Notes under the pieces: generated by a model
Seen by the model: only the letters and a program-made list of their open reading frames with translations
Databases searched by the model: none
Told to the model about the DNA's origin: nothing
NCBI GenBank assembly: GCA_046761065.1
Contig: JBHIFL010000031.1
Location: 1 to 46,833 of the forward strand
DNA length: 46,833 bases
Reading direction: 5' to 3'
Origin: Candidatus Heimdallarchaeota archaeon
GTDB lineage: Archaea; Asgardarchaeota; Wukongarchaeia; Wukongarchaeales; JBHIFL01
Part shown: positions 1 through 46,833 of the stretch, one piece after another
Layout of the letters: each line of letters starts with the position of its first letter
How positions within the stretch are numbered: the stretch's first letter is position 1
Made by a program: the position numbers and the translations under genes

Positions 1-105
1 TTAACATTTGTTTCTATTCCTATTGCAGTTTTGTTTTGCAGCGCAGAATGTGGTTGTATGAACGAAGGTTTGGTTAAATTCGTTCATATAAATGATATCC
101 CCTTT

Positions 106-2526
106 TTACTTTTTTTCCGGTTTAAATCCCATTTCTGTAAAGAGTCGTTTGACATCTTCAGCAGGAAAATCATTGCTATCAACCGTCACTGTTACTACAC
201 GGGTTTCCAACTCAGCTTCAACTTCCACAGCCCCGAATTTCTTTTTTAATGCGGTTCGAAGAGTGTTTACACATCCTTCACAGTGTAGATTAGGTACATT
301 GAGGGTTATACGTTTGCGTCCTTCTTTGGAGGATGCCTTCGTTGTGGGGAGAAGTCGACCGCCAAAGGAATTCAACAACACCGTACTCACACTAGCTATC
401 ATAGCAACCATCGCCCAAACGGGGTGCACCAATCCGGTAGTAGCTGCAGGCACTCCGATGCCGTTGAAGCTGAAAGCTAGCAGGAGGTTCTGCATTGTCT
501 TCTTGTACGAGTTGCGAGCGATATGATACGTGTCCATAATCGCGCTTACCCGTCCCCCGACCAGAATGACATCTGCTGACTCCATGGCGATATCTGTTCC
601 TGCACCGATAGCGATGCCCACGTCAGCTTGCATAAGAGCAGGGGCATCATTGATCCCATCCCCCACCATGGCCACCCGTTTGCCTTGCTCTTGCAATTCT
701 TTAATCTTCTGGGCTTTGTCTTCGGGCAACACCTCCGCTATAACCTCATCAATATCAACTTGCTGTGCCACCGCCTGCGCTGTGCGAGAGTTATCCCCGG
801 TGATCATTATCGGCTCCAATCCGACCTCTTTGATTTGGCGAATCGCCTCCATCGCATCTTTTTTCAAAGTGTCTGCGATTGCGAGGAGGCCGAGGAGCTC
901 TCCATCAACAGCTACCGCCACGACAGTTTTACCTTGGGCCTCTAGGGTTTGGGCCGGTTCGTAACCTTTACTTACTTTCACTCCGACTTCTTTAAGAAAT
1001 CGTAAACTCCCCACGTGAACCGTTCGATCGTTCACTATTGCTAATGTACCTTTTCCCGGTACAGCTTTAAACTGACTCACCTCGGTTAAAGTAATATCCA
1101 ATGTCTGAGCATAAGAAACAATTGCTCGGGCCATAGGGTGTTCCGAGGGATGTTCGGTAGATGCGGCAAACCTCAGAACTTCTTTCGTGGTGGTCTTACC
1201 AAATGATACCACTCTCACGACCTCTGGGGTCCCTTTAGTAATAGTGCCAGTTTTATCTAACACGACGACCTTGACATCCTTTAACGCATGAAACGCCTCA
1301 CCGGAGCGGATGAGGATCCCCTTTTCCGCCGCCAACCCCCCGCCGCGGATCAGCGCTAATGGAGTCGCCATTCCCAAGGCACAAGGGTAGCCTATAACCA
1401 GCACGGCTAATGCCGCAAAAATGCCACGAATCACATGCAGCTCTCCGGTGAGCAGCCACGCCCCTACGGTCCAGCTCAGGACGCCGAGGGTCGCAAACCC
1501 AAGCACGCCGGGGACATAATACTTGAGCACCTGATCCACTAACCGAATGATTCCGGGCTTTAGGGCACGTGCCTCTTCGATGTGGTGCGCGACTTGCTGG
1601 AGAAAACTCCCTTCACCCACCTGCGTGACTTGCACGATCAACGTTCCGGCTTGATTAAGCGAGCCGCCAATCACCTCATCATCCAACAGCTTTTCCACGG
1701 GGAGGGATTCGCCGGTTACAAGACTTTCGTCCACACTGGAGGCGCCCTCTACCACCTCGCCGTCCACCGGGATCTGCTCCCCCGGGCGAACCCTCACCTG
1801 GTCGCCCACCTGGACGTCTTCAATCGGGATCTCTTCTTCCGTACCATCACGGATCACCCGTGCTCTGAGAGGCTGAAGCTCGAGCAGCTTCCGCACAGCT
1901 TGAGACGCGTGGGTGCGAATCCTCAATGAGGTGTACCCCGAGAGGATATGATAAGTCGTGATGAAAACTGCAACCGCGAAAAAGTCGGTGCTAGGGAAAT
2001 CCGGCACGAAGAATCCTGCAAACCCACCACCGAGTCCGGCGAATGCTCCGAATTCCAGCAGCACATGTTGGTTGAGGATACCCCGGCGGAGTGACTGCAC
2101 CGCCATTTTCAAGATGTGCCAGCCAGGGCCGAAGACCGTTGCCAGTGCCAGCCCCATCATCAGCCACTTGAACCATGGCTGCCGGTAGCCCAGCCACATG
2201 CCGACCATCAACAGGGTGGCCGCACCCGTAAATCCCGCTGCAATAAGCAACGTCCGCTTCGCCTGTTGCAATTCCGCCTTTTCCTCTTCAAACGTTCGGA
2301 CTTTCTTCGGGTCGCGGATGGTGTACCCCAACTGGCGCAGAATGTCCTTCAGTTCTGTTTCCGTAATCCTTCCCGAGTCATACTGAATCAATACTTCTTC
2401 ATGAGCGAGACTGACTTTAACATCACTAACCGCGACTATCCGACTGTAGGCCTTTCGGATGGTATCCACGCAGAAGGAACAAGAAAGACCCCCGACTTTG
2501 ACCTGTAATTTCTTCTGGTTCTCCAT
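106..2526 (-). CDS. Heavy-metal P1B-type ATPase with N- and C-terminal HMA domains and atypical YPC metal-site motif
   Basis: CSFC and CEGC HMA motifs, [28 protein letters not shown]6 reads GYPCAL instead of CPC. Confidence 0.93.
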
Positions 2527-2866
2527 TTTTCATCCCTTCTTGTGGCCAATTTCATTTGCTCACCCTCGCAAGGGGCTTTCGAACAGCTGCGCAGGATCTC
2601 GAGCCGCCGTTCTTGGTGTGGAAGCAAGGAAGTAGTGATGTAGGATGGGCTGTTGAAGTGCAAAGAGTATGGAATAGAGGCCAACCGCGTTGTGATTGGG
2701 GCTTTGAACATGGGGATCGTTCACACCAGAGGGCCCGTTGACAGGGTGACGGCACATCTCTTGGAGGTTTTGGTGTGAGCTTCCGAGAATCCCCCGAATT
2801 TCTTCGTGGGACGTGTCCACGCTTGACAATTAATGCTACGTTCCGTATATCTACCCGATTCTTCAT

Positions 2867-2889
2867 TTAATGTCTATATCAGATACATT
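2867..2889 (-). promoter_or_regulatory. Putative operator (recurrent 15-bp-period motif) upstream of the YPC ATPase unit
   Basis: TTAATGTC-tatatca-GATACATT. Confidence 0.55.
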
Positions 2890-2916
2890 ATAACAATTAA
2901 TGTTTATTAACCTTTG

Positions 2917-2954
2917 GTTCTATCGTATAAAGATATATCAAATAAAGACATAAT
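2917..2954 (+). promoter_or_regulatory. Putative operator, 3 units, upstream of Rieske pseudogene
   Basis: GTTCTATC-gtataaa-GATATATC-aaataaa-GACATAAT, just after TATA-like TTTATTAA. Confidence 0.65.
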
Positions 2955-2982
2955 GCAAAACAAGTTGTTGAGGAGAATGTAG

Positions 2983-3559
2983 ATGACAAAGATCCAGTCA
3001 AGAGAGAATGCGCAACTTCCAACATTCGATTCCATTGCAGAAAAAAGTTCTTCAATTACAAGGAGAATGCTTCTTAAAGCAACCGTTAGAGTATTGGCCC
3101 TCACTCCTTTTGGATTCTTCTTACTGGCAGAGCATCGCACACCTCAGGAATACAGGATAGGTCGGTACATGATTTCCACCCTTCCAGAGAAAAATCAAGC
3201 CACGTTTCTCATTATCGCGCCACCAAAGCCTACATTGGCGAACCCGCCCAATTCATAAATCTGGGGGATCCCGCGCTCAACCTTGAAGGGTATATTGCAT
3301 TCATTGTCCGCTGCACCCATTATGCTTGCGTTGCCTACTACAAGACCCGGGACGAGATTGAACGACTTCGTACAGGCACCGGCTTCAACTTGCCCGGCTG
3401 GACAAAGGATCTTCATGTGCAATCTATTGCGCTTGTCAGGTGGGTGGGTTCTCTCCTCTCGATGGGAGGTTCATCGGTGGTCTGCCACCCAAACCGAGTC
3501 CTGAAATCGAGATTGAATGGGAAAGTGGTAATATCTACGCTACTGAAATAAAGGCTTGA
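2983..3559 (+). pseudogene. Tat-exported Rieske [2Fe-2S] protein, frameshifted
   Basis: N-terminal TRRMLLK twin-arginine signal. Shifted frames give FIVRCTHYAC (box I) and AIYCACQVGGFSPLDGRFIGGLPPKPSPEIEIEWESGNIYA (box II, His lost). At least two frameshifts. Confidence 0.8.
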
Positions 3560-3636
3560 GAGAGAGGACCGATGTAAACAAAAGTGCAATACTAACCTTT
3601 GGCTACATTTTATTTGCTTTTCTGAGGTTTGTTAAA

Positions 3637-3659
3637 AATATGTCTCACAAGGATATATA
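3637..3659 (+). promoter_or_regulatory. Putative operator upstream of ICMT-family pseudogene
   Basis: AATATGTC-tcacaag-GATATATA. Confidence 0.65.
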
Positions 3660-3815
3660 TCTTAAAAATGGTGGGATAAGATGAGAATGACAATCCTCCA
3701 TGTGGTTTAAGTTTACTACAACACGCTAAGCGTCAATAGCTATGGCAGGTCTGATATCATAACTGGCATGGAGCCTCCATTCAAATCCGAGAGATAATGA
3801 AGAACCAGAGGTCGG

Positions 3816-4418
3816 ATGATGTTGAAAACCTATGGCAGATGGGATCTACTGGTCGTCTGGGCTGTTTTACTCGGTCTATTCATAGTCTTTATCCCATTCA
3901 ATAGAAAGAGTCAGAAATGCCCAGCGAGCGTCTATATAGCCTTCGTCACAGCATTGGCCTTCAAAATGTTCGGTATTCCACTCAGCTTGTATATAATGAC
4001 TTGGGTTGTCGGTTTAACGTTACCAGAAGGGATACTTTGGGACCATACTCTACAACAATACGTGAGATATTGGGGAATGTATAAGATCCGCGATGAACCC
4101 AGTTGGAGTTCTCTTCGTAATCCTCGGATGGAAATAGATCCACAAACACTATTGGAGCAAAGAAGAGGGGAAAGGAAGGCTGGTTACGGGCGGATATCTA
4201 CACATACGTCCGCCATCTGCAATACATTGGCTTCCTTTTGCTCACATTGGGGATGCTCATTCACTGGGCAACTATCCCCTTGTTAATTAGTGTGGCCCAT
4301 CCTAGCGCTCCTATATTACCAGTTGGCTAAGAGAGAGGAGAAGGAGATGGAGAATGAGTTTGAAAACGATTACATCAAGTACAAGAGAACCCCTATATTC
4401 ATACCATTTTGGATGTAA
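3816..4418 (+). pseudogene. Isoprenylcysteine carboxyl methyltransferase (ICMT/PEMT)-family membrane protein, disrupted
   Basis: AFVTALAFKMFGIPL matches the intact paralog at 28135 (AFIIALFTEMFGIPL). YVRHLQY and LAKREEKEM lie in other frames, with an internal stop. Confidence 0.8.
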
Positions 4419-4423
4419 AGAGA

Positions 4424-4582
4424 ATGGTTGTGATAAATTGGGTAAACTTGGACAAATTCAATGAAACCGTTGAAAGATGAGAAGAGACCTAAGCAAGGCG
4501 AAGAAGATCACAAGGATCGAGGGTGAATGGCTTCTTGATGCCACAGAAGACCCTCAATTTCGAGCTGAAATCCAGACAGAAA
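4424..4582 (+). pseudogene. OsmC-like protein N-terminal fragment
   Basis: MVVINWVNLDKFNETVE then (frameshift) KKITRIEGEWLLDATEDPQFRAEIQTE, homologous to 8217..8759. Confidence 0.75.
4501..4582. repeat. 82-bp perfect inverted duplicate of 8600..8681
   Basis: aagaagatcacaaggatc...tccagacagaaa is the exact reverse complement of 8600..8681. Confidence 0.95.
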
Positions 4583-4624
4583 CGGGAAACGGGAAAGCGA
4601 ATCGCTTCGTGATCGGGTTGTTCT

Positions 4625-5311
4625 TCAATCTTGGATCTTCTTGGCCTTTATGCAGACGAACCCGTGAGTTATGACGTTGTTATAGGATTCCTCACCTTTC
4701 GTCTCCAATCCAGACTCAGAAAGGGTTGTTGCATTCTCCGTGATCTGAAAATTTGCTTCATAAAGCAGTTTCTCAACTTCTTCCTTGGCGTACAGGTTAG
4801 CGTATTTATAGAATTTATGGCCTTCGGCTTTCTTCCTCAAGTAAAGAGACCCCAAATAGCTGTCTCGAGGTATGAAGCAGATGATGGCGCTTCCTCCATA
4901 CCTAAGAACTCTCCAGGCCTCCCTAAACGCGGAATCAATGTCTTCAAGGAAGCAAATGGTCAGAATCGACAACACATAGTCAAAAGATTTATCCCTAATG
5001 GGTAAAAACTCAGCTGTTCCTTGAATTACGTCAACTCCTCGCTTTTTGGCTATCCTTAGCATGTTTTGTGCAGGGTCTACCCCAATTTGGACGTTTAACC
5101 TAGACGCAAAAATTCCGGTCCCAACTCCTACTTCAAGACCTGAGCCACCAGAAATCAATGCCTTTACTGCTTTCACTTCTGCTTCATATAAAGAGGCCCC
5201 AGGTTTTTCATGATACCATCTATCATATTCTTCAGTGTGTTCATTGAAAACCGCTATCGCTTCTTTTCTGGGCCAAGTCTTCTTATTCAAGGTTCTTAAG
5301 CAAGCCCCCAT
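4625..5311 (-). CDS. Class I SAM-dependent methyltransferase
   Basis: LEVGVGTG motif I, AEFLP, EAWRVLRYGG. Start uncertain. Confidence 0.88.
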   Translation of the reverse strand: MGACLRTLNKKTWPRKEAIAVFNEHTEEYDRWYHEKPGASLYEAEVKAVKALISGGSGLEVGVGTGIFASRLNVQIGVDPAQNMLRIAKKRGVDVIQGTAEFLPIRDKSFDYVLSILTICFLEDIDSAFREAWRVLRYGGSAIICFIPRDSYLGSLYLRKKAEGHKFYKYANLYAKEEVEKLLYEANFQITENATTLSESGLETKGEESYNNVITHGFVCIKAKKIQD

Positions 5312-5368
5312 TTAGGCGAGTGTGATCCAAGGCTTCGTCCACAATGGCAATCTTCAACGAATGACCAT

Positions 5369-6523
5369 CTAGGTTATTGCGTTTGATTGAACAGTCCGAA
5401 CGATGAGCTGGGATGCCTCATCTATTTCTTCTTTTGTCGACCAACGCCCTAGACTTAGGCGTAGCGCCCCCAAAGCCTGTTCTCTTGTAAGGCCCATTGC
5501 AAGGAGTACCTTGGAGGGTTCCGTTGATCCGGCGTGACAGGCAGAGCCTGTGGACGCCGCGATTTCAGGGATCTGTCCCAATAGTTCCTCTCCTACAATG
5601 CCTTTGATGCTTATGTTAAGCGTATTAGGCAGTCTCTGTTTAGGATGCCCATTAAGCGTCACCATCTCTTCGCCCAACCCCTCAAGAATATTCTTGTAAA
5701 ACTTGTCCCTCAGGGTCGTGACGCGTCGACCGAACTCGTGGACGGTGCCAGAAGCCAGTTCACAAGCACGACCAAGCCCAACAATGTATGGCACGTTCTC
5801 TGTACCGGCTCGTCTACCCAGCTCCTGTCCCGCTCCATGGATGAGCTTAGAAAGATTGGTCCCGTCTCTGATATATAGGGCACCAATCCCCTTTGGGGCA
5901 TATATCTTATGCCCGGCTATAGTGCACAAGTTCACGTTCAGGTTGTTGGCATGGACTTCAATCTTGCCACACGACTGAGCCACGTCGCTGTGGAAGAGAA
6001 CGCTCTTTTCTTCGGCGATCCGACCTATTTTCTCAATAGGCTCGATGGTTCCTACCTCGTTGTTGGCATGCATTATCGTAATGAGAATTGTCTTGTCCGT
6101 TATCGCTTGCTCCACATCTGAAGGGTTCACCATTCCATACTCGTCTGCAGATAAGTAAGTGGTCTTGAATCCAAACTGTTCTTCGAGATATCGCACTGTT
6201 TCAAGGACGGCGGGGTGCTCAATTCGCGAAGTAATTATGTGTTTTCCCTTTTTCCTGTTGGCGAGCGCCGTTCCGATAATGGCGGAGTTGTTGCTTTCGC
6301 TCCCTCCACTTGTGAAGACGATTTCATTGGATTCTGCGCCGATTAATTGGGCGACCTGTTCTCTTGCCTTATTCACCGCTTCTTTGGCTAATTTTCCGTA
6401 TATGTGGTTGCTTGAGGGGTTTCCAAAATGTTCCTTAAAGTAAGGGAGCATCGTTTCAAGAACTTCTGGGGTGATGGGGGTTGTAGCATTGTAGTCCAAG
6501 TAGATGGGTTTTGTGGGTTTCAT
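5369..6523 (-). CDS. Cysteine desulfurase, NifS/IscS class (aminotransferase class V)
   Basis: YLDYNATTP, FTSGGSES, HANNEVG, AGHKIYAPKG (PLP Lys), STGSACH (catalytic Cys). Confidence 0.95.
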   Translation of the reverse strand: MKPTKPIYLDYNATTPITPEVLETMLPYFKEHFGNPSSNHIYGKLAKEAVNKAREQVAQLIGAESNEIVFTSGGSESNNSAIIGTALANRKKGKHIITSRIEHPAVLETVRYLEEQFGFKTTYLSADEYGMVNPSDVEQAITDKTILITIMHANNEVGTIEPIEKIGRIAEEKSVLFHSDVAQSCGKIEVHANNLNVNLCTIAGHKIYAPKGIGALYIRDGTNLSKLIHGAGQELGRRAGTENVPYIVGLGRACELASGTVHEFGRRVTTLRDKFYKNILEGLGEEMVTLNGHPKQRLPNTLNISIKGIVGEELLGQIPEIAASTGSACHAGSTEPSKVLLAMGLTREQALGALRLSLGRWSTKEEIDEASQLIVRTVQSNAIT

Positions 6524-6925
6524 CTATCCAGACGCCTCATTCGCAAGTAAGATTATCACACATTGATGGAAGATTCCGTAGGATTCCAGCTTTTTAAGCA
6601 ATTCTCTACGCTTGCCTTCACTCTCTAGGATTTCATTCACTATTTGGGACTGCATGTGCCCCTCCTTCAGCTTCACCTTTACAGGTTTGTGCAGCTTCTT
6701 TTCAAGGGCGTACTTGATCATAACACCGATGGCACTACTAAAAGGGCAGAGGGGAGCCGTAAGGTTGTATTCAATTTCCAAGCCTTTGTCGTCTATTATA
6801 ATGTCTTCTTCGTTAACGAGCCCCAGTTCTACAATGGATTTGTCCCGGTAGTCCGGATCGTACACTCTCTTCAAGATTTCAAGCACGTCTTCCTTTCTCA
6901 TGTCTTTCATCCCCTTAGGTATCAT
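6524..6925 (-). CDS. DUF59/SufT (MIP18)-like Fe-S assembly protein
   Basis: LKRVYDP...SIVELGLV...LTAPLCP signature, adjacent to the desulfurase. Confidence 0.8.
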   Translation of the reverse strand: MIPKGMKDMRKEDVLEILKRVYDPDYRDKSIVELGLVNEEDIIIDDKGLEIEYNLTAPLCPFSSAIGVMIKYALEKKLHKPVKVKLKEGHMQSQIVNEILESEGKRRELLKKLESYGIFHQCVIILLANEASG

Positions 6926-7437
6926 GCTTCTGCCTCAAAAAGAGCAATATCAGGCTCTAGTTCCTCTGTGGTCAAGAATCTGTATCCCGCCTCCTTCAGC
7001 ATCCGCTGGATGCCTCTGAGGGTGAACTTATGGCACTCTCCCGGTTCATTAACCCCATCCAGTATGCAGTCAATAATCAAGATCCGACCTTTAGGAGCTA
7101 TTATCTTTCGTATTTCCCGTAGCGCAATCGTGGGTTCCTTCAGGTGGTGGAGGGTGTAGGACATGGTTACCACCTCAAATCGCTCGCTTCCAACGCATTC
7201 TCCAATTTGGTGGGCATCACATCTCATGCATGCAATCAGGTGAGGAATACCGGCTATGGTGGCCTTCTTTTTCGCCGTCTTAAAACCGGCCTCTGAGATA
7301 TCCACTCCGACGACATTCTTTTTTGTACTCATCGCTAAGAAGGTGACGAGCTTCCCTTCACCACAGCCTATATCCAAAACCTTGCTTACATGGCCGAGTT
7401 TTTGAAGTACGATTCGGTAGAACTCTGAATCCTTCAC
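6922..7437 (-). CDS. Class I SAM-dependent methyltransferase
   Basis: VLDIGCGEG, GVDIS, TLHHL, PKGRILI. Confidence 0.85.
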   Translation of the reverse strand: MKDSEFYRIVLQKLGHVSKVLDIGCGEGKLVTFLAMSTKKNVVGVDISEAGFKTAKKKATIAGIPHLIACMRCDAHQIGECVGSERFEVVTMSYTLHHLKEPTIALREIRKIIAPKGRILIIDCILDGVNEPGECHKFTLRGIQRMLKEAGYRFLTTEELEPDIALFEAEA

Positions 7438-7479
7438 CCCAGCTTTACACCTCCCTTTTCCGCTAAGATCATCGCCATA

Positions 7480-8220
7480 ACCGATATACCAATACTTCTC
7501 AAAGAGGATCTTGTACCCGTACCATATCTTGCGGACCCATTTGGGGCAGAATTCGAAGGGGCACTGTCATGTGGCTAGCTGCGGTTCCCCGCAAAATTTA
7601 CATATTATCGAATTCACTGGGATCCTTTTATCGCAATTAAAGCAGAAGATGTAATCCCTTCCTATGCTATCGGGAGTTCGAGCAGTTGGTTCTTCAAATA
7701 TGTCCCTTTTGTCGGTTCGATCACCCGTTTGTACAACGGGATATTCGGAACGGACAAGCAACCAGATGATGAAACCAATGACCATTGTAAAAAACACGAG
7801 CACTAGCCAGAGAGCTCCGTTCTGGCCTCGGGCTTCCACATCATGGTAAACCCAGACCGCAAGAAACGTCCCGAAAATGAACCAAGGGATCATCATGAGC
7901 ATGCCAAAGCCCACCCAACCGAATCCAAACATTCCACCCATTCCATGATTCAAATTTACCACCTGATGTTCACTATAGGCCCCCGTTCGGTATAGAAGTT
8001 GTCTCTGACCATGGTGGTCTTACCGAATCCGGTATCAATATCCATGCTTCCTTCTCCTTCCTCATAGTTCCGATTTCAGGAGGAGCGACACCCATAGGTC
8101 AGCCCTCGTATCGGGTCTTTCTGTCAACGAGTATCATCTCATATGTCTTCCCTGACTCTTGCTTAGCAGGTCGGAAGCCACATGACCCCCTATTCCACCG
8201 CCGAATATCAGAACCCTCAT
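7480..8220 (-). pseudogene. Sulfide:quinone oxidoreductase-like flavoprotein remnant, internally deleted and interrupted
   Basis: MRVLIFGGGIGG starts by ATGA overlap with the osmC-like stop. C-terminal pieces DIDTGFGKTTMVRDNFYTERGPIVNI (~7965-8050) and KIWYGYKILFEKYW (~7490-7530) flank the 7567..7962 ORF. Confidence 0.6.
7567..7962 (-). CDS. Membrane protein with C-terminal zinc ribbon
   Basis: Two TM helices (WVYHDVEARG..LW pattern) plus CFNC...CKFCG. Confidence 0.7.
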   Translation of the reverse strand: MVNLNHGMGGMFGFGWVGFGMLMMIPWFIFGTFLAVWVYHDVEARGQNGALWLVLVFFTMVIGFIIWLLVRSEYPVVQTGDRTDKRDIFEEPTARTPDSIGRDYIFCFNCDKRIPVNSIICKFCGEPQLAT

Positions 8221-8759
8221 CCATCCTGCCCCTCTCTTGTTACCTCTACGACCATCTTCACGGGGGTTGATAGGCAAAACACAGCGGGACACCTCGCCTC
8301 AGTGAGCTTCCGTAATTCTTGAATCTTTTCGTCACCAGCGTCTGTGTCTATCACTATCTGGAGTTTCACTTCCTCCACGATAGGATTTTCTGAGATACCC
8401 ATGGTTTTTGAGAAGTCCATATGGCTCTCGACCGTCACACTCATTTTCCTTAGAAGTACTCCCTCAGTGGCTGCGCTGGTGGCAAAGGTCGCGGCGGTGC
8501 ACGATGCTACGCCATAGAGACAGTAGTGCATAGGTCCGGGTCTTGTTCCCTCACCACCGAGAGAGGTGGGTTGATCCGCTTCGAGGGAGAACGTCCCCTT
8601 TTCTGTCTGGATTTCAGCTCGAAATTGAGGGTCTTCTGTGGCATCAAGAAGCCATTCACCCTCGATCCTTGTGATCTTCTTTGCTTCATTCGGATCTCCC
8701 ATCATCTTTTGACCCGTGTCTTCTAATCTATCTAAATTTACCCGATTCACAACATTCAT
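8217..8759 (-). CDS. OsmC-family protein
   Basis: ADQPTSLGGEGTRPGP, ASC...RCP conserved Cys pair. Confidence 0.9.
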   Translation of the reverse strand: MNVVNRVNLDRLEDTGQKMMGDPNEAKKITRIEGEWLLDATEDPQFRAEIQTEKGTFSLEADQPTSLGGEGTRPGPMHYCLYGVASCTAATFATSAATEGVLLRKMSVTVESHMDFSKTMGISENPIVEEVKLQIVIDTDAGDEKIQELRKLTEARCPAVFCLSTPVKMVVEVTREGQDG

Positions 8760-8766
8760 TCTTTTT

Positions 8767-9858
8767 TCACTTCCATTCTAATGGTTGCCAAGTTAAACCC
8801 AAGATACTCCCAATGAACATTAAGAGCGAGCCGAGCAGAAATCCCCACATGGTTGGAAAAGCAAGAACTGCAGCTATGAGAACCAAAGTGGCACCTGTCC
8901 GAATCCTATAGGGGTCAGAGCTGTTCATCCATAGAGCCCCAAAAGTTCCTAGCGTTGTCATCACCACCGCAAGAACAGCCCATGGTATGATCCAGCTAGA
9001 GCTCCAGATGAAGGCACCAGACATCCAAGCCCACATCATCCATGGTCCGGGAAGGGGAGTGAAGAACAGCATAGAAGTCATGAAAATTCCTGCTATCACC
9101 TGAAAGGCCACACCTGCAAGAGATAGCGTAAAAGCAGCTACTGGTCTCTCATCGGTGGTAGTCGTCATCGAACTTGGTTCGCGTTTCTTAGAGAGTAAAA
9201 GGGATCCAACTGCAAGTATCATTGCAAGGAACAGAGCTGGTGGCAGAAACGTCCAAGCTCCTAAACCTCCTAAAACATTCGTCGCATTGCTGGGTTCCAT
9301 GTGGGTTGAATCCACTCCATTTACGATGAGTTCTCCATGCATATCTTCATGTCCGACACCGCAGTAAATGGAACAATGAAAATGGACTTCCCCATTTTTG
9401 GTTGCCACAAATTCAATGGTAACCGTTTCACCCACGGGCAACGTATAATTCAACCCATACTCTTCAATTGCAATCCCATGATTGGGGAACATGCGTGCCA
9501 TCATTGGCATCATATTGTTGATGCTGCTTATTGTTAACCTCACGGTATCGTGCTCACTCACAAGAATAGCTGAGGGCTCAAATCTCCAATAGTAAGCCGT
9601 TATGGAAACCTCTTGCACCTTCCTCGTGGGTTCTTCCCAGTCTTCAACTTCTTCGTGATCTTCGTCCTCATCACCCATCATGGAGTCCTCGTCACCCATC
9701 ATGGAGTCCTCACTACTCATCATGCCATGATTGTCTTCGGCCGTCATGGGGCTCCCCCATATAGGGGACCAGGGGCCCATTACCATTGCTCCACCAACAA
9801 TGAGCCCCGCCCCAAGTATGACGGCGAGGGCCAGTACCAATACTTCAGTATCTTTCAA
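8767..9858 (-). CDS. Membrane-anchored CuA-type cupredoxin (COX2/NosZ C-terminal-like) with Met/acidic linker and C-terminal TM bundle
   Basis: HGIAI...CSIYCGVGHEDM matches H...CxxxCxxxHxxM CuA ligands; N-terminal TM; multi-TM C-terminus. Confidence 0.85.
   Translation of the reverse strand: MKDTEVLVLALAVILGAGLIVGGAMVMGPWSPIWGSPMTAEDNHGMMSSEDSMMGDEDSMMGDEDEDHEEVEDWEEPTRKVQEVSITAYYWRFEPSAILVSEHDTVRLTISSINNMMPMMARMFPNHGIAIEEYGLNYTLPVGETVTIEFVATKNGEVHFHCSIYCGVGHEDMHGELIVNGVDSTHMEPSNATNVLGGLGAWTFLPPALFLAMILAVGSLLLSKKREPSSMTTTTDERPVAAFTLSLAGVAFQVIAGIFMTSMLFFTPLPGPWMMWAWMSGAFIWSSSWIIPWAVLAVVMTTLGTFGALWMNSSDPYRIRTGATLVLIAAVLAFPTMWGFLLGSLLMFIGSILGLTWQPLEWK
9664..9726. repeat. 3 x 21-bp intragenic tandem repeat encoding (S/G)MM(GD/SS)ED
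   Basis: gtcctcatcacccatcatgga / gtcctcgtcacccatcatgga / gtcctcactactcatcatgcc. Confidence 0.9.
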
Positions 9859-9872
9859 TTATTTTCACCTTT

Positions 9873-9895
9873 GATATATCTTATAAAGATATGTC
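9873..9895 (-). promoter_or_regulatory. Putative operator upstream of the cupredoxin-osmC-nifS operon
   Basis: GATATATC-ttataaa-GATATGTC, between minus-strand TTTTTATA box and GGTGA RBS. Confidence 0.8.
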
Positions 9896-10080
9896 TGTTA
9901 TCTATATAAAAATGTTTTGGTGTGCAACGTTTAGAACCCGTAAAGTGCTTATAAGTGTGAATACAGCTACCAAAAATGTTGTCAAGATTAATATTCTTCT
10001 CAGCTCACAGATTTTTCTACCCATATGCGAATAACTCCTTTTCCACCTTATAACGATAGTACCACACGGCTTTCTTTAAC

Positions 10081-10452
10081 CTAATAGCAAGAGCCATCAT
10101 CGACCCTATCTCCTCCCCGCGCGCGGGGAGAATTATCCTGCTCGATTCCTTTGACAACTTTGACTATTTCTTCGAACGGCACGATCTTCCCGGCACTACG
10201 CCATCTTAGGCGGCCATTTGGATCAAAGATGAGTATCGCTGGCAGTGATAAAATGTCATAGCTCTCAGCGACCTCGGGACGCTCCTCAACATCGAGTATT
10301 GTCACTACCACATCTTTCAGTGTTTCGCGCACTCTTTCGATGATGCTGTCTTGCGATCTACAAGCGGAGCACCAAGGGGCTGTGCAATCAACCAGGATAT
10401 GTTTACGTTCCATCTTACCTTCTTCAATTGCCTTTTGTACATGATCCTTCAT
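10081..10452 (-). CDS. Thioredoxin-family protein
   Basis: APWCSAC active site, cis-Pro SLP. Confidence 0.85.
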   Translation of the reverse strand: MKDHVQKAIEEGKMERKHILVDCTAPWCSACRSQDSIIERVRETLKDVVVTILDVEERPEVAESYDILSLPAILIFDPNGRLRWRSAGKIVPFEEIVKVVKGIEQDNSPRARGGDRVDDGSCY

Positions 10453-10781
10453 ACCAAGTCCTCCCCAACCTTCTCGCTCAAAGCTGCTTTAACCAGAGGT
10501 GGGCCGACAGCCTTACTGTTGAGAAAGCGGCTGTAGACGTAGAGCACATGCAGCCTGTCAACTTCTGTTAGTAGGTTCTGCATTTCATCGTTAAAGACAG
10601 GTCGATCCTTCACAAGCTCCCAGACTACTTCCTCATTTAATGGAGGCCCTTCCTCTCGAATCTTGGCAGCCTCTTCGGATACGATCTTTCCTAGATGTTG
10701 CACGACCTTTGCAATAGCCTCATGTGAACTCTGTAGTCTTCCCTTCATCAAAGTGTTGATCACAACTTGGTAGTTAGACAT
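10449..10781 (-). CDS. Hypothetical protein
   Basis: GAGG RBS, ATGA coupling to the thioredoxin gene. Confidence 0.6.
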   Translation of the reverse strand: MSNYQVVINTLMKGRLQSSHEAIAKVVQHLGKIVSEEAAKIREEGPPLNEEVVWELVKDRPVFNDEMQNLLTEVDRLHVLYVYSRFLNSKAVGPPLVKAALSEKVGEDLV

Positions 10782-10889
10782 AACCTCTCACTCCTTAGCT
10801 TGGACGGATCTTTTGACGGGCTTCTTCCTTGACATCTCTCCTCAATCAAACGTAGCAGATCAGATCATCGAGTACTCTACTATCTTCTG

Positions 10890-11654
10890 TCATTCCTCAA
10901 CCTCCTCATCATAATCGTTTAATACGACTTTCAAGGCATTGTGGGGACAGAACTTCACACACACCAAGCAACTCATACCTCTGCATTTTTCCGGATCTAT
11001 CACGGGGAATCCGCGTTCAAACTGTATGGCACCAGTTGGACAGTTATGAAGACAACTCTGACATTGTTTGCAGGCTAATCGACAATTCTGATCGCAAAGG
11101 GGAATAGCTTTTGTTTTATTTCCTAGGGTAGTCCTGTTTCGAAGTCTAATGCGGTTTGGATGCAGAAAGTCGAGCCAATTTAAGGTTACTCTGGGTTGAT
11201 TTTTCAAAGATCCAACAAACGGAAGAATACAGCACATACTTGAATCGACCTTGACCTTGAACCCAACTTCTTCGACTACCGGCCTGTCGGCTGTCCCGAA
11301 GGTCTTCGAATAATTGTAAGACCCCTCAACTGTAACCTCAAGCCTCTTCAGCTTGATGCCTTCTTGTGCTGCTACCGTGGTGAGTGTAGCAGCTAAGCTT
11401 GATAGGAGGCTACAAAGGCAGTAATGCATTGGGCCAGGCCTTGTGTCCTCTCCACTCTTAAAGGAGGGCTGGTCGGCCTCGAGCACAGAGAAACCCTTCT
11501 CGTATCTAATCTCGGCTACGAACTGCGGCCTGCCTCCGTCTAGAGTCCATCTTTCTATGCCCCCCGTTGTTCTCTTGGTCTCATCAAGATCCCTCTTGGC
11601 CTGCTCAACCGTATCCAGGAGGCTTTCAATGTTTACATTATTTATTAATCCCAT
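10890..11654 (-). CDS. Truncated OsmC-like domain fused to a 2x[4Fe-4S] ferredoxin domain (possibly a deletion chimera)
   Basis: N-half paralogous to 8217..8759 but ends before the resolving CP; C-half has CKQCQSCLHNCP and CRGMSCLVCVKFCP. Confidence 0.65.
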   Translation of the reverse strand: MGLINNVNIESLLDTVEQAKRDLDETKRTTGGIERWTLDGGRPQFVAEIRYEKGFSVLEADQPSFKSGEDTRPGPMHYCLCSLLSSLAATLTTVAAQEGIKLKRLEVTVEGSYNYSKTFGTADRPVVEEVGFKVKVDSSMCCILPFVGSLKNQPRVTLNWLDFLHPNRIRLRNRTTLGNKTKAIPLCDQNCRLACKQCQSCLHNCPTGAIQFERGFPVIDPEKCRGMSCLVCVKFCPHNALKVVLNDYDEEVEE

Positions 11655-12115
11655 ATGTTTACCTCCATGAATGAATCATCCACGTCAGAGGAGACGATTC
11701 TTGCGACCCTTGATAATGGATGGCCTTTGACCCTCAGTTCCAAAGTGTTGAACCAGCCGAAGGGAGTCCTAGTCACTGTGAAGCCTCGTTGAACCAGACC
11801 TTCTTCGGTACGCTTCAAAGTCGCTAGGGCTATGTCGGGGCTGCTCAGGTCTGCAAAAAGATGGGCAAAGGGATGAAGAACAATCGTGTTAACTTTTAAC
11901 TGGCGGGCCAGTTGAGCTATTTCATCTACGATCTTTTTTGCTATGCTCACGGGGCTAGATTCATCTTGTTTCTCTACACTCGCAAGGATGAGGAGCGCTT
12001 CATCCACTTCGGTGGTCTTAGAGTTGGAGTTGTAGTCCTCAACAAGCTTTGACCTCCTTCCTCTTTTGGTAATGCTGCTACTGAAATGATCAACGTGGAG
12101 CATTAATACTCGCAC
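11645..12115 (-). CDS. Free-standing archaeal-type threonyl-tRNA synthetase editing domain protein
   Basis: MRVLMLHVD, SVEKQD, HPFAHL, TPFGW, KGHPLS motifs; no catalytic domain. Confidence 0.88.
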   Translation of the reverse strand: MRVLMLHVDHFSSSITKRGRRSKLVEDYNSNSKTTEVDEALLILASVEKQDESSPVSIAKKIVDEIAQLARQLKVNTIVLHPFAHLFADLSSPDIALATLKRTEEGLVQRGFTVTRTPFGWFNTLELRVKGHPLSRVARIVSSDVDDSFMEVNIWD

Positions 12116-12116
12116 C

Positions 12117-12458
12117 CTATCTCACCACCGCCTCTTTGGCCAGTTTTTCCATCTCAGCCATCTGTTCAAACAAGACTTCCCTTATAAGGTCGCAGGCCTC
12201 GACCATTTTCGGATGTGCAATTTTATAGAAAATGTTAGTCCCCTCCTTCTTGGTGGAAACGACCCTCCTTTGCCTTAACACCGCGAGGTGTTGGGAGATG
12301 GTGGCTTGCCGGACACCTGTGAGGGCGGTTAACTCACTTACAGATCTCTCGCCCTCCCGAAGCAAACTCAAAATCTCTAACCTTGTGGGATTCGCGAGGG
12401 TCTTACAAAGCTCAGCGTGCAATTTGAAAATCTTTTTATCAATTTGAGCATTGCTCAT
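12117..12458 (-). CDS. ArsR/SmtB-family transcriptional regulator
   Basis: KTLANPTRLEIL, SVSEL, ISQHLAVLR. Start reassigned to ATG 12458. Confidence 0.92.
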   Translation of the reverse strand: MSNAQIDKKIFKLHAELCKTLANPTRLEILSLLREGERSVSELTALTGVRQATISQHLAVLRQRRVVSTKKEGTNIFYKIAHPKMVEACDLIREVLFEQMAEMEKLAKEAVVR

Positions 12459-12494
12459 GGAAGTATCCCACATCGCATTAATTGCATTATTAGT

Positions 12495-12506
12495 ATATTC
12501 GAATAT
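12495..12506. promoter_or_regulatory. Perfect 12-bp palindrome upstream of ArsR, candidate autoregulatory site
   Basis: ATATTCGAATAT. Confidence 0.4.
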
Positions 12507-12629
12507 TATTAAGTGTTTTGTTGTTTCAAAACCATGTGTTCTAAATGGTGGAGGCCACATCCATTAAACGTCCCTTTACGTCCCCGAGACCTTCTGATCT
12601 CCTCTCTCTTCGCCAGGTTTCGCGTCTAA

Positions 12630-12900
12630 TGAAACGGCAGGCCCATGCGGCTTGGATAAAATAACAGCGCCTGTGATGCACCATGGCGCTTAAGTACCAC
12701 TCCTTTCTCCTCAGCTGGGGAGCGACAGTGCAGGTGTTCCTGCCTTCGGCTCACCTCATTCCCGAATGGCCACTCTACAAGTTTCCGATGCCGATACTTC
12801 TTTCACTCGAGCTTCATTCTATTCTTTTCCTGGTTCCAGCCTCGGTAGGGTTTTTTCTCAACTCCATAAGCGGGCGGGACCCGCCCGGCCCCTGACCTTG
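12630..12900 (-). mobile_element. Degenerate C-terminal transposase fragment related to the IS at 45495
   Basis: KPYRGWNQEKNRMKLE*KKYRHRKLVEWPFGN versus KPFRGWYRRQTRLRFDPKKYRWRKLGERPFGN. Confidence 0.75.
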
Positions 12901-13100
12901 GCGGGGGATGGTGAAGTTAAGGAGGTTCCCTCAGCTACTGCTTGCTCCGCGCCCACTCTTTTCTTCTCTGGCTGCTTTGCGCGGGGATGTGCCTAACTCT
13001 AAGGAAGTAAAGCAGTTCGTATGATGCAACCTCCTGTTTTACTAGTGTATCTGTGTTTGGTTTAGAAAAAGTTTTTATAAGCAATAATGATAAATATGTC

Positions 13101-13120
13101 ATATGACTGAATTATCATAT
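13101..13120. promoter_or_regulatory. ArsR-type inverted repeat overlapping the start codon of the mer-operon regulator
   Basis: ATATGA-ctgaatta-TCATAT, about 20 bp downstream of TTTTTATAA. Confidence 0.6.
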
Positions 13121-13429
13121 AAATTAAATGCTTATTTATTATTCTTTAAAGCCATAGCAAATCAGTCTAGGCTTGCTATTATTGACCTCTTAAGGAAAGG
13201 TCCTAAGTCTGTCACCGAGATAAGCGAGGCACTTGGTTATGAACAGAGCCGTGTTTCACACAACTTAACTTGTTTAGCGTTCTGCGGTTTTGTAAACGGC
13301 GAGAGGGATGGGAAGAACAAAGTTTATTCATTGAACACCGACACCATCCACCCCCTACTAGGGCTTGTTGGCAGTCACATCGAAACGTATGGACGCAATC
13401 TTCTGGAGTGTAAGGTGCTTAAAAGATGA
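13103..13429 (+). CDS. ArsR-family regulator of the mer operon
   Basis: FKAIANQSRLAII, EQSRVSHNLTCLAFCG, C-terminal Cys; first gene before merT/merA. Confidence 0.9.
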   Translation: MTELSYKLNAYLLFFKAIANQSRLAIIDLLRKGPKSVTEISEALGYEQSRVSHNLTCLAFCGFVNGERDGKNKVYSLNTDTIHPLLGLVGSHIETYGRNLLECKVLKR

Positions 13430-13722
13430 CAAAAAATAGCGCAGCACAGTTGAGAAAACAGAGAGCAGCAAAGCATATGCAGCAAACAGAGAGCAGCAAA
13501 GCTGAGGCCGTAAGCATAGGCATCGTATCGGAGTTAATTGCGTCACTATGTTGCTTAGGACCAGCGTTTACTGTTCTGCTGGGACTAAGCGGTTTTGGCG
13601 CCGCCCTAAGCCTTACCCAATTTCAACCCTACTTCTTAGCATTAAGCATCATCTCTTCGACTAGCGCAGTCTGGATTTACCTCAGGAGAAAGAATCAAGG
13701 CCAAGCAACCTTCATGTGGTAA
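13426..13722 (+). CDS. MerT-like mercury transport protein (N-part, apparently frameshifted from the downstream ORF)
   Basis: ASLCCLGP vicinal Cys in TM1, FQPYF; third TM continues in the 13716 frame. Confidence 0.7.
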   Translation: MTKNSAAQLRKQRAAKHMQQTESSKAEAVSIGIVSELIASLCCLGPAFTVLLGLSGFGAALSLTQFQPYFLALSIISSTSAVWIYLRRKNQGQATFMW

Positions 13723-14288
13723 AAAGGAACAAAAGTTTCATATCAGTGGTTGTTGTAGTCATGGTTCTCTTATATGCAACAACTCTCTACGCCATGATGC
13801 CTGCTGTTACCCCCGCCATCTATGGTACCACCGACGACAGCACAAACGCTCAAAACGCAGCGAATCTCCGTCAAGCCACTTTAAGAATACATGGTATGAC
13901 GTGCCCCAGTTGTGCTAATGCGGTAGAAGCATTGCTAAAACAAGAGGAGGGAATGATCCGCGTAAATGTGGATTACTCCAAAAGAATAGCCCGAGTAGTT
14001 TATGACGCGGACAAAATAACAATTGAAGAAATCATGGAAGTCATTCAACCCTATACGGCCACAATCGCAATTGATAAAGGGTGTGAATGCATGGCTGAAA
14101 AGGAGGAGTCATTTCTAGCCCCTTTGATAGGGCTGCTTCTGATCCTCTGCTGCGTACTTCCACTTCTTTTTATAGCTGGAGGGGCAACGATTTTCGTAGG
14201 GATTTTATCCCAACAGACTGTTATATTGATAATCGGGCTGCTTCTAATAGTTCTAAGTGGTTTAATCTACGGAAGACGAAGATCATAG
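13716..14288 (+). CDS. TM + HMA (MerP-like) domain reading in frame into a MerF-like two-TM CC protein
   Basis: GMTCPSC HMA; internal RBS and ATG at 14091 begin MAEKEE...LCCVLP. Confidence 0.75.
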   Translation: MVKRNKSFISVVVVVMVLLYATTLYAMMPAVTPAIYGTTDDSTNAQNAANLRQATLRIHGMTCPSCANAVEALLKQEEGMIRVNVDYSKRIARVVYDADKITIEEIMEVIQPYTATIAIDKGCECMAEKEESFLAPLIGLLLILCCVLPLLFIAGGATIFVGILSQQTVILIIGLLLIVLSGLIYGRRRS

Positions 14289-14296
14289 GAAAAATC

Positions 14297-15715
14297 ATGA
14301 AGGAGAAAGAGATGAGGAAAGAGAAAGAGTTTGACTTGCTAATACTTGGTGGCGGCGCTGCCGCCTTTGGAGCCGCTATGAAGGCGGATGAGTTGGGCGC
14401 GAAAACAGCTATGATAGAAGAAGGCATGCTTGGAGGAACCTGTGTCAACGTGGGGTGCTTGCCGACCAAGCATCTCCTCCACATAGCAGAACGGTTACAT
14501 TCCTCTAATAATCACCAGGTCGTCGGTTTAAAGAGTGGTGCGTCCATCGATTTTAAGACAATAATTGAAGAAAAGGATAGATTGATCGACACTCTTAGAA
14601 GAGAGAAATACGCGCAAGTTTTGGACAACCTAGCCAACGTAACACTCATACAAGGCCATGCTAGGTTCGTAGCGAAGAATAAGGTGGAGGTAAATGGAGA
14701 GACATATAATGCAGAGAGATTCATTGTGGCCACAGGCTCATCCACCTTCATTCCTCCCATTAAAGGAATAGAAGGTACGAATTATCTAACCAATATCGAG
14801 GCTTTGAGTTTAAAAAGAAGACCAGAGTCGATGATCGTCTTGGGCGGCGGACCGTTAGGCGTGGAGTTCGCCCAAATGTATGCTAGATTTGGCACTAAAG
14901 TTTGCTTGCTCCAAAAAGCTGAAAGATTAGTAATTCGAGCGGAGCCAGAACTCGCTGGGTTGCTACAACGGTATTTAGAAGCTGAAGGGATAGAAATCCA
15001 CACTTCAGTGGAAGTGAAATCGGCTCAAAAAGATGGACAAGAAACGGTTTTAACAGTAAGCGTCGAAGGAGAAACTAGAATCTATCGGGCAGAAGTACTT
15101 CTGGTAGCAACAGGTAGAAGACCGAATACCTCTGGTTTCGGGCTTGAACTAACTGGTGTAAAGTTGGATAGTCGAGGAGGAATTGTTGTGGACGAGGAAA
15201 TGTGTGCAGCGGAGAATGTTTGGGCTGCTGGTGATGTGAAAAGCGAGCCCATGTTGGAGACAGTTGCGGCCAAGGAAGGTTCCATAGCCGCAAATAATGC
15301 CCTATACAAGCCCAAGAAAGAGATGGATTATACTATTATACCACACGCAGTTTTTACCGACCCACAGTTAGTAGGAGTTGGGTTAACAGACGAACAGGCC
15401 ATACAAAAAGACATCAACTGCCGGTGTCACACGATTCCGATTGAACTAGTGCCAAAAGCTCGGGCCATAAAAGATACGAGGGGCGCGATAAAGATGGTCA
15501 TCGATGACAAAACCAAGAAAATAATAGGCGTTCACATCCTGTCTTCCACGGCAGCCGATCTCATCCATGAAGCCAGCTTCATTCTCAAAGAAAACATGAC
15601 GATTTACGATGTAATTGATACGCTGCATGTATTCCCTACCATGTCCGAGTCCATCAAAATAGCAGCCCAATCCTTCGTAAGAGATGTCAGCAAAATGGCT
15701 TGCTGTATAGAATGA
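14297..15715 (+). CDS. merA: Mercuric reductase
   Basis: GGTCVNVGC redox pair, C-terminal CC (MACCIE), pyridine nucleotide-disulfide oxidoreductase motifs, no NmerA domain. Confidence 0.95.
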   Translation: MKEKEMRKEKEFDLLILGGGAAAFGAAMKADELGAKTAMIEEGMLGGTCVNVGCLPTKHLLHIAERLHSSNNHQVVGLKSGASIDFKTIIEEKDRLIDTLRREKYAQVLDNLANVTLIQGHARFVAKNKVEVNGETYNAERFIVATGSSTFIPPIKGIEGTNYLTNIEALSLKRRPESMIVLGGGPLGVEFAQMYARFGTKVCLLQKAERLVIRAEPELAGLLQRYLEAEGIEIHTSVEVKSAQKDGQETVLTVSVEGETRIYRAEVLLVATGRRPNTSGFGLELTGVKLDSRGGIVVDEEMCAAENVWAAGDVKSEPMLETVAAKEGSIAANNALYKPKKEMDYTIIPHAVFTDPQLVGVGLTDEQAIQKDINCRCHTIPIELVPKARAIKDTRGAIKMVIDDKTKKIIGVHILSSTAADLIHEASFILKENMTIYDVIDTLHVFPTMSESIKIAAQSFVRDVSKMACCIE

Positions 15716-15853
15716 AAAAATTGTCATTCTATGGAGAGATCGCCCTCTACATGATCTAAACAAAGTGAGATCATGCATAGTTCCAATGAAAGTGGGTAAT
15801 AAAATTTCCCAGCGTTCACAAAGTTTTCTTTTAGATTTCGTATTTCCCAAAGA

Positions 15854-16498
15854 TCAACTGTAACCAGACTTTGACTTTTTGACTCCGGTACATATATAGT
15901 AAGAAGCAAGCCAACCTGAGATATTTTGCTTCTTGACATCGCTTAGATACCGCCTCATCTTCTTCCAAGGCTTGCGAGTTATATCCTGAAGTGTGGCTTC
16001 GAATATCAATTTGTAGGCCGGATTTAGGATTCGCCCTTTAAGTCCGGACATGAGCTGAAAATCTAGCACGACACATTTACCTCCTACCTTCAGAGCATCA
16101 ATCGAGTTTTCCAGGGCTTTCTCATAATCGGGAATTGATACCATCGCCCAGGTGCATAAAACAGCATCTACTTTTTCATTTAATCTGAAGTGTGAGGCAT
16201 CTCTTTCAAGAAGTTCTATGTTGTGCCATCCATGTTCCTTTATTTTATCTCCAGCTTTCTTCAGCATCTCGGGCGAAAAGTCTAAAGCGACAATCTTTCC
16301 CTTCTTCCCAATTTTTCTTTCCAGGTATTCAAAGTTAAGCCCAGTTCCGCAGGCTAGGTCTAGAACAGTATCGCCTCGATTAAGGTTTAATCTCTCGACA
16401 GCCTGCTCCCGAAATAAAACATCATAACCTATGAAAGAAAGCGTTAAATCCCATATTTTTGCCCATTTATTCCATAGTTTACGATGATTATTTGTCAT
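15854..16498 (-). CDS. Class I SAM-dependent methyltransferase (UbiE-like)
   Basis: VLDLACGTG, ALDFSPEML; start reassigned to ATG after GGTGA RBS. Confidence 0.88.
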   Translation of the reverse strand: MTNNHRKLWNKWAKIWDLTLSFIGYDVLFREQAVERLNLNRGDTVLDLACGTGLNFEYLERKIGKKGKIVALDFSPEMLKKAGDKIKEHGWHNIELLERDASHFRLNEKVDAVLCTWAMVSIPDYEKALENSIDALKVGGKCVVLDFQLMSGLKGRILNPAYKLIFEATLQDITRKPWKKMRRYLSDVKKQNISGWLASYYICTGVKKSKSGYS

Positions 16499-16851
16499 CC
16501 TAAGCTTCACCTATTTTACGATGTTTTTGTATGCTCTAGAAGTGTCACTATCCAATAGTACCCTAATCCAAAGTTAAAACTTTCAAGCCTGGAAAATTTA
16601 GACAGAAATATACATCTATTTTGGTGCACGTTTTCCAAAAATGGGTAAACTTTAGTTTGTGTTAGGAAGTCAAGATTGTGCAGCATTCTAGCGTGTTTTC
16701 TCTCTCATCATAACTATGAAACAGTAACAATGTTTGTTTATACCCTATCTATGGCCTGGAAGAATACCGCATACGATGTTTAACATGTAAATATGAAATA
16801 AGCCCTAAGCTAACATAAACCAATTCATACACTTAAACGGTGATTCGGCCC

Positions 16852-18117
16852 TTATTGAGTAAGCATTACCTTTTGGGAACGGCGTCTGAATCCCTGCACA
16901 ATCTGTTGGAGTCCGCCCAACGAGTAGAAATACCTTATCTCGGTTAAAATCTTAAAGAACTTTCCAATCTTTCCAAGCAGCCGAACACTCCCCAATAGTG
17001 AGGCTCCTTCTTTTCTCCCTAGAGATATCGCGACCCCGCGGCGGCTAGGTTTGTACTCGCGCGTTCGTAACTTGCGTATCCTTGCAATCAAATGTTCGGC
17101 CACATAGGTTGCTTCATTGATGGCCATTTGTGCTGAGGGAATCACTGGCCGTCCAGTCTCAGGATCTATTTCGATTGAGGCGTCACCAATCACATACACA
17201 CCCTCATATCCCTCCGCTTCGAGGAATTGGTTGACTTTAGCCCTCCCTTGGTGATTTACGCGGAGCCCAGATCGTTCAATCAGTTCATTCCCTCTGATGC
17301 CTCCGGTCCAGACAAGAGTACGTGCATGGATTCTCTTGCCGTTGCTCAAAACGATTGTCTGTTTGTCAACGGATTGGATAGCGGCACCAAGGATAAGTTT
17401 GATTCCCTTCTCCTTTAAGATCTGATATGCATATCTCACCAAGGGCTGGTCGATACCCATCGTTTCCAGCGCTTCCACTGCAATAATTCGAATGTCGTCT
17501 TGATGGACACCATATCGCTCCTTAAGTTCTCTTATCCAGTCGGCCAGTTCCGTGACAAACTGCGTGCCCGCCGCTCCCACACCTCCTACGACAAACGTCA
17601 AGAGTTCTTTTCTCTTCTTGGCGTCTCGTTCCTGAACCGCTAACTCAAACATCACTAGGACATGAGTTCTAATCGCTTTCGCATTTTCGAGAGACCTCAG
17701 TGGGAATGCGGATTCCACTAGGCCGGGGATATTATAAAAGTTGGTTCTTCCTCCTAAGGCAATAATTAGAAAGTCATAAGAAATTCTACTTCCACTTACA
17801 AGGACAAATTTCTTCTCAAGATCTATCTCAGAGATTTTTGCCCGATGGAAGGTTATGTTCTTATTTCGAAAAATTTGTTCTAGCGGTATTTGGACTGCTT
17901 TGGGACTGATTCTACTGGTGGCAGCTTCATGAAGGTTCGGAATAAGTAAGTGATAGGCTTTCTCGTCGATGACGACGATATCGAGTTCTCCCCTCTGACT
18001 CAGTTCCTCTAGGGTTAGCGCCGTCCGAACTCCAGCCACGCCTGCTCCCAAGATTAATATCTTAGGTACGCTCTTTCCTGGGACTGGCTTGGTTGATTCA
18101 CTGTGATGTCTTATCAT
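16852..18117 (-). CDS. ndh: Type II NADH dehydrogenase (NDH-2)-family flavoprotein
   Basis: ILILGAGVAG, YDFLIIALG, VVGGVGAAG, WTGG, IGD, PSAQMA; start after GGAGG RBS. Confidence 0.85.
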   Translation of the reverse strand: MIRHHSESTKPVPGKSVPKILILGAGVAGVRTALTLEELSQRGELDIVVIDEKAYHLLIPNLHEAATSRISPKAVQIPLEQIFRNKNITFHRAKISEIDLEKKFVLVSGSRISYDFLIIALGGRTNFYNIPGLVESAFPLRSLENAKAIRTHVLVMFELAVQERDAKKRKELLTFVVGGVGAAGTQFVTELADWIRELKERYGVHQDDIRIIAVEALETMGIDQPLVRYAYQILKEKGIKLILGAAIQSVDKQTIVLSNGKRIHARTLVWTGGIRGNELIERSGLRVNHQGRAKVNQFLEAEGYEGVYVIGDASIEIDPETGRPVIPSAQMAINEATYVAEHLIARIRKLRTREYKPSRRGVAISLGRKEGASLLGSVRLLGKIGKFFKILTEIRYFYSLGGLQQIVQGFRRRSQKVMLTQ

Positions 18118-18167
18118 GTTCACAATCCTCCAAGTTTTGATCAAATTCAACATCATTTTCTTATAAG

Positions 18168-18190
18168 GATATATCTATATATGATATATC
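18168..18190 (-). promoter_or_regulatory. Putative operator (perfect consensus) upstream of ndh
   Basis: GATATATC-tatatat-GATATATC, downstream of minus-strand TTTTAAA. Confidence 0.8.
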
Positions 18191-18768
18191 ACCTAGAGAG
18201 TTTAAAAGGTATAGATTGGGACAAAAATTTTCCTATCAGGAATCTTCCTTTTCATGGATCGAGGGGATCTGGCGAACTACAAAATTTGTAACTGGAGAGT
18301 CTAAGTTTCGCATAAGTTCCTTTAATTAGGGTTGTTGAAGCATGTTCTAAGCCATTAGGCATTTCTCTAACTTTGCTAGTATGAACGGGAGGAAGAGTAG
18401 CATTTCATCCTTTATTCCTCAGAGTTGTAGAAATAGATTGGTGAGGTTAAGAGAGGCTAAAAAAACCAACTTGATTGGTTAGAAAGAGTGTAAGCAGATC
18501 TCTTGTAAACGTGGTGATCCCGTCAATTAACTAATTATGATCATTTAATATTTGATAATAGTTGATAAGGGGCTTTTTTCAGTTGTAAATTGCAGAATTG
18601 ACTGAATTCGGATGATTCAACTGGATTATTAAGGATTTAAAACCGAATGGTTATAAAATGAGATAATTTAATTTCAAAAATGTATTCTCCATAGGAAACG
18701 AGACGGTTTTAGAATAAAAATCTGAAGAAAATTGAATTCATCTAATAAAAATCGTATAGGTGATCAAG

Positions 18769-19355
18769 ATGAGTCTTGTTAAATTCGTCCAAGAGAAACC
18801 CATGACAATAACGCCTCATAAGCCGGATTTCAAGGAACGACTTTTCTTTTTTATCTCGGGGATAATAATAAGCGTACCTTTTACCCTCTTAGTTGGGACA
18901 CTCACCCGTGCTCTCTGTGTCCTTATGACGGTCTTCTTAGCTAGTGTATGTGCAACCACTCTTTTTACGCCGCTCATTGAGGAGTTTGCAAAGGTGTATC
19001 CTCTCTTCTACAGACATGGAGAAACTGAGAAATCCCTTTTTTCATTGGGTTTCTGGTGGGGTTGGGCTTTGGCATCTCGGAATTTTTCTTATATGTCTTG
19101 GTCTTAGACACACCCATCTACCTCCGATTGCCCAGTCTATTCTTCCATGCGGCGAGTACATCGATCACCACCTACGGAATCGCTACCAAGCGATCTCTAC
19201 GGTTCTATCTGATCGCAGTGGCGCTTCATGCCTTATATAACTTTTCTGCTTTTTTTAGCTTCTTCTGGTACATAGGGGGAATCGTGGCGGTAATAATATC
19301 CTATTTCCTCTCTTGGCGACTTTACCGCAAAACCTCAGAAGGATTTGTCGATTAG
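18769..19355 (+). pseudogene. PrsW-family intramembrane protease, frameshifted near 19050
   Basis: PLIEEFAK in one frame; GLGFGISE, FHAAST, LHALYN in another. Confidence 0.8.
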
Positions 19356-20054
19356 CAGCCAAGTGTCCTAGACCCATGTTCGAGCGTTCTCGCCTTCTGT
19401 CTCCTTTACCATCATTCCTTCCTACAGTTTGTAGCTTCCGTCTTCGCTTGGCGATCTGTCCCCTTATTGGAATTAATTGTGTCTCTTTTAAGGATCGTAA
19501 GTGAAGAAACAACACATTAAGATGTATCAATTAGGAGAAAAATGGAGATAAAGAATTGTAAATTAAGTGAGTGTTTATCCTTCTAAAACATCCTCGTTCA
19601 TTTTGTGCTCATAATCCCTCAAATGATTTCATTACAATCAATTCAAATCCTTCTTCGGCTTCGATGGTGAAGTAATTTTTTCAGTTAATTTTTTGCAGAA
19701 AAACTTTTTTTAGAGTGTTGTACACTTTGGACTCTCCTCCGACTTCCCTTCAGGGTTTGAATATCTCTCGGATGTGTGTATCGACCTTCATTTTAAGAAA
19801 ATGCAGCTGGAGCAGAGAGTTCTTGTGAAGTAATTATGAATTCATCACATGTCAAGGGCCGAGAGTTATTCAGTTTGTGTTTCCTTCCGTATAGAACCTC
19901 AGAAAGGGTGTATTACATCCTCCTGACTGCTAAACGACCTTCAAATTGAGCTTTCGGAACTTGATACGAGATTAATCCAAATCAATACGAATATGGAAGT
20001 GATTAAGGTGAGGATTAGTCACTCAAGGGGCCAATAAAAAATCTTAAAAAGAAT

Positions 20055-20092
20055 ATTATATCTATAATAGATATGTCTATTATCGATCTATA
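20055..20092 (+). promoter_or_regulatory. Putative operator, 3 units, upstream of YHS-CBS-nuoD
   Basis: ATTATATC-tataata-GATATGTC-tattatc-GATCTATA after CTTAAAAA. Confidence 0.75.
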
Positions 20093-20123
20093 TGATTTTC
20101 TGCTAAAACAGGGATGAAAAGTT

Positions 20124-20270
20124 ATGGTGAAGGATCTAGTTTGTGGGATGGAAGTAAGCATCAGGACCGCGAAACACAAGACAGTACAAATGGGAAAGAC
20201 CTACTACTTTTGCTGTGCAATGTGTAAAGAATTGTTTGAAGCCAATCCCAACAAATACATGAGAATGTAG
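20124..20270 (+). CDS. YHS/TRASH-domain metallochaperone, 48 aa (not in ORF track)
   Basis: MVKDLVCGMEV...KTYYFCCAMCKELFEANPNKY. Confidence 0.9.
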   Translation: MVKDLVCGMEVSIRTAKHKTVQMGKTYYFCCAMCKELFEANPNKYMRM

Positions 20271-20312
20271 AAGAACCCAACACCAGATGAGGGTAAAAAG
20301 AAGGTTGCATTT

Positions 20313-20918
20313 ATGGAGAATTTTGAAATCATCACAGAAAAACAAATTCGTGTCAAAGACGTGCTGACCAGTCCTGTGATCACGGTTAAAGACTACGCCT
20401 GTATCCCTCTGGTTGCTCAGCTCATGGACCACTATAAAATAGGATCTATTGTAGTAACAAACAAACAAGGAGAACCTTTAGGCATAATAACAGAAAAAGA
20501 CCTTGTTGTCCGCATTTTAACAAAAATCAGTGATGGTGAACTGGTTAAACGGATTTTGAAAATAAGTCCTCATATTAGAAGGTTAACGGCTGGAGAAGTT
20601 ATGACTTCCCGCTTTATTGTCATAACTCCCGATATAACCTTAGTTGAAGCGACAAGAACAATGCGCCGCTATAACATCCACCGGCTAGGGGTCGTATCTA
20701 ATGGGAAGCTTATAGGCATAATTTCCAATAAGGATATACTAGCTGTTACACCCGCCCTTATCGAAATTCTGCAAGAAAAAAAGAAAATTACTGAAATTCC
20801 TCCATTAGATTTATCTGCCCAGTTAGCAGTAACTGGTTATTGCGAGCAATGCGGTAACTGGGCTAGCAACCTCATCGGATCGAATGGTAGCTTTCTATGC
20901 GAGGATTGCGCGGCTTAA
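20313..20918 (+). CDS. CBS-domain-pair protein with C-terminal zinc ribbon
   Basis: GIITEKDL and GIISNKDI CBS motifs; CEQC...CEDC. Confidence 0.88.
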   Translation: MENFEIITEKQIRVKDVLTSPVITVKDYACIPLVAQLMDHYKIGSIVVTNKQGEPLGIITEKDLVVRILTKISDGELVKRILKISPHIRRLTAGEVMTSRFIVITPDITLVEATRTMRRYNIHRLGVVSNGKLIGIISNKDILAVTPALIEILQEKKKITEIPPLDLSAQLAVTGYCEQCGNWASNLIGSNGSFLCEDCAA

Positions 20919-20989
20919 GTGATAGTGTTAGATGTGAAATTATGGGTGGGGTTACTACACACATCTAGTTCAACTACTCTGAGGCAAAA

Positions 20990-22093
20990 ATGGTGTCTAT
21001 GGAAGAAACAACGATTTGGCTTGGTCCCCAACATCCATCCATTCACGGGTTTGCTTTGCAAGTGAAGATAGTGGGTGATTACGTCGTTGAGTTGAATATG
21101 CGTATCGGCATGTTTCACCGCTCTGCCGAGAAGGTGCTTGAATTCCGGACATTTGAACAGGGGCCCTTAATCTTCGAACGGATCTCGATGCTCGAAGCAA
21201 TGGCTTTGCCTCTTCCGTACCTGATGGCGGTCGAGCAAATTGCAGACATCGAGGTGCCCGAGCGTGCTCAGTATATTCGTACTATTGTGGCAGAACTTAG
21301 CCGAATTCACTCCCTTCTTTTCTGGTTTGGCTCCTACGGGGCAGAGCTCGGCCAATTTTATACCATGATGTGGCCTTTCCGAGATCGCGAATATATCTTA
21401 GATATTTTCGAAGCACTGACTGGTTCAAGGCACACTCCCAGCTATCTCATCCCCGGTGGAGTACGCTGGAACTTCAATGACAAGATAATCAAAATGATCC
21501 ACAAGAATCTGGGATGGATTCAGAGACGAATGAAAACCTATTGGCGCATTTTTCCAGGAAGCCCAACATTTAAATTACGAACTCAAGATATTGGCGTCCT
21601 TTCGCGGGAAGATGCAATCCGACTAGGCGTCTCCGGGCCCAATCTGAAAGGGGCGAATGCGCGAGCCGATCTTCGCAAAGACGATCCATACTTAGTGTAT
21701 GACACCTTAGATTTTGAGATCCCAACGGGACCAGATGGCGATGCCCTGTCCCGAATGGTAGCTCGCATCCGGGAAATTGAGACGAGCCTAGATCTCATCC
21801 TCAATCAACTACTTCCAAACCTTCCAGACGGGGACTTCCTCGTGAAGAAATTCCCGGCACGCCTTCCGGCGGGCGTAGCGTATGGACGTATCGAAGGGGC
21901 ACGCGGCATCTTAGGCGCTTATGTACGCACGGAAGAAAAGTCTCCGATGCCCTACCGGGTGAAAATCCGGAGCCCTTCCTTCAATCATATGTACGCATTC
22001 AAACATATCGTGGAAAGCCAGGAGACACGGTTTGCCGATATTGTAGCCATAATGGGCAGTCTTGATGCCTATACTGCGGAATTTGATCGTTGA
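20990..22093 (+). CDS. nuoD: NADH-quinone oxidoreductase subunit D-like protein (complex I 49-kDa family), orphan
   Basis: GPQHPSIHG, HRSAEK, ELSRIHS, EGARG, PYRVKIRSPSF, EFDR end; no NiFe CxxC motifs. Confidence 0.88.
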   Translation: MVSMEETTIWLGPQHPSIHGFALQVKIVGDYVVELNMRIGMFHRSAEKVLEFRTFEQGPLIFERISMLEAMALPLPYLMAVEQIADIEVPERAQYIRTIVAELSRIHSLLFWFGSYGAELGQFYTMMWPFRDREYILDIFEALTGSRHTPSYLIPGGVRWNFNDKIIKMIHKNLGWIQRRMKTYWRIFPGSPTFKLRTQDIGVLSREDAIRLGVSGPNLKGANARADLRKDDPYLVYDTLDFEIPTGPDGDALSRMVARIREIETSLDLILNQLLPNLPDGDFLVKKFPARLPAGVAYGRIEGARGILGAYVRTEEKSPMPYRVKIRSPSFNHMYAFKHIVESQETRFADIVAIMGSLDAYTAEFDR

Positions 22094-22457
22094 ATCATGA
22101 ATCGATGCATTACACATGGGAAATTTACATGAATAGGGCCAAGATAAAAATAATTGGAGTGAAACGCCAAATAAAAAAAATGATGAACCACAAGTGGTGA
22201 AACAATGGATATATGGTCGTTTCAGTGAAAGGACGGGATTCTCATTGATCGAGCGACACATCATGAGGATCGACCGCGGATTGAGACAGTGAATGTTGTT
22301 TTATTTGTCCAGATTCTAGATGGGCCAAAAAAGAAAGGATTCAAATCGTTCTATAGTTTGTAGACTATAAACAGTGCCATATTAACCATGACAACGTATT
22401 TTCATCAAAGAATCGTATAAACGTGACCAAAAAATATTAACGGTTTCACGGGCTCTC

Positions 22458-22883
22458 TCATAAGCGATGCAGTTGTCCCGTGGTGATGCAATTAGGACTA
22501 TCCGTATAGGTACTAAATTGTGTATACCCTTCGAAGGGTATGCTGCCTAGGTCTACCCACATCCGAATCTGATAGGATTTCTGGGTAGGCACTTTCACAG
22601 TAAAGAACCCATTGGCACCCGTAGTTGCTTCGCTTTCTTGGTGCACAAATTTGTCACTACTGTCTATGACATATCTAACCACAGTGTTTGGCAATTCTGC
22701 CGTACAACTAGCGGCGTGCCGGTAACAGGGATGGGTGTTATTGATATATGGCGCTATGTAAACCGTCGTTTCACCCCGCAGCTGATCGAGCTGTTGGGGG
22801 TGGAGTCTGTACCCAGCATAAAATCCCGTTACGATGCTGATAAGCCATACCACAACTACTATTGCTTTAACCTTTACTTTCAT
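22458..22883 (-). CDS. CueP-family extracellular copper-binding protein
   Basis: IAPYINNTHPCYRH..SC..EL, NGFF, ST...NCITTGQL resemble the CueP-family pattern (recognised from memory); N-terminal TM; GGAGG RBS. Confidence 0.75.
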   Translation of the reverse strand: MKVKVKAIVVVVWLISIVTGFYAGYRLHPQQLDQLRGETTVYIAPYINNTHPCYRHAASCTAELPNTVVRYVIDSSDKFVHQESEATTGANGFFTVKVPTQKSYQIRMWVDLGSIPFEGYTQFSTYTDSPNCITTGQLHRL

Positions 22884-23114
22884 GGTTATATTACCTCCAA
22901 TCACGAGCTTAACTGTCTTTTTTTCCCAAACCCGCTTCACACATCACTTTGTTATTATATAGGAACCAGTCTCCAATTAGAGAATACGCTCAAATAAGTA
23001 CGATGATCAAATGGATTCTGGCGATACTCTGTCTTTATTTCTATTGTTTACTACCGATTTAGGTATTCTTGGATGTTAGAGTTTTCATTTCAGCCTTTTG
23101 ATGTTTAACCAGTG

Positions 23115-23576
23115 TCAGACCGGTTGAAGTCCTTTGTCCAATTTGTAAGCGTTTGCGCAAGAGCTGCAACAGAAGACCATCTTCTGGCTTCCAATGATTT
23201 CGGTGTGCCCTCCATCGTACACTTTACACCCACAATTAGCACAAATGGTAAGCCCCGGTTCAATGGCCGCTGAAACAAGAGCCGCAAACCGTCTAAATAA
23301 GTGTTCGCAGAGGTCTTTCCCCTCTTCAGTAAGCGAATATTCCTTCTTCTCCTTTTTTCCTATTCTTTTAATACTAAGTCTAGCAAGTCCACGATCTTGG
23401 AGTTTTTGTAAGAAGGGATAAACAAGACTTGGGCTTACTTCCTTCTTCAATCTTTTCTTAAATTCGTTCAAAATACCATACCCATGTCTGGGACGTTCAT
23501 AGAGGAACATGAGAATATGAAATCGGGAAAAGTCGCCCAAAAGATTCTCTGTGGTTAGTTTATTTACTTTTATCAC
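23115..23576 (-). CDS. PadR-family wHTH regulator with C-terminal TRASH/YHS-like Cys domain
   Basis: ILMFLYERPRHGYGIL, SPSLVYPFL, KEYSLTEEG (PadR), then CANCGC...FCCSSCA. Likely GTG start 23576; ORF is open to 23657. Confidence 0.9.
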   Translation of the reverse strand: MIKVNKLTTENLLGDFSRFHILMFLYERPRHGYGILNEFKKRLKKEVSPSLVYPFLQKLQDRGLARLSIKRIGKKEKKEYSLTEEGKDLCEHLFRRFAALVSAAIEPGLTICANCGCKVYDGGHTEIIGSQKMVFCCSSCANAYKLDKGLQPV

Positions 23577-23729
23577 CTCTTCAAATTCACGAAAGTCGTT
23601 ATGTGGTTCACATGGCAATTTTGTGCAATTTTTAATGACCAAAGGACTATCATTCAATACAAGATCAGCTTAGGTAAAAAAATGAGGAAGTTGAGTGAAT
23701 GCTGTCAGGGGTTTGCTTCGGTGGGCGTA

Positions 23730-23873
23730 TTATTTGAGAAACTTGACCGGGTCGGCATCAAACGCTTTCTTGCAGCCTGGGGCACAAAAGTAGTACGTTG
23801 TCCCCTGGTACTCCGACTTCCACTTTGCCGTCTTCTCTTCGACGGTCATTTTGCAAACCGGATCGATTGCCAC
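23730..23873 (-). CDS. YHS/TRASH-domain metallochaperone, 47 aa (not in ORF track)
   Basis: MAIDPVCKMTV...TTYYFCAPGCKKAFDADPVKF; GGTG RBS. Confidence 0.92.
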   Translation of the reverse strand: MAIDPVCKMTVEEKTAKWKSEYQGTTYYFCAPGCKKAFDADPVKFLK

Positions 23874-24013
23874 GCTTTACACCTTTTCTTTTATCCTTTT
23901 ATATTTCTCGTGTGGAAATTTAGGTCTCCGAGCCTTTATGGCATTTATCCTTATCTTCACGATTCTCCCGTGATTGTGCATTGAAGATTGCATGTCCTCA
24001 ACTTATTACCTAA

Positions 24014-24036
24014 GATATATCATATAAAGATATGTC
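24014..24036 (-). promoter_or_regulatory. Putative operator upstream of YHS / PadR-TRASH / CueP (candidate autoregulatory site)
   Basis: GATATATC-atataaa-GATATGTC. Confidence 0.8.
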
Positions 24037-24083
24037 TATACACTATATTAGTTTTTTGATTTTAATATAACTCATGTTTGACA

Positions 24084-24430
24084 CTATTTAAATGAGGGTC
24101 GTAGCCAGTCCTTGGAAGGCAACGACATTAACTCCAGGGGGAGGGGAGGTCTAGGAGATGGCGCCAAGAGATGAGGGCGGGGACCGATTTTTGCAGACAG
24201 CTGGCCAACCACAAGGGTTTCCAGAGATCGTGGAGCATCCAGGGGCTGTTCATGGCTGGAACCAGAGCGAAGGGGTTTGTCTGGACAAGCCACTCAAACC
24301 CAAGATTTTTAAGCTCAGGTGGCAAGTGATGGGCGGGTTGCAGCCTCTTAGAAGACGTTTCAGGTGGGATCATGCCTTGAACGTTCTTCGAGGGGGTTAT
24401 CCCCGTTTTGCTCCCAAAAAATACTTCATG
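24084..24430 (-). mobile_element. Possible degenerate N-terminal transposase fragment related to the IS at 45495
   Basis: LPSPW-S*CRCLPRTG-YDPH has the same spacing as LPLPW-PSSPQGRPSK-YDRH; locally GC-rich. Confidence 0.45.
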
Positions 24431-24546
24431 GGGGACGATACTCCCTCTCGGTTACTTTTCCGAGTACTGAATATTTGTTATAATAAGTTGTCTCCCGAGT
24501 TAAGTGGAAGTACATAATTAAAGAGATGAAAATAGAGGAAAAAGGT

Positions 24547-25765
24547 ATGAAAAAGGCAATTGCTCTGTTGGGTATTGTGGTTTTGTAAATCCTGTTCGTA
24601 ATCAAGGTTACTGGAGTACAGGAAGAAGAGGAGGAAGAACACGGACAAGAGGAGGCGAGGTATGGATATATTGGCTTAGAACCAGGAGAGGAAATAGAAG
24701 AGAAAGAGTTGGAGGAATTCGAAGAAAGGGTCATGGAGAAAGCCTACGCCAAAGCGAATGTGGACAAAGGACGGTTTATCATAATTGCCTTGCTCATCGC
24801 TCTGGTTTATTTGTCTTTTGCAAAGGTGAAAGGGGTAAGTACGAAGCTTAGATTGCTGCTAGACTGGTACTCCTTGGGTATCGTCACCAGTATCATCTTG
24901 GTTGGTTTAGTAATCCCCTCAGGAATCATCATCACCTTCTATTACATGCCTTCGCCCACAGGAGTATATTCGAGTGTGGAAGCCATGACTCAAAATTCAG
25001 TTCTTGCCTTCTTTCGAAACCTCCACGCCTGGTCCAGTGAGCTATTTCTCGTGTTAATGGTGTTGCACGTGGCCCGGACCATTTCCACGCAAACTTATCT
25101 GGGGAAACGGAAGATCATCTGGCTCACTGGCGCGCTGCTTCTGATTTTCAGATGGTTGGCTTTTGTCACTGGGACCTTCATGCGAAGATCAGGAGGCATT
25201 GGAAGGCTTTGAACATATCATGTTCGCCTTAACCTTGGTACCTCTGGGTAAATATTTCGCCGACTTTTTCGCCGGTGAGCTTGCAGTGATGAAGCTGACC
25301 GCCTTTAACATCGGGGTGACCACCTTTGTCATTGGTCTGTTAACCGCATTTCATGTGCTCATGCGGAAGGAGTACCTCCACGTGCTGCGGCGTTGGAAAA
25401 AAGCGGTGCTGTACTCGATAGCGATAGCAGGACTTCTCGTGGTGCAGAGCCTTGTAATGGAGATTCCCTTCATTCATGGGTTAGACAAAGGCCCCACGGT
25501 CTCTGGAGTCGAGATAACCAAGCCACCATGGACCATATATTTCATTGTCACTGGGGAAAACCTGTTCGGCGCCACCACCATGGTAGTCATCCCAGTTTTG
25601 GTCTTTCTACCACTACTAATCTTCCCTTACATCGTGGAGCGGCTTCCCCCGCTCAGCGAAAAGCGGACCCGCGCAGGTGAACTCCTCTTCTACTCGGGTA
25701 TCTATTTCCTGCTAGCGATATCCTACTGGGCAGCAGCCAGTGCAATCGTTACCCACATCTTCTAG
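24547..25765 (+). pseudogene. Cytochrome b (b/b6-like) with signal-like N-terminus and acidic extension, disrupted
   Basis: SGIIITFYYMP, RNLHAWSS, LHVAR, WLTG, KPPW. In-frame TAA near 24586 and frameshift near 25190. Confidence 0.8.
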
Positions 25766-25769
25766 GCAA

Positions 25770-26068
25770 CGCAATATCCCCCACACTCAGCCTTGAACGG
25801 TACATTGTGTTCATTGTCCGCTGCACCCATTATCCGTGCGTTACCTCCTTCAAGACACGAGAGGAGATTGAACGCCTTCATACAGGTACCAGCTTCCACT
25901 GTCCGTGCTAGACTGAGGATCTCATCTGAGCAATCTATTGCGCTTATCACACGGGTGGGTTATCTCCACTCGATGGGAGTGTCATCAGCGGATCCCCCCA
26001 ACCAATTCCTTAAATCGTAATTGAATGGGAAAATTGGATATATTTACACAACGGGTATAAAAACTTGA
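25770..26068 (+). pseudogene. Second Rieske protein remnant (5'-truncated), paralog of 3260..3559
   Basis: FIVRCTHY and AIYCAYHTGGLSPLDGSVISG; evident nucleotide similarity to 3270..3570. Confidence 0.75.
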
Positions 26069-26163
26069 GAGAGGACCAAAACAACCAAATATGTAATATA
26101 ATCATTCATGACCACTGCGCGGTCAGAGATGACGAATGAAAATCTATTTGGGGGCGCGGGCGG

Positions 26164-26357
26164 GAGGCCTAGTGGTGCTCCATCTGGTGTGGTGTGAGCG
26201 ACGCAGGCAGATCAAAGATTTGGGACTCAGATCCCGTTATATAATCTAGCCTCCGTCGTGCCGCGAAGAGATGAGTGCCTCGCGAGGGCGGATAGCAATA
26301 TGTTGGTGTTACCTCCATCGACGGACCTCACACCCCCCTTTTGGAGCACTAGCCCTC
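26164..26357 (+). ncRNA. Candidate IS110 bridge/seek RNA
   Basis: Nested helices GTGCTCCA/TGGAGCAC, GGTGTGAG/CTCACACC, CGACG-AGGC-AGAT/ATCT-GCCT-CGTCG, GGGA/TCCC; internal-loop strands match the right end. Confidence 0.6.
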
Positions 26358-26378
26358 TTAATAAAGGTGGTGATCCTA

Positions 26379-27761
26379 TTGACTAGAACGAGAAAGAGGC
26401 ATTACGCCTCTAGTAAGAGCATCTCGCGATCCAAATCCCTGAAGGAACTTGTCCAGCCGATTGCACCCCACAAAGTGACCGAACTGACTATTGCTTGCGG
26501 GGTCGATGTTCATAAGAAGTTCTTCGTCGCCACGCTCCTAGTAAGAGCGTCTGACCAGAAGAAAGTGGCCAAGTTTGGCCGGCGCTTGGAGGATCTCTTA
26601 AGCTTCAAGAGCTGGCGCTTGGAGCATCATTGCCGCTATGTGGCTGTGGAATCGACGGGAGTCCTCTGGTGGCCCCTCTATGCGGCGCTGCAGGACCAGA
26701 TCCAGATCTTTGTGGTCAATGCCTTCAAAATCAAGGACAAAGCCGAGAAGAAGAGCGATAGGAGCGACTCGGAACGCATGGCCCTATTACTGCTGAAAGG
26801 ACAGCTCGACCCCTCCTATATTCCTGGTGTAGAGAGGGAGGCCCTGCGTAGTTTAGCCCGGTTCCGGGTGAAGCACGTGGAAACCCGAACCCGGTACAAG
26901 AATCGCGTCCACAAGATCCTGGAAAAGACCAACATCCGCTTGGGCAGCGTCTTGAGTGATGTCTTTGGGGCTGCGGGCAAAGAGGTACTCCGGGGGCTCA
27001 TGGAAGGCCAACCTCCCCAGGAGATCGTGGCGCGGCTCACGCACAAGCGGATTCGGGAAAAACAGGCCCAACTAGAGGAAATCCTTCAGACCAAGTTGTG
27101 CGCGGCCGATATTCTGATCCTGCGCCAATGCCTAGAGGTGATCGAGCAGTGTGACACGCAGATCAAGGAACTCAATAATGAACTCACCGTACTGGTCAAG
27201 AAATTAAGTCTAGAACAGCAGCTAGGCATTTTGTTAAGCATCCCCGGGGTGAGTTTCATCTCTGCGGCCTTACTTCTCGCAAAAATTGACGAGATCTCGC
27301 GCTTACTCCGCCCAGAACATTTAGTCTCCTATGTGGGGCTCGCCTCGACGACATACCAGTACGGGGGGAAATTGGTCACCGGGCACATTACGAAACGCGG
27401 GTCCTGGTATTTGCGACGGACGATGGTACAGGTCGCCCATGCCCTTGTGTACGCCAAGCACCCGTTACAACTAAAAAAATTCTTCCACCGCCTCGTCCAC
27501 CGCAAAGGGAAGCGGATAGCCATAGTCGCATTGGCGAGGAAGGTGTTGGCGCTCAGTCATCATCTCCTAACCCAAGGCGAGCTTTTCGAGGATGGGTATT
27601 TCCGTAAACGCGCAAAACCAAAAGTACCCCGAGGACGCCCCGAGCTGGAACAGCTGTCCCGGGATCAGATGATTACCATGTTGAAGCAAGCAGGATACAC
27701 CGTAAGATCCCCGGTGCCTTCTTTGATTTCCCGCCCGCAAATCAAGTTGCCAGCTGGCTGA
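26379..27761 (+). CDS. IS110-family DEDD recombinase/transposase
   Basis: GVDVHK, VAVESTG, KSDRSD (DEDD), SIPGVS, VALARK. Start set to TTG after GGTGGTGA RBS. Confidence 0.92.
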   Translation: MTRTRKRHYASSKSISRSKSLKELVQPIAPHKVTELTIACGVDVHKKFFVATLLVRASDQKKVAKFGRRLEDLLSFKSWRLEHHCRYVAVESTGVLWWPLYAALQDQIQIFVVNAFKIKDKAEKKSDRSDSERMALLLLKGQLDPSYIPGVEREALRSLARFRVKHVETRTRYKNRVHKILEKTNIRLGSVLSDVFGAAGKEVLRGLMEGQPPQEIVARLTHKRIREKQAQLEEILQTKLCAADILILRQCLEVIEQCDTQIKELNNELTVLVKKLSLEQQLGILLSIPGVSFISAALLLAKIDEISRLLRPEHLVSYVGLASTTYQYGGKLVTGHITKRGSWYLRRTMVQVAHALVYAKHPLQLKKFFHRLVHRKGKRIAIVALARKVLALSHHLLTQGELFEDGYFRKRAKPKVPRGRPELEQLSRDQMITMLKQAGYTVRSPVPSLISRPQIKLPAG

Positions 27762-27811
27762 ACCCAAAGATTTTCATAACAATCTTTGAATCATTAGGTA
27801 GGTTTTATTTA

Positions 27812-27834
27812 GATATATCCATAATAGATATATA
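27812..27834 (+). promoter_or_regulatory. Putative operator upstream of DUF2933-ICMT-HTH
   Basis: GATATATC-cataata-GATATATA immediately after TTTTATTT. Confidence 0.78.
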
Positions 27835-27886
27835 TTAATAAGATGGTTTCGGATACTAGTTAGGGCATAAATGGCAAAACCATAAG

Positions 27887-28132
27887 GTGTATGAAATGGA
27901 ATCACGTAAAATACCTTCCCAATACCTAACAAGATCGGATTATAGATCGAATCGTCACTATTTTTTGATCCTATTCTGTGGGCTATCAATGTTTACCATC
28001 TTGGCACTATTCGTGGTTTCTCGCCAATTAAATTACTTGGTATTGGGGTTATTTCTCTTATGTCCGTTATTACATCTCTTAACAGTGCCGAAATCTCACT
28101 ATCAATGGTTAAATGGCCATAAAGAGGAGTAA
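27887..28132 (+). CDS. DUF2933-like small membrane protein
   Basis: Two TMs ending LLCPLLHL; directly before an ICMT-family gene. Confidence 0.65.
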   Translation: MYEMESRKIPSQYLTRSDYRSNRHYFLILFCGLSMFTILALFVVSRQLNYLVLGLFLLCPLLHLLTVPKSHYQWLNGHKEE

Positions 28133-28134
28133 AG

Positions 28135-28788
28135 ATGACAATGGACGACTACGCCTATGGAAATTGGTTTGCCGTAGTAGTTAGCATCGGAATTTTTTCA
28201 ATCTTCATTCTGAGCTTCTTTGCTCCCTTTAAAAAGCGTGATTGGCGCTCAGCGGGCTTATATGAGGCTTTCATCATCGCATTGTTTACCGAGATGTTTG
28301 GTATTCCCTTAACGATCTATATGTTATCTTCTATCTTTGGAGCACAGCTATCGTTTGGACACATAGAAGGCCATCTCTTGGCAACCGCATTAACCTGCTT
28401 TGGGTTCAAAATGGAATCCATGTGGTTGCTTGTAATGGTGCTAAGCTCTCTGGTCATAATGATCGGGTTTGGCTTGATGGCACGGGGTTGGCGACTCATT
28501 CATCAGACCAAAGGTAAACTTGTCACTACGGGAGTCTATGCATATGTCCGCCATCCCCAATATCTGGGGCTTCTACTGATCACGAGTGGCTTCTTGGTAC
28601 AATGGCCCACATTAATTACATTAGCTATGTGGCCCTTTCTCGCTTTAATGTACTATCGGTTAGCCCAACAAGAAGAGCATGCCTTAGATTCCGTTTTTGA
28701 ATCGAAATACCGAGAATATAAACAGAACACTCCAGGCTTTTTCCCACATCTTACCCGTTTCAACCCAAGGAGTGCTAGTTCCAAATAA
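28135..28788 (+). CDS. Isoprenylcysteine carboxyl methyltransferase-family membrane protein
   Basis: LVTTGVYAYVRHPQY, QWPT, QEE, TPGFFP. Confidence 0.9.
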   Translation: MTMDDYAYGNWFAVVVSIGIFSIFILSFFAPFKKRDWRSAGLYEAFIIALFTEMFGIPLTIYMLSSIFGAQLSFGHIEGHLLATALTCFGFKMESMWLLVMVLSSLVIMIGFGLMARGWRLIHQTKGKLVTTGVYAYVRHPQYLGLLLITSGFLVQWPTLITLAMWPFLALMYYRLAQQEEHALDSVFESKYREYKQNTPGFFPHLTRFNPRSASSK

Positions 28789-28800
28789 TTGCTCCGAGGT

Positions 28801-29061
28801 ATGGGTTCTATGAGTTCCCCTATTAACTTTGAAATAATAATGGCTAAACTACCTCCATCGGCGCAAAAAATCTATCTACTCCTTGCAGCTGAGGAAAACG
28901 GATTAACCACCAAGGAAATAGTGAGACGTGTGACCTTTACAAGTCGAACTGTACGGTACGCTCTCAAGAAGCTCTTAGCAATGGGGCTTATCCAGAGATC
29001 CCCCTACTTACTGGACATGCGCCAATTCAAATATCGAATCTCTAAAGTTGAAACAAGATAA
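28801..29061 (+). CDS. Small archaeal winged-helix DNA-binding protein
   Basis: LPPSAQKIY...RTVRYALKKL...DMRQ. Confidence 0.8.
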   Translation: MGSMSSPINFEIIMAKLPPSAQKIYLLLAAEENGLTTKEIVRRVTFTSRTVRYALKKLLAMGLIQRSPYLLDMRQFKYRISKVETR

Positions 29062-29171
29062 TAAAAAAAGTTGTACCCGTAATAAGAGAAGGGAATTTTA
29101 GTTCAAAGAACAATATCTGCTACCTGTCATCGAAAACGAGGATCGTGCTTTTGTCCCGAACATAACATTTT

Positions 29172-29208
29172 TATATGTCTATATGGATATATCTATATTT
29201 GATATATA
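29172..29208 (+). promoter_or_regulatory. Putative operator upstream of htpX
   Basis: TATATGTC-tatatg-GATATATC-tatattt-GATATATA (first spacer 6 bp), overlapping TTTTTATA. Confidence 0.78.
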
Positions 29209-29287
29209 CTCTAAAGACAGAAAAATTCAAACATGAGTCCGTAATCGAAGTAAAAATTAACTATAAAAAATCAGCAGATGATGAAGT

Positions 29288-30193
29288 GTGGGGTTTGGAA
29301 AAACGATGATGAGGACGACCATTCTTTTTATGGCTCTCTTCCTTGTCTTTTATGCGATTACGCTTGTGTTCGACCTTCTCTGGTATTGGGCGCTGCTTTT
29401 TATGAGCCTTATTGTGTTCATAAGCTATTGGACCTCTGATCGGATTGTCCGGCGAATGGCAGGTGCGCGGCTTGTCACCGAAGCCGAGGCTCCTGAATTA
29501 CATGCCATTGTTGATAGTTTGGCCCAAAAAGCGGGCCTTCCCAAGCCACGAGTAGCTATCGTAGATAATCCCGTCCCAAACGCCTTCGCAACGGGACGAT
29601 CGCCTAAAAAGGCCGTCATTGCCGTTCATACTGGATTATTGAACGCTTTAAATCAAGAAGAACTCGAAGGTGTTATTAGTCACGAATTAACACATGTTCG
29701 GAACTGGGATACCTTAATCATGGCAATCGCCGCAGTTGTTGCGGGGACGATTGCATTCGTGGCTCGAATGGCCTTTTGGTTCTCCTTAAGCTCGCGGGAT
29801 TCCCGCAGTCGCACCTCTCCTTATGCGGTGATTATTGCATGGCTTTTAGCTCCAATTGCGGCTCTCTTGATTCAACTGGCGATTTCACGGGGACGGGAAT
29901 ATGCCGCCGATCGGGGTGGAGCTGAACTCACAGGTCGACCGATAGCCTTGGCGAATGCCTTAGAAAAGATCCATTTATATAAACAAAAACGTCCATTGAC
30001 TGTGGAAAAAGCCAATCCTGCAATAGCTCACCTCTATATCATTAACCCGTTTCGAAGTCAGGGGCTCGTTGGATTGTTTTCGACACACCCCTCCTTGGAA
30101 GATCGAATCAAGCGGTTAGAAGCAATGAAAGGCCTCAAATTTGCTCGAAGGCCTAGGGAACTACGCCCAGAGGACTTTACCATTGTTTCCTGA
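29288..30193 (+). CDS. htpX: Membrane zinc metalloprotease HtpX (M48)
   Basis: PNAFATGR, HELTH, SRGREYAAD, FSTHP. Confidence 0.95.
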   Translation: MGFGKTMMRTTILFMALFLVFYAITLVFDLLWYWALLFMSLIVFISYWTSDRIVRRMAGARLVTEAEAPELHAIVDSLAQKAGLPKPRVAIVDNPVPNAFATGRSPKKAVIAVHTGLLNALNQEELEGVISHELTHVRNWDTLIMAIAAVVAGTIAFVARMAFWFSLSSRDSRSRTSPYAVIIAWLLAPIAALLIQLAISRGREYAADRGGAELTGRPIALANALEKIHLYKQKRPLTVEKANPAIAHLYIINPFRSQGLVGLFSTHPSLEDRIKRLEAMKGLKFARRPRELRPEDFTIVS

Positions 30194-30397
30194 GGGGAAG
30201 GACTGTCCATTCGCCTCTTTCAGAACTGGGTTAAAGGTCGGAGTTTATGACTTGCTTTTGAAGGAAATGGTTGCCCTAATGTCCTAGTTGATATACAAAG
30301 TAAGGGGGGCAAAGAAGAGAGGTGAGCATATGTATGGGTATAAAAACAAAACTGAGCGTCTTTTAATGAAATTGTTAAATGGGAATACTTAAAAGAT

Positions 30398-30420
30398 ATT
30401 ATCTCTAAATAAGATATATC
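30398..30420 (+). promoter_or_regulatory. Putative operator upstream of copA
   Basis: ATTATCTC-taaataa-GATATATC after CTTAAAA. Confidence 0.65.
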
Positions 30421-30456
30421 TATGATGACTATATTACTCTTGAGGAGGACTACAAA

Positions 30457-32958
30457 TTGACACAAAAAAAGAAAGTCTCTTTGTTAATTCAAGGGATGCA
30501 CTGCGCGTCCTGTGCAGTGAACATCCAAAAGGAGCTCTCCAAGCAAAGTGGAGTGGTCGAAGCAAATGTAAACTTTGCCACAGAAAAAGCCACCGTCATG
30601 TACGACCCTGATATCACAGCGCCTACAGACCTTATTAACGCGGTTCATGACAGCGGATATGAAGCGGTTGTCGAGAAGGTAACGATTCCTATTGGTGGAA
30701 TGACCTGCGCCTCATGTGCGGCAACAGTCGAAAAAGCCCTAACCAAAGTAGATGGAGTTGTCAACGTCAACGTCAATTTTGCCACTGAGAAAGCAACTGT
30801 TAAATTCGTGCCTTCTGCAATTGGGATTAGGGACTTGAGGAAGGCGGTCGAGGCGGCTGGATATCAAGCGCTCGAAGTGGTCGAGGGAGATGGCGTTGAG
30901 GACAGAGAGCGAAAGGCTCGTCTTAAGGAGATCCAGTATCTTAAGACGCGGTTTATTGTTGGTGCTCTTCTCTCGATGTTGATCTTTGGGGGGAGTTTTC
31001 CTGAGTGGGTTCCGATCCTCCGCTCTCTTGAGATTGCCGATCAAACCCGCTTTTTTGGATTGCTGATCCTTACTACGCCGGTTCAGTTTTGGGTTGGGTG
31101 GCGGTTTTACACCGGGACGTATGCCGCGTTTAAACGCAAGTCGGCGGACATGAACGTCCTGATCGCGATCGGAACTACCGCAGCGTATCTATATAGTCTG
31201 GCTGCGACGTTCTTTCCCGTGTTTTTTACGTCCTCAGGTTTAGTTCCTGAAGTTTATTTCGATACTGCCGCAATAATCATCACACTGATCGTGCTAGGGA
31301 GACTGCTTGAAGCGAGAGCGAAAGGCCAGACTTCTGAGGCGATCAAGAAGTTGATGGGGCTACAAGCAAAGACAGCTCGCGTAGTCCGGGATGGTGAAGC
31401 GATCGACATCCCTATTGAGGAAGTTCAAGTCGGAGATCTCGTCGTGGTGCGCCCGGGGGAGAAAATCCCTGTTGATGGCCTGATAAAAGAGGGCTACTCC
31501 ACCGTTGACCAGTCGATGATTACCGGAGAAAGCATTCCTGTCGAGAAAAAGGAGGGGGATGAGGTCATCGGGGCCACGATCAACAAAACAGGTATGTTCA
31601 AGTTTGAAGCCACAAAGGTGGGGAAAGACACTGCGCTTGCGCAAATAATTAAGCTAGTCGAAGATGCTCAAGGATCGAAAGCCCCCATTCAGCGTCTAGC
31701 GGACACAGTGGCGGGGATTTTCGTTCCTGCCGTGATCATTATTGCGGTTGCCACCTTCGCCGTTTGGTACTTTTTTGGCCCGACCCCTGCATTCACCTTC
31801 GCCATGTTGAACTTTGTTGCCGTGTTGATCATTGCCTGCCCCTGTGCACTGGGGTTAGCTACTCCAACGGCCATAATGGTTGGCACGGGAAAGGGAGCTG
31901 AAAACGGGGTGCTTATCCGGGGTGGGGAAAGTTTGGAGACCGCCCACAAGATTAACACCATCATATTCGATAAGACTGGGACCCTCACACGAGGTGAACC
32001 GGCAGTTACTGACATTGCACCTGCAACGGGGTTTTCAAGCGATGAAGTTTTGCTATTAGCTGCGATCGTGGAGAAGGGTTCAGAACATCCACTAGGAGAA
32101 GCCATTGTCCATCACGCTAAAGAAAGGAAACTTCAGCTCGAAGACTCAGAAGAGTTCGCCGCAGTTCCTGGCCACGGCGTACGAGCTAAAGCCAAAGGTA
32201 GAGAAGTTGTTCTAGGCAATGCTCGATTGATGAGGAAGGAACACATAGACATCAGAGACTTGGAAACCATCGCTGTGGCATTCTCGGAGGATGGGAAGAC
32301 CCCCATGTACATCGGGGTCGATGGGATTGCTGCAGGAGTTATCGCCGTGGCAGACACCCTCAAACCGAATTCTTTGGGAGCTGTTGCGGAATTGCATAAG
32401 TTAGGGGTTGAAGTGGTTATGATCACGGGAGATAACGAGAGGACTGCGAAGGCTATCGCAAGACAGGTTGGTATTGACCGGGTTCTTTCCGAGGTTCTTC
32501 CAGACGATAAGGCAAAGGAAGTGAAAGCCCTTCAAGACGAGGGCAAGATCGTGGCGATGGTCGGCGATGGAATCAACGATGCACCCGCTCTAGCTCAGGC
32601 GGATGTGGGAGTTGCGATCGGAACAGGGACGGATGTTGCAATGGAAGCTTCGGATATCACTTTGATCACCGGGGACTTACAGGGAGTAGTCACTGCGATT
32701 CAGTTGAGCAAGAAAACGATGCGAACTATCAAACAAAATCTTTTCTGGGCCTTTGGGTACAATACTGCGTTTATTCCGATTGCAGCGGGGATTTTGTACC
32801 CGTTTCTCGGCATTTTGCTCAATCCGATCTTTGCGGCGGTGGCGATGGCTGCTAGCTCGGTGTCGGTAGTCTCGAACTCGTTGCGGCTCCGGAGGTTCTC
32901 CCTTCCCCGACTGGCGCCGAAGGGTTCACCCACGATTAGCAAATCAGTGCCCACCTAG
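30457..32958 (+). CDS. copA: Cu(I)-exporting P1B-1 ATPase
   Basis: Two GMxCASC HMA domains, CPC, DKTGT, YN (TM7), MAASS (TM8). Confidence 0.96.
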
Positions 32959-32974
32959 ATTTGGGGATGGGAGG

Positions 32975-33739
32975 GTGTTTCTAATGAGTGTGCCTAGGCA
33001 TACCTTTCTAAAGTTTGGATTGATAGCTGTGTGGGGTGTCCTGACTTCGATATTCTATCGAGGCGCCCGGAAAGAGACAAGACCGAGTGCGATGGCACCC
33101 GCGACAAGAAGATGGGGCATGCTCATTGATTTGAGTCGCTGTGATGGGTGTGGTGCTTGTATTGAGGCGTGCCACGCTTACCACTTTATTCCAGAAGGCC
33201 AAGAGTGGATCAAGATCTACCGACTAAAAGATAACCCAGATCTACCCGTATATTTTTTTGTTCGACCCTGCATGCACTGCGAGAACCCGCCCTGTGTGAA
33301 GGTCTGTCCAGTGAATGCAACATATCGCCGAGCGGATGGAATCACCTTGATTGACAATATTCGTTGTATTGGGTGCCGAATGTGCATGGCCGCGTGCCCC
33401 TATGGGGAACGGTATTTCACGTGGCGAGATCCCCCACCCCTGCCACCGGCGGTGCAGGCGAGCGGGTACTCCCCTGAGTGGGGGTATCCGCACCAGAAAG
33501 GAACCGTTGCCAAATGTGATTTTTGTCCTGACATGGCGTAACTAGGCCGCCTTCCCCCATGCGTCGTGGCGTGTCCGACCGGGGCGATCTTTTATGGAGA
33601 TCTTAACGAAGATGCGATCTCAAATGGCCGCGAACTTCGCAGATTCTCAGAGACCGTAGCAAAGGAAAGTGCGTACAGATATCGAGAGGACCTAGGCACG
33701 TATCCACGTGTCTATTATCTTCTGGCACGTAAAAAATAG
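32975..33739 (+). pseudogene. NrfC/DmsB-type 4x[4Fe-4S] protein with a premature stop at 33539
   Basis: CDGCGAC, CMHCENPPCVKVCP, CIGCRMCMAACP, KCDFC, TAA, then in-frame PPCVVACPTGAIFYGDL...GTYPRVYY. Confidence 0.88.
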
Positions 33740-33950
33740 GGGGGCCTGTTGGAAATTTTAACGAACCTATTTCTTCGTGTAGATATGGAAACGTACTTAG
33801 AGCCACCAGCTGTAAGGTAATGCTTTCTTTGTTGCTTGAGCGTAGGTAGGGTGTCGATCTGAGGTGATGGAGTGATATATCGCCAGTTTTACCCCTCTCT
33901 TTTTTTGAAAGGGTGCACCACTCGATGTATTTACCAAAGAGGAATGGAGA

Positions 33951-34109
33951 ATGAAAGAGGGAAGCGAAAAGATTCCAACAGAATGTCCTAATTGTAATAG
34001 TCACGAGATTGAAAAGAGTGAGTTTGGACTTCTTTCAAAGGACGTTACCTTACATTATGTTTGTAAGACGTGTGGTCACAGATGTGAGGTAACAATGTTT
34101 GAAGATTAA
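33951..34109 (+). CDS. Small zinc-ribbon protein, 52 aa (not in ORF track)
   Basis: MKEGSEKIPTECPNCNS...YVCKTCGHRCEVTMFED; purine-rich RBS. Confidence 0.6.
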   Translation: MKEGSEKIPTECPNCNSHEIEKSEFGLLSKDVTLHYVCKTCGHRCEVTMFED

Positions 34110-34269
34110 CCTTTGCTAGATCCTAGCATTGTGCTTTTTTTATGAGGTTCCTCAATGAATCCGGTTACCATATTTACAATGATTTCAATCCATGTAGGAA
34201 TATGTGTGTTGGTAATTACAAACGATTAGTGAAAACTAGGAGAGTTTTAAACACGTCAAACCCGACAAG

Positions 34270-34537
34270 TACAAGCTGGTGAAGCCATAAGAACTTGGCA
34301 CTGTGAAAGGGGATCTGTGGCCGGGATTCCCGATTGATTCGGGCTCACGGATTCACGATGAGGAAATCCTCGCAACATGCCATTTGTGTGGTTCACAATA
34401 GCTCATTGAAGCGACTAGAGGATTCAAAGATAGAAGCTATTCTAGCACATAAGTTCAACCATATCAGAATCGAAGACGTGTTGAGTGCGCGTATTGCAGC
34501 AATAATAGATAGTTTAATAACTTGGGTAGTGCAATAA
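34270..34537 (+). pseudogene. HtpX remnant
   Basis: AICVVHNSSLKRLEDSKIEAILAHKFNHIRIED aligns with AVIAVHTGLLNALNQEELEGVISHELTHVRNWD. Confidence 0.6.
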
Positions 34538-34665
34538 AGTGTTTGGTTCACTTGAGGAAGCCGTAATCATGAGACAAATGTTCTTACGCTAATTAAATTT
34601 CATAGGTTTTACAATGTTGAGAGTAATCCGCTAGAAAAATCAAGGAGAAATACGTTGAAAACCTA

Positions 34666-35703
34666 TTAAGGTGGGATTTTGTTTTTAAAAAAAGTTTGAA
34701 ACATCAGGCTGCAGCATACGGGGGAAAAATCAACATTCAACCCTCTTTTAAGGGCGTAATCGACACCGGTCTCGCTAGGATAAGCGATCCCATTTAAGCC
34801 CGCATCAATGGAAAGTCTGTCAGTTCTTTCCTTATGTGCACCCAAAGGGCGTGCACAGCCCAAGATGAGCGGTGTCTGGGGCATCAAGAGTCTGGCGCTT
34901 AACACTATGCGTGTAATTTCAAGGGGTGAAGGTGGAGCTACATGTTCCATTTCAGTCCCCTCCAGAGGCATAAGGGCAACTATTACAACAGCAGCTGGCT
35001 TGTATTTGCTGACCATCTGCAAGGCGTATGGTTCTCCCTTGATTTTTCCATAATGCAAGCCCACCACAATGTGAGGCACGGTTGGAATTTTGGCTTGGTG
35101 AAGCAGCTCTAAGCTTCGTTCATAGTCCTCTTTTCCTTTTTTAAGACGAAAAACATCTCTGATGGTCTCCTCTGAACCGACAACATCCAACATTACAGCA
35201 TCGATTCCAATATCTGCTAGTTTCTCTACGAGATCGGGAACAACAAGTCCTGTATGAACAACAATCTTCAATGAGAATTCCTCTTTCGCCTTCTTGATCA
35301 CGGATGTGAATTTCCCCAGTGGAACTGAGCCATCTTTCTTGGCTCCGCCTGAAATCAGGCAGCCTTGGCCTCCCTCCTCTTTGATTCTTTCTACAATTTT
35401 AAGAAGTGTTTCAGGCGTTTTAGCCGGAATCATAGAATCTAGAAGTTTGTGGTTGCAATGAGCGCAGTTCAGAGCACATTTTCGGCCAGTTACGCTGATT
35501 CCCGGGAATCTCCAAGGACGGTCCTGTGTAAAGTGTCGCGTGTTGTAATGGACCATTCCCGGTGCATAACAGCCTAACGTATTCCCAAAGTATTGGCGCG
35601 CAATATTCCAACCCTTATCAAACAGAGGGTGAAGTTCACTGGTTCGCACGGTCAATGCTTGAACGTAGTCCGGCATTTCTAATGAATTTCCCAAGAGAAT
35701 CAC
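34666..35703 (-). CDS. lipS1: Radical SAM lipoate synthase subunit, LipS1-like
   Basis: CALNCAHC plus GCAR and C-terminal CC motifs described for Thermococcus LipS1; clustered with a lipoate ligase. Confidence 0.8.
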   Translation of the reverse strand: MILLGNSLEMPDYVQALTVRTSELHPLFDKGWNIARQYFGNTLGCYAPGMVHYNTRHFTQDRPWRFPGISVTGRKCALNCAHCNHKLLDSMIPAKTPETLLKIVERIKEEGGQGCLISGGAKKDGSVPLGKFTSVIKKAKEEFSLKIVVHTGLVVPDLVEKLADIGIDAVMLDVVGSEETIRDVFRLKKGKEDYERSLELLHQAKIPTVPHIVVGLHYGKIKGEPYALQMVSKYKPAAVVIVALMPLEGTEMEHVAPPSPLEITRIVLSARLLMPQTPLILGCARPLGAHKERTDRLSIDAGLNGIAYPSETGVDYALKRGLNVDFSPVCCSLMFQTFFKNKIPP

Positions 35704-35903
35704 AACATAACTATTTGAGAAACTCGGTGGTGGCGCTTTGGGGGACTAGGTTACTATTTTTTTGGAAATTTCCATTAATTTTGAGTGGGAACATCTTTCT
35801 CTCTTCCTTTCAATAGTTGGTTTTTTTCTTCCGCGCCTTGGTTTCTCATCACACGGATGTGAAATTCGAGAATTCGTGACCTTGAGTAATAAGGCGTTCC
35901 ACC

Positions 35904-37022
35904 TCAATTCCATCTTTTTTTCAAGGAATCCCTAACAAGACCCTCTAATGTTTGATCAGTCAGTTCCCTTGTAAAGACTTGCATCTTCCTTATGTAGGCC
36001 TCCAAAGACTCTAATTCAATCTCATACATTTTTGCTAATGTTCTTAAGGAATTATCCGCTCTAGCAAACCACTTCGCAATGCATTCCCCTGCCGTGATCC
36101 CACACTCCAATGCAAACCGTATTCCTTCTCCTGTGAAGCTATTACAAAAACCGCCAGCATCACCAACCAACAAAACTTCGCCTCTGCCGAATACTGGTGG
36201 GAAAAATGGAATTGGCCATGATTCAACAGATTCAGGGAGGCTAAAGGTAACATTTTGTGTTTCTGATAAAAAATTTAGAAAAATTCTCCTAAATTGCTTC
36301 AAAAAAAGCCCTTTTGAGCTTTTCTTCTCTATTGGAGTGAAAGCAGCAGTACCAACTAAGACCTTGTCATGTTCTTTAAAGATGAGGTACGCATAGATGT
36401 CGGTGAATTTCTTACCATAAAAAACGTAGAAAAAGGGATCCATTACCAGATTACAACGTTCTGCATCGTATTTCTGTTGCATAACTGTGATCGTCTCATT
36501 TCGCTCTGGAAAAATTGCTCTCCGGATACTGCTCCGGCACCCGTCAGCAGCAATGATTACTTTGGTTTTTACTGAGATTATTTCATCTCCCTTACGCAGT
36601 TTCACCAAATAGGAAGACGGATCTGCTTCAAATCCTAAATATCGAGTATGCTCAAGAACTTCTGCACCCTCCTTGGCAGATTGGTTCAGGAGCCAAGAAT
36701 CAAAGCGGTCCCGTTCGATATTCAGCAACTGATAATTTGGAACCGCACCTCCTGCTTTCCACCCACTGGGTGGCACATAATAGAGGCCCAAAGTTGGAGG
36801 ATTCGAAAAAACACTGTCCGGGATTTCAATTTGAAGCGTATCTTCAAATAGTTCCTTACATATGGGTGTAAGAAGTCCACCACAGGGTTTTCGATAGTGT
36901 TTCGATTTCTTTTCTATAATAACAACCCGAAGATCGATATTCTTAAGGGTAGAAATGGCTGTAGCTGTACCTGCAGGGCCTCCCCCAACAATCAAAACAT
37001 CAAACACTTCATCCACACCCAT
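35904..37022 (-). CDS. Geranylgeranyl-reductase-family FAD oxidoreductase (LipT-like by context)
   Basis: VGGGPAG, KPCGG, RDRFD, AADG, VGDAGG..SFTGEGI; start reassigned to ATG 37022. Confidence 0.82.
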   Translation of the reverse strand: MGVDEVFDVLIVGGGPAGTATAISTLKNIDLRVVIIEKKSKHYRKPCGGLLTPICKELFEDTLQIEIPDSVFSNPPTLGLYYVPPSGWKAGGAVPNYQLLNIERDRFDSWLLNQSAKEGAEVLEHTRYLGFEADPSSYLVKLRKGDEIISVKTKVIIAADGCRSSIRRAIFPERNETITVMQQKYDAERCNLVMDPFFYVFYGKKFTDIYAYLIFKEHDKVLVGTAAFTPIEKKSSKGLFLKQFRRIFLNFLSETQNVTFSLPESVESWPIPFFPPVFGRGEVLLVGDAGGFCNSFTGEGIRFALECGITAGECIAKWFARADNSLRTLAKMYEIELESLEAYIRKMQVFTRELTDQTLEGLVRDSLKKRWN

Positions 37023-37236
37023 ACAAATCACCAAGTTCTGCTGATCTTTAATGGACATGTATGTGAATAAAGTTAATATTAGAGCACGACGGTTAGCGTA
37101 AAATAAAAACATGTTGTGATGAAGCAATATGGAGATTGCACCCAGAGTTTGGATAGCAAATCCATCAGAAGATCTCTTAAGTAAGATTAATTTTTTTCTA
37201 GGCATATGTGTGTCAAAATTTGTGTGAGGCTACGAA

Positions 37237-38823
37237 TTGTCAACTTGGCGGTTGTTAGATACAGGACATAGGACGGCAGCCGAAAATTGTGCTCTAGATC
37301 AAAGCATATTGAAAGCGCGGTCATTAAATTTGATCCCCAATACTCTCCGCATTTTGCAGTTCCGCCCTACATGTGTCTTAATTGGTTATCATCAGTCACT
37401 AAGCCAAGAAGTTCGTGTTAATTACTGTAAGCAACATGGGATTCATATGAACCGCCGCATTACCGGTGGTGGAGCCATCTTCTTTGATGAAACCCACTTG
37501 GGATGGGAAGTATTTGCGGACAAGAACGATCCGATCATCCCGATTCAGCTAAACCGTCTATATGAGAAGATGTGCAATTGCGTGATTCGGGGTTTGAAAG
37601 AACTGGGAATATCTGCGTCATTCAGGCCTAAAAATGATATTGAGATCGATGGAAGAAAAATTTCTGGAACGGGAGGAACCGAAATTGGTGATGTCATCCT
37701 GTTTCAAGGCACCTTGCTCACCGACTTAGATATTAAGTCAATGATGCGAGCTCTCCGGGTTCCCATCAAGAAACTCAGTGATAAAGAAATTCTTTCCATC
37801 AAAGATAGAGTTACTTCCTTGAAGGCTCAGCTAGGATACCTTCCTCCAATCCAAGACATCAAAGATGCTCTGGCAAATGGGTTCAAGAAAGAACTTGGTA
37901 TTTGTCTTTCAAAAAGTCACCTCTCAAAAAGCGAACTGAAGCTCTTCTATAAGATTCTTCCCAAATTCATCTCAACCAGATGGATTGACAAGTTCAAAGA
38001 AACTCCGGATGAGGTGAAACACATATTCTCCCTCCGAAAAACCCCTGGAGGGCTAATTCGGGTGGCTCTGTCTCTAGATTCCAGGAGGAATCGTATTAAG
38101 GGCATTCTTATCACCGGGGATTTCTTTGCACATCCTTCTAGAACTATACTGGATCTGGAATCAGCACTTAAGGGCGTAGAAGCGGAAGAAACGGCGATTA
38201 CCTCGACTATCATGGGTTTTTTCAACACCCATGCCCCAATAATCCTTGGAACGCACCCAGAGGATTTCGTACGCACCATCATGGAAGCGGTTCGAAAAAA
38301 TAAGTATGCCCATAATTTAGGGCTTACATATAAGGAACTCAATAACATCTTCGTGGTAAACACCACTTTTTCTAAAATTTTTAAATCCGGCTGCGACACA
38401 CTGTTGATTCCATATTGTGCAAAAGACCTTTCATGCGAATACAGACAAAGAACGGATTGCCTAGTCTGCGGAAACTGTTCCGTCAGTGCTGCATACGAAC
38501 TGGGAAAGAGATATGGTCTTTATACCACTACCATCATAAATTACGAGCACTTGGAAGAAGTCCTCCAGAAACTACGCACCGAAAGATCTATTGGGTACAT
38601 AGGTTGTTGCTGCGAACCCTTTTTCATGAAGCACTTTGATGATTTTGAGCGATTCAAGGTACCAGGTCTCTTAATCGATATAGCCAGTGAGAGTTGCTAC
38701 GATCTAGGGCAGCAAGATGAAGCATACCAAGGGACCTACGAAAACCAGTCTGAACTTCGGATTGACATCCTTGCGAAGGTACTTTCCAGAATTTTTTCAA
38801 CCCAAAAAACCAAAGGCGTATGA
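37237..38823 (+). CDS. Lipoate-protein ligase (Lpl AB type) fused to a Cys-rich DUF116-like domain
   Basis: RRITGGGAIF, PKNDI..RKISG, KTPGGLI/ITGDFF accessory domain; C-terminal PYC, CxxCxxC, GCCC. Confidence 0.88.
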   Translation: MSTWRLLDTGHRTAAENCALDQSILKARSLNLIPNTLRILQFRPTCVLIGYHQSLSQEVRVNYCKQHGIHMNRRITGGGAIFFDETHLGWEVFADKNDPIIPIQLNRLYEKMCNCVIRGLKELGISASFRPKNDIEIDGRKISGTGGTEIGDVILFQGTLLTDLDIKSMMRALRVPIKKLSDKEILSIKDRVTSLKAQLGYLPPIQDIKDALANGFKKELGICLSKSHLSKSELKLFYKILPKFISTRWIDKFKETPDEVKHIFSLRKTPGGLIRVALSLDSRRNRIKGILITGDFFAHPSRTILDLESALKGVEAEETAITSTIMGFFNTHAPIILGTHPEDFVRTIMEAVRKNKYAHNLGLTYKELNNIFVVNTTFSKIFKSGCDTLLIPYCAKDLSCEYRQRTDCLVCGNCSVSAAYELGKRYGLYTTTIINYEHLEEVLQKLRTERSIGYIGCCCEPFFMKHFDDFERFKVPGLLIDIASESCYDLGQQDEAYQGTYENQSELRIDILAKVLSRIFSTQKTKGV

Positions 38824-38961
38824 TCGTTCTTTAATATCGAACGGGAACAAGTCGCATAGGTTGCATTCAAAGCACCAGAAACCTAGAGAAGGGGCAATGA
38901 ATAATAAATTCTAGGTTTCCTGCTAAAAGAGAGCTCCAATCTTTTATGATGTTCTTATACA

Positions 38962-40053
38962 TCAAACAGGGCAGACTGGCGAGATTTTATCAGAGTAGGC
39001 TCTCAACTGTTCTTTTGCTATTCTTATGTCTTTTGTATCTGGTCGGAATGGAAAATTCCTGAGTTCTCCCATATATGCTTGAAAAGGACTGCAATTCCCA
39101 AACGGGCGATTACAAACCGTCTTTCCGCCAGGTCTGTCGGGACAACCAGAAGTCATGAGCCATGTGCCGTCATCAAGGATCATGTCCATCTTTCCTGCTT
39201 CAAGGCTAAAGTCAATGATCCGATCCTTCTCATCGTAAAGGAAATCCTCTGCCTTGCTAAGTTCCATGTCTATCAAATAGCGTGCAAGTTGCATTCGTCG
39301 ATATTGCCCTAGAGGAGGCTGGGGTCGCTTCTCCAAGGGACTAAGTTCCTCGGGAAAGAAACTGAAAAGATGCGTGTTGCCACCCATGTCATACGCCTTT
39401 TGCATAGTCATCACGAACTCGCGTTCAGTTTCCCCTAAGCCCGAGATGAGATGGATTCCGACATTTCCACGGCCAAAAATAGCTATTGCATCCCTGAAAA
39501 CATCCCAATACCTCTCCCACCTGTGAGGACTCCGGACTCCTTCTCCTCTCAACTTTGTGAAAAGTTCCTTTGTCGCGCAATCAATTGCCACCCCCACCAT
39601 GTCGCACCCCCTAGATTTTAACCTCTTCATCCAGGTCTTATCAATTATCATGGGAGCTATCAGGGCACTTAGAGCTTTGTTTGTCCTTTTTTTCAAACGT
39701 TTTATGATGCTTAGAACATCATTAGGGGCACGCCTGTTGGTTATCATTGAAACACAGACTCGTGAAACATGTGAGCACCTATCACTATTCAGGGAGTTGA
39801 TTATGTCTCTAAGTGAGAAAATGGGCCAGTTAACTCGGATAAAAGATTTGTCACTGAATTTTTGGATCTGTCGAGTTCTGCTGAGCCCACAATATGCGCA
39901 TTTACCTATGCATCCATCATCATAGGTTATAAGAAGGTTAGCACAGAAAAGTTTTGCGTCCCTGTAGAACGTACCTGCTCTCAAGTTCATCGTCATAGCG
40001 GCTGCGAAGCTTGTTTGCAAAAATTTAGGGGATTCCATCCTCTCTTCTTCCAA
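38962..40053 (-). CDS. lipS2: Radical SAM lipoate synthase subunit, LipS2-like
   Basis: CIGKCAYC plus TSGCP...CNRP motif described for LipS2. Confidence 0.8.
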   Translation of the reverse strand: MEEERMESPKFLQTSFAAAMTMNLRAGTFYRDAKLFCANLLITYDDGCIGKCAYCGLSRTRQIQKFSDKSFIRVNWPIFSLRDIINSLNSDRCSHVSRVCVSMITNRRAPNDVLSIIKRLKKRTNKALSALIAPMIIDKTWMKRLKSRGCDMVGVAIDCATKELFTKLRGEGVRSPHRWERYWDVFRDAIAIFGRGNVGIHLISGLGETEREFVMTMQKAYDMGGNTHLFSFFPEELSPLEKRPQPPLGQYRRMQLARYLIDMELSKAEDFLYDEKDRIIDFSLEAGKMDMILDDGTWLMTSGCPDRPGGKTVCNRPFGNCSPFQAYMGELRNFPFRPDTKDIRIAKEQLRAYSDKISPVCPV

Positions 40054-40617
40054 GACTTGTGCACCTGAAATCTGGAGAACTCTTGTTACTCATTTAAGGT
40101 TTTCCCTTCAGTTTAGGGTGCTATCCAGAAAAGAAATCGGTTATGCAGGAAAAGATTAGTGCCCCTGCACCATTTCAACAATTTCACTAGTAAATAAGAT
40201 CCCTAATACTTCCTAAAGGAAATAGTTGACGCTTTACCGACACCAGATAGTACTGAGGTTTGAGAAAAAAAATGACAAATTTCCTCTCATGTTTGACACT
40301 AATTAAATGGTGTAAGACGTCCAGTAAAAACGGGTCTCAGCAAATGAAGCTGTTTGGAGGGTTAGAGGCTCCAAGGAATTTTTGGAAAGTCTATTAACAA
40401 CAATTGGAGGGGTTTATCAGGGAATTAAAGTTCCACATAACTGGCTATTATGATTGGACCACAGGAATGCCTGAAATCCTGCAGAATTCTGAAATCCCAC
40501 TAGCGACGGTAATCTCGTGCGTCACAGAACAAGTTTAAAACTAAGATTAGGCATGAACAAAACCCGCGAATCCACAAAAAAATTCATGATAAAAAAGAAA
40601 AAAGGGCAAAAATTGCC

Positions 40618-41148
40618 TTACTCTAGGATGGGAAATTTCTGCACGAGGTTTGTATTAGCCCACCAGTCCCCAAAACCCAGCCAGTGTCCTGCTTTTGTTC
40701 TTGTTAGGCCTAGCAAGATGACTAGATACAGAATGTGGTCATCCAAGATAGGATTGTGCTCGGGCGGCAGAGCTGCTAGATACATCAGAAACACTAGTAA
40801 CGCTCCACCATAGCCAGCGATTCTTACTCCGATCCCTAGTATTAGGGTCAGTCCTAGCAAAAGAAGGCTCAGCATAAATACCAAATCAACCAGAAAATTC
40901 CCAGCAAGCCTTTGAAAAACCGGGACCAAGGGCCCACGGGTAGCAAATAGCAAAAATCCGGTAGTTGGGGAGCCTCCTGCGATCCATGCCTGCTCGGATG
41001 GAATAGCAAACCCGAGTCCAAATAATTTATCAACAAACGCCCATAAGAACAGCCAGCCCATTCCTAGTCTTAGGAAAGCCCAAATATATTGAGTCGGGGT
41101 GTACGTGTGACCCAACAATATTGTTTTTTTCTCGTCCGATGTCGCCAT
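40618..41148 (-). CDS. DoxX/DoxD (TQO small subunit)-family membrane protein
   Basis: LRLGMGWLFLWAFVDKLFG, GGSPT.GFL, NP.LDDH; start after GGAG RBS. Confidence 0.85.
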   Translation of the reverse strand: MATSDEKKTILLGHTYTPTQYIWAFLRLGMGWLFLWAFVDKLFGLGFAIPSEQAWIAGGSPTTGFLLFATRGPLVPVFQRLAGNFLVDLVFMLSLLLLGLTLILGIGVRIAGYGGALLVFLMYLAALPPEHNPILDDHILYLVILLGLTRTKAGHWLGFGDWWANTNLVQKFPILE

Positions 41149-41161
41149 TTTAGTGGTCTCC

Positions 41162-41199
41162 TTTATGTCACTTACAAATATATTATTTAAAGACATATA
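41162..41199 (-). promoter_or_regulatory. Putative operator, 3 units, upstream of doxX
   Basis: TTTATGTC-acttaca-AATATATT-atttaaa-GACATATA. Confidence 0.6.
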
Positions 41200-41627
41200 T
41201 AAATTTTGTTCTATGACATATAATAAGGGATAATGTATATACATATAATGTTATCAACCGACTTTAGAACATCCCCCTATCGCTTAGAGGATTATTTGAC
41301 CACCCTCTAATCAGAAAAATTCAAAAGAAATTCAGGCTCAGATATGCATATGAGCAACGGGTGCTCCTTAACTGCAATAATTCTTCCTTCTTACGTCGGT
41401 TGGTGCCTAATCTAGGAAGTTTATGTATTCCCAATTACCATGTCGCCTATTTACCAATTCCTAATCTTTCTGTGCTGCTTCCTTTGCGTGTTGCCCTAGT
41501 TTATGTCCTCTACGTTGCTCCAGAAAACAAAGTTTTGATATAGTTTTCGCGGGTTGTCTCTTTGTAGAGAGTTATCAAAAAGAGGGGAAGATGAATCCTG
41601 TGGACTTAGAGCATGTGTCTTTCTGCC

Positions 41628-41777
41628 TTAGGTATGATGCATGTATTTCATGGGATCGCTGTCAAATTTCTCCTTGCACCCACTCGAACAAAAATAGAAA
41701 GTCTTCCCCATATGTTCAGACTTGAATTCAGTTTTGTTTTCATCTACAGTCATTCCACAAACTGGATCTGTCGCCAT
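41628..41777 (-). CDS. YHS/TRASH-domain metallochaperone, 49 aa (not in ORF track)
   Basis: MATDPVCGMTV...KTFYFCSSGCKEKFDSDPMKY. Confidence 0.92.
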   Translation of the reverse strand: MATDPVCGMTVDENKTEFKSEHMGKTFYFCSSGCKEKFDSDPMKYMHHT

Positions 41778-41835
41778 GCATTTCGTCTCCGATAATTCAA
41801 CCTCTTGTGGTTTTCAAGTAGTAGATAGCTATAAA

Positions 41836-41858
41836 TATGTATCTATTTCGGATATGTC
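41836..41858 (-). promoter_or_regulatory. Putative operator upstream of the third YHS gene
   Basis: TATGTATC-tatttcg-GATATGTC. Confidence 0.65.
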
Positions 41859-41900
41859 TTCAGAAGAGATCCTGCGAAATGGTTTGGCAAGAGATATAAA

Positions 41901-41938
41901 AGTATGTCTGAAGAAGACATATCGATTTCTGATATGGA
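41901..41938. promoter_or_regulatory. Putative operator, 3 units, with no intact downstream plus-strand gene
   Basis: AGTATGTC-tgaagaa-GACATATC-gatttct-GATATGGA after TATAAAA. Confidence 0.65.
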
Positions 41939-42029
41939 AAAATGGCGATCCGACAAGAACGCCAGAATTTCCCCTAGCGCCTAACTCGCCTCTTGGAGCC
42001 AAACAGAAAAGTAGTCATTGATTTTGGGG

Positions 42030-42471
42030 CTATTGGGATTTTAGAATGTGCTTCACGTTCTCAAGTGATCTTTCCACAATCCTTTCAATCCTCTCCTGAA
42101 CAGCAATTTGTCCAAGGTTCTCCCGAGAACTCGATAAGAAAGATCAAAAGCGATGCTACTCCCAAATCGAGTTCCTTGCTCTGAGGGGGCTACAGTGAGA
42201 GTAGCCTCGTCTCTTAAATTGCCTTTTGTGGAGCTGAGAGCTACTCTTGAATTTTCTACCCACTTGACTACTTGCGCTCGTGCTGGAACTTGAAGCCCAT
42301 GAATTCATCAGTCTCATGTTATGTAGTGCCCACACCGCGTCATTCATCAGAAGTTATCTCTATTTCCTTGACAGTCTCGGTCCATTCAGCGTTCTTCTCC
42401 AGGCTGGACATGTCGTTTCAAACTCTCTTCGGTGGAGCCGTGATCTCGATGCTTTTTTCAACCCTTGCCAT
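42030..42471 (-). pseudogene. SRPBCC (polyketide cyclase/dehydrase-like) protein with multiple stops and frameshifts
   Basis: MARVEKSIEITAPPKRV*...GVGTT*...SLENVKHIL. Confidence 0.75.
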
Positions 42472-42530
42472 CCAATCATCCTCAAAGCGGTTCGTACCCA
42501 CTTCTGAGGGGAACTAGGCGTGCCACATCT

Positions 42531-43292
42531 TTAGCGAACTTTCGCCTTCTTGTAGAAAGCAGCTGTAGCGAAGCCCCAAACTATCAAGAGATAGGAAATC
42601 GCCAAGAACAAGTACGATACGGTGTCGAAGATTCGGGTGAAGGAAGCATCCATGAGGATCTTTGTCGTACTATATCCTGGCAACACTTTCATCCAGAGGG
42701 GGGGAGTGACGCTAGTGAACGTGAGCAGTGGAAATGAAACGAGTCCAAAATCCAGCATGGGTAGCGAGAACATTAGCCATGCTCCTCCAGTTTTCTCGGT
42801 GAAGTTACCGACCAGCACACCGATGCTGCCGTATATGAACGCGCTGAGAAAGATTGATAAAGAAAAGAGTGGAATATTGACAGGGGTAAAGCCTTCTAGC
42901 GTCACGCCCACGGAAACAACGGTCACTAACAACGTCACCAGTGCGAGAGTTGAGAGTCTTGACACAATGATCTCTGATGGCTTGTAGCCTGCTAGGACTA
43001 GTCTTCTATCAGCGTCTTTCGAGCTCAGCATCATGAAAACGCCAGCGAGGCCTGCAAGGAATGTTGCAGTGATTGGGGCCATGATGGCCCCATGAAACTC
43101 AGGCATGGATAATTGGAGGACTGATTCGACTCCGTTTTCCGTTGTCTCGTACAGAATTTGTCCGCGGGGAGTTATGCGAAAGGAGGCGGTGATGAATAGG
43201 AATGGGAGCACTATCAGGAAAACCAATGCCAGCTTGTTCCTGAAGTACTCTTTGCTGTTCAAGAGGAAGGCTGTTCGAATTCTTGTCGCCAT
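42531..43292 (-). CDS. ABC-2-type transporter permease
   Basis: Six-TM profile; SKDADRRLVLAGY shared with the neighbouring permease. Confidence 0.85.
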   Translation of the reverse strand: MATRIRTAFLLNSKEYFRNKLALVFLIVLPFLFITASFRITPRGQILYETTENGVESVLQLSMPEFHGAIMAPITATFLAGLAGVFMMLSSKDADRRLVLAGYKPSEIIVSRLSTLALVTLLVTVVSVGVTLEGFTPVNIPLFSLSIFLSAFIYGSIGVLVGNFTEKTGGAWLMFSLPMLDFGLVSFPLLTFTSVTPPLWMKVLPGYSTTKILMDASFTRIFDTVSYLFLAISYLLIVWGFATAAFYKKAKVR

Positions 43293-43305
43293 CGCTATTC
43301 CCTTC

Positions 43306-44031
43306 CTAGTGTATCTTTGTTGCTTTGTAGAACACCATGGCTGCTGCGATCCAGCTGACACCCAGATAAGCTATGGAGAGCATCATGTCCCCACCGTTCC
43401 AGGTTCCAAAGAGCGCGGCGTCTTGGAGGACACGAGTGGGGTAGTGCAACGGCAACCAACTGAGCCACGCCTCACCTCCAGCAACTGAGCTGGTGCCGAG
43501 AAACGCATCGAACATGAATATAAAAATCACAGCGAAGGATCCTTCGAACTCTTGACCAATGAGGGAACCTACAGTTATGCCTACACTCCCGTAAATCATT
43601 GCTGAAACGTACAAAGCGGAGAAAGTGATCGGCAGATTCCGCGGCTCGAAATAGAGAAACAAAGTCGCAAAGCTGATTGAGGTAGCGAGAAGCCCGATGA
43701 AAATCGTGGCAAAGATCCTGGAAAACACCACTTCACTTGACCTGTAGCCTGCTAGTATGAGTCTTCTGTCCGCGTCTTTGGAACTTAGGATCATGGATAG
43801 GCCTAATATCCCGGTGAGGATAGCTGCACTCCACTGTGCTGAAACAACCCTCCCCAGATTTCTGACGAATATTGCCACAAACTGTTCGGGCAGTCTGCGC
43901 ATAGCTGAGTCGAAACCAGTGATGAATAAGAAGGGAATCAGTACCAATAGGATGATATTAGTCTTGTTTCTTAGATACTCCTTGCTATCCATCCAGAAAG
44001 CTTTCCGAAACTTCCTGATGTTGGTTTTCAT
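43306..44031 (-). CDS. ABC-2-type transporter permease
   Basis: Six-TM profile; SKDADRRLILAGY. Confidence 0.85.
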   Translation of the reverse strand: MKTNIRKFRKAFWMDSKEYLRNKTNIILLVLIPFLFITGFDSAMRRLPEQFVAIFVRNLGRVVSAQWSAAILTGILGLSMILSSKDADRRLILAGYRSSEVVFSRIFATIFIGLLATSISFATLFLYFEPRNLPITFSALYVSAMIYGSVGITVGSLIGQEFEGSFAVIFIFMFDAFLGTSSVAGGEAWLSWLPLHYPTRVLQDAALFGTWNGGDMMLSIAYLGVSWIAAAMVFYKATKIH

Positions 44032-44656
44032 GAATAATTTTTCCACCTACCAGCTCGTAGATCTTGTCGAATTTCTCCCTCTCATACAAAAAGTGGGAAA
44101 TTATGAGGACGCTCTTTCCACGATTTCTTACAATGTCCTCTGTTAGCTTCCAAAACTCAAGGTAAGTCCCGTAGTCGAAACCAGTATAGGGCTCATCCAG
44201 CAAGAGCAAGTCAGGATCATGCATCAGCGCTATACTCAAGTTGAGCTTTTGCTTTGTTCCCTCACTGAGTCTTTCTACGAGAAAATTCCGGTATTTTTCG
44301 AAGTTCAGGACCTTGAGGTACTTTTCCATAGCTTTTCTAGTTGTGTCCCGTGTTAGGCTGTAGGCTTCTCCAAAGAAGAGGAAGGTCTCTTCCACTGTCA
44401 GCTTCTCAAACAGGACTATTTCTTGGGGACAATACCCGATCTTTCCATTTCGCTCAACTACACCTGAATCTGGCTTCAAGATGCCAGCCATGATCTTCAG
44501 GAGAGTGGATTTTCCAGAGCCATTTTCTCCAACAAGTCCAACTATTTCTCCAAGTTCAATATGGAGAGAAGCGTCCTTGAGCACTTGAAGACGTTTTCCG
44601 AAGGGGTTCAGCTTCGAACCGAAGGATTTGCACACGTTCTTCACAGAGACAATCAA
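43985..44656 (-). CDS. ABC transporter ATP-binding protein
   Basis: GENGSGKST Walker A, LSEGTKQ signature, LLLLDEP Walker B. Confidence 0.93.
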   Translation of the reverse strand: MIVSVKNVCKSFGSKLNPFGKRLQVLKDASLHIELGEIVGLVGENGSGKSTLLKIMAGILKPDSGVVERNGKIGYCPQEIVLFEKLTVEETFLFFGEAYSLTRDTTRKAMEKYLKVLNFEKYRNFLVERLSEGTKQKLNLSIALMHDPDLLLLDEPYTGFDYGTYLEFWKLTEDIVRNRGKSVLIISHFLYEREKFDKIYELVGGKIIHENQHQEVSESFLDG

Positions 44657-44813
44657 AGTTCATCACATCCTGCTTTCAATCTCAAGTTACGCGTCGCAGA
44701 AGTCTGCCCTGAACCCCCATTATTAAGGGCTTTTTAAAGGTCTCTCGTTCCATCTTTGTTCTTCTCTTGTATTCTTCCAAGAATAGCACTTGTTTTCTTA
44801 TTTCAGATGCTTC

Positions 44814-45417
44814 CTAGCGAGTGCCAACGTATCCAAGAGTTTGAGGATCAGTAATAATGACGGGAGGATAGGAATAGTCTTGAAACCCTTCCATGGGACT
44901 TTCCCTATTAATTGGTAGCACTAGAAACCTTTCTAAATCATGATTGGTTCTTTCAAGTTGTTTCATGTATGCAAGATCTGAATTGGGCTTCAGGGTTTCA
45001 ACACATAAAGAGTAGACTTCCTCGTCGAACCCGATGGGCATCCCGAGTTCACGTACGAGATCTTTTGAATTTTTTTAGCGAGGATTGTCATGCCTTTCCT
45101 CAGAGCCTTCGGAAGCTGGTTTGCGTAGTGGTAAAGGATTGTCTTTTTTTCCTAGAAATAAGATGGTTCTTGAAGTGCCCTGCCCTCTTTTTCTTGTTCA
45201 TCGAAGTAACGTTCAAACGTTCTGGTAAGGTCTCGAGCATCAATTGTTAGGGGAGGAGCTACTGTCGACCCTAGAGGTGAATTCTCTTCTACTTTGAGAT
45301 AGAAATCGTTATCTAGTTTCTCAAGGGAGTTAGGAGATTTTCCAACGCACGACTCTTGTCTTTTTGTCATGGCGCCCATCATTCTCATCTCAGTTTTTGG
45401 GTAAGCGATGTTCGCCA
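44814..45417 (-). pseudogene. Disrupted hypothetical gene upstream of the ABC operon
   Basis: Consecutive minus-strand ORF pieces (45152..45417, 44814..45041) below an operator; family not recognised. Confidence 0.35.
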
Positions 45418-45436
45418 TTATTTCATTACTTATCAA

Positions 45437-45459
45437 GATATATCTTTATGTGATATTTT
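45437..45459 (-). promoter_or_regulatory. Putative operator upstream of the hypothetical/ABC genes
   Basis: GATATATC-tttatgt-GATATTTT. Confidence 0.65.
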
Positions 45460-45494
45460 ACATGGCAATAAAATAAAAGGCTTTCTGTGTATAC

Positions 45495-46833
45495 GAACTT
45501 GTTGACAAATTCTATCCGACATTAATCAAACCATCACAATAGTTGTAAGGGAAGGGGTGGAAAAGGAGCATATGAACACCAAAACGCTTCTTTACCACAA
45601 ACCCATTCCCTTACACTATGCTCTAAGATTGTTGAACCCTTTAAGGTTTTCCTTCCAGAAGTTTGGCGCCTGCCCTCTTCTCTTCGTCGTTAAGTCCCCT
45701 TCAGGCAAACCCGCGGAACCTCCGCTCTGGGAGGTCATCGATTCTATCGTGAGGGACTGTGTGGAGACCTTGGTGCACCAATTCGCGAGGGCAGAGCGCG
45801 AGGAGCTGCGGGCCCGCCGGAAGGCCCAGAAGAAGAAAGGCAACTGGGGTCTGGTCAAAAGGGCCGTGCCTCTCTATCATGCCATCTACGATCAGGCACG
45901 GGGCACCACCTTTCCCGAGTATTTCCAGGTCGTCCTCGCCGTCGTCCGGGAGCTCCCCCTTCCTTGGCCCAGCTCCCCTCAAGGCCGCCCTTCCAAATAC
46001 GATCGTCACAAACTGCTCGCGCCCATCCTGATCAAGCACCTTGGCCCTTGGAGCTATCGCGCTTTAGTCACTCAGCTGGCCCAAGCCGGCTTGGACCTCC
46101 GCCAAATCCCCCGGGGCCCGCTCGAATTCCCGCACTACAGCTACCTCGCCAAGCTGCCGGAAGGCGCGCGCCTCTCCGAGGCGTATTTGGCTCAAGCGGT
46201 TGAACACTTAGAAGCCAAGGTCTATTCGCTGTATTGTCGGAGCTTTGGCGGCTCGAAAGACCACTGGTTCACCACAGATTCGACCGCAGACCCGTGTGGT
46301 CAGTACCAGGTCCGTGAACGCGCGATGAAAAAGTTCTTGCGGCGAGAAACCATTACCTATTCGTTGGCATGCCGCCTGGTGACCAACACGATCGTGACCA
46401 TGGAATTCCCTCAGACCGGGGTGAAAAGCCGCTGTGACCTCCAGGACTCCCTGGAGCCGCTGCCGGAAGGCGCGACCGTGCTCGCGGATCGCGAATATGA
46501 TGTCGAGTACAATCATCAGCAAGCGAAGAAGCGGCAGGTGGATTTCCACTGCCCCAGCAAGCGGTACCGAGGAAAACCGTTCAGGGGGTGGTATCGGCGA
46601 CAAACCCGCCTCCGGTTTGACCCAAAGAAGTATCGATGGCGGAAGTTGGGCGAACGACCGTTTGGGAATTTTGTAACCCGGGGAGTGGATCAGAATCGAT
46701 ATCGGCTTGAGGCCACGCGGCGACGAGGGGTGTGGCTCAACGCATTTGCCCATAATCTCCTGGCGTACTTCATGGAGCTGTGGTGGGGGCGGAGCTTCCT
46801 TCCCCTCTCGGAGGTGATTTAGTCAACAAGTTC
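45495..46833 (+). mobile_element. IS5/IS4-like insertion sequence, 1339 bp, with 12-bp terminal inverted repeats
   Basis: GAACTTGTTGAC (45495-45506) / GTCAACAAGTTC (46822-46833); GC-rich; window ends exactly at the right TIR. Confidence 0.9.
45557..46822 (+). CDS. DDE transposase (DDE_Tnp_1-like)
   Basis: TDST, LADREYD, YRWRKLGERPF (YREK-like), AHNL. Confidence 0.88.
   Translation: MEKEHMNTKTLLYHKPIPLHYALRLLNPLRFSFQKFGACPLLFVVKSPSGKPAEPPLWEVIDSIVRDCVETLVHQFARAEREELRARRKAQKKKGNWGLVKRAVPLYHAIYDQARGTTFPEYFQVVLAVVRELPLPWPSSPQGRPSKYDRHKLLAPILIKHLGPWSYRALVTQLAQAGLDLRQIPRGPLEFPHYSYLAKLPEGARLSEAYLAQAVEHLEAKVYSLYCRSFGGSKDHWFTTDSTADPCGQYQVRERAMKKFLRRETITYSLACRLVTNTIVTMEFPQTGVKSRCDLQDSLEPLPEGATVLADREYDVEYNHQQAKKRQVDFHCPSKRYRGKPFRGWYRRQTRLRFDPKKYRWRKLGERPFGNFVTRGVDQNRYRLEATRRRGVWLNAFAHNLLAYFMELWWGRSFLPLSEVI

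Follow-up and report, generated by a model that had tools for sequence, protein, structure and literature searches.

A recurrent palindromic dyad as the candidate operator of PadR-TRASH regulators in an archaeal copper-gene island

Operator-like sites and genes of the island

We analysed a 46,833-nucleotide stretch of DNA from a Candidatus Heimdallarchaeota archaeon (GCA_046761065.1, JBHIFL010000031.1:1-46833; hereafter the window), in which the motif GATATRTC-N7-GATATRTC recurs upstream of genes. A first-pass annotation had listed 14 sites and proposed that the genes behind them respond to a metal, probably copper. The gene content is indeed copper-centred, with a CPC-type P1B ATPase, three YHS proteins, CueP, a CuA-like cupredoxin, DUF2933-like/ICMT proteins, HtpX and an ABC exporter. 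Grading by a position weight matrix (PWM) gives ten strong sites (2917/2932, 9873, 18168, 20055/20070, 24014, 27812, 29186, 30398, 41177 and 45437) and places 3637, 41836, 41162 and 2867 in a moderate grade. The first-pass observation is confirmed, with ten sites strong and the others moderate or weak; 29172 is an N6 neighbour of a canonical dyad at 29186, and 41901 reaches only 8 bits. The features are as follows; operators are given without strand.

2867–2889: weak operator-like dyad, 13.1 bits, with one good half-site (ATGTATC) and one partial; 340 bp upstream of a YPC-type P1B ATPase (106–2526, minus)
2917–2954: three-unit operator array, 21.5 and 23.1 bits; before a Tat-signal Rieske-like gene (2983–3556, plus)
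3637–3659: operator, 17.3 bits; before an ICMT-like membrane protein (3816–4286, plus)
9873–9895: perfect operator, 0 mismatches, 27.7 bits; before a CuA-like cupredoxin (8767–9858, minus) and OsmC (8217–8759, minus), a unit with Pfam and NCBIfam matches
18168–18190: perfect palindromic operator, 0 mismatches, 28.1 bits; before an NDH-2/SQR-like flavoprotein (16852–18156, minus)
20055–20092: three-unit array, 23.1 and 20.9 bits; before YHS (20124–20270), CBS (20313–20918) and NuoD-like (20990–22093) genes, all plus, with Pfam matches
23115–23573, minus strand: PadR-TRASH regulator (PF03551 and PF24273), candidate copper sensor; the open frame extends to 23657
24014–24036: perfect operator, 0 mismatches, 26.5 bits; heads YHS (23730–23873, minus), PadR-TRASH and CueP (22458–22940, minus), with Pfam matches
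27812–27834: operator, 25.0 bits; before DUF2933-like (27887–28132), ICMT (28135–28788) and small Lrs14/MarR-like winged-helix (wHTH; 28789–29061) genes, all plus, with Pfam matches
29172–29208: operator before htpX (29288–30193, plus); N6 unit at 29172, then the canonical dyad at 29186 (26.0 bits)
30398–30435: operator, 21.7 bits, third unit degenerate; before CopA (30457–32958, plus) and a 4Fe-4S protein (32975–33541, plus), with Pfam matches
41162–41199: operator, 23.0 bits at 41177 and 14.6 at 41162; before a DoxD/DoxX-like membrane protein (40618–41148, minus)
41836–41858: operator, 17.1 bits; before the third YHS gene (41628–41777, minus; YHS E = 2.8e-19)
41901–41938: a further pair of dyads, less well matched, upstream of that YHS gene, 8.0 and 5.9 bits, with a perfect core (ATGTC-N7-GACAT)
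45437–45459: operator, 22.6 bits; heads two small ORFs and an ABC exporter operon (45436 down to 42531, minus)

Several of these units have features of their own. The Rieske-like gene is split over three frames here and its Rieske similarity is weak; its array is paralogous to a site at position 4299 of contig C30. The product of 3816–4286 is 30% identical to the island ICMT. On the gene strand, TTTATATA lies 7 nt upstream of the operator at 9873, and GGTG precedes the TTG start of the cupredoxin gene. CopA contains a CPC motif, DKTGT and two HMA domains, and its start codon is preceded by GGAGG. The DoxD match of 40618–41148 is weak, and an ATG with AAGGAG lies downstream of its operator. The exporter operon encodes ABC_tran and two ABC2 membrane proteins, with a DDE transposase on the other side of its operator. 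In the 340-nt gap between the site at 2867 and the ATPase start we found no convincing ORF and a fold no better than shuffles (z = +1.9), and an Rfam search over the window returned no family match.

The island carries IS110 and DDE elements. DNA of the window is recorded in four hydrothermal-vent DNA runs, all from one study.

The motif is a dyad with fixed spacing

With up to three mismatches allowed, GATATRTC-N7-GATATRTC, whose core is the dyad ATATRTC-N7-GAYATAT, has 35 strand matches in the window against 0.91 expected, and the largest count of the same pattern in any single shuffle was 4. All 16 hits of at least 14 bits in the window are intergenic (9.9 kb of intergenic DNA, GC 0.40); after dinucleotide shuffling, the same segments average 0.055 hits. 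The spacing is strict. Counts of ATRTC-Nn-GAYAT across the 64-kb island are 13 for n = 7 and between 0 and 3 for each other n, and in the genome outside the island the profile is flat across n. The recurrence of the motif is thus real.

The motif had first been described as a tandem 8-bp near-palindrome, equivalent to a dyad. Of these two forms the dyad describes the sites better: 17/18 oriented sites keep its inner C (position 8) and G (position 16), whereas the outer G and C are present in 11/18. The operator word is a palindrome of 21–23 bases. Single binding of each 8-mer palindrome was considered and rejected, since its half-sites would not leave a PadR dimer enough room and conservation falls off strongly from the inner to the outer positions.

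A motif of this kind might have nothing to do with a regulator: it could be a variant promoter copied around by segmental duplication, or a mobile repeat of small size. The TATA-like spacers, the two site pairs that are clear paralogs and the insertion elements of the island are compatible with such an origin. However, flanks are unrelated in 16/18 sites, the spacing is strictly N7 with dyad symmetry, and the motif is found beside PadR-TRASH genes in distant phyla. It is also missing from other promoters of the same island: as had been claimed, no two-unit site precedes the mer, ArsR, lip or IS units, and the promoters of mer/arsR, the lip cluster, IS110 and further regions of this negative set all score below 5 bits. 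We regard an origin by duplication or as a mobile repeat as barely credible.

Sites elsewhere in the genome

The PWM for genome-wide ranking was trained on 8 sites, all outside the window, so that the ranking of window sites is not circular. Window sites nevertheless rank top genome-wide, with ten positions (nine loci) at 20 bits or more; no untrained contig reached 20 bits, and window shuffles gave no hits. The top 22 hits in the 4.4-Mb genome comprise 13 on the window contig, 7 on C30 and one each on C14 and C64 beside copper genes; a further high-scoring hit on C4 is unexplained. The strongest sites are concentrated on C31, C30 and C64, the three contigs with a PadR-TRASH paralog, and one more lies beside YHS/CopA on C14. 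Comparison with a near-identical relative shows that the island physically continues on C30. In a close Heimdall relative (L061), intergenic DNA is about 97–100% identical to the window, making it unsuitable as an independent phylogenetic footprint.

On C30, a paralogous DUF2933-like/ICMT cassette also has a site, as does a paralogous ABC operon (at 10008). Sites are lacking at an NDH-2/SQR-like paralog on C35 (69% identity), at the nuoD and Rieske-like paralogs outside the island, and at a second htpX copy on C27 (92.7% amino acid identity), where DNA similarity begins at the start codon. Judged by these sites, the regulon would extend beyond the window to C30, C14 and C64 and take in about 20 operators and about 40 genes in the genome.

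An island-encoded PadR-TRASH protein

The gene at 23115–23573, one of four PadR-TRASH paralogs in this genome (three of them intact), encodes a protein of 152 amino acids. It matches the PadR winged helix (PF03551, 49.8 bits against a cut-off of 27, residues 48–116), which its homologs also carry, and the TRASH domain PF24273 (28.7 bits, cut-off 27). An NCBIfam search with the protein returned no model at its cut-off. By Pfam it has neither a Lrp/AsnC domain nor a penicillinase-repressor (CopY-type) domain, and its fold matches are PadR proteins. Among 38 homologs the cysteines C-x2-C-x-C...CC-x2-C are kept, five being invariant and the third present in at least 90%; the LVYPFL segment of the winged-helix domain is invariant.

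An AF2 model (pLDDT 81) has helices H23-41, H46-57 and H63-75, a beta wing and H98-119, which is the PadR-s2 architecture of an N-terminal wHTH and one long C-terminal helix; the TRASH part is modelled as two beta hairpins and a helix. The best Foldseek matches are Rv3488, LmrR and DNA-bound B. subtilis PadR, with target TM-scores up to 0.85, and the winged helix is 34% identical to DNA-bound B. subtilis PadR. A literature search for PadR plus TRASH found no paper describing PadR-TRASH regulators. In Halobacterium, a Cu/Ni-induced PadR protein, whose domain make-up is not stated, has been deleted without a phenotype (PMC6978704).

The regulator and the dyad are paired across archaea

We examined PadR-TRASH loci in 80 other archaeal species genomes. 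In 47 of them a dyad of at least 14 bits lies within 260 bp upstream of the PadR-TRASH gene, against 5/1440 control windows; a strong site is absent in the remaining 33/80. The pairing persists in distant phyla. Two closed Asgard genomes, G023 (Ca. Atabeyarchaeum) and G037, have sites with 0–1 mismatches in no other places than the gap that separates PadR-TRASH from a divergent TRASH-ATPase and the region in front of another ATPase. Because this regulator–operator pair is conserved across many archaea, the island-encoded PadR-TRASH protein is the likely binder of the operator.

Another island regulator, such as the 90-residue Lrs14/MarR-like wHTH (28789–29061) or ArsR, might instead bind the motif, PadR-TRASH being a mere member of the regulon. 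The small wHTH belongs to one of the operons headed by an operator, and the genome has four paralogs of it. However, none of the 80 other genomes keeping the motif has a homolog of it within 3 kb of PadR-TRASH, the ArsR operons are without the motif, and minimal loci in G023, G037 and L063 consist only of PadR-TRASH, an ATPase and the dyad. A different binder is thus very unlikely.

The neighbours of PadR-TRASH also bear on the signal. Across the 80 loci the conserved partners are CopA-type ATPases (29/80) and YHS proteins (24/80), and in the window they are the CPC ATPase, CueP and the cupredoxin, the mercury and ArsR units being without a site. These partners argue for copper over another metal, such as Ag(I), Zn(II) or Cd(II), and over oxidation of the cysteine thiols. 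Such other signals would accord with the resemblance of the TRASH fold to a zinc ribbon, with the redox and protein-quality-control genes in the regulon, and with the crystallisation of the PadR protein Rv3488 with a bound ligand (5zi8), which we take to be cadmium; we give them only a small probability.

Promoter geometry and proposed mechanism

At most window promoters the dyad overlaps a TATA-like box or lies 0–9 bp downstream of it, and is upstream of the ribosome-binding site; the boxes were assigned by eye, and the operator sequence is itself TATA-like. Sites 0–9 bp past the boxes fit a repression that would be released by Cu(I). We consider it probable that the recurrent dyad is the operator of PadR-TRASH regulators and that the island regulon is under copper-released repression; binding, the sign of regulation and the identity of the metal we infer from sequence.

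In the mechanism that we propose, a PadR-type dimer would sit on the two inner half-sites across the AT-rich spacer and, bound at or downstream of TATA, would block TBP/TFB or RNA polymerase. The protein would leave the DNA once Cu(I), possibly also Ag(I), is bound by the cysteines conserved in its C-terminal TRASH domain. De-repression would then reach about 13 of the window's transcription units and about 20 genome-wide, yielding copper ATPases, YHS chaperones, CueP, the cupredoxin, ICMT cassettes, the ABC exporter, HtpX and redox proteins, as well as the regulator. The PadR-TRASH gene lies about 440 bp from the nearest operator with a YHS gene in between, so its autoregulation would depend on co-transcription. 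Adjacent dyads of the three-unit arrays share one 8-mer, and two dimers therefore probably could not bind at once.

Alternatively, PadR-TRASH could bind the dyad but have a copper-dependent activating or dual role, in the manner of P. furiosus CopR. That regulator, the characterised archaeal one with a TRASH domain, activates from sites upstream of BRE (PMC7830388), and in one class of Bathyarchaeia loci, in the direction of the regulator gene, the site precedes a TATA-like box by about 8 bp. However, the box can also be assigned to the divergent gene as its TATA, and the site would then lie downstream of it. In addition, the window and most other loci place the dyad over a TATA-like box or between the box and the start codon, and the PadR-family proteins described in the literature consulted act as repressors (PMC5050560). 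Activation is thus unlikely, and repression remains our preferred reading.

The four PadR-TRASH paralogs may differ in metal or target preference. More speculatively, the four paralogs and about 20 operators, some of them overlapping three-unit arrays, could constitute a graded copper stimulon. Besides efflux, spare copper-dedicated copies of HtpX, the NDH-2-like flavoprotein, NuoD, Rieske, CuA cupredoxin and DoxD-like proteins might be switched on, having been recruited by promoter replacement, such that the respiratory membrane would be remodelled under metal stress by way of an archaeal sensor family not described before. We hold this extension tentatively.

Discussion

To our knowledge, the only archaeal copper sensors characterised are Lrp-TRASH regulators of the CopR type. 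Our results point to PadR-TRASH as a candidate second family, and a widespread one: relatives are encoded in at least 252 species genomes of the collection, which span Asgard archaea, Bathyarchaeia, Brockarchaeota and Methanomethylicia. With so sharply defined an operator, regulons should be predictable from sequence in uncultured lineages. The hydrothermal-vent island is an unusually large instance, and suggests non-efflux functions (HtpX, ICMT and redox proteins) that archaea may deploy against copper. Concrete promoters and a small protein are now open to direct biochemistry.

Comparison with known regulators

A close parallel is archaeal CopR/CopT (P. furiosus PF0739, T. onnurineus CopR and Saccharolobus CopR), a copper-responsive factor with a C-terminal TRASH sensor, encoded beside copA and a TRASH/YHS chaperone and controlling a multi-promoter regulon (PMC7830388); the copper response of the system described here is presumptive. 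With its Lrp/AsnC-type HTH, CopR assembles into DNA-wrapping octamers, recognises TTNNCAWWWTGNNAA upstream of BRE and activates transcription (PMC7830388). The PadR-TRASH system has neither the Lrp/AsnC-type HTH with its oligomerisation domain nor the semi-palindromic TTNNCAWWWTGNNAA upstream of BRE. It instead combines a PadR winged helix with a 21–23-bp ATATRTC-N7-GAYATAT dyad at or downstream of a TATA-like box, which agrees with the early impression that the motif is unlike that of CopR.

To judge by the model, the protein shares its fold with PadR-s2 proteins (LmrR, Rv3488 and cdPadR1) and with B. subtilis PadR (PadR-s1). PadR operators are inverted repeats with AT-rich spacers, ATGT-N8/10-ACAT or TACT-N11-12-AGTA (PMC5050560). 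The candidate dyad is built likewise: its inverted half-sites, centred about 12 bp from each other, enclose an AT-rich spacer. Known PadR members differ in sensing phenolic acids, drugs or unknown ligands via the dimer interface, and none in the literature searched has a TRASH domain.

CopY of Enterococcus hirae and Lactococcus, a bacterial protein of the BlaI/MecI family, is a small repressor in which a winged helix is followed by a cysteine cluster at the C-terminus (a CxCxxxxCxC hook). Co-encoded with a chaperone and ATPases, it leaves a promoter-overlapping palindrome, the TACAnnTGTA cop box, on Cu(I). The logic that we propose for PadR-TRASH would be the same, in a different protein family and with an operator that differs from TACAnnTGTA.

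A strictly spaced dyad in island promoters

The motif GATATRTC-N7-GATATRTC has 35 strand matches in the window with up to three mismatches, against a mean of 0.91 and a maximum of 4 in dinucleotide shuffles. Across the 4.42-Mb assembly (234 contigs), 29 positions match with at most two mismatches, 12 in the window and 7 on contig C30; only three are perfect, each of them in the window. A non-circular position weight matrix (PWM), trained on eight sites that all lie outside the window, ranked window sites as its best matches genome-wide, a scan that upholds the island-wide operator proposed in the first-pass annotation. Ten window positions (nine loci) scored at least 20 bits with this PWM; no untrained contig and no shuffled window reached that score. 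The concern that AT-rich intergenic DNA would yield hits at comparable frequency is not borne out: all 16 window matches of at least 14 bits are intergenic (9.9 kb of DNA, GC 0.40), compared with a mean of 0.055 matches in shuffled AT-rich intergenic segments.

The N7 spacer is strict in the island. Its 64 kb contain 13 instances of ATRTC-Nn-GAYAT with n = 7, against 0–3 for each other n from 0 to 24, and there is no spacer peak across the remaining genome. Promoter copying or repeat mobility alone does not account for the motif: across 18 sites the flanks show no relatedness (median identity 0.33), save that promoters 2917 and C30:4299 are paralogous, as are 9873 and C30:4065.

Of 18 gene-oriented sites, 17 have the inner C and G (positions 8 and 16) and 11 the outer G and C; the information contents of these pairs are 1.35 and 0.37 bits, respectively. 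Because the inner positions are the better conserved, an inverted repeat, ATATRTC-N7-GAYATAT with AT-rich spacer DNA, is the predicted functional unit. In arrays with a 15-bp period (window 2917/2932 and 20055/20070; C30:4299/4314 and C30:13260/13275), a central full palindrome, GATATATC, is common to two overlapping dyads, and adjacent dyads of three-unit arrays have one 8-mer in common.

The 14 sites first proposed differ in strength. By PWM score ten loci are strong, with moderate to weak scores at 3637, 41836, 41162 and 2867; the score of 41901 is low, yet its core dyad is perfect, and 29172 gives way to a real dyad at 29186, of which it is only the N6 neighbour. The lack of sites reported before other units was confirmed: the mer operon, the lipoate cluster, IS110 and both ArsR units all have promoters that score below 5 bits.

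Genes headed by the candidate operator

Operator-headed units in the window, annotated by Pfam
106–2526, YPC-type P1B ATPase (weak site)
2983–3556, Rieske-like gene with Tat signal
ICMT-like gene
CuA-like cupredoxin and OsmC
NDH-2/SQR-like flavoprotein
YHS, CBS and NuoD
YHS, PadR/TRASH and CueP
DUF2933-like, ICMT and small winged-helix (wHTH) protein
29288–30193, HtpX
CopA (CPC motif, two HMA domains) and ferredoxin
DoxD-like protein
third YHS gene
ABC exporter operon

In the P1B ATPase, YPC replaces the CPC transmembrane motif, and HMA-type CxxC motifs are found at both ends. The 340-nt stretch between its start and the weak site at 2867 (2527–2866) contains no convincing ORF, matches no Rfam family and is no more stably folded than its shuffles. 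The Rieske-like gene, 192 aa on C30, is split across three reading frames in the window, as the result of an assembly error or of a frameshift that makes it a pseudogene; 25753–26034 is a partial copy that abuts the IS110 element.

The top 22 genome matches of a refined PWM are, as listed, 13 on C31 (the window), 7 on C30 and 1 each on C14, C64 and C4. C14:12630 has a YHS gene on one side and, on the other, a Met/Gly-rich gene that is followed by a CopA paralog, and C64:22146 is directly upstream of a PadR-TRASH paralog. C4:73298 is a strong match (18.6–23.1 bits), 223 bp upstream of a 564-aa ORF with no obvious copper gene nearby. On C30, every paralogous unit bears a site: CueP, PadR-TRASH, YHS, Rieske-like, DUF2933-ICMT, ABC with PadR-TRASH, and Met/Gly-rich protein with ATPase. 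C31 and C30 together make up one island, at least 64 kb long, with the assembly break at a DDE transposase at the contig end, because a near-identical contig from a Heimdallarchaeota MAG joins C30 position ~53 straight to window position ~45494 (regions C30:1–6900 and window 45494–46833).

Cysteine desulfurase and ArsR gene segments (5838–6615 and 11970–12585) are 89–94% identical to adjacent C14 segments (C14:16062–17440, adjoining a 79%-identical CopA), which points to copper loci that exchanged DNA recently, or to strains binned together.

Paralogs of htpX on C27 (92.7% aa identity), of the NDH-2-like gene on C35 (69% identity), of nuoD on C52 (85% identity) and of the Rieske-like gene on C34 are without a site; with bin contamination estimated at 8%, some of these 'paralogs' could come from a co-binned strain. 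The htpX copies (window 29288–30193 and C27:35964–36874) have ~90% nucleotide similarity exactly from start codon to stop, and their promoters are unrelated, with an operator on the island copy only. This boundary points to recruitment of island htpX by promoter replacement.

A PadR-TRASH protein is the candidate regulator

In the protein encoded at 23115–23573 (− strand), a PadR winged helix is joined to a TRASH domain; the two score 49.8 and 28.7 bits, each against a cut-off of 27. An LVYPFL segment of the winged-helix domain is common to 38 homologs, as is C-x2-C-x-C...CC-x2-C, with five cysteines invariant and the third in at least 90%. The AlphaFold model (pLDDT 81) combines a wHTH with a long helix and a small beta-rich Cys domain, and its best PDB matches are the PadR-s2 proteins Rv3488 and LmrR, and DNA-bound B. 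subtilis PadR. Domain content predicts a PadR-family regulator with an added TRASH sensor. No NCBIfam model attains its cut-off on this protein, and a literature search for PadR-TRASH proteins found no describing paper. The genome has four paralogs, one on C31, one on C64 and two on C30; that at C30:3121–3552, possibly a pseudogene, contains in-frame stops (TGA, TAA), and in the near-identical MAG its counterpart is annotated as a 131-aa protein.

The DUF2933-ICMT operon ends in a 90-aa Lrs14/MarR-like winged-helix protein with four paralogs in the genome (window 28789–29061, C30:6001–6261, C4:65161–65406 and C32:16973–17200). As binder of the motif this small protein is disfavoured, because its homologs lie within 3 kb of PadR-TRASH at no locus among 80 species genomes.

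Pairing of the dyad with PadR-TRASH itself recurs: in 47 of the 80 genomes, mostly Bathyarchaeia, a site of at least 14 bits lies within 260 bp upstream of the regulator, compared with 5 of 1440 control windows. Within 3 kb of the regulator are CopA-type ATPases (29 loci), YHS (24), ICMT (8) and HtpX (3). The window's genome is Asgard, with homologs named Heimdallarchaeota. Among same-phylum relatives, the closed genome of Ca. Atabeyarchaeum deiterrae (2.76 Mb) has 0–1-mismatch sites at only two places, 4 kb apart: in the interval separating PadR-TRASH from a divergent TRASH-fused ATPase, and ahead of a methyltransferase-ATPase pair. Ca. Borrarchaeum weybense has sites directly in front of the regulator as well as between CopA and a TRASH protein. 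In another closed archaeal genome, G037 (3.58 Mb), the sole 0–1-mismatch site lies between PadR-TRASH and a divergent TRASH-ATPase, beside a 2-mismatch dyad in the same intergenic region. At two more loci, in other assemblies, the dyad immediately precedes the regulator and copA.

Promoter geometry and comparison with known systems

TATA-like octamers in the window lie 0–9 nt upstream of the first motif unit, and ribosome-binding sites (GGAGG- or GGTG-like) come after the array; in many other archaea a purine-rich stretch with ATATAAAT overlaps the left arm, and the start codon is ~10–40 nt further on. Because the TATA-like boxes precede the dyad and the start codon follows it, a bound dimer would cover the TATA-to-start-site interval, the usual place for archaeal repressors. 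Cu(I) on the TRASH cysteines would then release PadR-TRASH from DNA, by analogy with CopY and with the role of TRASH in CopR (PMC7830388). We infer both the sign of regulation (repression) and the metal (copper).

What the window adds is scale (~20 operators, ~40 genes and four paralogs of the regulator on a single vent-derived island), together with strict 15-bp arrays and the apparent recruitment of duplicated housekeeping genes. The PadR-TRASH system would work like CopY- and CopR-type copper control, yet it is a member of neither family: it lacks both the Lrp/AsnC domain of CopR and the BlaI-type domain of CopY, and its motif differs. The island dyad has the same plan as PadR operators, ATGT-N8/10-ACAT and TACT-N11-12-AGTA, the latter with a required AT-rich spacer (PMC5050560).

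Follow-up and report, generated by a model that had tools for sequence, protein, structure and literature searches.

A PadR–TRASH fusion protein as a candidate copper-responsive repressor of a multi-promoter regulon in an Asgard archaeon

To our knowledge, work on archaeal copper sensing has been confined to the Lrp-type regulators CopR and CopT of a few cultured thermophiles and halophiles. These proteins (P. furiosus PF0739; Thermococcus, Saccharolobus; Halobacterium VNG1179C) carry a DNA-binding domain at the N terminus and a TRASH domain at the C terminus, the latter playing a part in the copper response of archaeal CopR (PMC7830388). The protein analyzed here, PadR-TRASH, is encoded on a 46.8-kb contig (the window, that is, the whole stretch of 46,833 nucleotides) and has the same overall layout. 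In both cases, the regulator gene is found beside copA and a gene for a small TRASH/YHS-type protein, and a copper regulon spanning several promoters is controlled, or in the case of PadR-TRASH predicted to be controlled, through a shared (semi-)palindromic promoter site. The DNA-binding domains differ, however. CopR/CopT carry an Lrp/AsnC HTH, whereas PadR-TRASH carries a PadR winged helix-turn-helix (wHTH) and lacks a RAM or Lrp oligomerisation domain, so that a CopR-style octamer wrapping about 150 bp of DNA is not expected. The predicted operator of PadR-TRASH is GATATATC-N7-GATATATC placed over the TATA box, compared with TTNNCAWWWTGNNAA upstream of the BRE for CopR, and the conserved cysteines number six in PadR-TRASH but four in CopR. 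Profile and structure searches yielded no AsnC/Lrp match in the protein, which, given the PadR nature of its DNA-binding domain, places it outside the CopR family; a search of this genome with the TRASH model did not retrieve a CopR-type gene. We propose that PadR-TRASH probably works like CopR.

A bacterial parallel is CopY, found in Enterococcus hirae and other Firmicutes. This small repressor has a winged-helix domain and a cysteine cluster at its C terminus and is released by Cu(I) from a dyad operator in front of the cop operon, with copper delivery by the CopZ chaperone being documented. CopY has a BlaI/MecI-type wHTH and a CxCx4CxC motif; thus, PadR-TRASH resembles it in joining a small wHTH to a C-terminal cysteine cluster but differs in wHTH family and cysteine spacing, and no Pfam match to the BlaI/MecI (penicillinase-repressor) domain was obtained at E <= 1. 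The wHTH fold and a Tyr/Tyr/Lys signature are shared with Bacillus subtilis PadR and Lactococcus LmrR (PMC5728393, PMC3506622), repressors acting on an inverted ATGT/ACAT-type repeat with a spacer of 8-10 nt; PadR-TRASH is predicted to act in a similar way. PadR-TRASH has the short form, with one C-terminal helix, as in PadR subfamily 2. In contrast to PadR and LmrR, which accommodate an aromatic compound in an interdomain or dimer pocket, PadR-TRASH would use a metal bound to its cysteine domain; its predicted half-site is ATAT(C), spaced by 9 nt and lengthened into a palindrome of 8 bp, and, the host being archaeal, its target would be the TATA/TFB step. The best structural match to the wHTH and the following helix is Mycobacterium tuberculosis Rv3488 (PadR subfamily 2; PDB 5zi8/5zhc), with a TM score of 0.84 on the target, although Rv3488 lacks a TRASH domain and the NCBIfam family match of PadR-TRASH is weak, at 23 bits versus a cut-off of 140. 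Halobacterium salinarum RosR (PDB 6qfd; PMC7145548) is an archaeal PadR-like wHTH stress regulator with a palindromic site, as proposed for PadR-TRASH, but its signal is oxidative stress, it lacks a metal-binding tail and it recognizes a different motif.

The regulator gene (23115..23657, minus strand) is a maximal open reading frame of 180 codons starting with TTG. The likely start is the TTG at 23618 or the GTG at 23576; the protein database entry corresponds to the 167-aa form from 23618, and homologues align only from about residue 28-37 onward. A reading of the sequence made before any database search (hereafter, the sequence-only reading) had described a PadR wHTH fused to a CxxCxC...FCCxxC domain, and this architecture was borne out, with both Pfam domains above their cut-offs and the cysteines spaced as written. 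The PadR wHTH (23310..23516, minus strand, residues 48-116; PF03551, E 3.6e-13, 49.8 bits versus a cut-off of 27) is followed by a long helix and then by the TRASH domain (23142..23243, minus strand, residues 139-172; PF24273, TRASH_HVO_1752_C, E 1.5e-6, 28.7 bits versus a cut-off of 27). In the genome-wide search with the PF24273 model, the protein scored 30.5 bits, a narrow margin over the same cut-off. The cysteine pattern of the tail is C139-x2-C142-x-C144 ... F162-C163-C164-x2-C167. Of these six cysteines, C144 is retained in at least 90% of 117 homologues and the other five (C139, C142, C163, C164, C167) in all of them. The TRASH signature as delineated by Ettema and colleagues in 2003 is reportedly C-x2-C-x19-22-C-x3-C; the protein shows C139-x2-C142-x20-C163-x3-C167, with Cys 144 and Cys 164 as two extra conserved cysteines. 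Sensing of Cu(I) by these six residues appears plausible.

In the DNA-binding domain, Y60, Y80 and K104/K105 align with Tyr20, Tyr42 and Lys67/68 of B. subtilis PadR, where Tyr20, Tyr42 and Lys67 are conserved DNA-contacting residues (PMC5728393). No variation was found across the PadR-TRASH homologues in Y60, Y80, K105 or the recognition helix SPSLVYPFL. The AlphaFold model (pLDDT 85.8) comprises a wHTH, a long helix and a small beta/helix cysteine module, with helices at 9-27, 32-43 and 49-61 and a beta wing; the helix at 84-105 is of the PadR subfamily-2 type. All top Foldseek matches are PadR proteins with a probability of 1.0 (Rv3488, TA0346, LmrR and the B. subtilis PadR-DNA complex), and sequence matches in the PDB are restricted to the wHTH part. 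According to the model, PadR-TRASH would thus be a subfamily-2-like PadR wHTH with a C-terminal helix that leads into a TRASH module of six cysteines. By analogy with the PadR family, the protein may work as a dimer; the two-copy homodimer prediction scored 0.13, against a mark of 0.42, and speaks neither for nor against a dimer.

As the sequence-only reading had it, the regulator gene is flanked by a YHS gene and a CueP gene; the former is on the same strand, upstream, and the latter is downstream. The first recognizable gene of this operon encodes a small YHS protein of 47 aa (23730..23873, minus strand; PF04945, E 2.4e-17) and the last one encodes a CueP-family protein with an N-terminal hydrophobic segment (22458..22940, minus strand; PF21172, E 5.9e-16), with the CueP call also resting on a NCBIfam CueP_fam score of 64.1 bits versus a cut-off of 60. 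Between the operator and the YHS gene, a 38-codon open reading frame (23877-23993) has no Pfam match; it is not preserved as an open reading frame in the duplicate of this region on contig C30, and we treat this stretch as a possible 5' leader rather than a gene. Copper-type genes in the window include, in addition to CueP and two YHS genes, a gene for a Met-rich cupredoxin and one for a canonical Cu(I)-type P1B-1 ATPase, CopA (30457..32958, plus strand), with two HMA domains and the CPC, YN and MxxSS motifs. An atypical P1B ATPase (106-2526, minus strand), in which YPC replaces CPC, is also encoded. The OsmC, NDH-2-like, M48, ICMT and ABC-2 genes of the predicted regulon have no copper specificity. 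The G+C content of this island is 45.8%, versus 42.0% for the genome, and it contains IS110 and DDE transposases.

The operon is preceded by the operator at 24014..24036 (GATATATCATATAAAGATATGTC), which can be written GATATATC-N7-GATATGTC or GATATATC-N7-GATATRTC and has a single mismatch to the full palindrome. The palindrome claimed earlier for this position is real. The motif is enriched over shuffled sequence: ATRT-N9-AYAT occurs 16 times in the window versus 2.8 expected, a count reached by 0/100 shuffles. The site has a matrix score of 26.4 (genome rank 4) and a minus-strand spacer, TTTATAT; the 38-codon open reading frame follows it at 32 nt and the YHS start at 152 nt. Related sites head nine promoter regions of the 47-kb island, those of two P1B ATPases, two YHS proteins, the cupredoxin, the NDH-2-like protein, the M48 protease, the ICMT and the ABC-2 transporter. 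A perfect copy (18168..18190) is centred 23 nt before the Pyr_redox_2 (NDH-2-like) gene (16852-18156, minus strand), and the site with the best matrix score of the genome (9873..9895) is centred 26 nt before the gene for the Met-rich cupredoxin (8767-9858, minus strand), which is followed by the OsmC gene (8217-8759, minus strand). Two overlapping operators (20055..20092) precede the second YHS gene (20124-20270, plus strand), a CBS gene and a NuoD-like gene, and another two (2917..2954) occupy the divergent region between orf2552 with the atypical P1B ATPase gene and an open reading frame at 2983-3258 on the plus strand. Further sites are located at 27812..27834, before an open reading frame (27887-28132), an ICMT-like methyltransferase gene (28135-28788) and a gene for a MarR-like wHTH with weak MarR/HTH_24 matches (28789..29061, plus strand); at 29186..29208, before the M48 peptidase gene (29288-30193, plus strand); at 30398..30435, with centres 33-48 nt before CopA; and at 45437..45459, before an open reading frame (45152-45436, minus strand) and the ABC / ABC-2 transporter genes (42531-44656, minus strand). 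The spacers are TATA-like, and in five units the start codon follows the centre of the site at a distance of 23-48 nt. The 15-bp spacing previously taken as a sign of cooperative binding is mainly the octamer-to-octamer distance inside one 23-bp operator; a third phased octamer is present in some promoters only.

This contig (C31) holds 8 of the 18 exact ATATC-N7-GATAT sites of the 4.42-Mb genome. Allowing <=3 mismatches, the extended motif occurs 14 times on C31 and nine times on C30, and one site lies 81 bp upstream of the PadR-TRASH paralogue on C64. The unit of a small open reading frame and an ICMT gene behind the motif recurs on C30 and in a Heimdall-type MAG (L091), and ABC units behind the motif are also found on C30 and in genomes G053 and G134.

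Conservation of the motif was assessed at 80 loci holding PadR-TRASH homologues. The octamer GATATATC was the most enriched 8-mer upstream of the homologues, being present at 66 of the 80 loci versus 14 of 4518 background windows (0.3%), and ATATC-N7-GATAT with <=1 mismatch was found in 40 of the 80 upstream regions, where about 1.9% per locus would be expected. The motif likewise lies upstream of the regulator in other Asgard genomes (G023, G037), and the whole layout recurs in L091. Homologues are adjoined by copA at 30 of the 80 loci, by YHS genes at 26 and by ABC-2 transporter genes at 29; in one genome (G168) the motif directly precedes copA, and in others copA is divergent from the motif or directly behind it. 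The conserved motif, ATAT(C)-N7-(G)ATAT, reads as ATRT-N9-AYAT, and canonical PadR operators are ATGT/ACAT inverted repeats with an 8-10 nt spacer (PMC3506622). The earlier assignment of a PadR-type dyad is consistent both with the resemblance of ATAT-N9-ATAT to this repeat and with the invariant Tyr/Tyr/Lys signature.

For cross-validation, we used a matrix trained solely on foreign sites, namely those that precede the regulator homologues of other genomes. When this genome was scanned with it, the 11 best hits all fell on C31, C30 and C64, the three contigs that carry PadR-TRASH genes; the next five included one on C14 that is flanked by a YHS gene and by a third CopA gene, and 14 of the 44 matrix hits were on C31. 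Because the motif is conserved beside the homologues and the foreign matrix selects the island promoters, PadR-TRASH very probably controls its own expression and acts as the repressor of a copper regulon of about nine promoters through one shared palindrome. The autoregulation proposed earlier stands insofar as the same octamer or palindrome occurs directly upstream of the regulator in other species; here, however, the operator precedes the YHS gene and none lies between the YHS and PadR-TRASH genes in the window, so that autoregulation requires co-transcription.

The mechanism that we favor, and consider reasonably likely as a whole, is repression at the 23-bp palindrome in the metal-free state and derepression of the copper regulon by Cu(I). 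Without metal, a PadR-TRASH dimer would bind GATATATC-N7-GATATATC. The A/T-rich spacer of this operator is predicted to be the TATA box of genes that, for the most part, are leaderless or have short leaders; bound PadR-TRASH would thus keep TBP/TFB away from the promoter. Binding of Cu(I), and probably Ag(I), to the TRASH cysteines would shift the two wHTH domains relative to each other, and the metal-loaded protein would leave the DNA, derepressing the regulon. On the copper side, the predicted regulon would comprise the autoregulated YHS / PadR-TRASH / CueP operon (24014-24036), canonical CopA and the YPC ATPase; further putative members are the second YHS protein, the Met-rich cupredoxin with OsmC, the NDH-2-like oxidoreductase, the M48 protease, the ICMT-like methyltransferase unit and the ABC-2 transporter, with candidate sites also on C30, C64 and C14. 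A broader proposal, which we offer tentatively and regard as rather doubtful, is that copper is sensed mainly by PadR-TRASH, not CopR, in Asgard and Bathyarchaeial archaea and their uncultured relatives, with a six-cysteine Cu(I) site, higher-order assembly on two to three octamers phased at 15 bp, a regulon reaching into respiration and membrane-protein maintenance (NDH-2-like, cupredoxin, M48, ICMT-like, ABC-2), and operator-sharing paralogues that form a graded or multi-metal switch.

The same protein and operator could instead respond to another signal, namely Zn, Cd, Hg or Ag alone or thiol oxidation, and control a general metal/redox stress regulon. TRASH is a generic Cys4 zinc-ribbon-like site, the predicted regulon contains OsmC, M48, ICMT-like and ABC-2 genes, an enzyme of NDH-2-like disulfide-oxidoreductase fold and a YPC ATPase to which no metal is assigned, and the ABC-2 genes adjoin the homologues as frequently as copA. 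Nevertheless, all recognizable metal genes are of copper type (CPC/YN/MxxSS CopA, CueP, YHS and the Met-rich cupredoxin), and the position of copA relative to the motif elsewhere points the same way, making a signal other than copper unlikely. The genome encodes three intact PadR-TRASH paralogues (60-65% identity) and one decayed copy, and the island operators might be read mainly by the paralogue on C30 (12508-12969) or that on C64 (21625-22065), with the present copy being redundant or specialized for a different metal or affinity range. Sites of the same consensus occur on all their contigs and, the recognition helix being identical in the three, cannot be assigned to individual copies. The present copy is, however, intact and resides within an operator-headed operon on the contig that is by far the richest in sites, and we judge this scenario improbable. 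It is also quite unlikely that PadR-TRASH is a copper-dependent activator or dual regulator rather than a simple repressor. P. furiosus CopR has been proposed to remain on DNA and to activate once metal is bound (PMC7830388), and several sites are placed between divergent genes (2917-2954) or at a distance of over 90 nt from the following start (24014, 29186), but in most units the A/T-rich spacer occupies the expected TATA position, 23-48 nt before the start codon, and the characterized PadR proteins are repressors released by their ligands (PMC5728393).

The motif could, in principle, be bound by another factor of the island, PadR-TRASH being merely a target. The MarR-like wHTH (28789-29061, placed at 28801 by the sequence-only reading, which considered it as an alternative candidate) is encoded in an operator-headed unit, and an ArsR-like regulator is encoded near 12117-12560. 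However, homologues of these two regulators are absent from all 80 PadR-TRASH loci, and the motif has a PadR-type ATRT/AYAT dyad; we therefore dismissed both as binders, and regulation by another island factor appears very unlikely. Finally, the octamer pair might belong to the basal promoter or mark where a mobile element ends, as could be suggested by the TATA-like spacer, by the transposases and raised G+C content of the island, and by two genomes (G134, G185) in which several contigs carry copies of a near-identical 23-mer whose spacer is CCGTGAAT or the reverse complement of this sequence. Against this, the motif is confined to metal-related promoters on 4 of 234 contigs, lies away from transposase ends and is conserved upstream of the regulator across phyla, so that this explanation seems extremely improbable.

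Co-occurrence of motif and regulator across genomes, which the sequence-only reading had proposed to follow, was examined in 201 Asgard genomes using the strict 23-mer with <=1 mismatch and the regulator at E <= 1e-15 or E <= 1e-25. No enrichment was found in this set, the overlap being about that expected by chance. The motif was present in 37 genomes and the regulator, at E <= 1e-15, in 73, with 14 of the 37 in common; at E <= 1e-25, the overlap was 11 of 37, against base rates of 31-36%. This genome-level comparison is blunt, as half of the true autoregulatory sites have >=2 mismatches and a reversed control pattern matches 12 genomes. Among five motif-rich genomes scored as lacking the regulator, two carry a divergent PadR-TRASH next to copA, one (G134) has the motif before a unit of TRASH-less PadR and ABC genes, with no PadR other than the TRASH-less one accompanying it, and two contain other repeats; nothing recognizable lies near the motif in G129.

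The combination of a PadR wHTH with TRASH appears to be a second, independently assembled solution to copper sensing in archaea. Literature searches on PadR and TRASH, PadR and archaeal copper sensing, HVO_1752, and Asgard TRASH did not turn up a description of the family. Because the operator is short, palindromic and conserved, copper regulons could be predicted directly from metagenome-assembled genomes, and a copper/metal-stress context could be assigned to poorly understood genes, such as those for ICMT-like methyltransferases, M48 proteases and ABC-2 exporters, as well as to the atypical YPC P1B ATPase and archaeal CueP. PadR-TRASH is small and soluble and should be amenable to EMSA; it could act as a compact metal-responsive switch. 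The family was found in 263 stretches in species-representative genomes and is widespread in Bathyarchaeia and in the uncultured lineages closest to eukaryotes.

The regulator is encoded by a 180-residue ORF on the minus strand (23115-23657), in which the Pfam PadR family covers residues 48-116 at 49.8 bits, and PF24273, a TRASH family, covers residues 139-172 at 28.7 bits (cut-off 27 for each); NCBIfam returned only sub-threshold PadR matches. The cysteines are arranged as C139-x2-C142-x-C144 and F162-C163-C164-x2-C167, a pattern that includes the signature C-x2-C-x20-C-x3-C, reportedly the type described for TRASH by Ettema et al. in 2003. The fusion of a PadR wHTH to a C-terminal CxxCxC...FCCxxC domain, proposed in the sequence-only reading, is thus upheld, as is its placement between a 47-aa YHS gene upstream (23730-23873) and a CueP-family gene downstream (22458-22940), all three on the minus strand. 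The true start is probably internal to the ORF, because the database entry is a 167-aa form starting at 23618 and the homologs, mostly ~150 aa long, align from residue 28-37. The AlphaFold model (pLDDT 85.8) comprises a wHTH, a long helix and a small Cys module, and Foldseek retrieved PadR proteins only; no solved structure of a PadR-TRASH fusion was found, the PDB sequence matches ending ahead of the TRASH part.

At 24014-24036 the sequence is GATATATC ATATAAA GATATGTC. The loose pattern ATRT-N9-AYAT of the sequence-only reading is real, with 16 occurrences in the window where 2.8 are expected, and could be refined to the core ATATC-N7-GATAT within a full unit of two palindromic octamers GATATATC 15 bp apart. 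The 4.42-Mb assembly contains 18 exact cores, eight of them in the window contig (1% of the genome) and two on contig C30. Because 15 bp is the sole preferred octamer-to-octamer distance, both within the window and elsewhere in the genome as well as across 80 foreign loci, the 15-bp spacing that had been taken as a sign of cooperative binding is a real distance but primarily reflects how a single 23-bp operator is built. At 2917/2932 and 20055/20070 a third phased octamer creates two overlapping operators; such an arrangement also occurs, more weakly, at 30398/30413 (second copy with three mismatches, below the matrix cut-off), as well as on C30 and in several other genomes, so that multi-dimer binding may occur at such sites. 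Rich in A/T, the spacers (TTTATAT, TTTATAA, TATAATA, TAAATAA) resemble TATA boxes, and the dyad ATAT-N9-ATAT closely resembles the canonical PadR operator, whose ATGT and ACAT repeats are 8-10 nt apart (PMC3506622). Between the operator and the YHS gene lies a 38-codon Lys/Arg-rich ORF (MQSSMHNHGR...; 23877-23993, minus strand), which begins 32 nt past the operator center; it had no family match and is not kept in the duplicate operon on C30, where a different small hydrophobic ORF takes its place.

Several results point to the PadR-TRASH protein as the binder of this motif. In 80 foreign loci from different species (52-63% protein identity), Asgard and Brockarchaeota genomes among them, an unbiased count of 8-mers over the 180 nt preceding the regulator ranked GATATATC top (present in 66 of the 80, compared with 14 of 4518 background windows); the core was found there with at most one mismatch at 40 loci (1.9% per locus expected) and exactly at 14 (0.2% expected). 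These loci include kin and are non-independent, so the counts overstate significance, but the footprint is clear nonetheless. When a matrix built from the 40 foreign sites alone was run over the genome of the window, the 11 best matches all fell on C31 (the window contig), C30 or C64, the three contigs carrying PadR-TRASH genes, and the next five included one on contig C14 between a YHS gene and a third CopA. On C30, the motif precedes a duplicate YHS/PadR-TRASH/CueP operon, an ICMT unit, an ABC-2/PadR-TRASH operon and a P-type ATPase, and a related Heimdall-type MAG (L091) repeats the layout. Neighbors of the regulator in the foreign loci were copA (30), ABC ATPase (29), YHS (26) and ICMT (9) genes. 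The MarR-like wHTH protein (28789-29061, plus strand), previously put forward as the alternative binder, was rejected, no homolog being present in any of the 80 loci holding the regulator.

Genome-level co-occurrence of PadR-TRASH and the motif, which the sequence-only reading had raised, did not emerge. Among 201 sampled genomes of the Asgard phylum, to which the window belongs, the regulator was detected in 63 (E <= 1e-25) or 73 (E <= 1e-15) and the strict 23-mer (at most one mismatch) in 37, with 12 for a reversed control pattern; the overlap, 11 or 14 genomes depending on the regulator threshold, was no higher than chance. Some of this can be explained. Half of the true sites carry at least two mismatches; in G168 and G053 a divergent PadR-TRASH gene neighbors copA, and the motif precedes copA or an ABC unit; in G134 the motif precedes a TRASH-less PadR; and an unrelated 23-mer is repeated in G134 and G185. 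Genome G129 bears the motif and is not accounted for by these explanations. The 23-mer of the two related genomes G134 and G185, GATATATC ATTCACG GAGATATC or its reverse complement GATATCTC CGTGAAT GATATATC, is near-identical at G134:C108:10148, G185:C42:15414, G185:C378:44548 and G185:C110:2031, and looks like a repeated element rather than a copper operator. Since the three intact PadR-TRASH paralogs of the window's genome have a common recognition helix, any of them may read the sites there. The suggested autoregulation is supported by the octamer GATATATC upstream of the regulator in 66 of the 80 foreign loci; in the window, the operator lies 152 nt before the YHS gene and none directly precedes the regulator, so that autoregulation there rests on co-transcription.

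Operators head nine promoter regions on the island, and sites occur on four contigs in all. Their centers lie 12 nt before the start of orf 45152 (ahead of an ABC/ABC-2 transporter), 23 nt before an NDH-2-like Pyr_redox_2 gene, 26 nt before a Met-rich cupredoxin gene, 33-48 nt before CopA (30457-32958), 33-58 nt before the second YHS gene (20124-20270), 40 nt before orf 2983, 62-77 nt before orf 2552 (ahead of an atypical ATPase), 64 nt before a small ORF/ICMT-like/MarR-like unit and 91 nt before an M48 peptidase gene. CopA carries two HMA domains together with the Cu(I)-pump motifs CPC, YN and MxxSS. In the other P1B ATPase (106-2526), behind the 2917 operator, YPC replaces CPC; it is devoid of the YN and MxxSS motifs and has HMA domains at both ends. 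A recurrent unit behind the operator pairs a small hydrophobic ORF with an ICMT/PEMT-like membrane methyltransferase (window 27887-28788; C30 stretch L081 5065-6001; L091 901-1554). ABC ATPase and ABC-2 permease operons behind the same operator likewise recur within the genome and in other Asgard genomes (window 42531-45459; L081 9993-12969, with PadR-TRASH as the last gene; stretches L085 and L090). A cytochrome b-like gene (24709-25765) is split into overlapping ORFs (24709-25212 and 25163-25765), apparently by one extra base near 25180-25190 (FMR/EDQEALEGFEH junction), which may reflect either a genuine frameshift or an error in the MAG.

The evidence best supports a metal-released, TATA-occluding repressor. 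Without metal, the bound regulator would cover the TATA box of genes with no leader or a short one, a position suggested by the TATA-like spacers and the set distances to start codons; Cu(I) or Ag(I) would then be bound by the TRASH cysteines following the dimerization helix, freeing the regulator from DNA. We infer the metal identity, the sign of regulation and the allosteric step; the precedent is CopR, an Lrp-type regulator in which the TRASH domain contributes to the copper response (PMC7830388). The PadR-TRASH protein probably works like CopR/CopT and like bacterial CopY while belonging to neither: CopR is defined by an Lrp/AsnC HTH, which PadR-TRASH does not have, whereas its DNA-binding domain is PadR by the criteria tested. 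A TRASH model search found no CopR-type gene in the 91%-complete genome. We found no description of a PadR-TRASH regulator or its GATATATC operator in the literature.

A search of 5.8 billion proteins with the regulator yielded 130 clusters (best E 1e-98), nearly all ~150 aa and annotated just as PadR-family regulators, from Bathyarchaeia and Heimdall- and Loki-type Asgard archaea. When 1.84 billion representatives were searched by profile, 41 clusters passed E <= 1e-30 and 216 clusters passed E <= 1e-10, and 263 stretches of species-representative genomes carry the family. Across 117 PadR-TRASH sequences, the recognition helix SPSLVYPFL, two tyrosines, the wing lysine and five of six cysteines are invariant, and C144 is conserved in at least 90%; the two tyrosines and wing lysine are the PadR DNA-contact signature (PMC5728393).

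The G+C content of the island (45.8%, against 42.0% for the genome), its transposase genes (IS110-type, 26271-27761; DDE, 45557-46822) and the absence of both regulator and motif from the two sampled genomes of the same order fit its acquisition or duplication as a mobile metal-resistance island. A third cop locus, on C14 (L083 4327-7742), has the operator GATATATTAAAATAAGATATATC and no regulator; its genes comprise YHS, a small Gly/Met-rich ORF, a membrane ORF and another canonical CopA, the second (CPC, YN, MAASS). The PadR-TRASH gene of the duplicate operon on C30 (L081 2980-3600, minus strand; ortholog at L091 3380-4130) is disrupted by two frameshifts, the first in helix 1 (after GDFSRF) and the second within the TRASH domain. 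An old, decaying copy seems likelier than an assembly error, because the ortholog in the other Heimdall-type MAG shares the helix-1 shift (loss of one base in a T run) and also has a TAG there.
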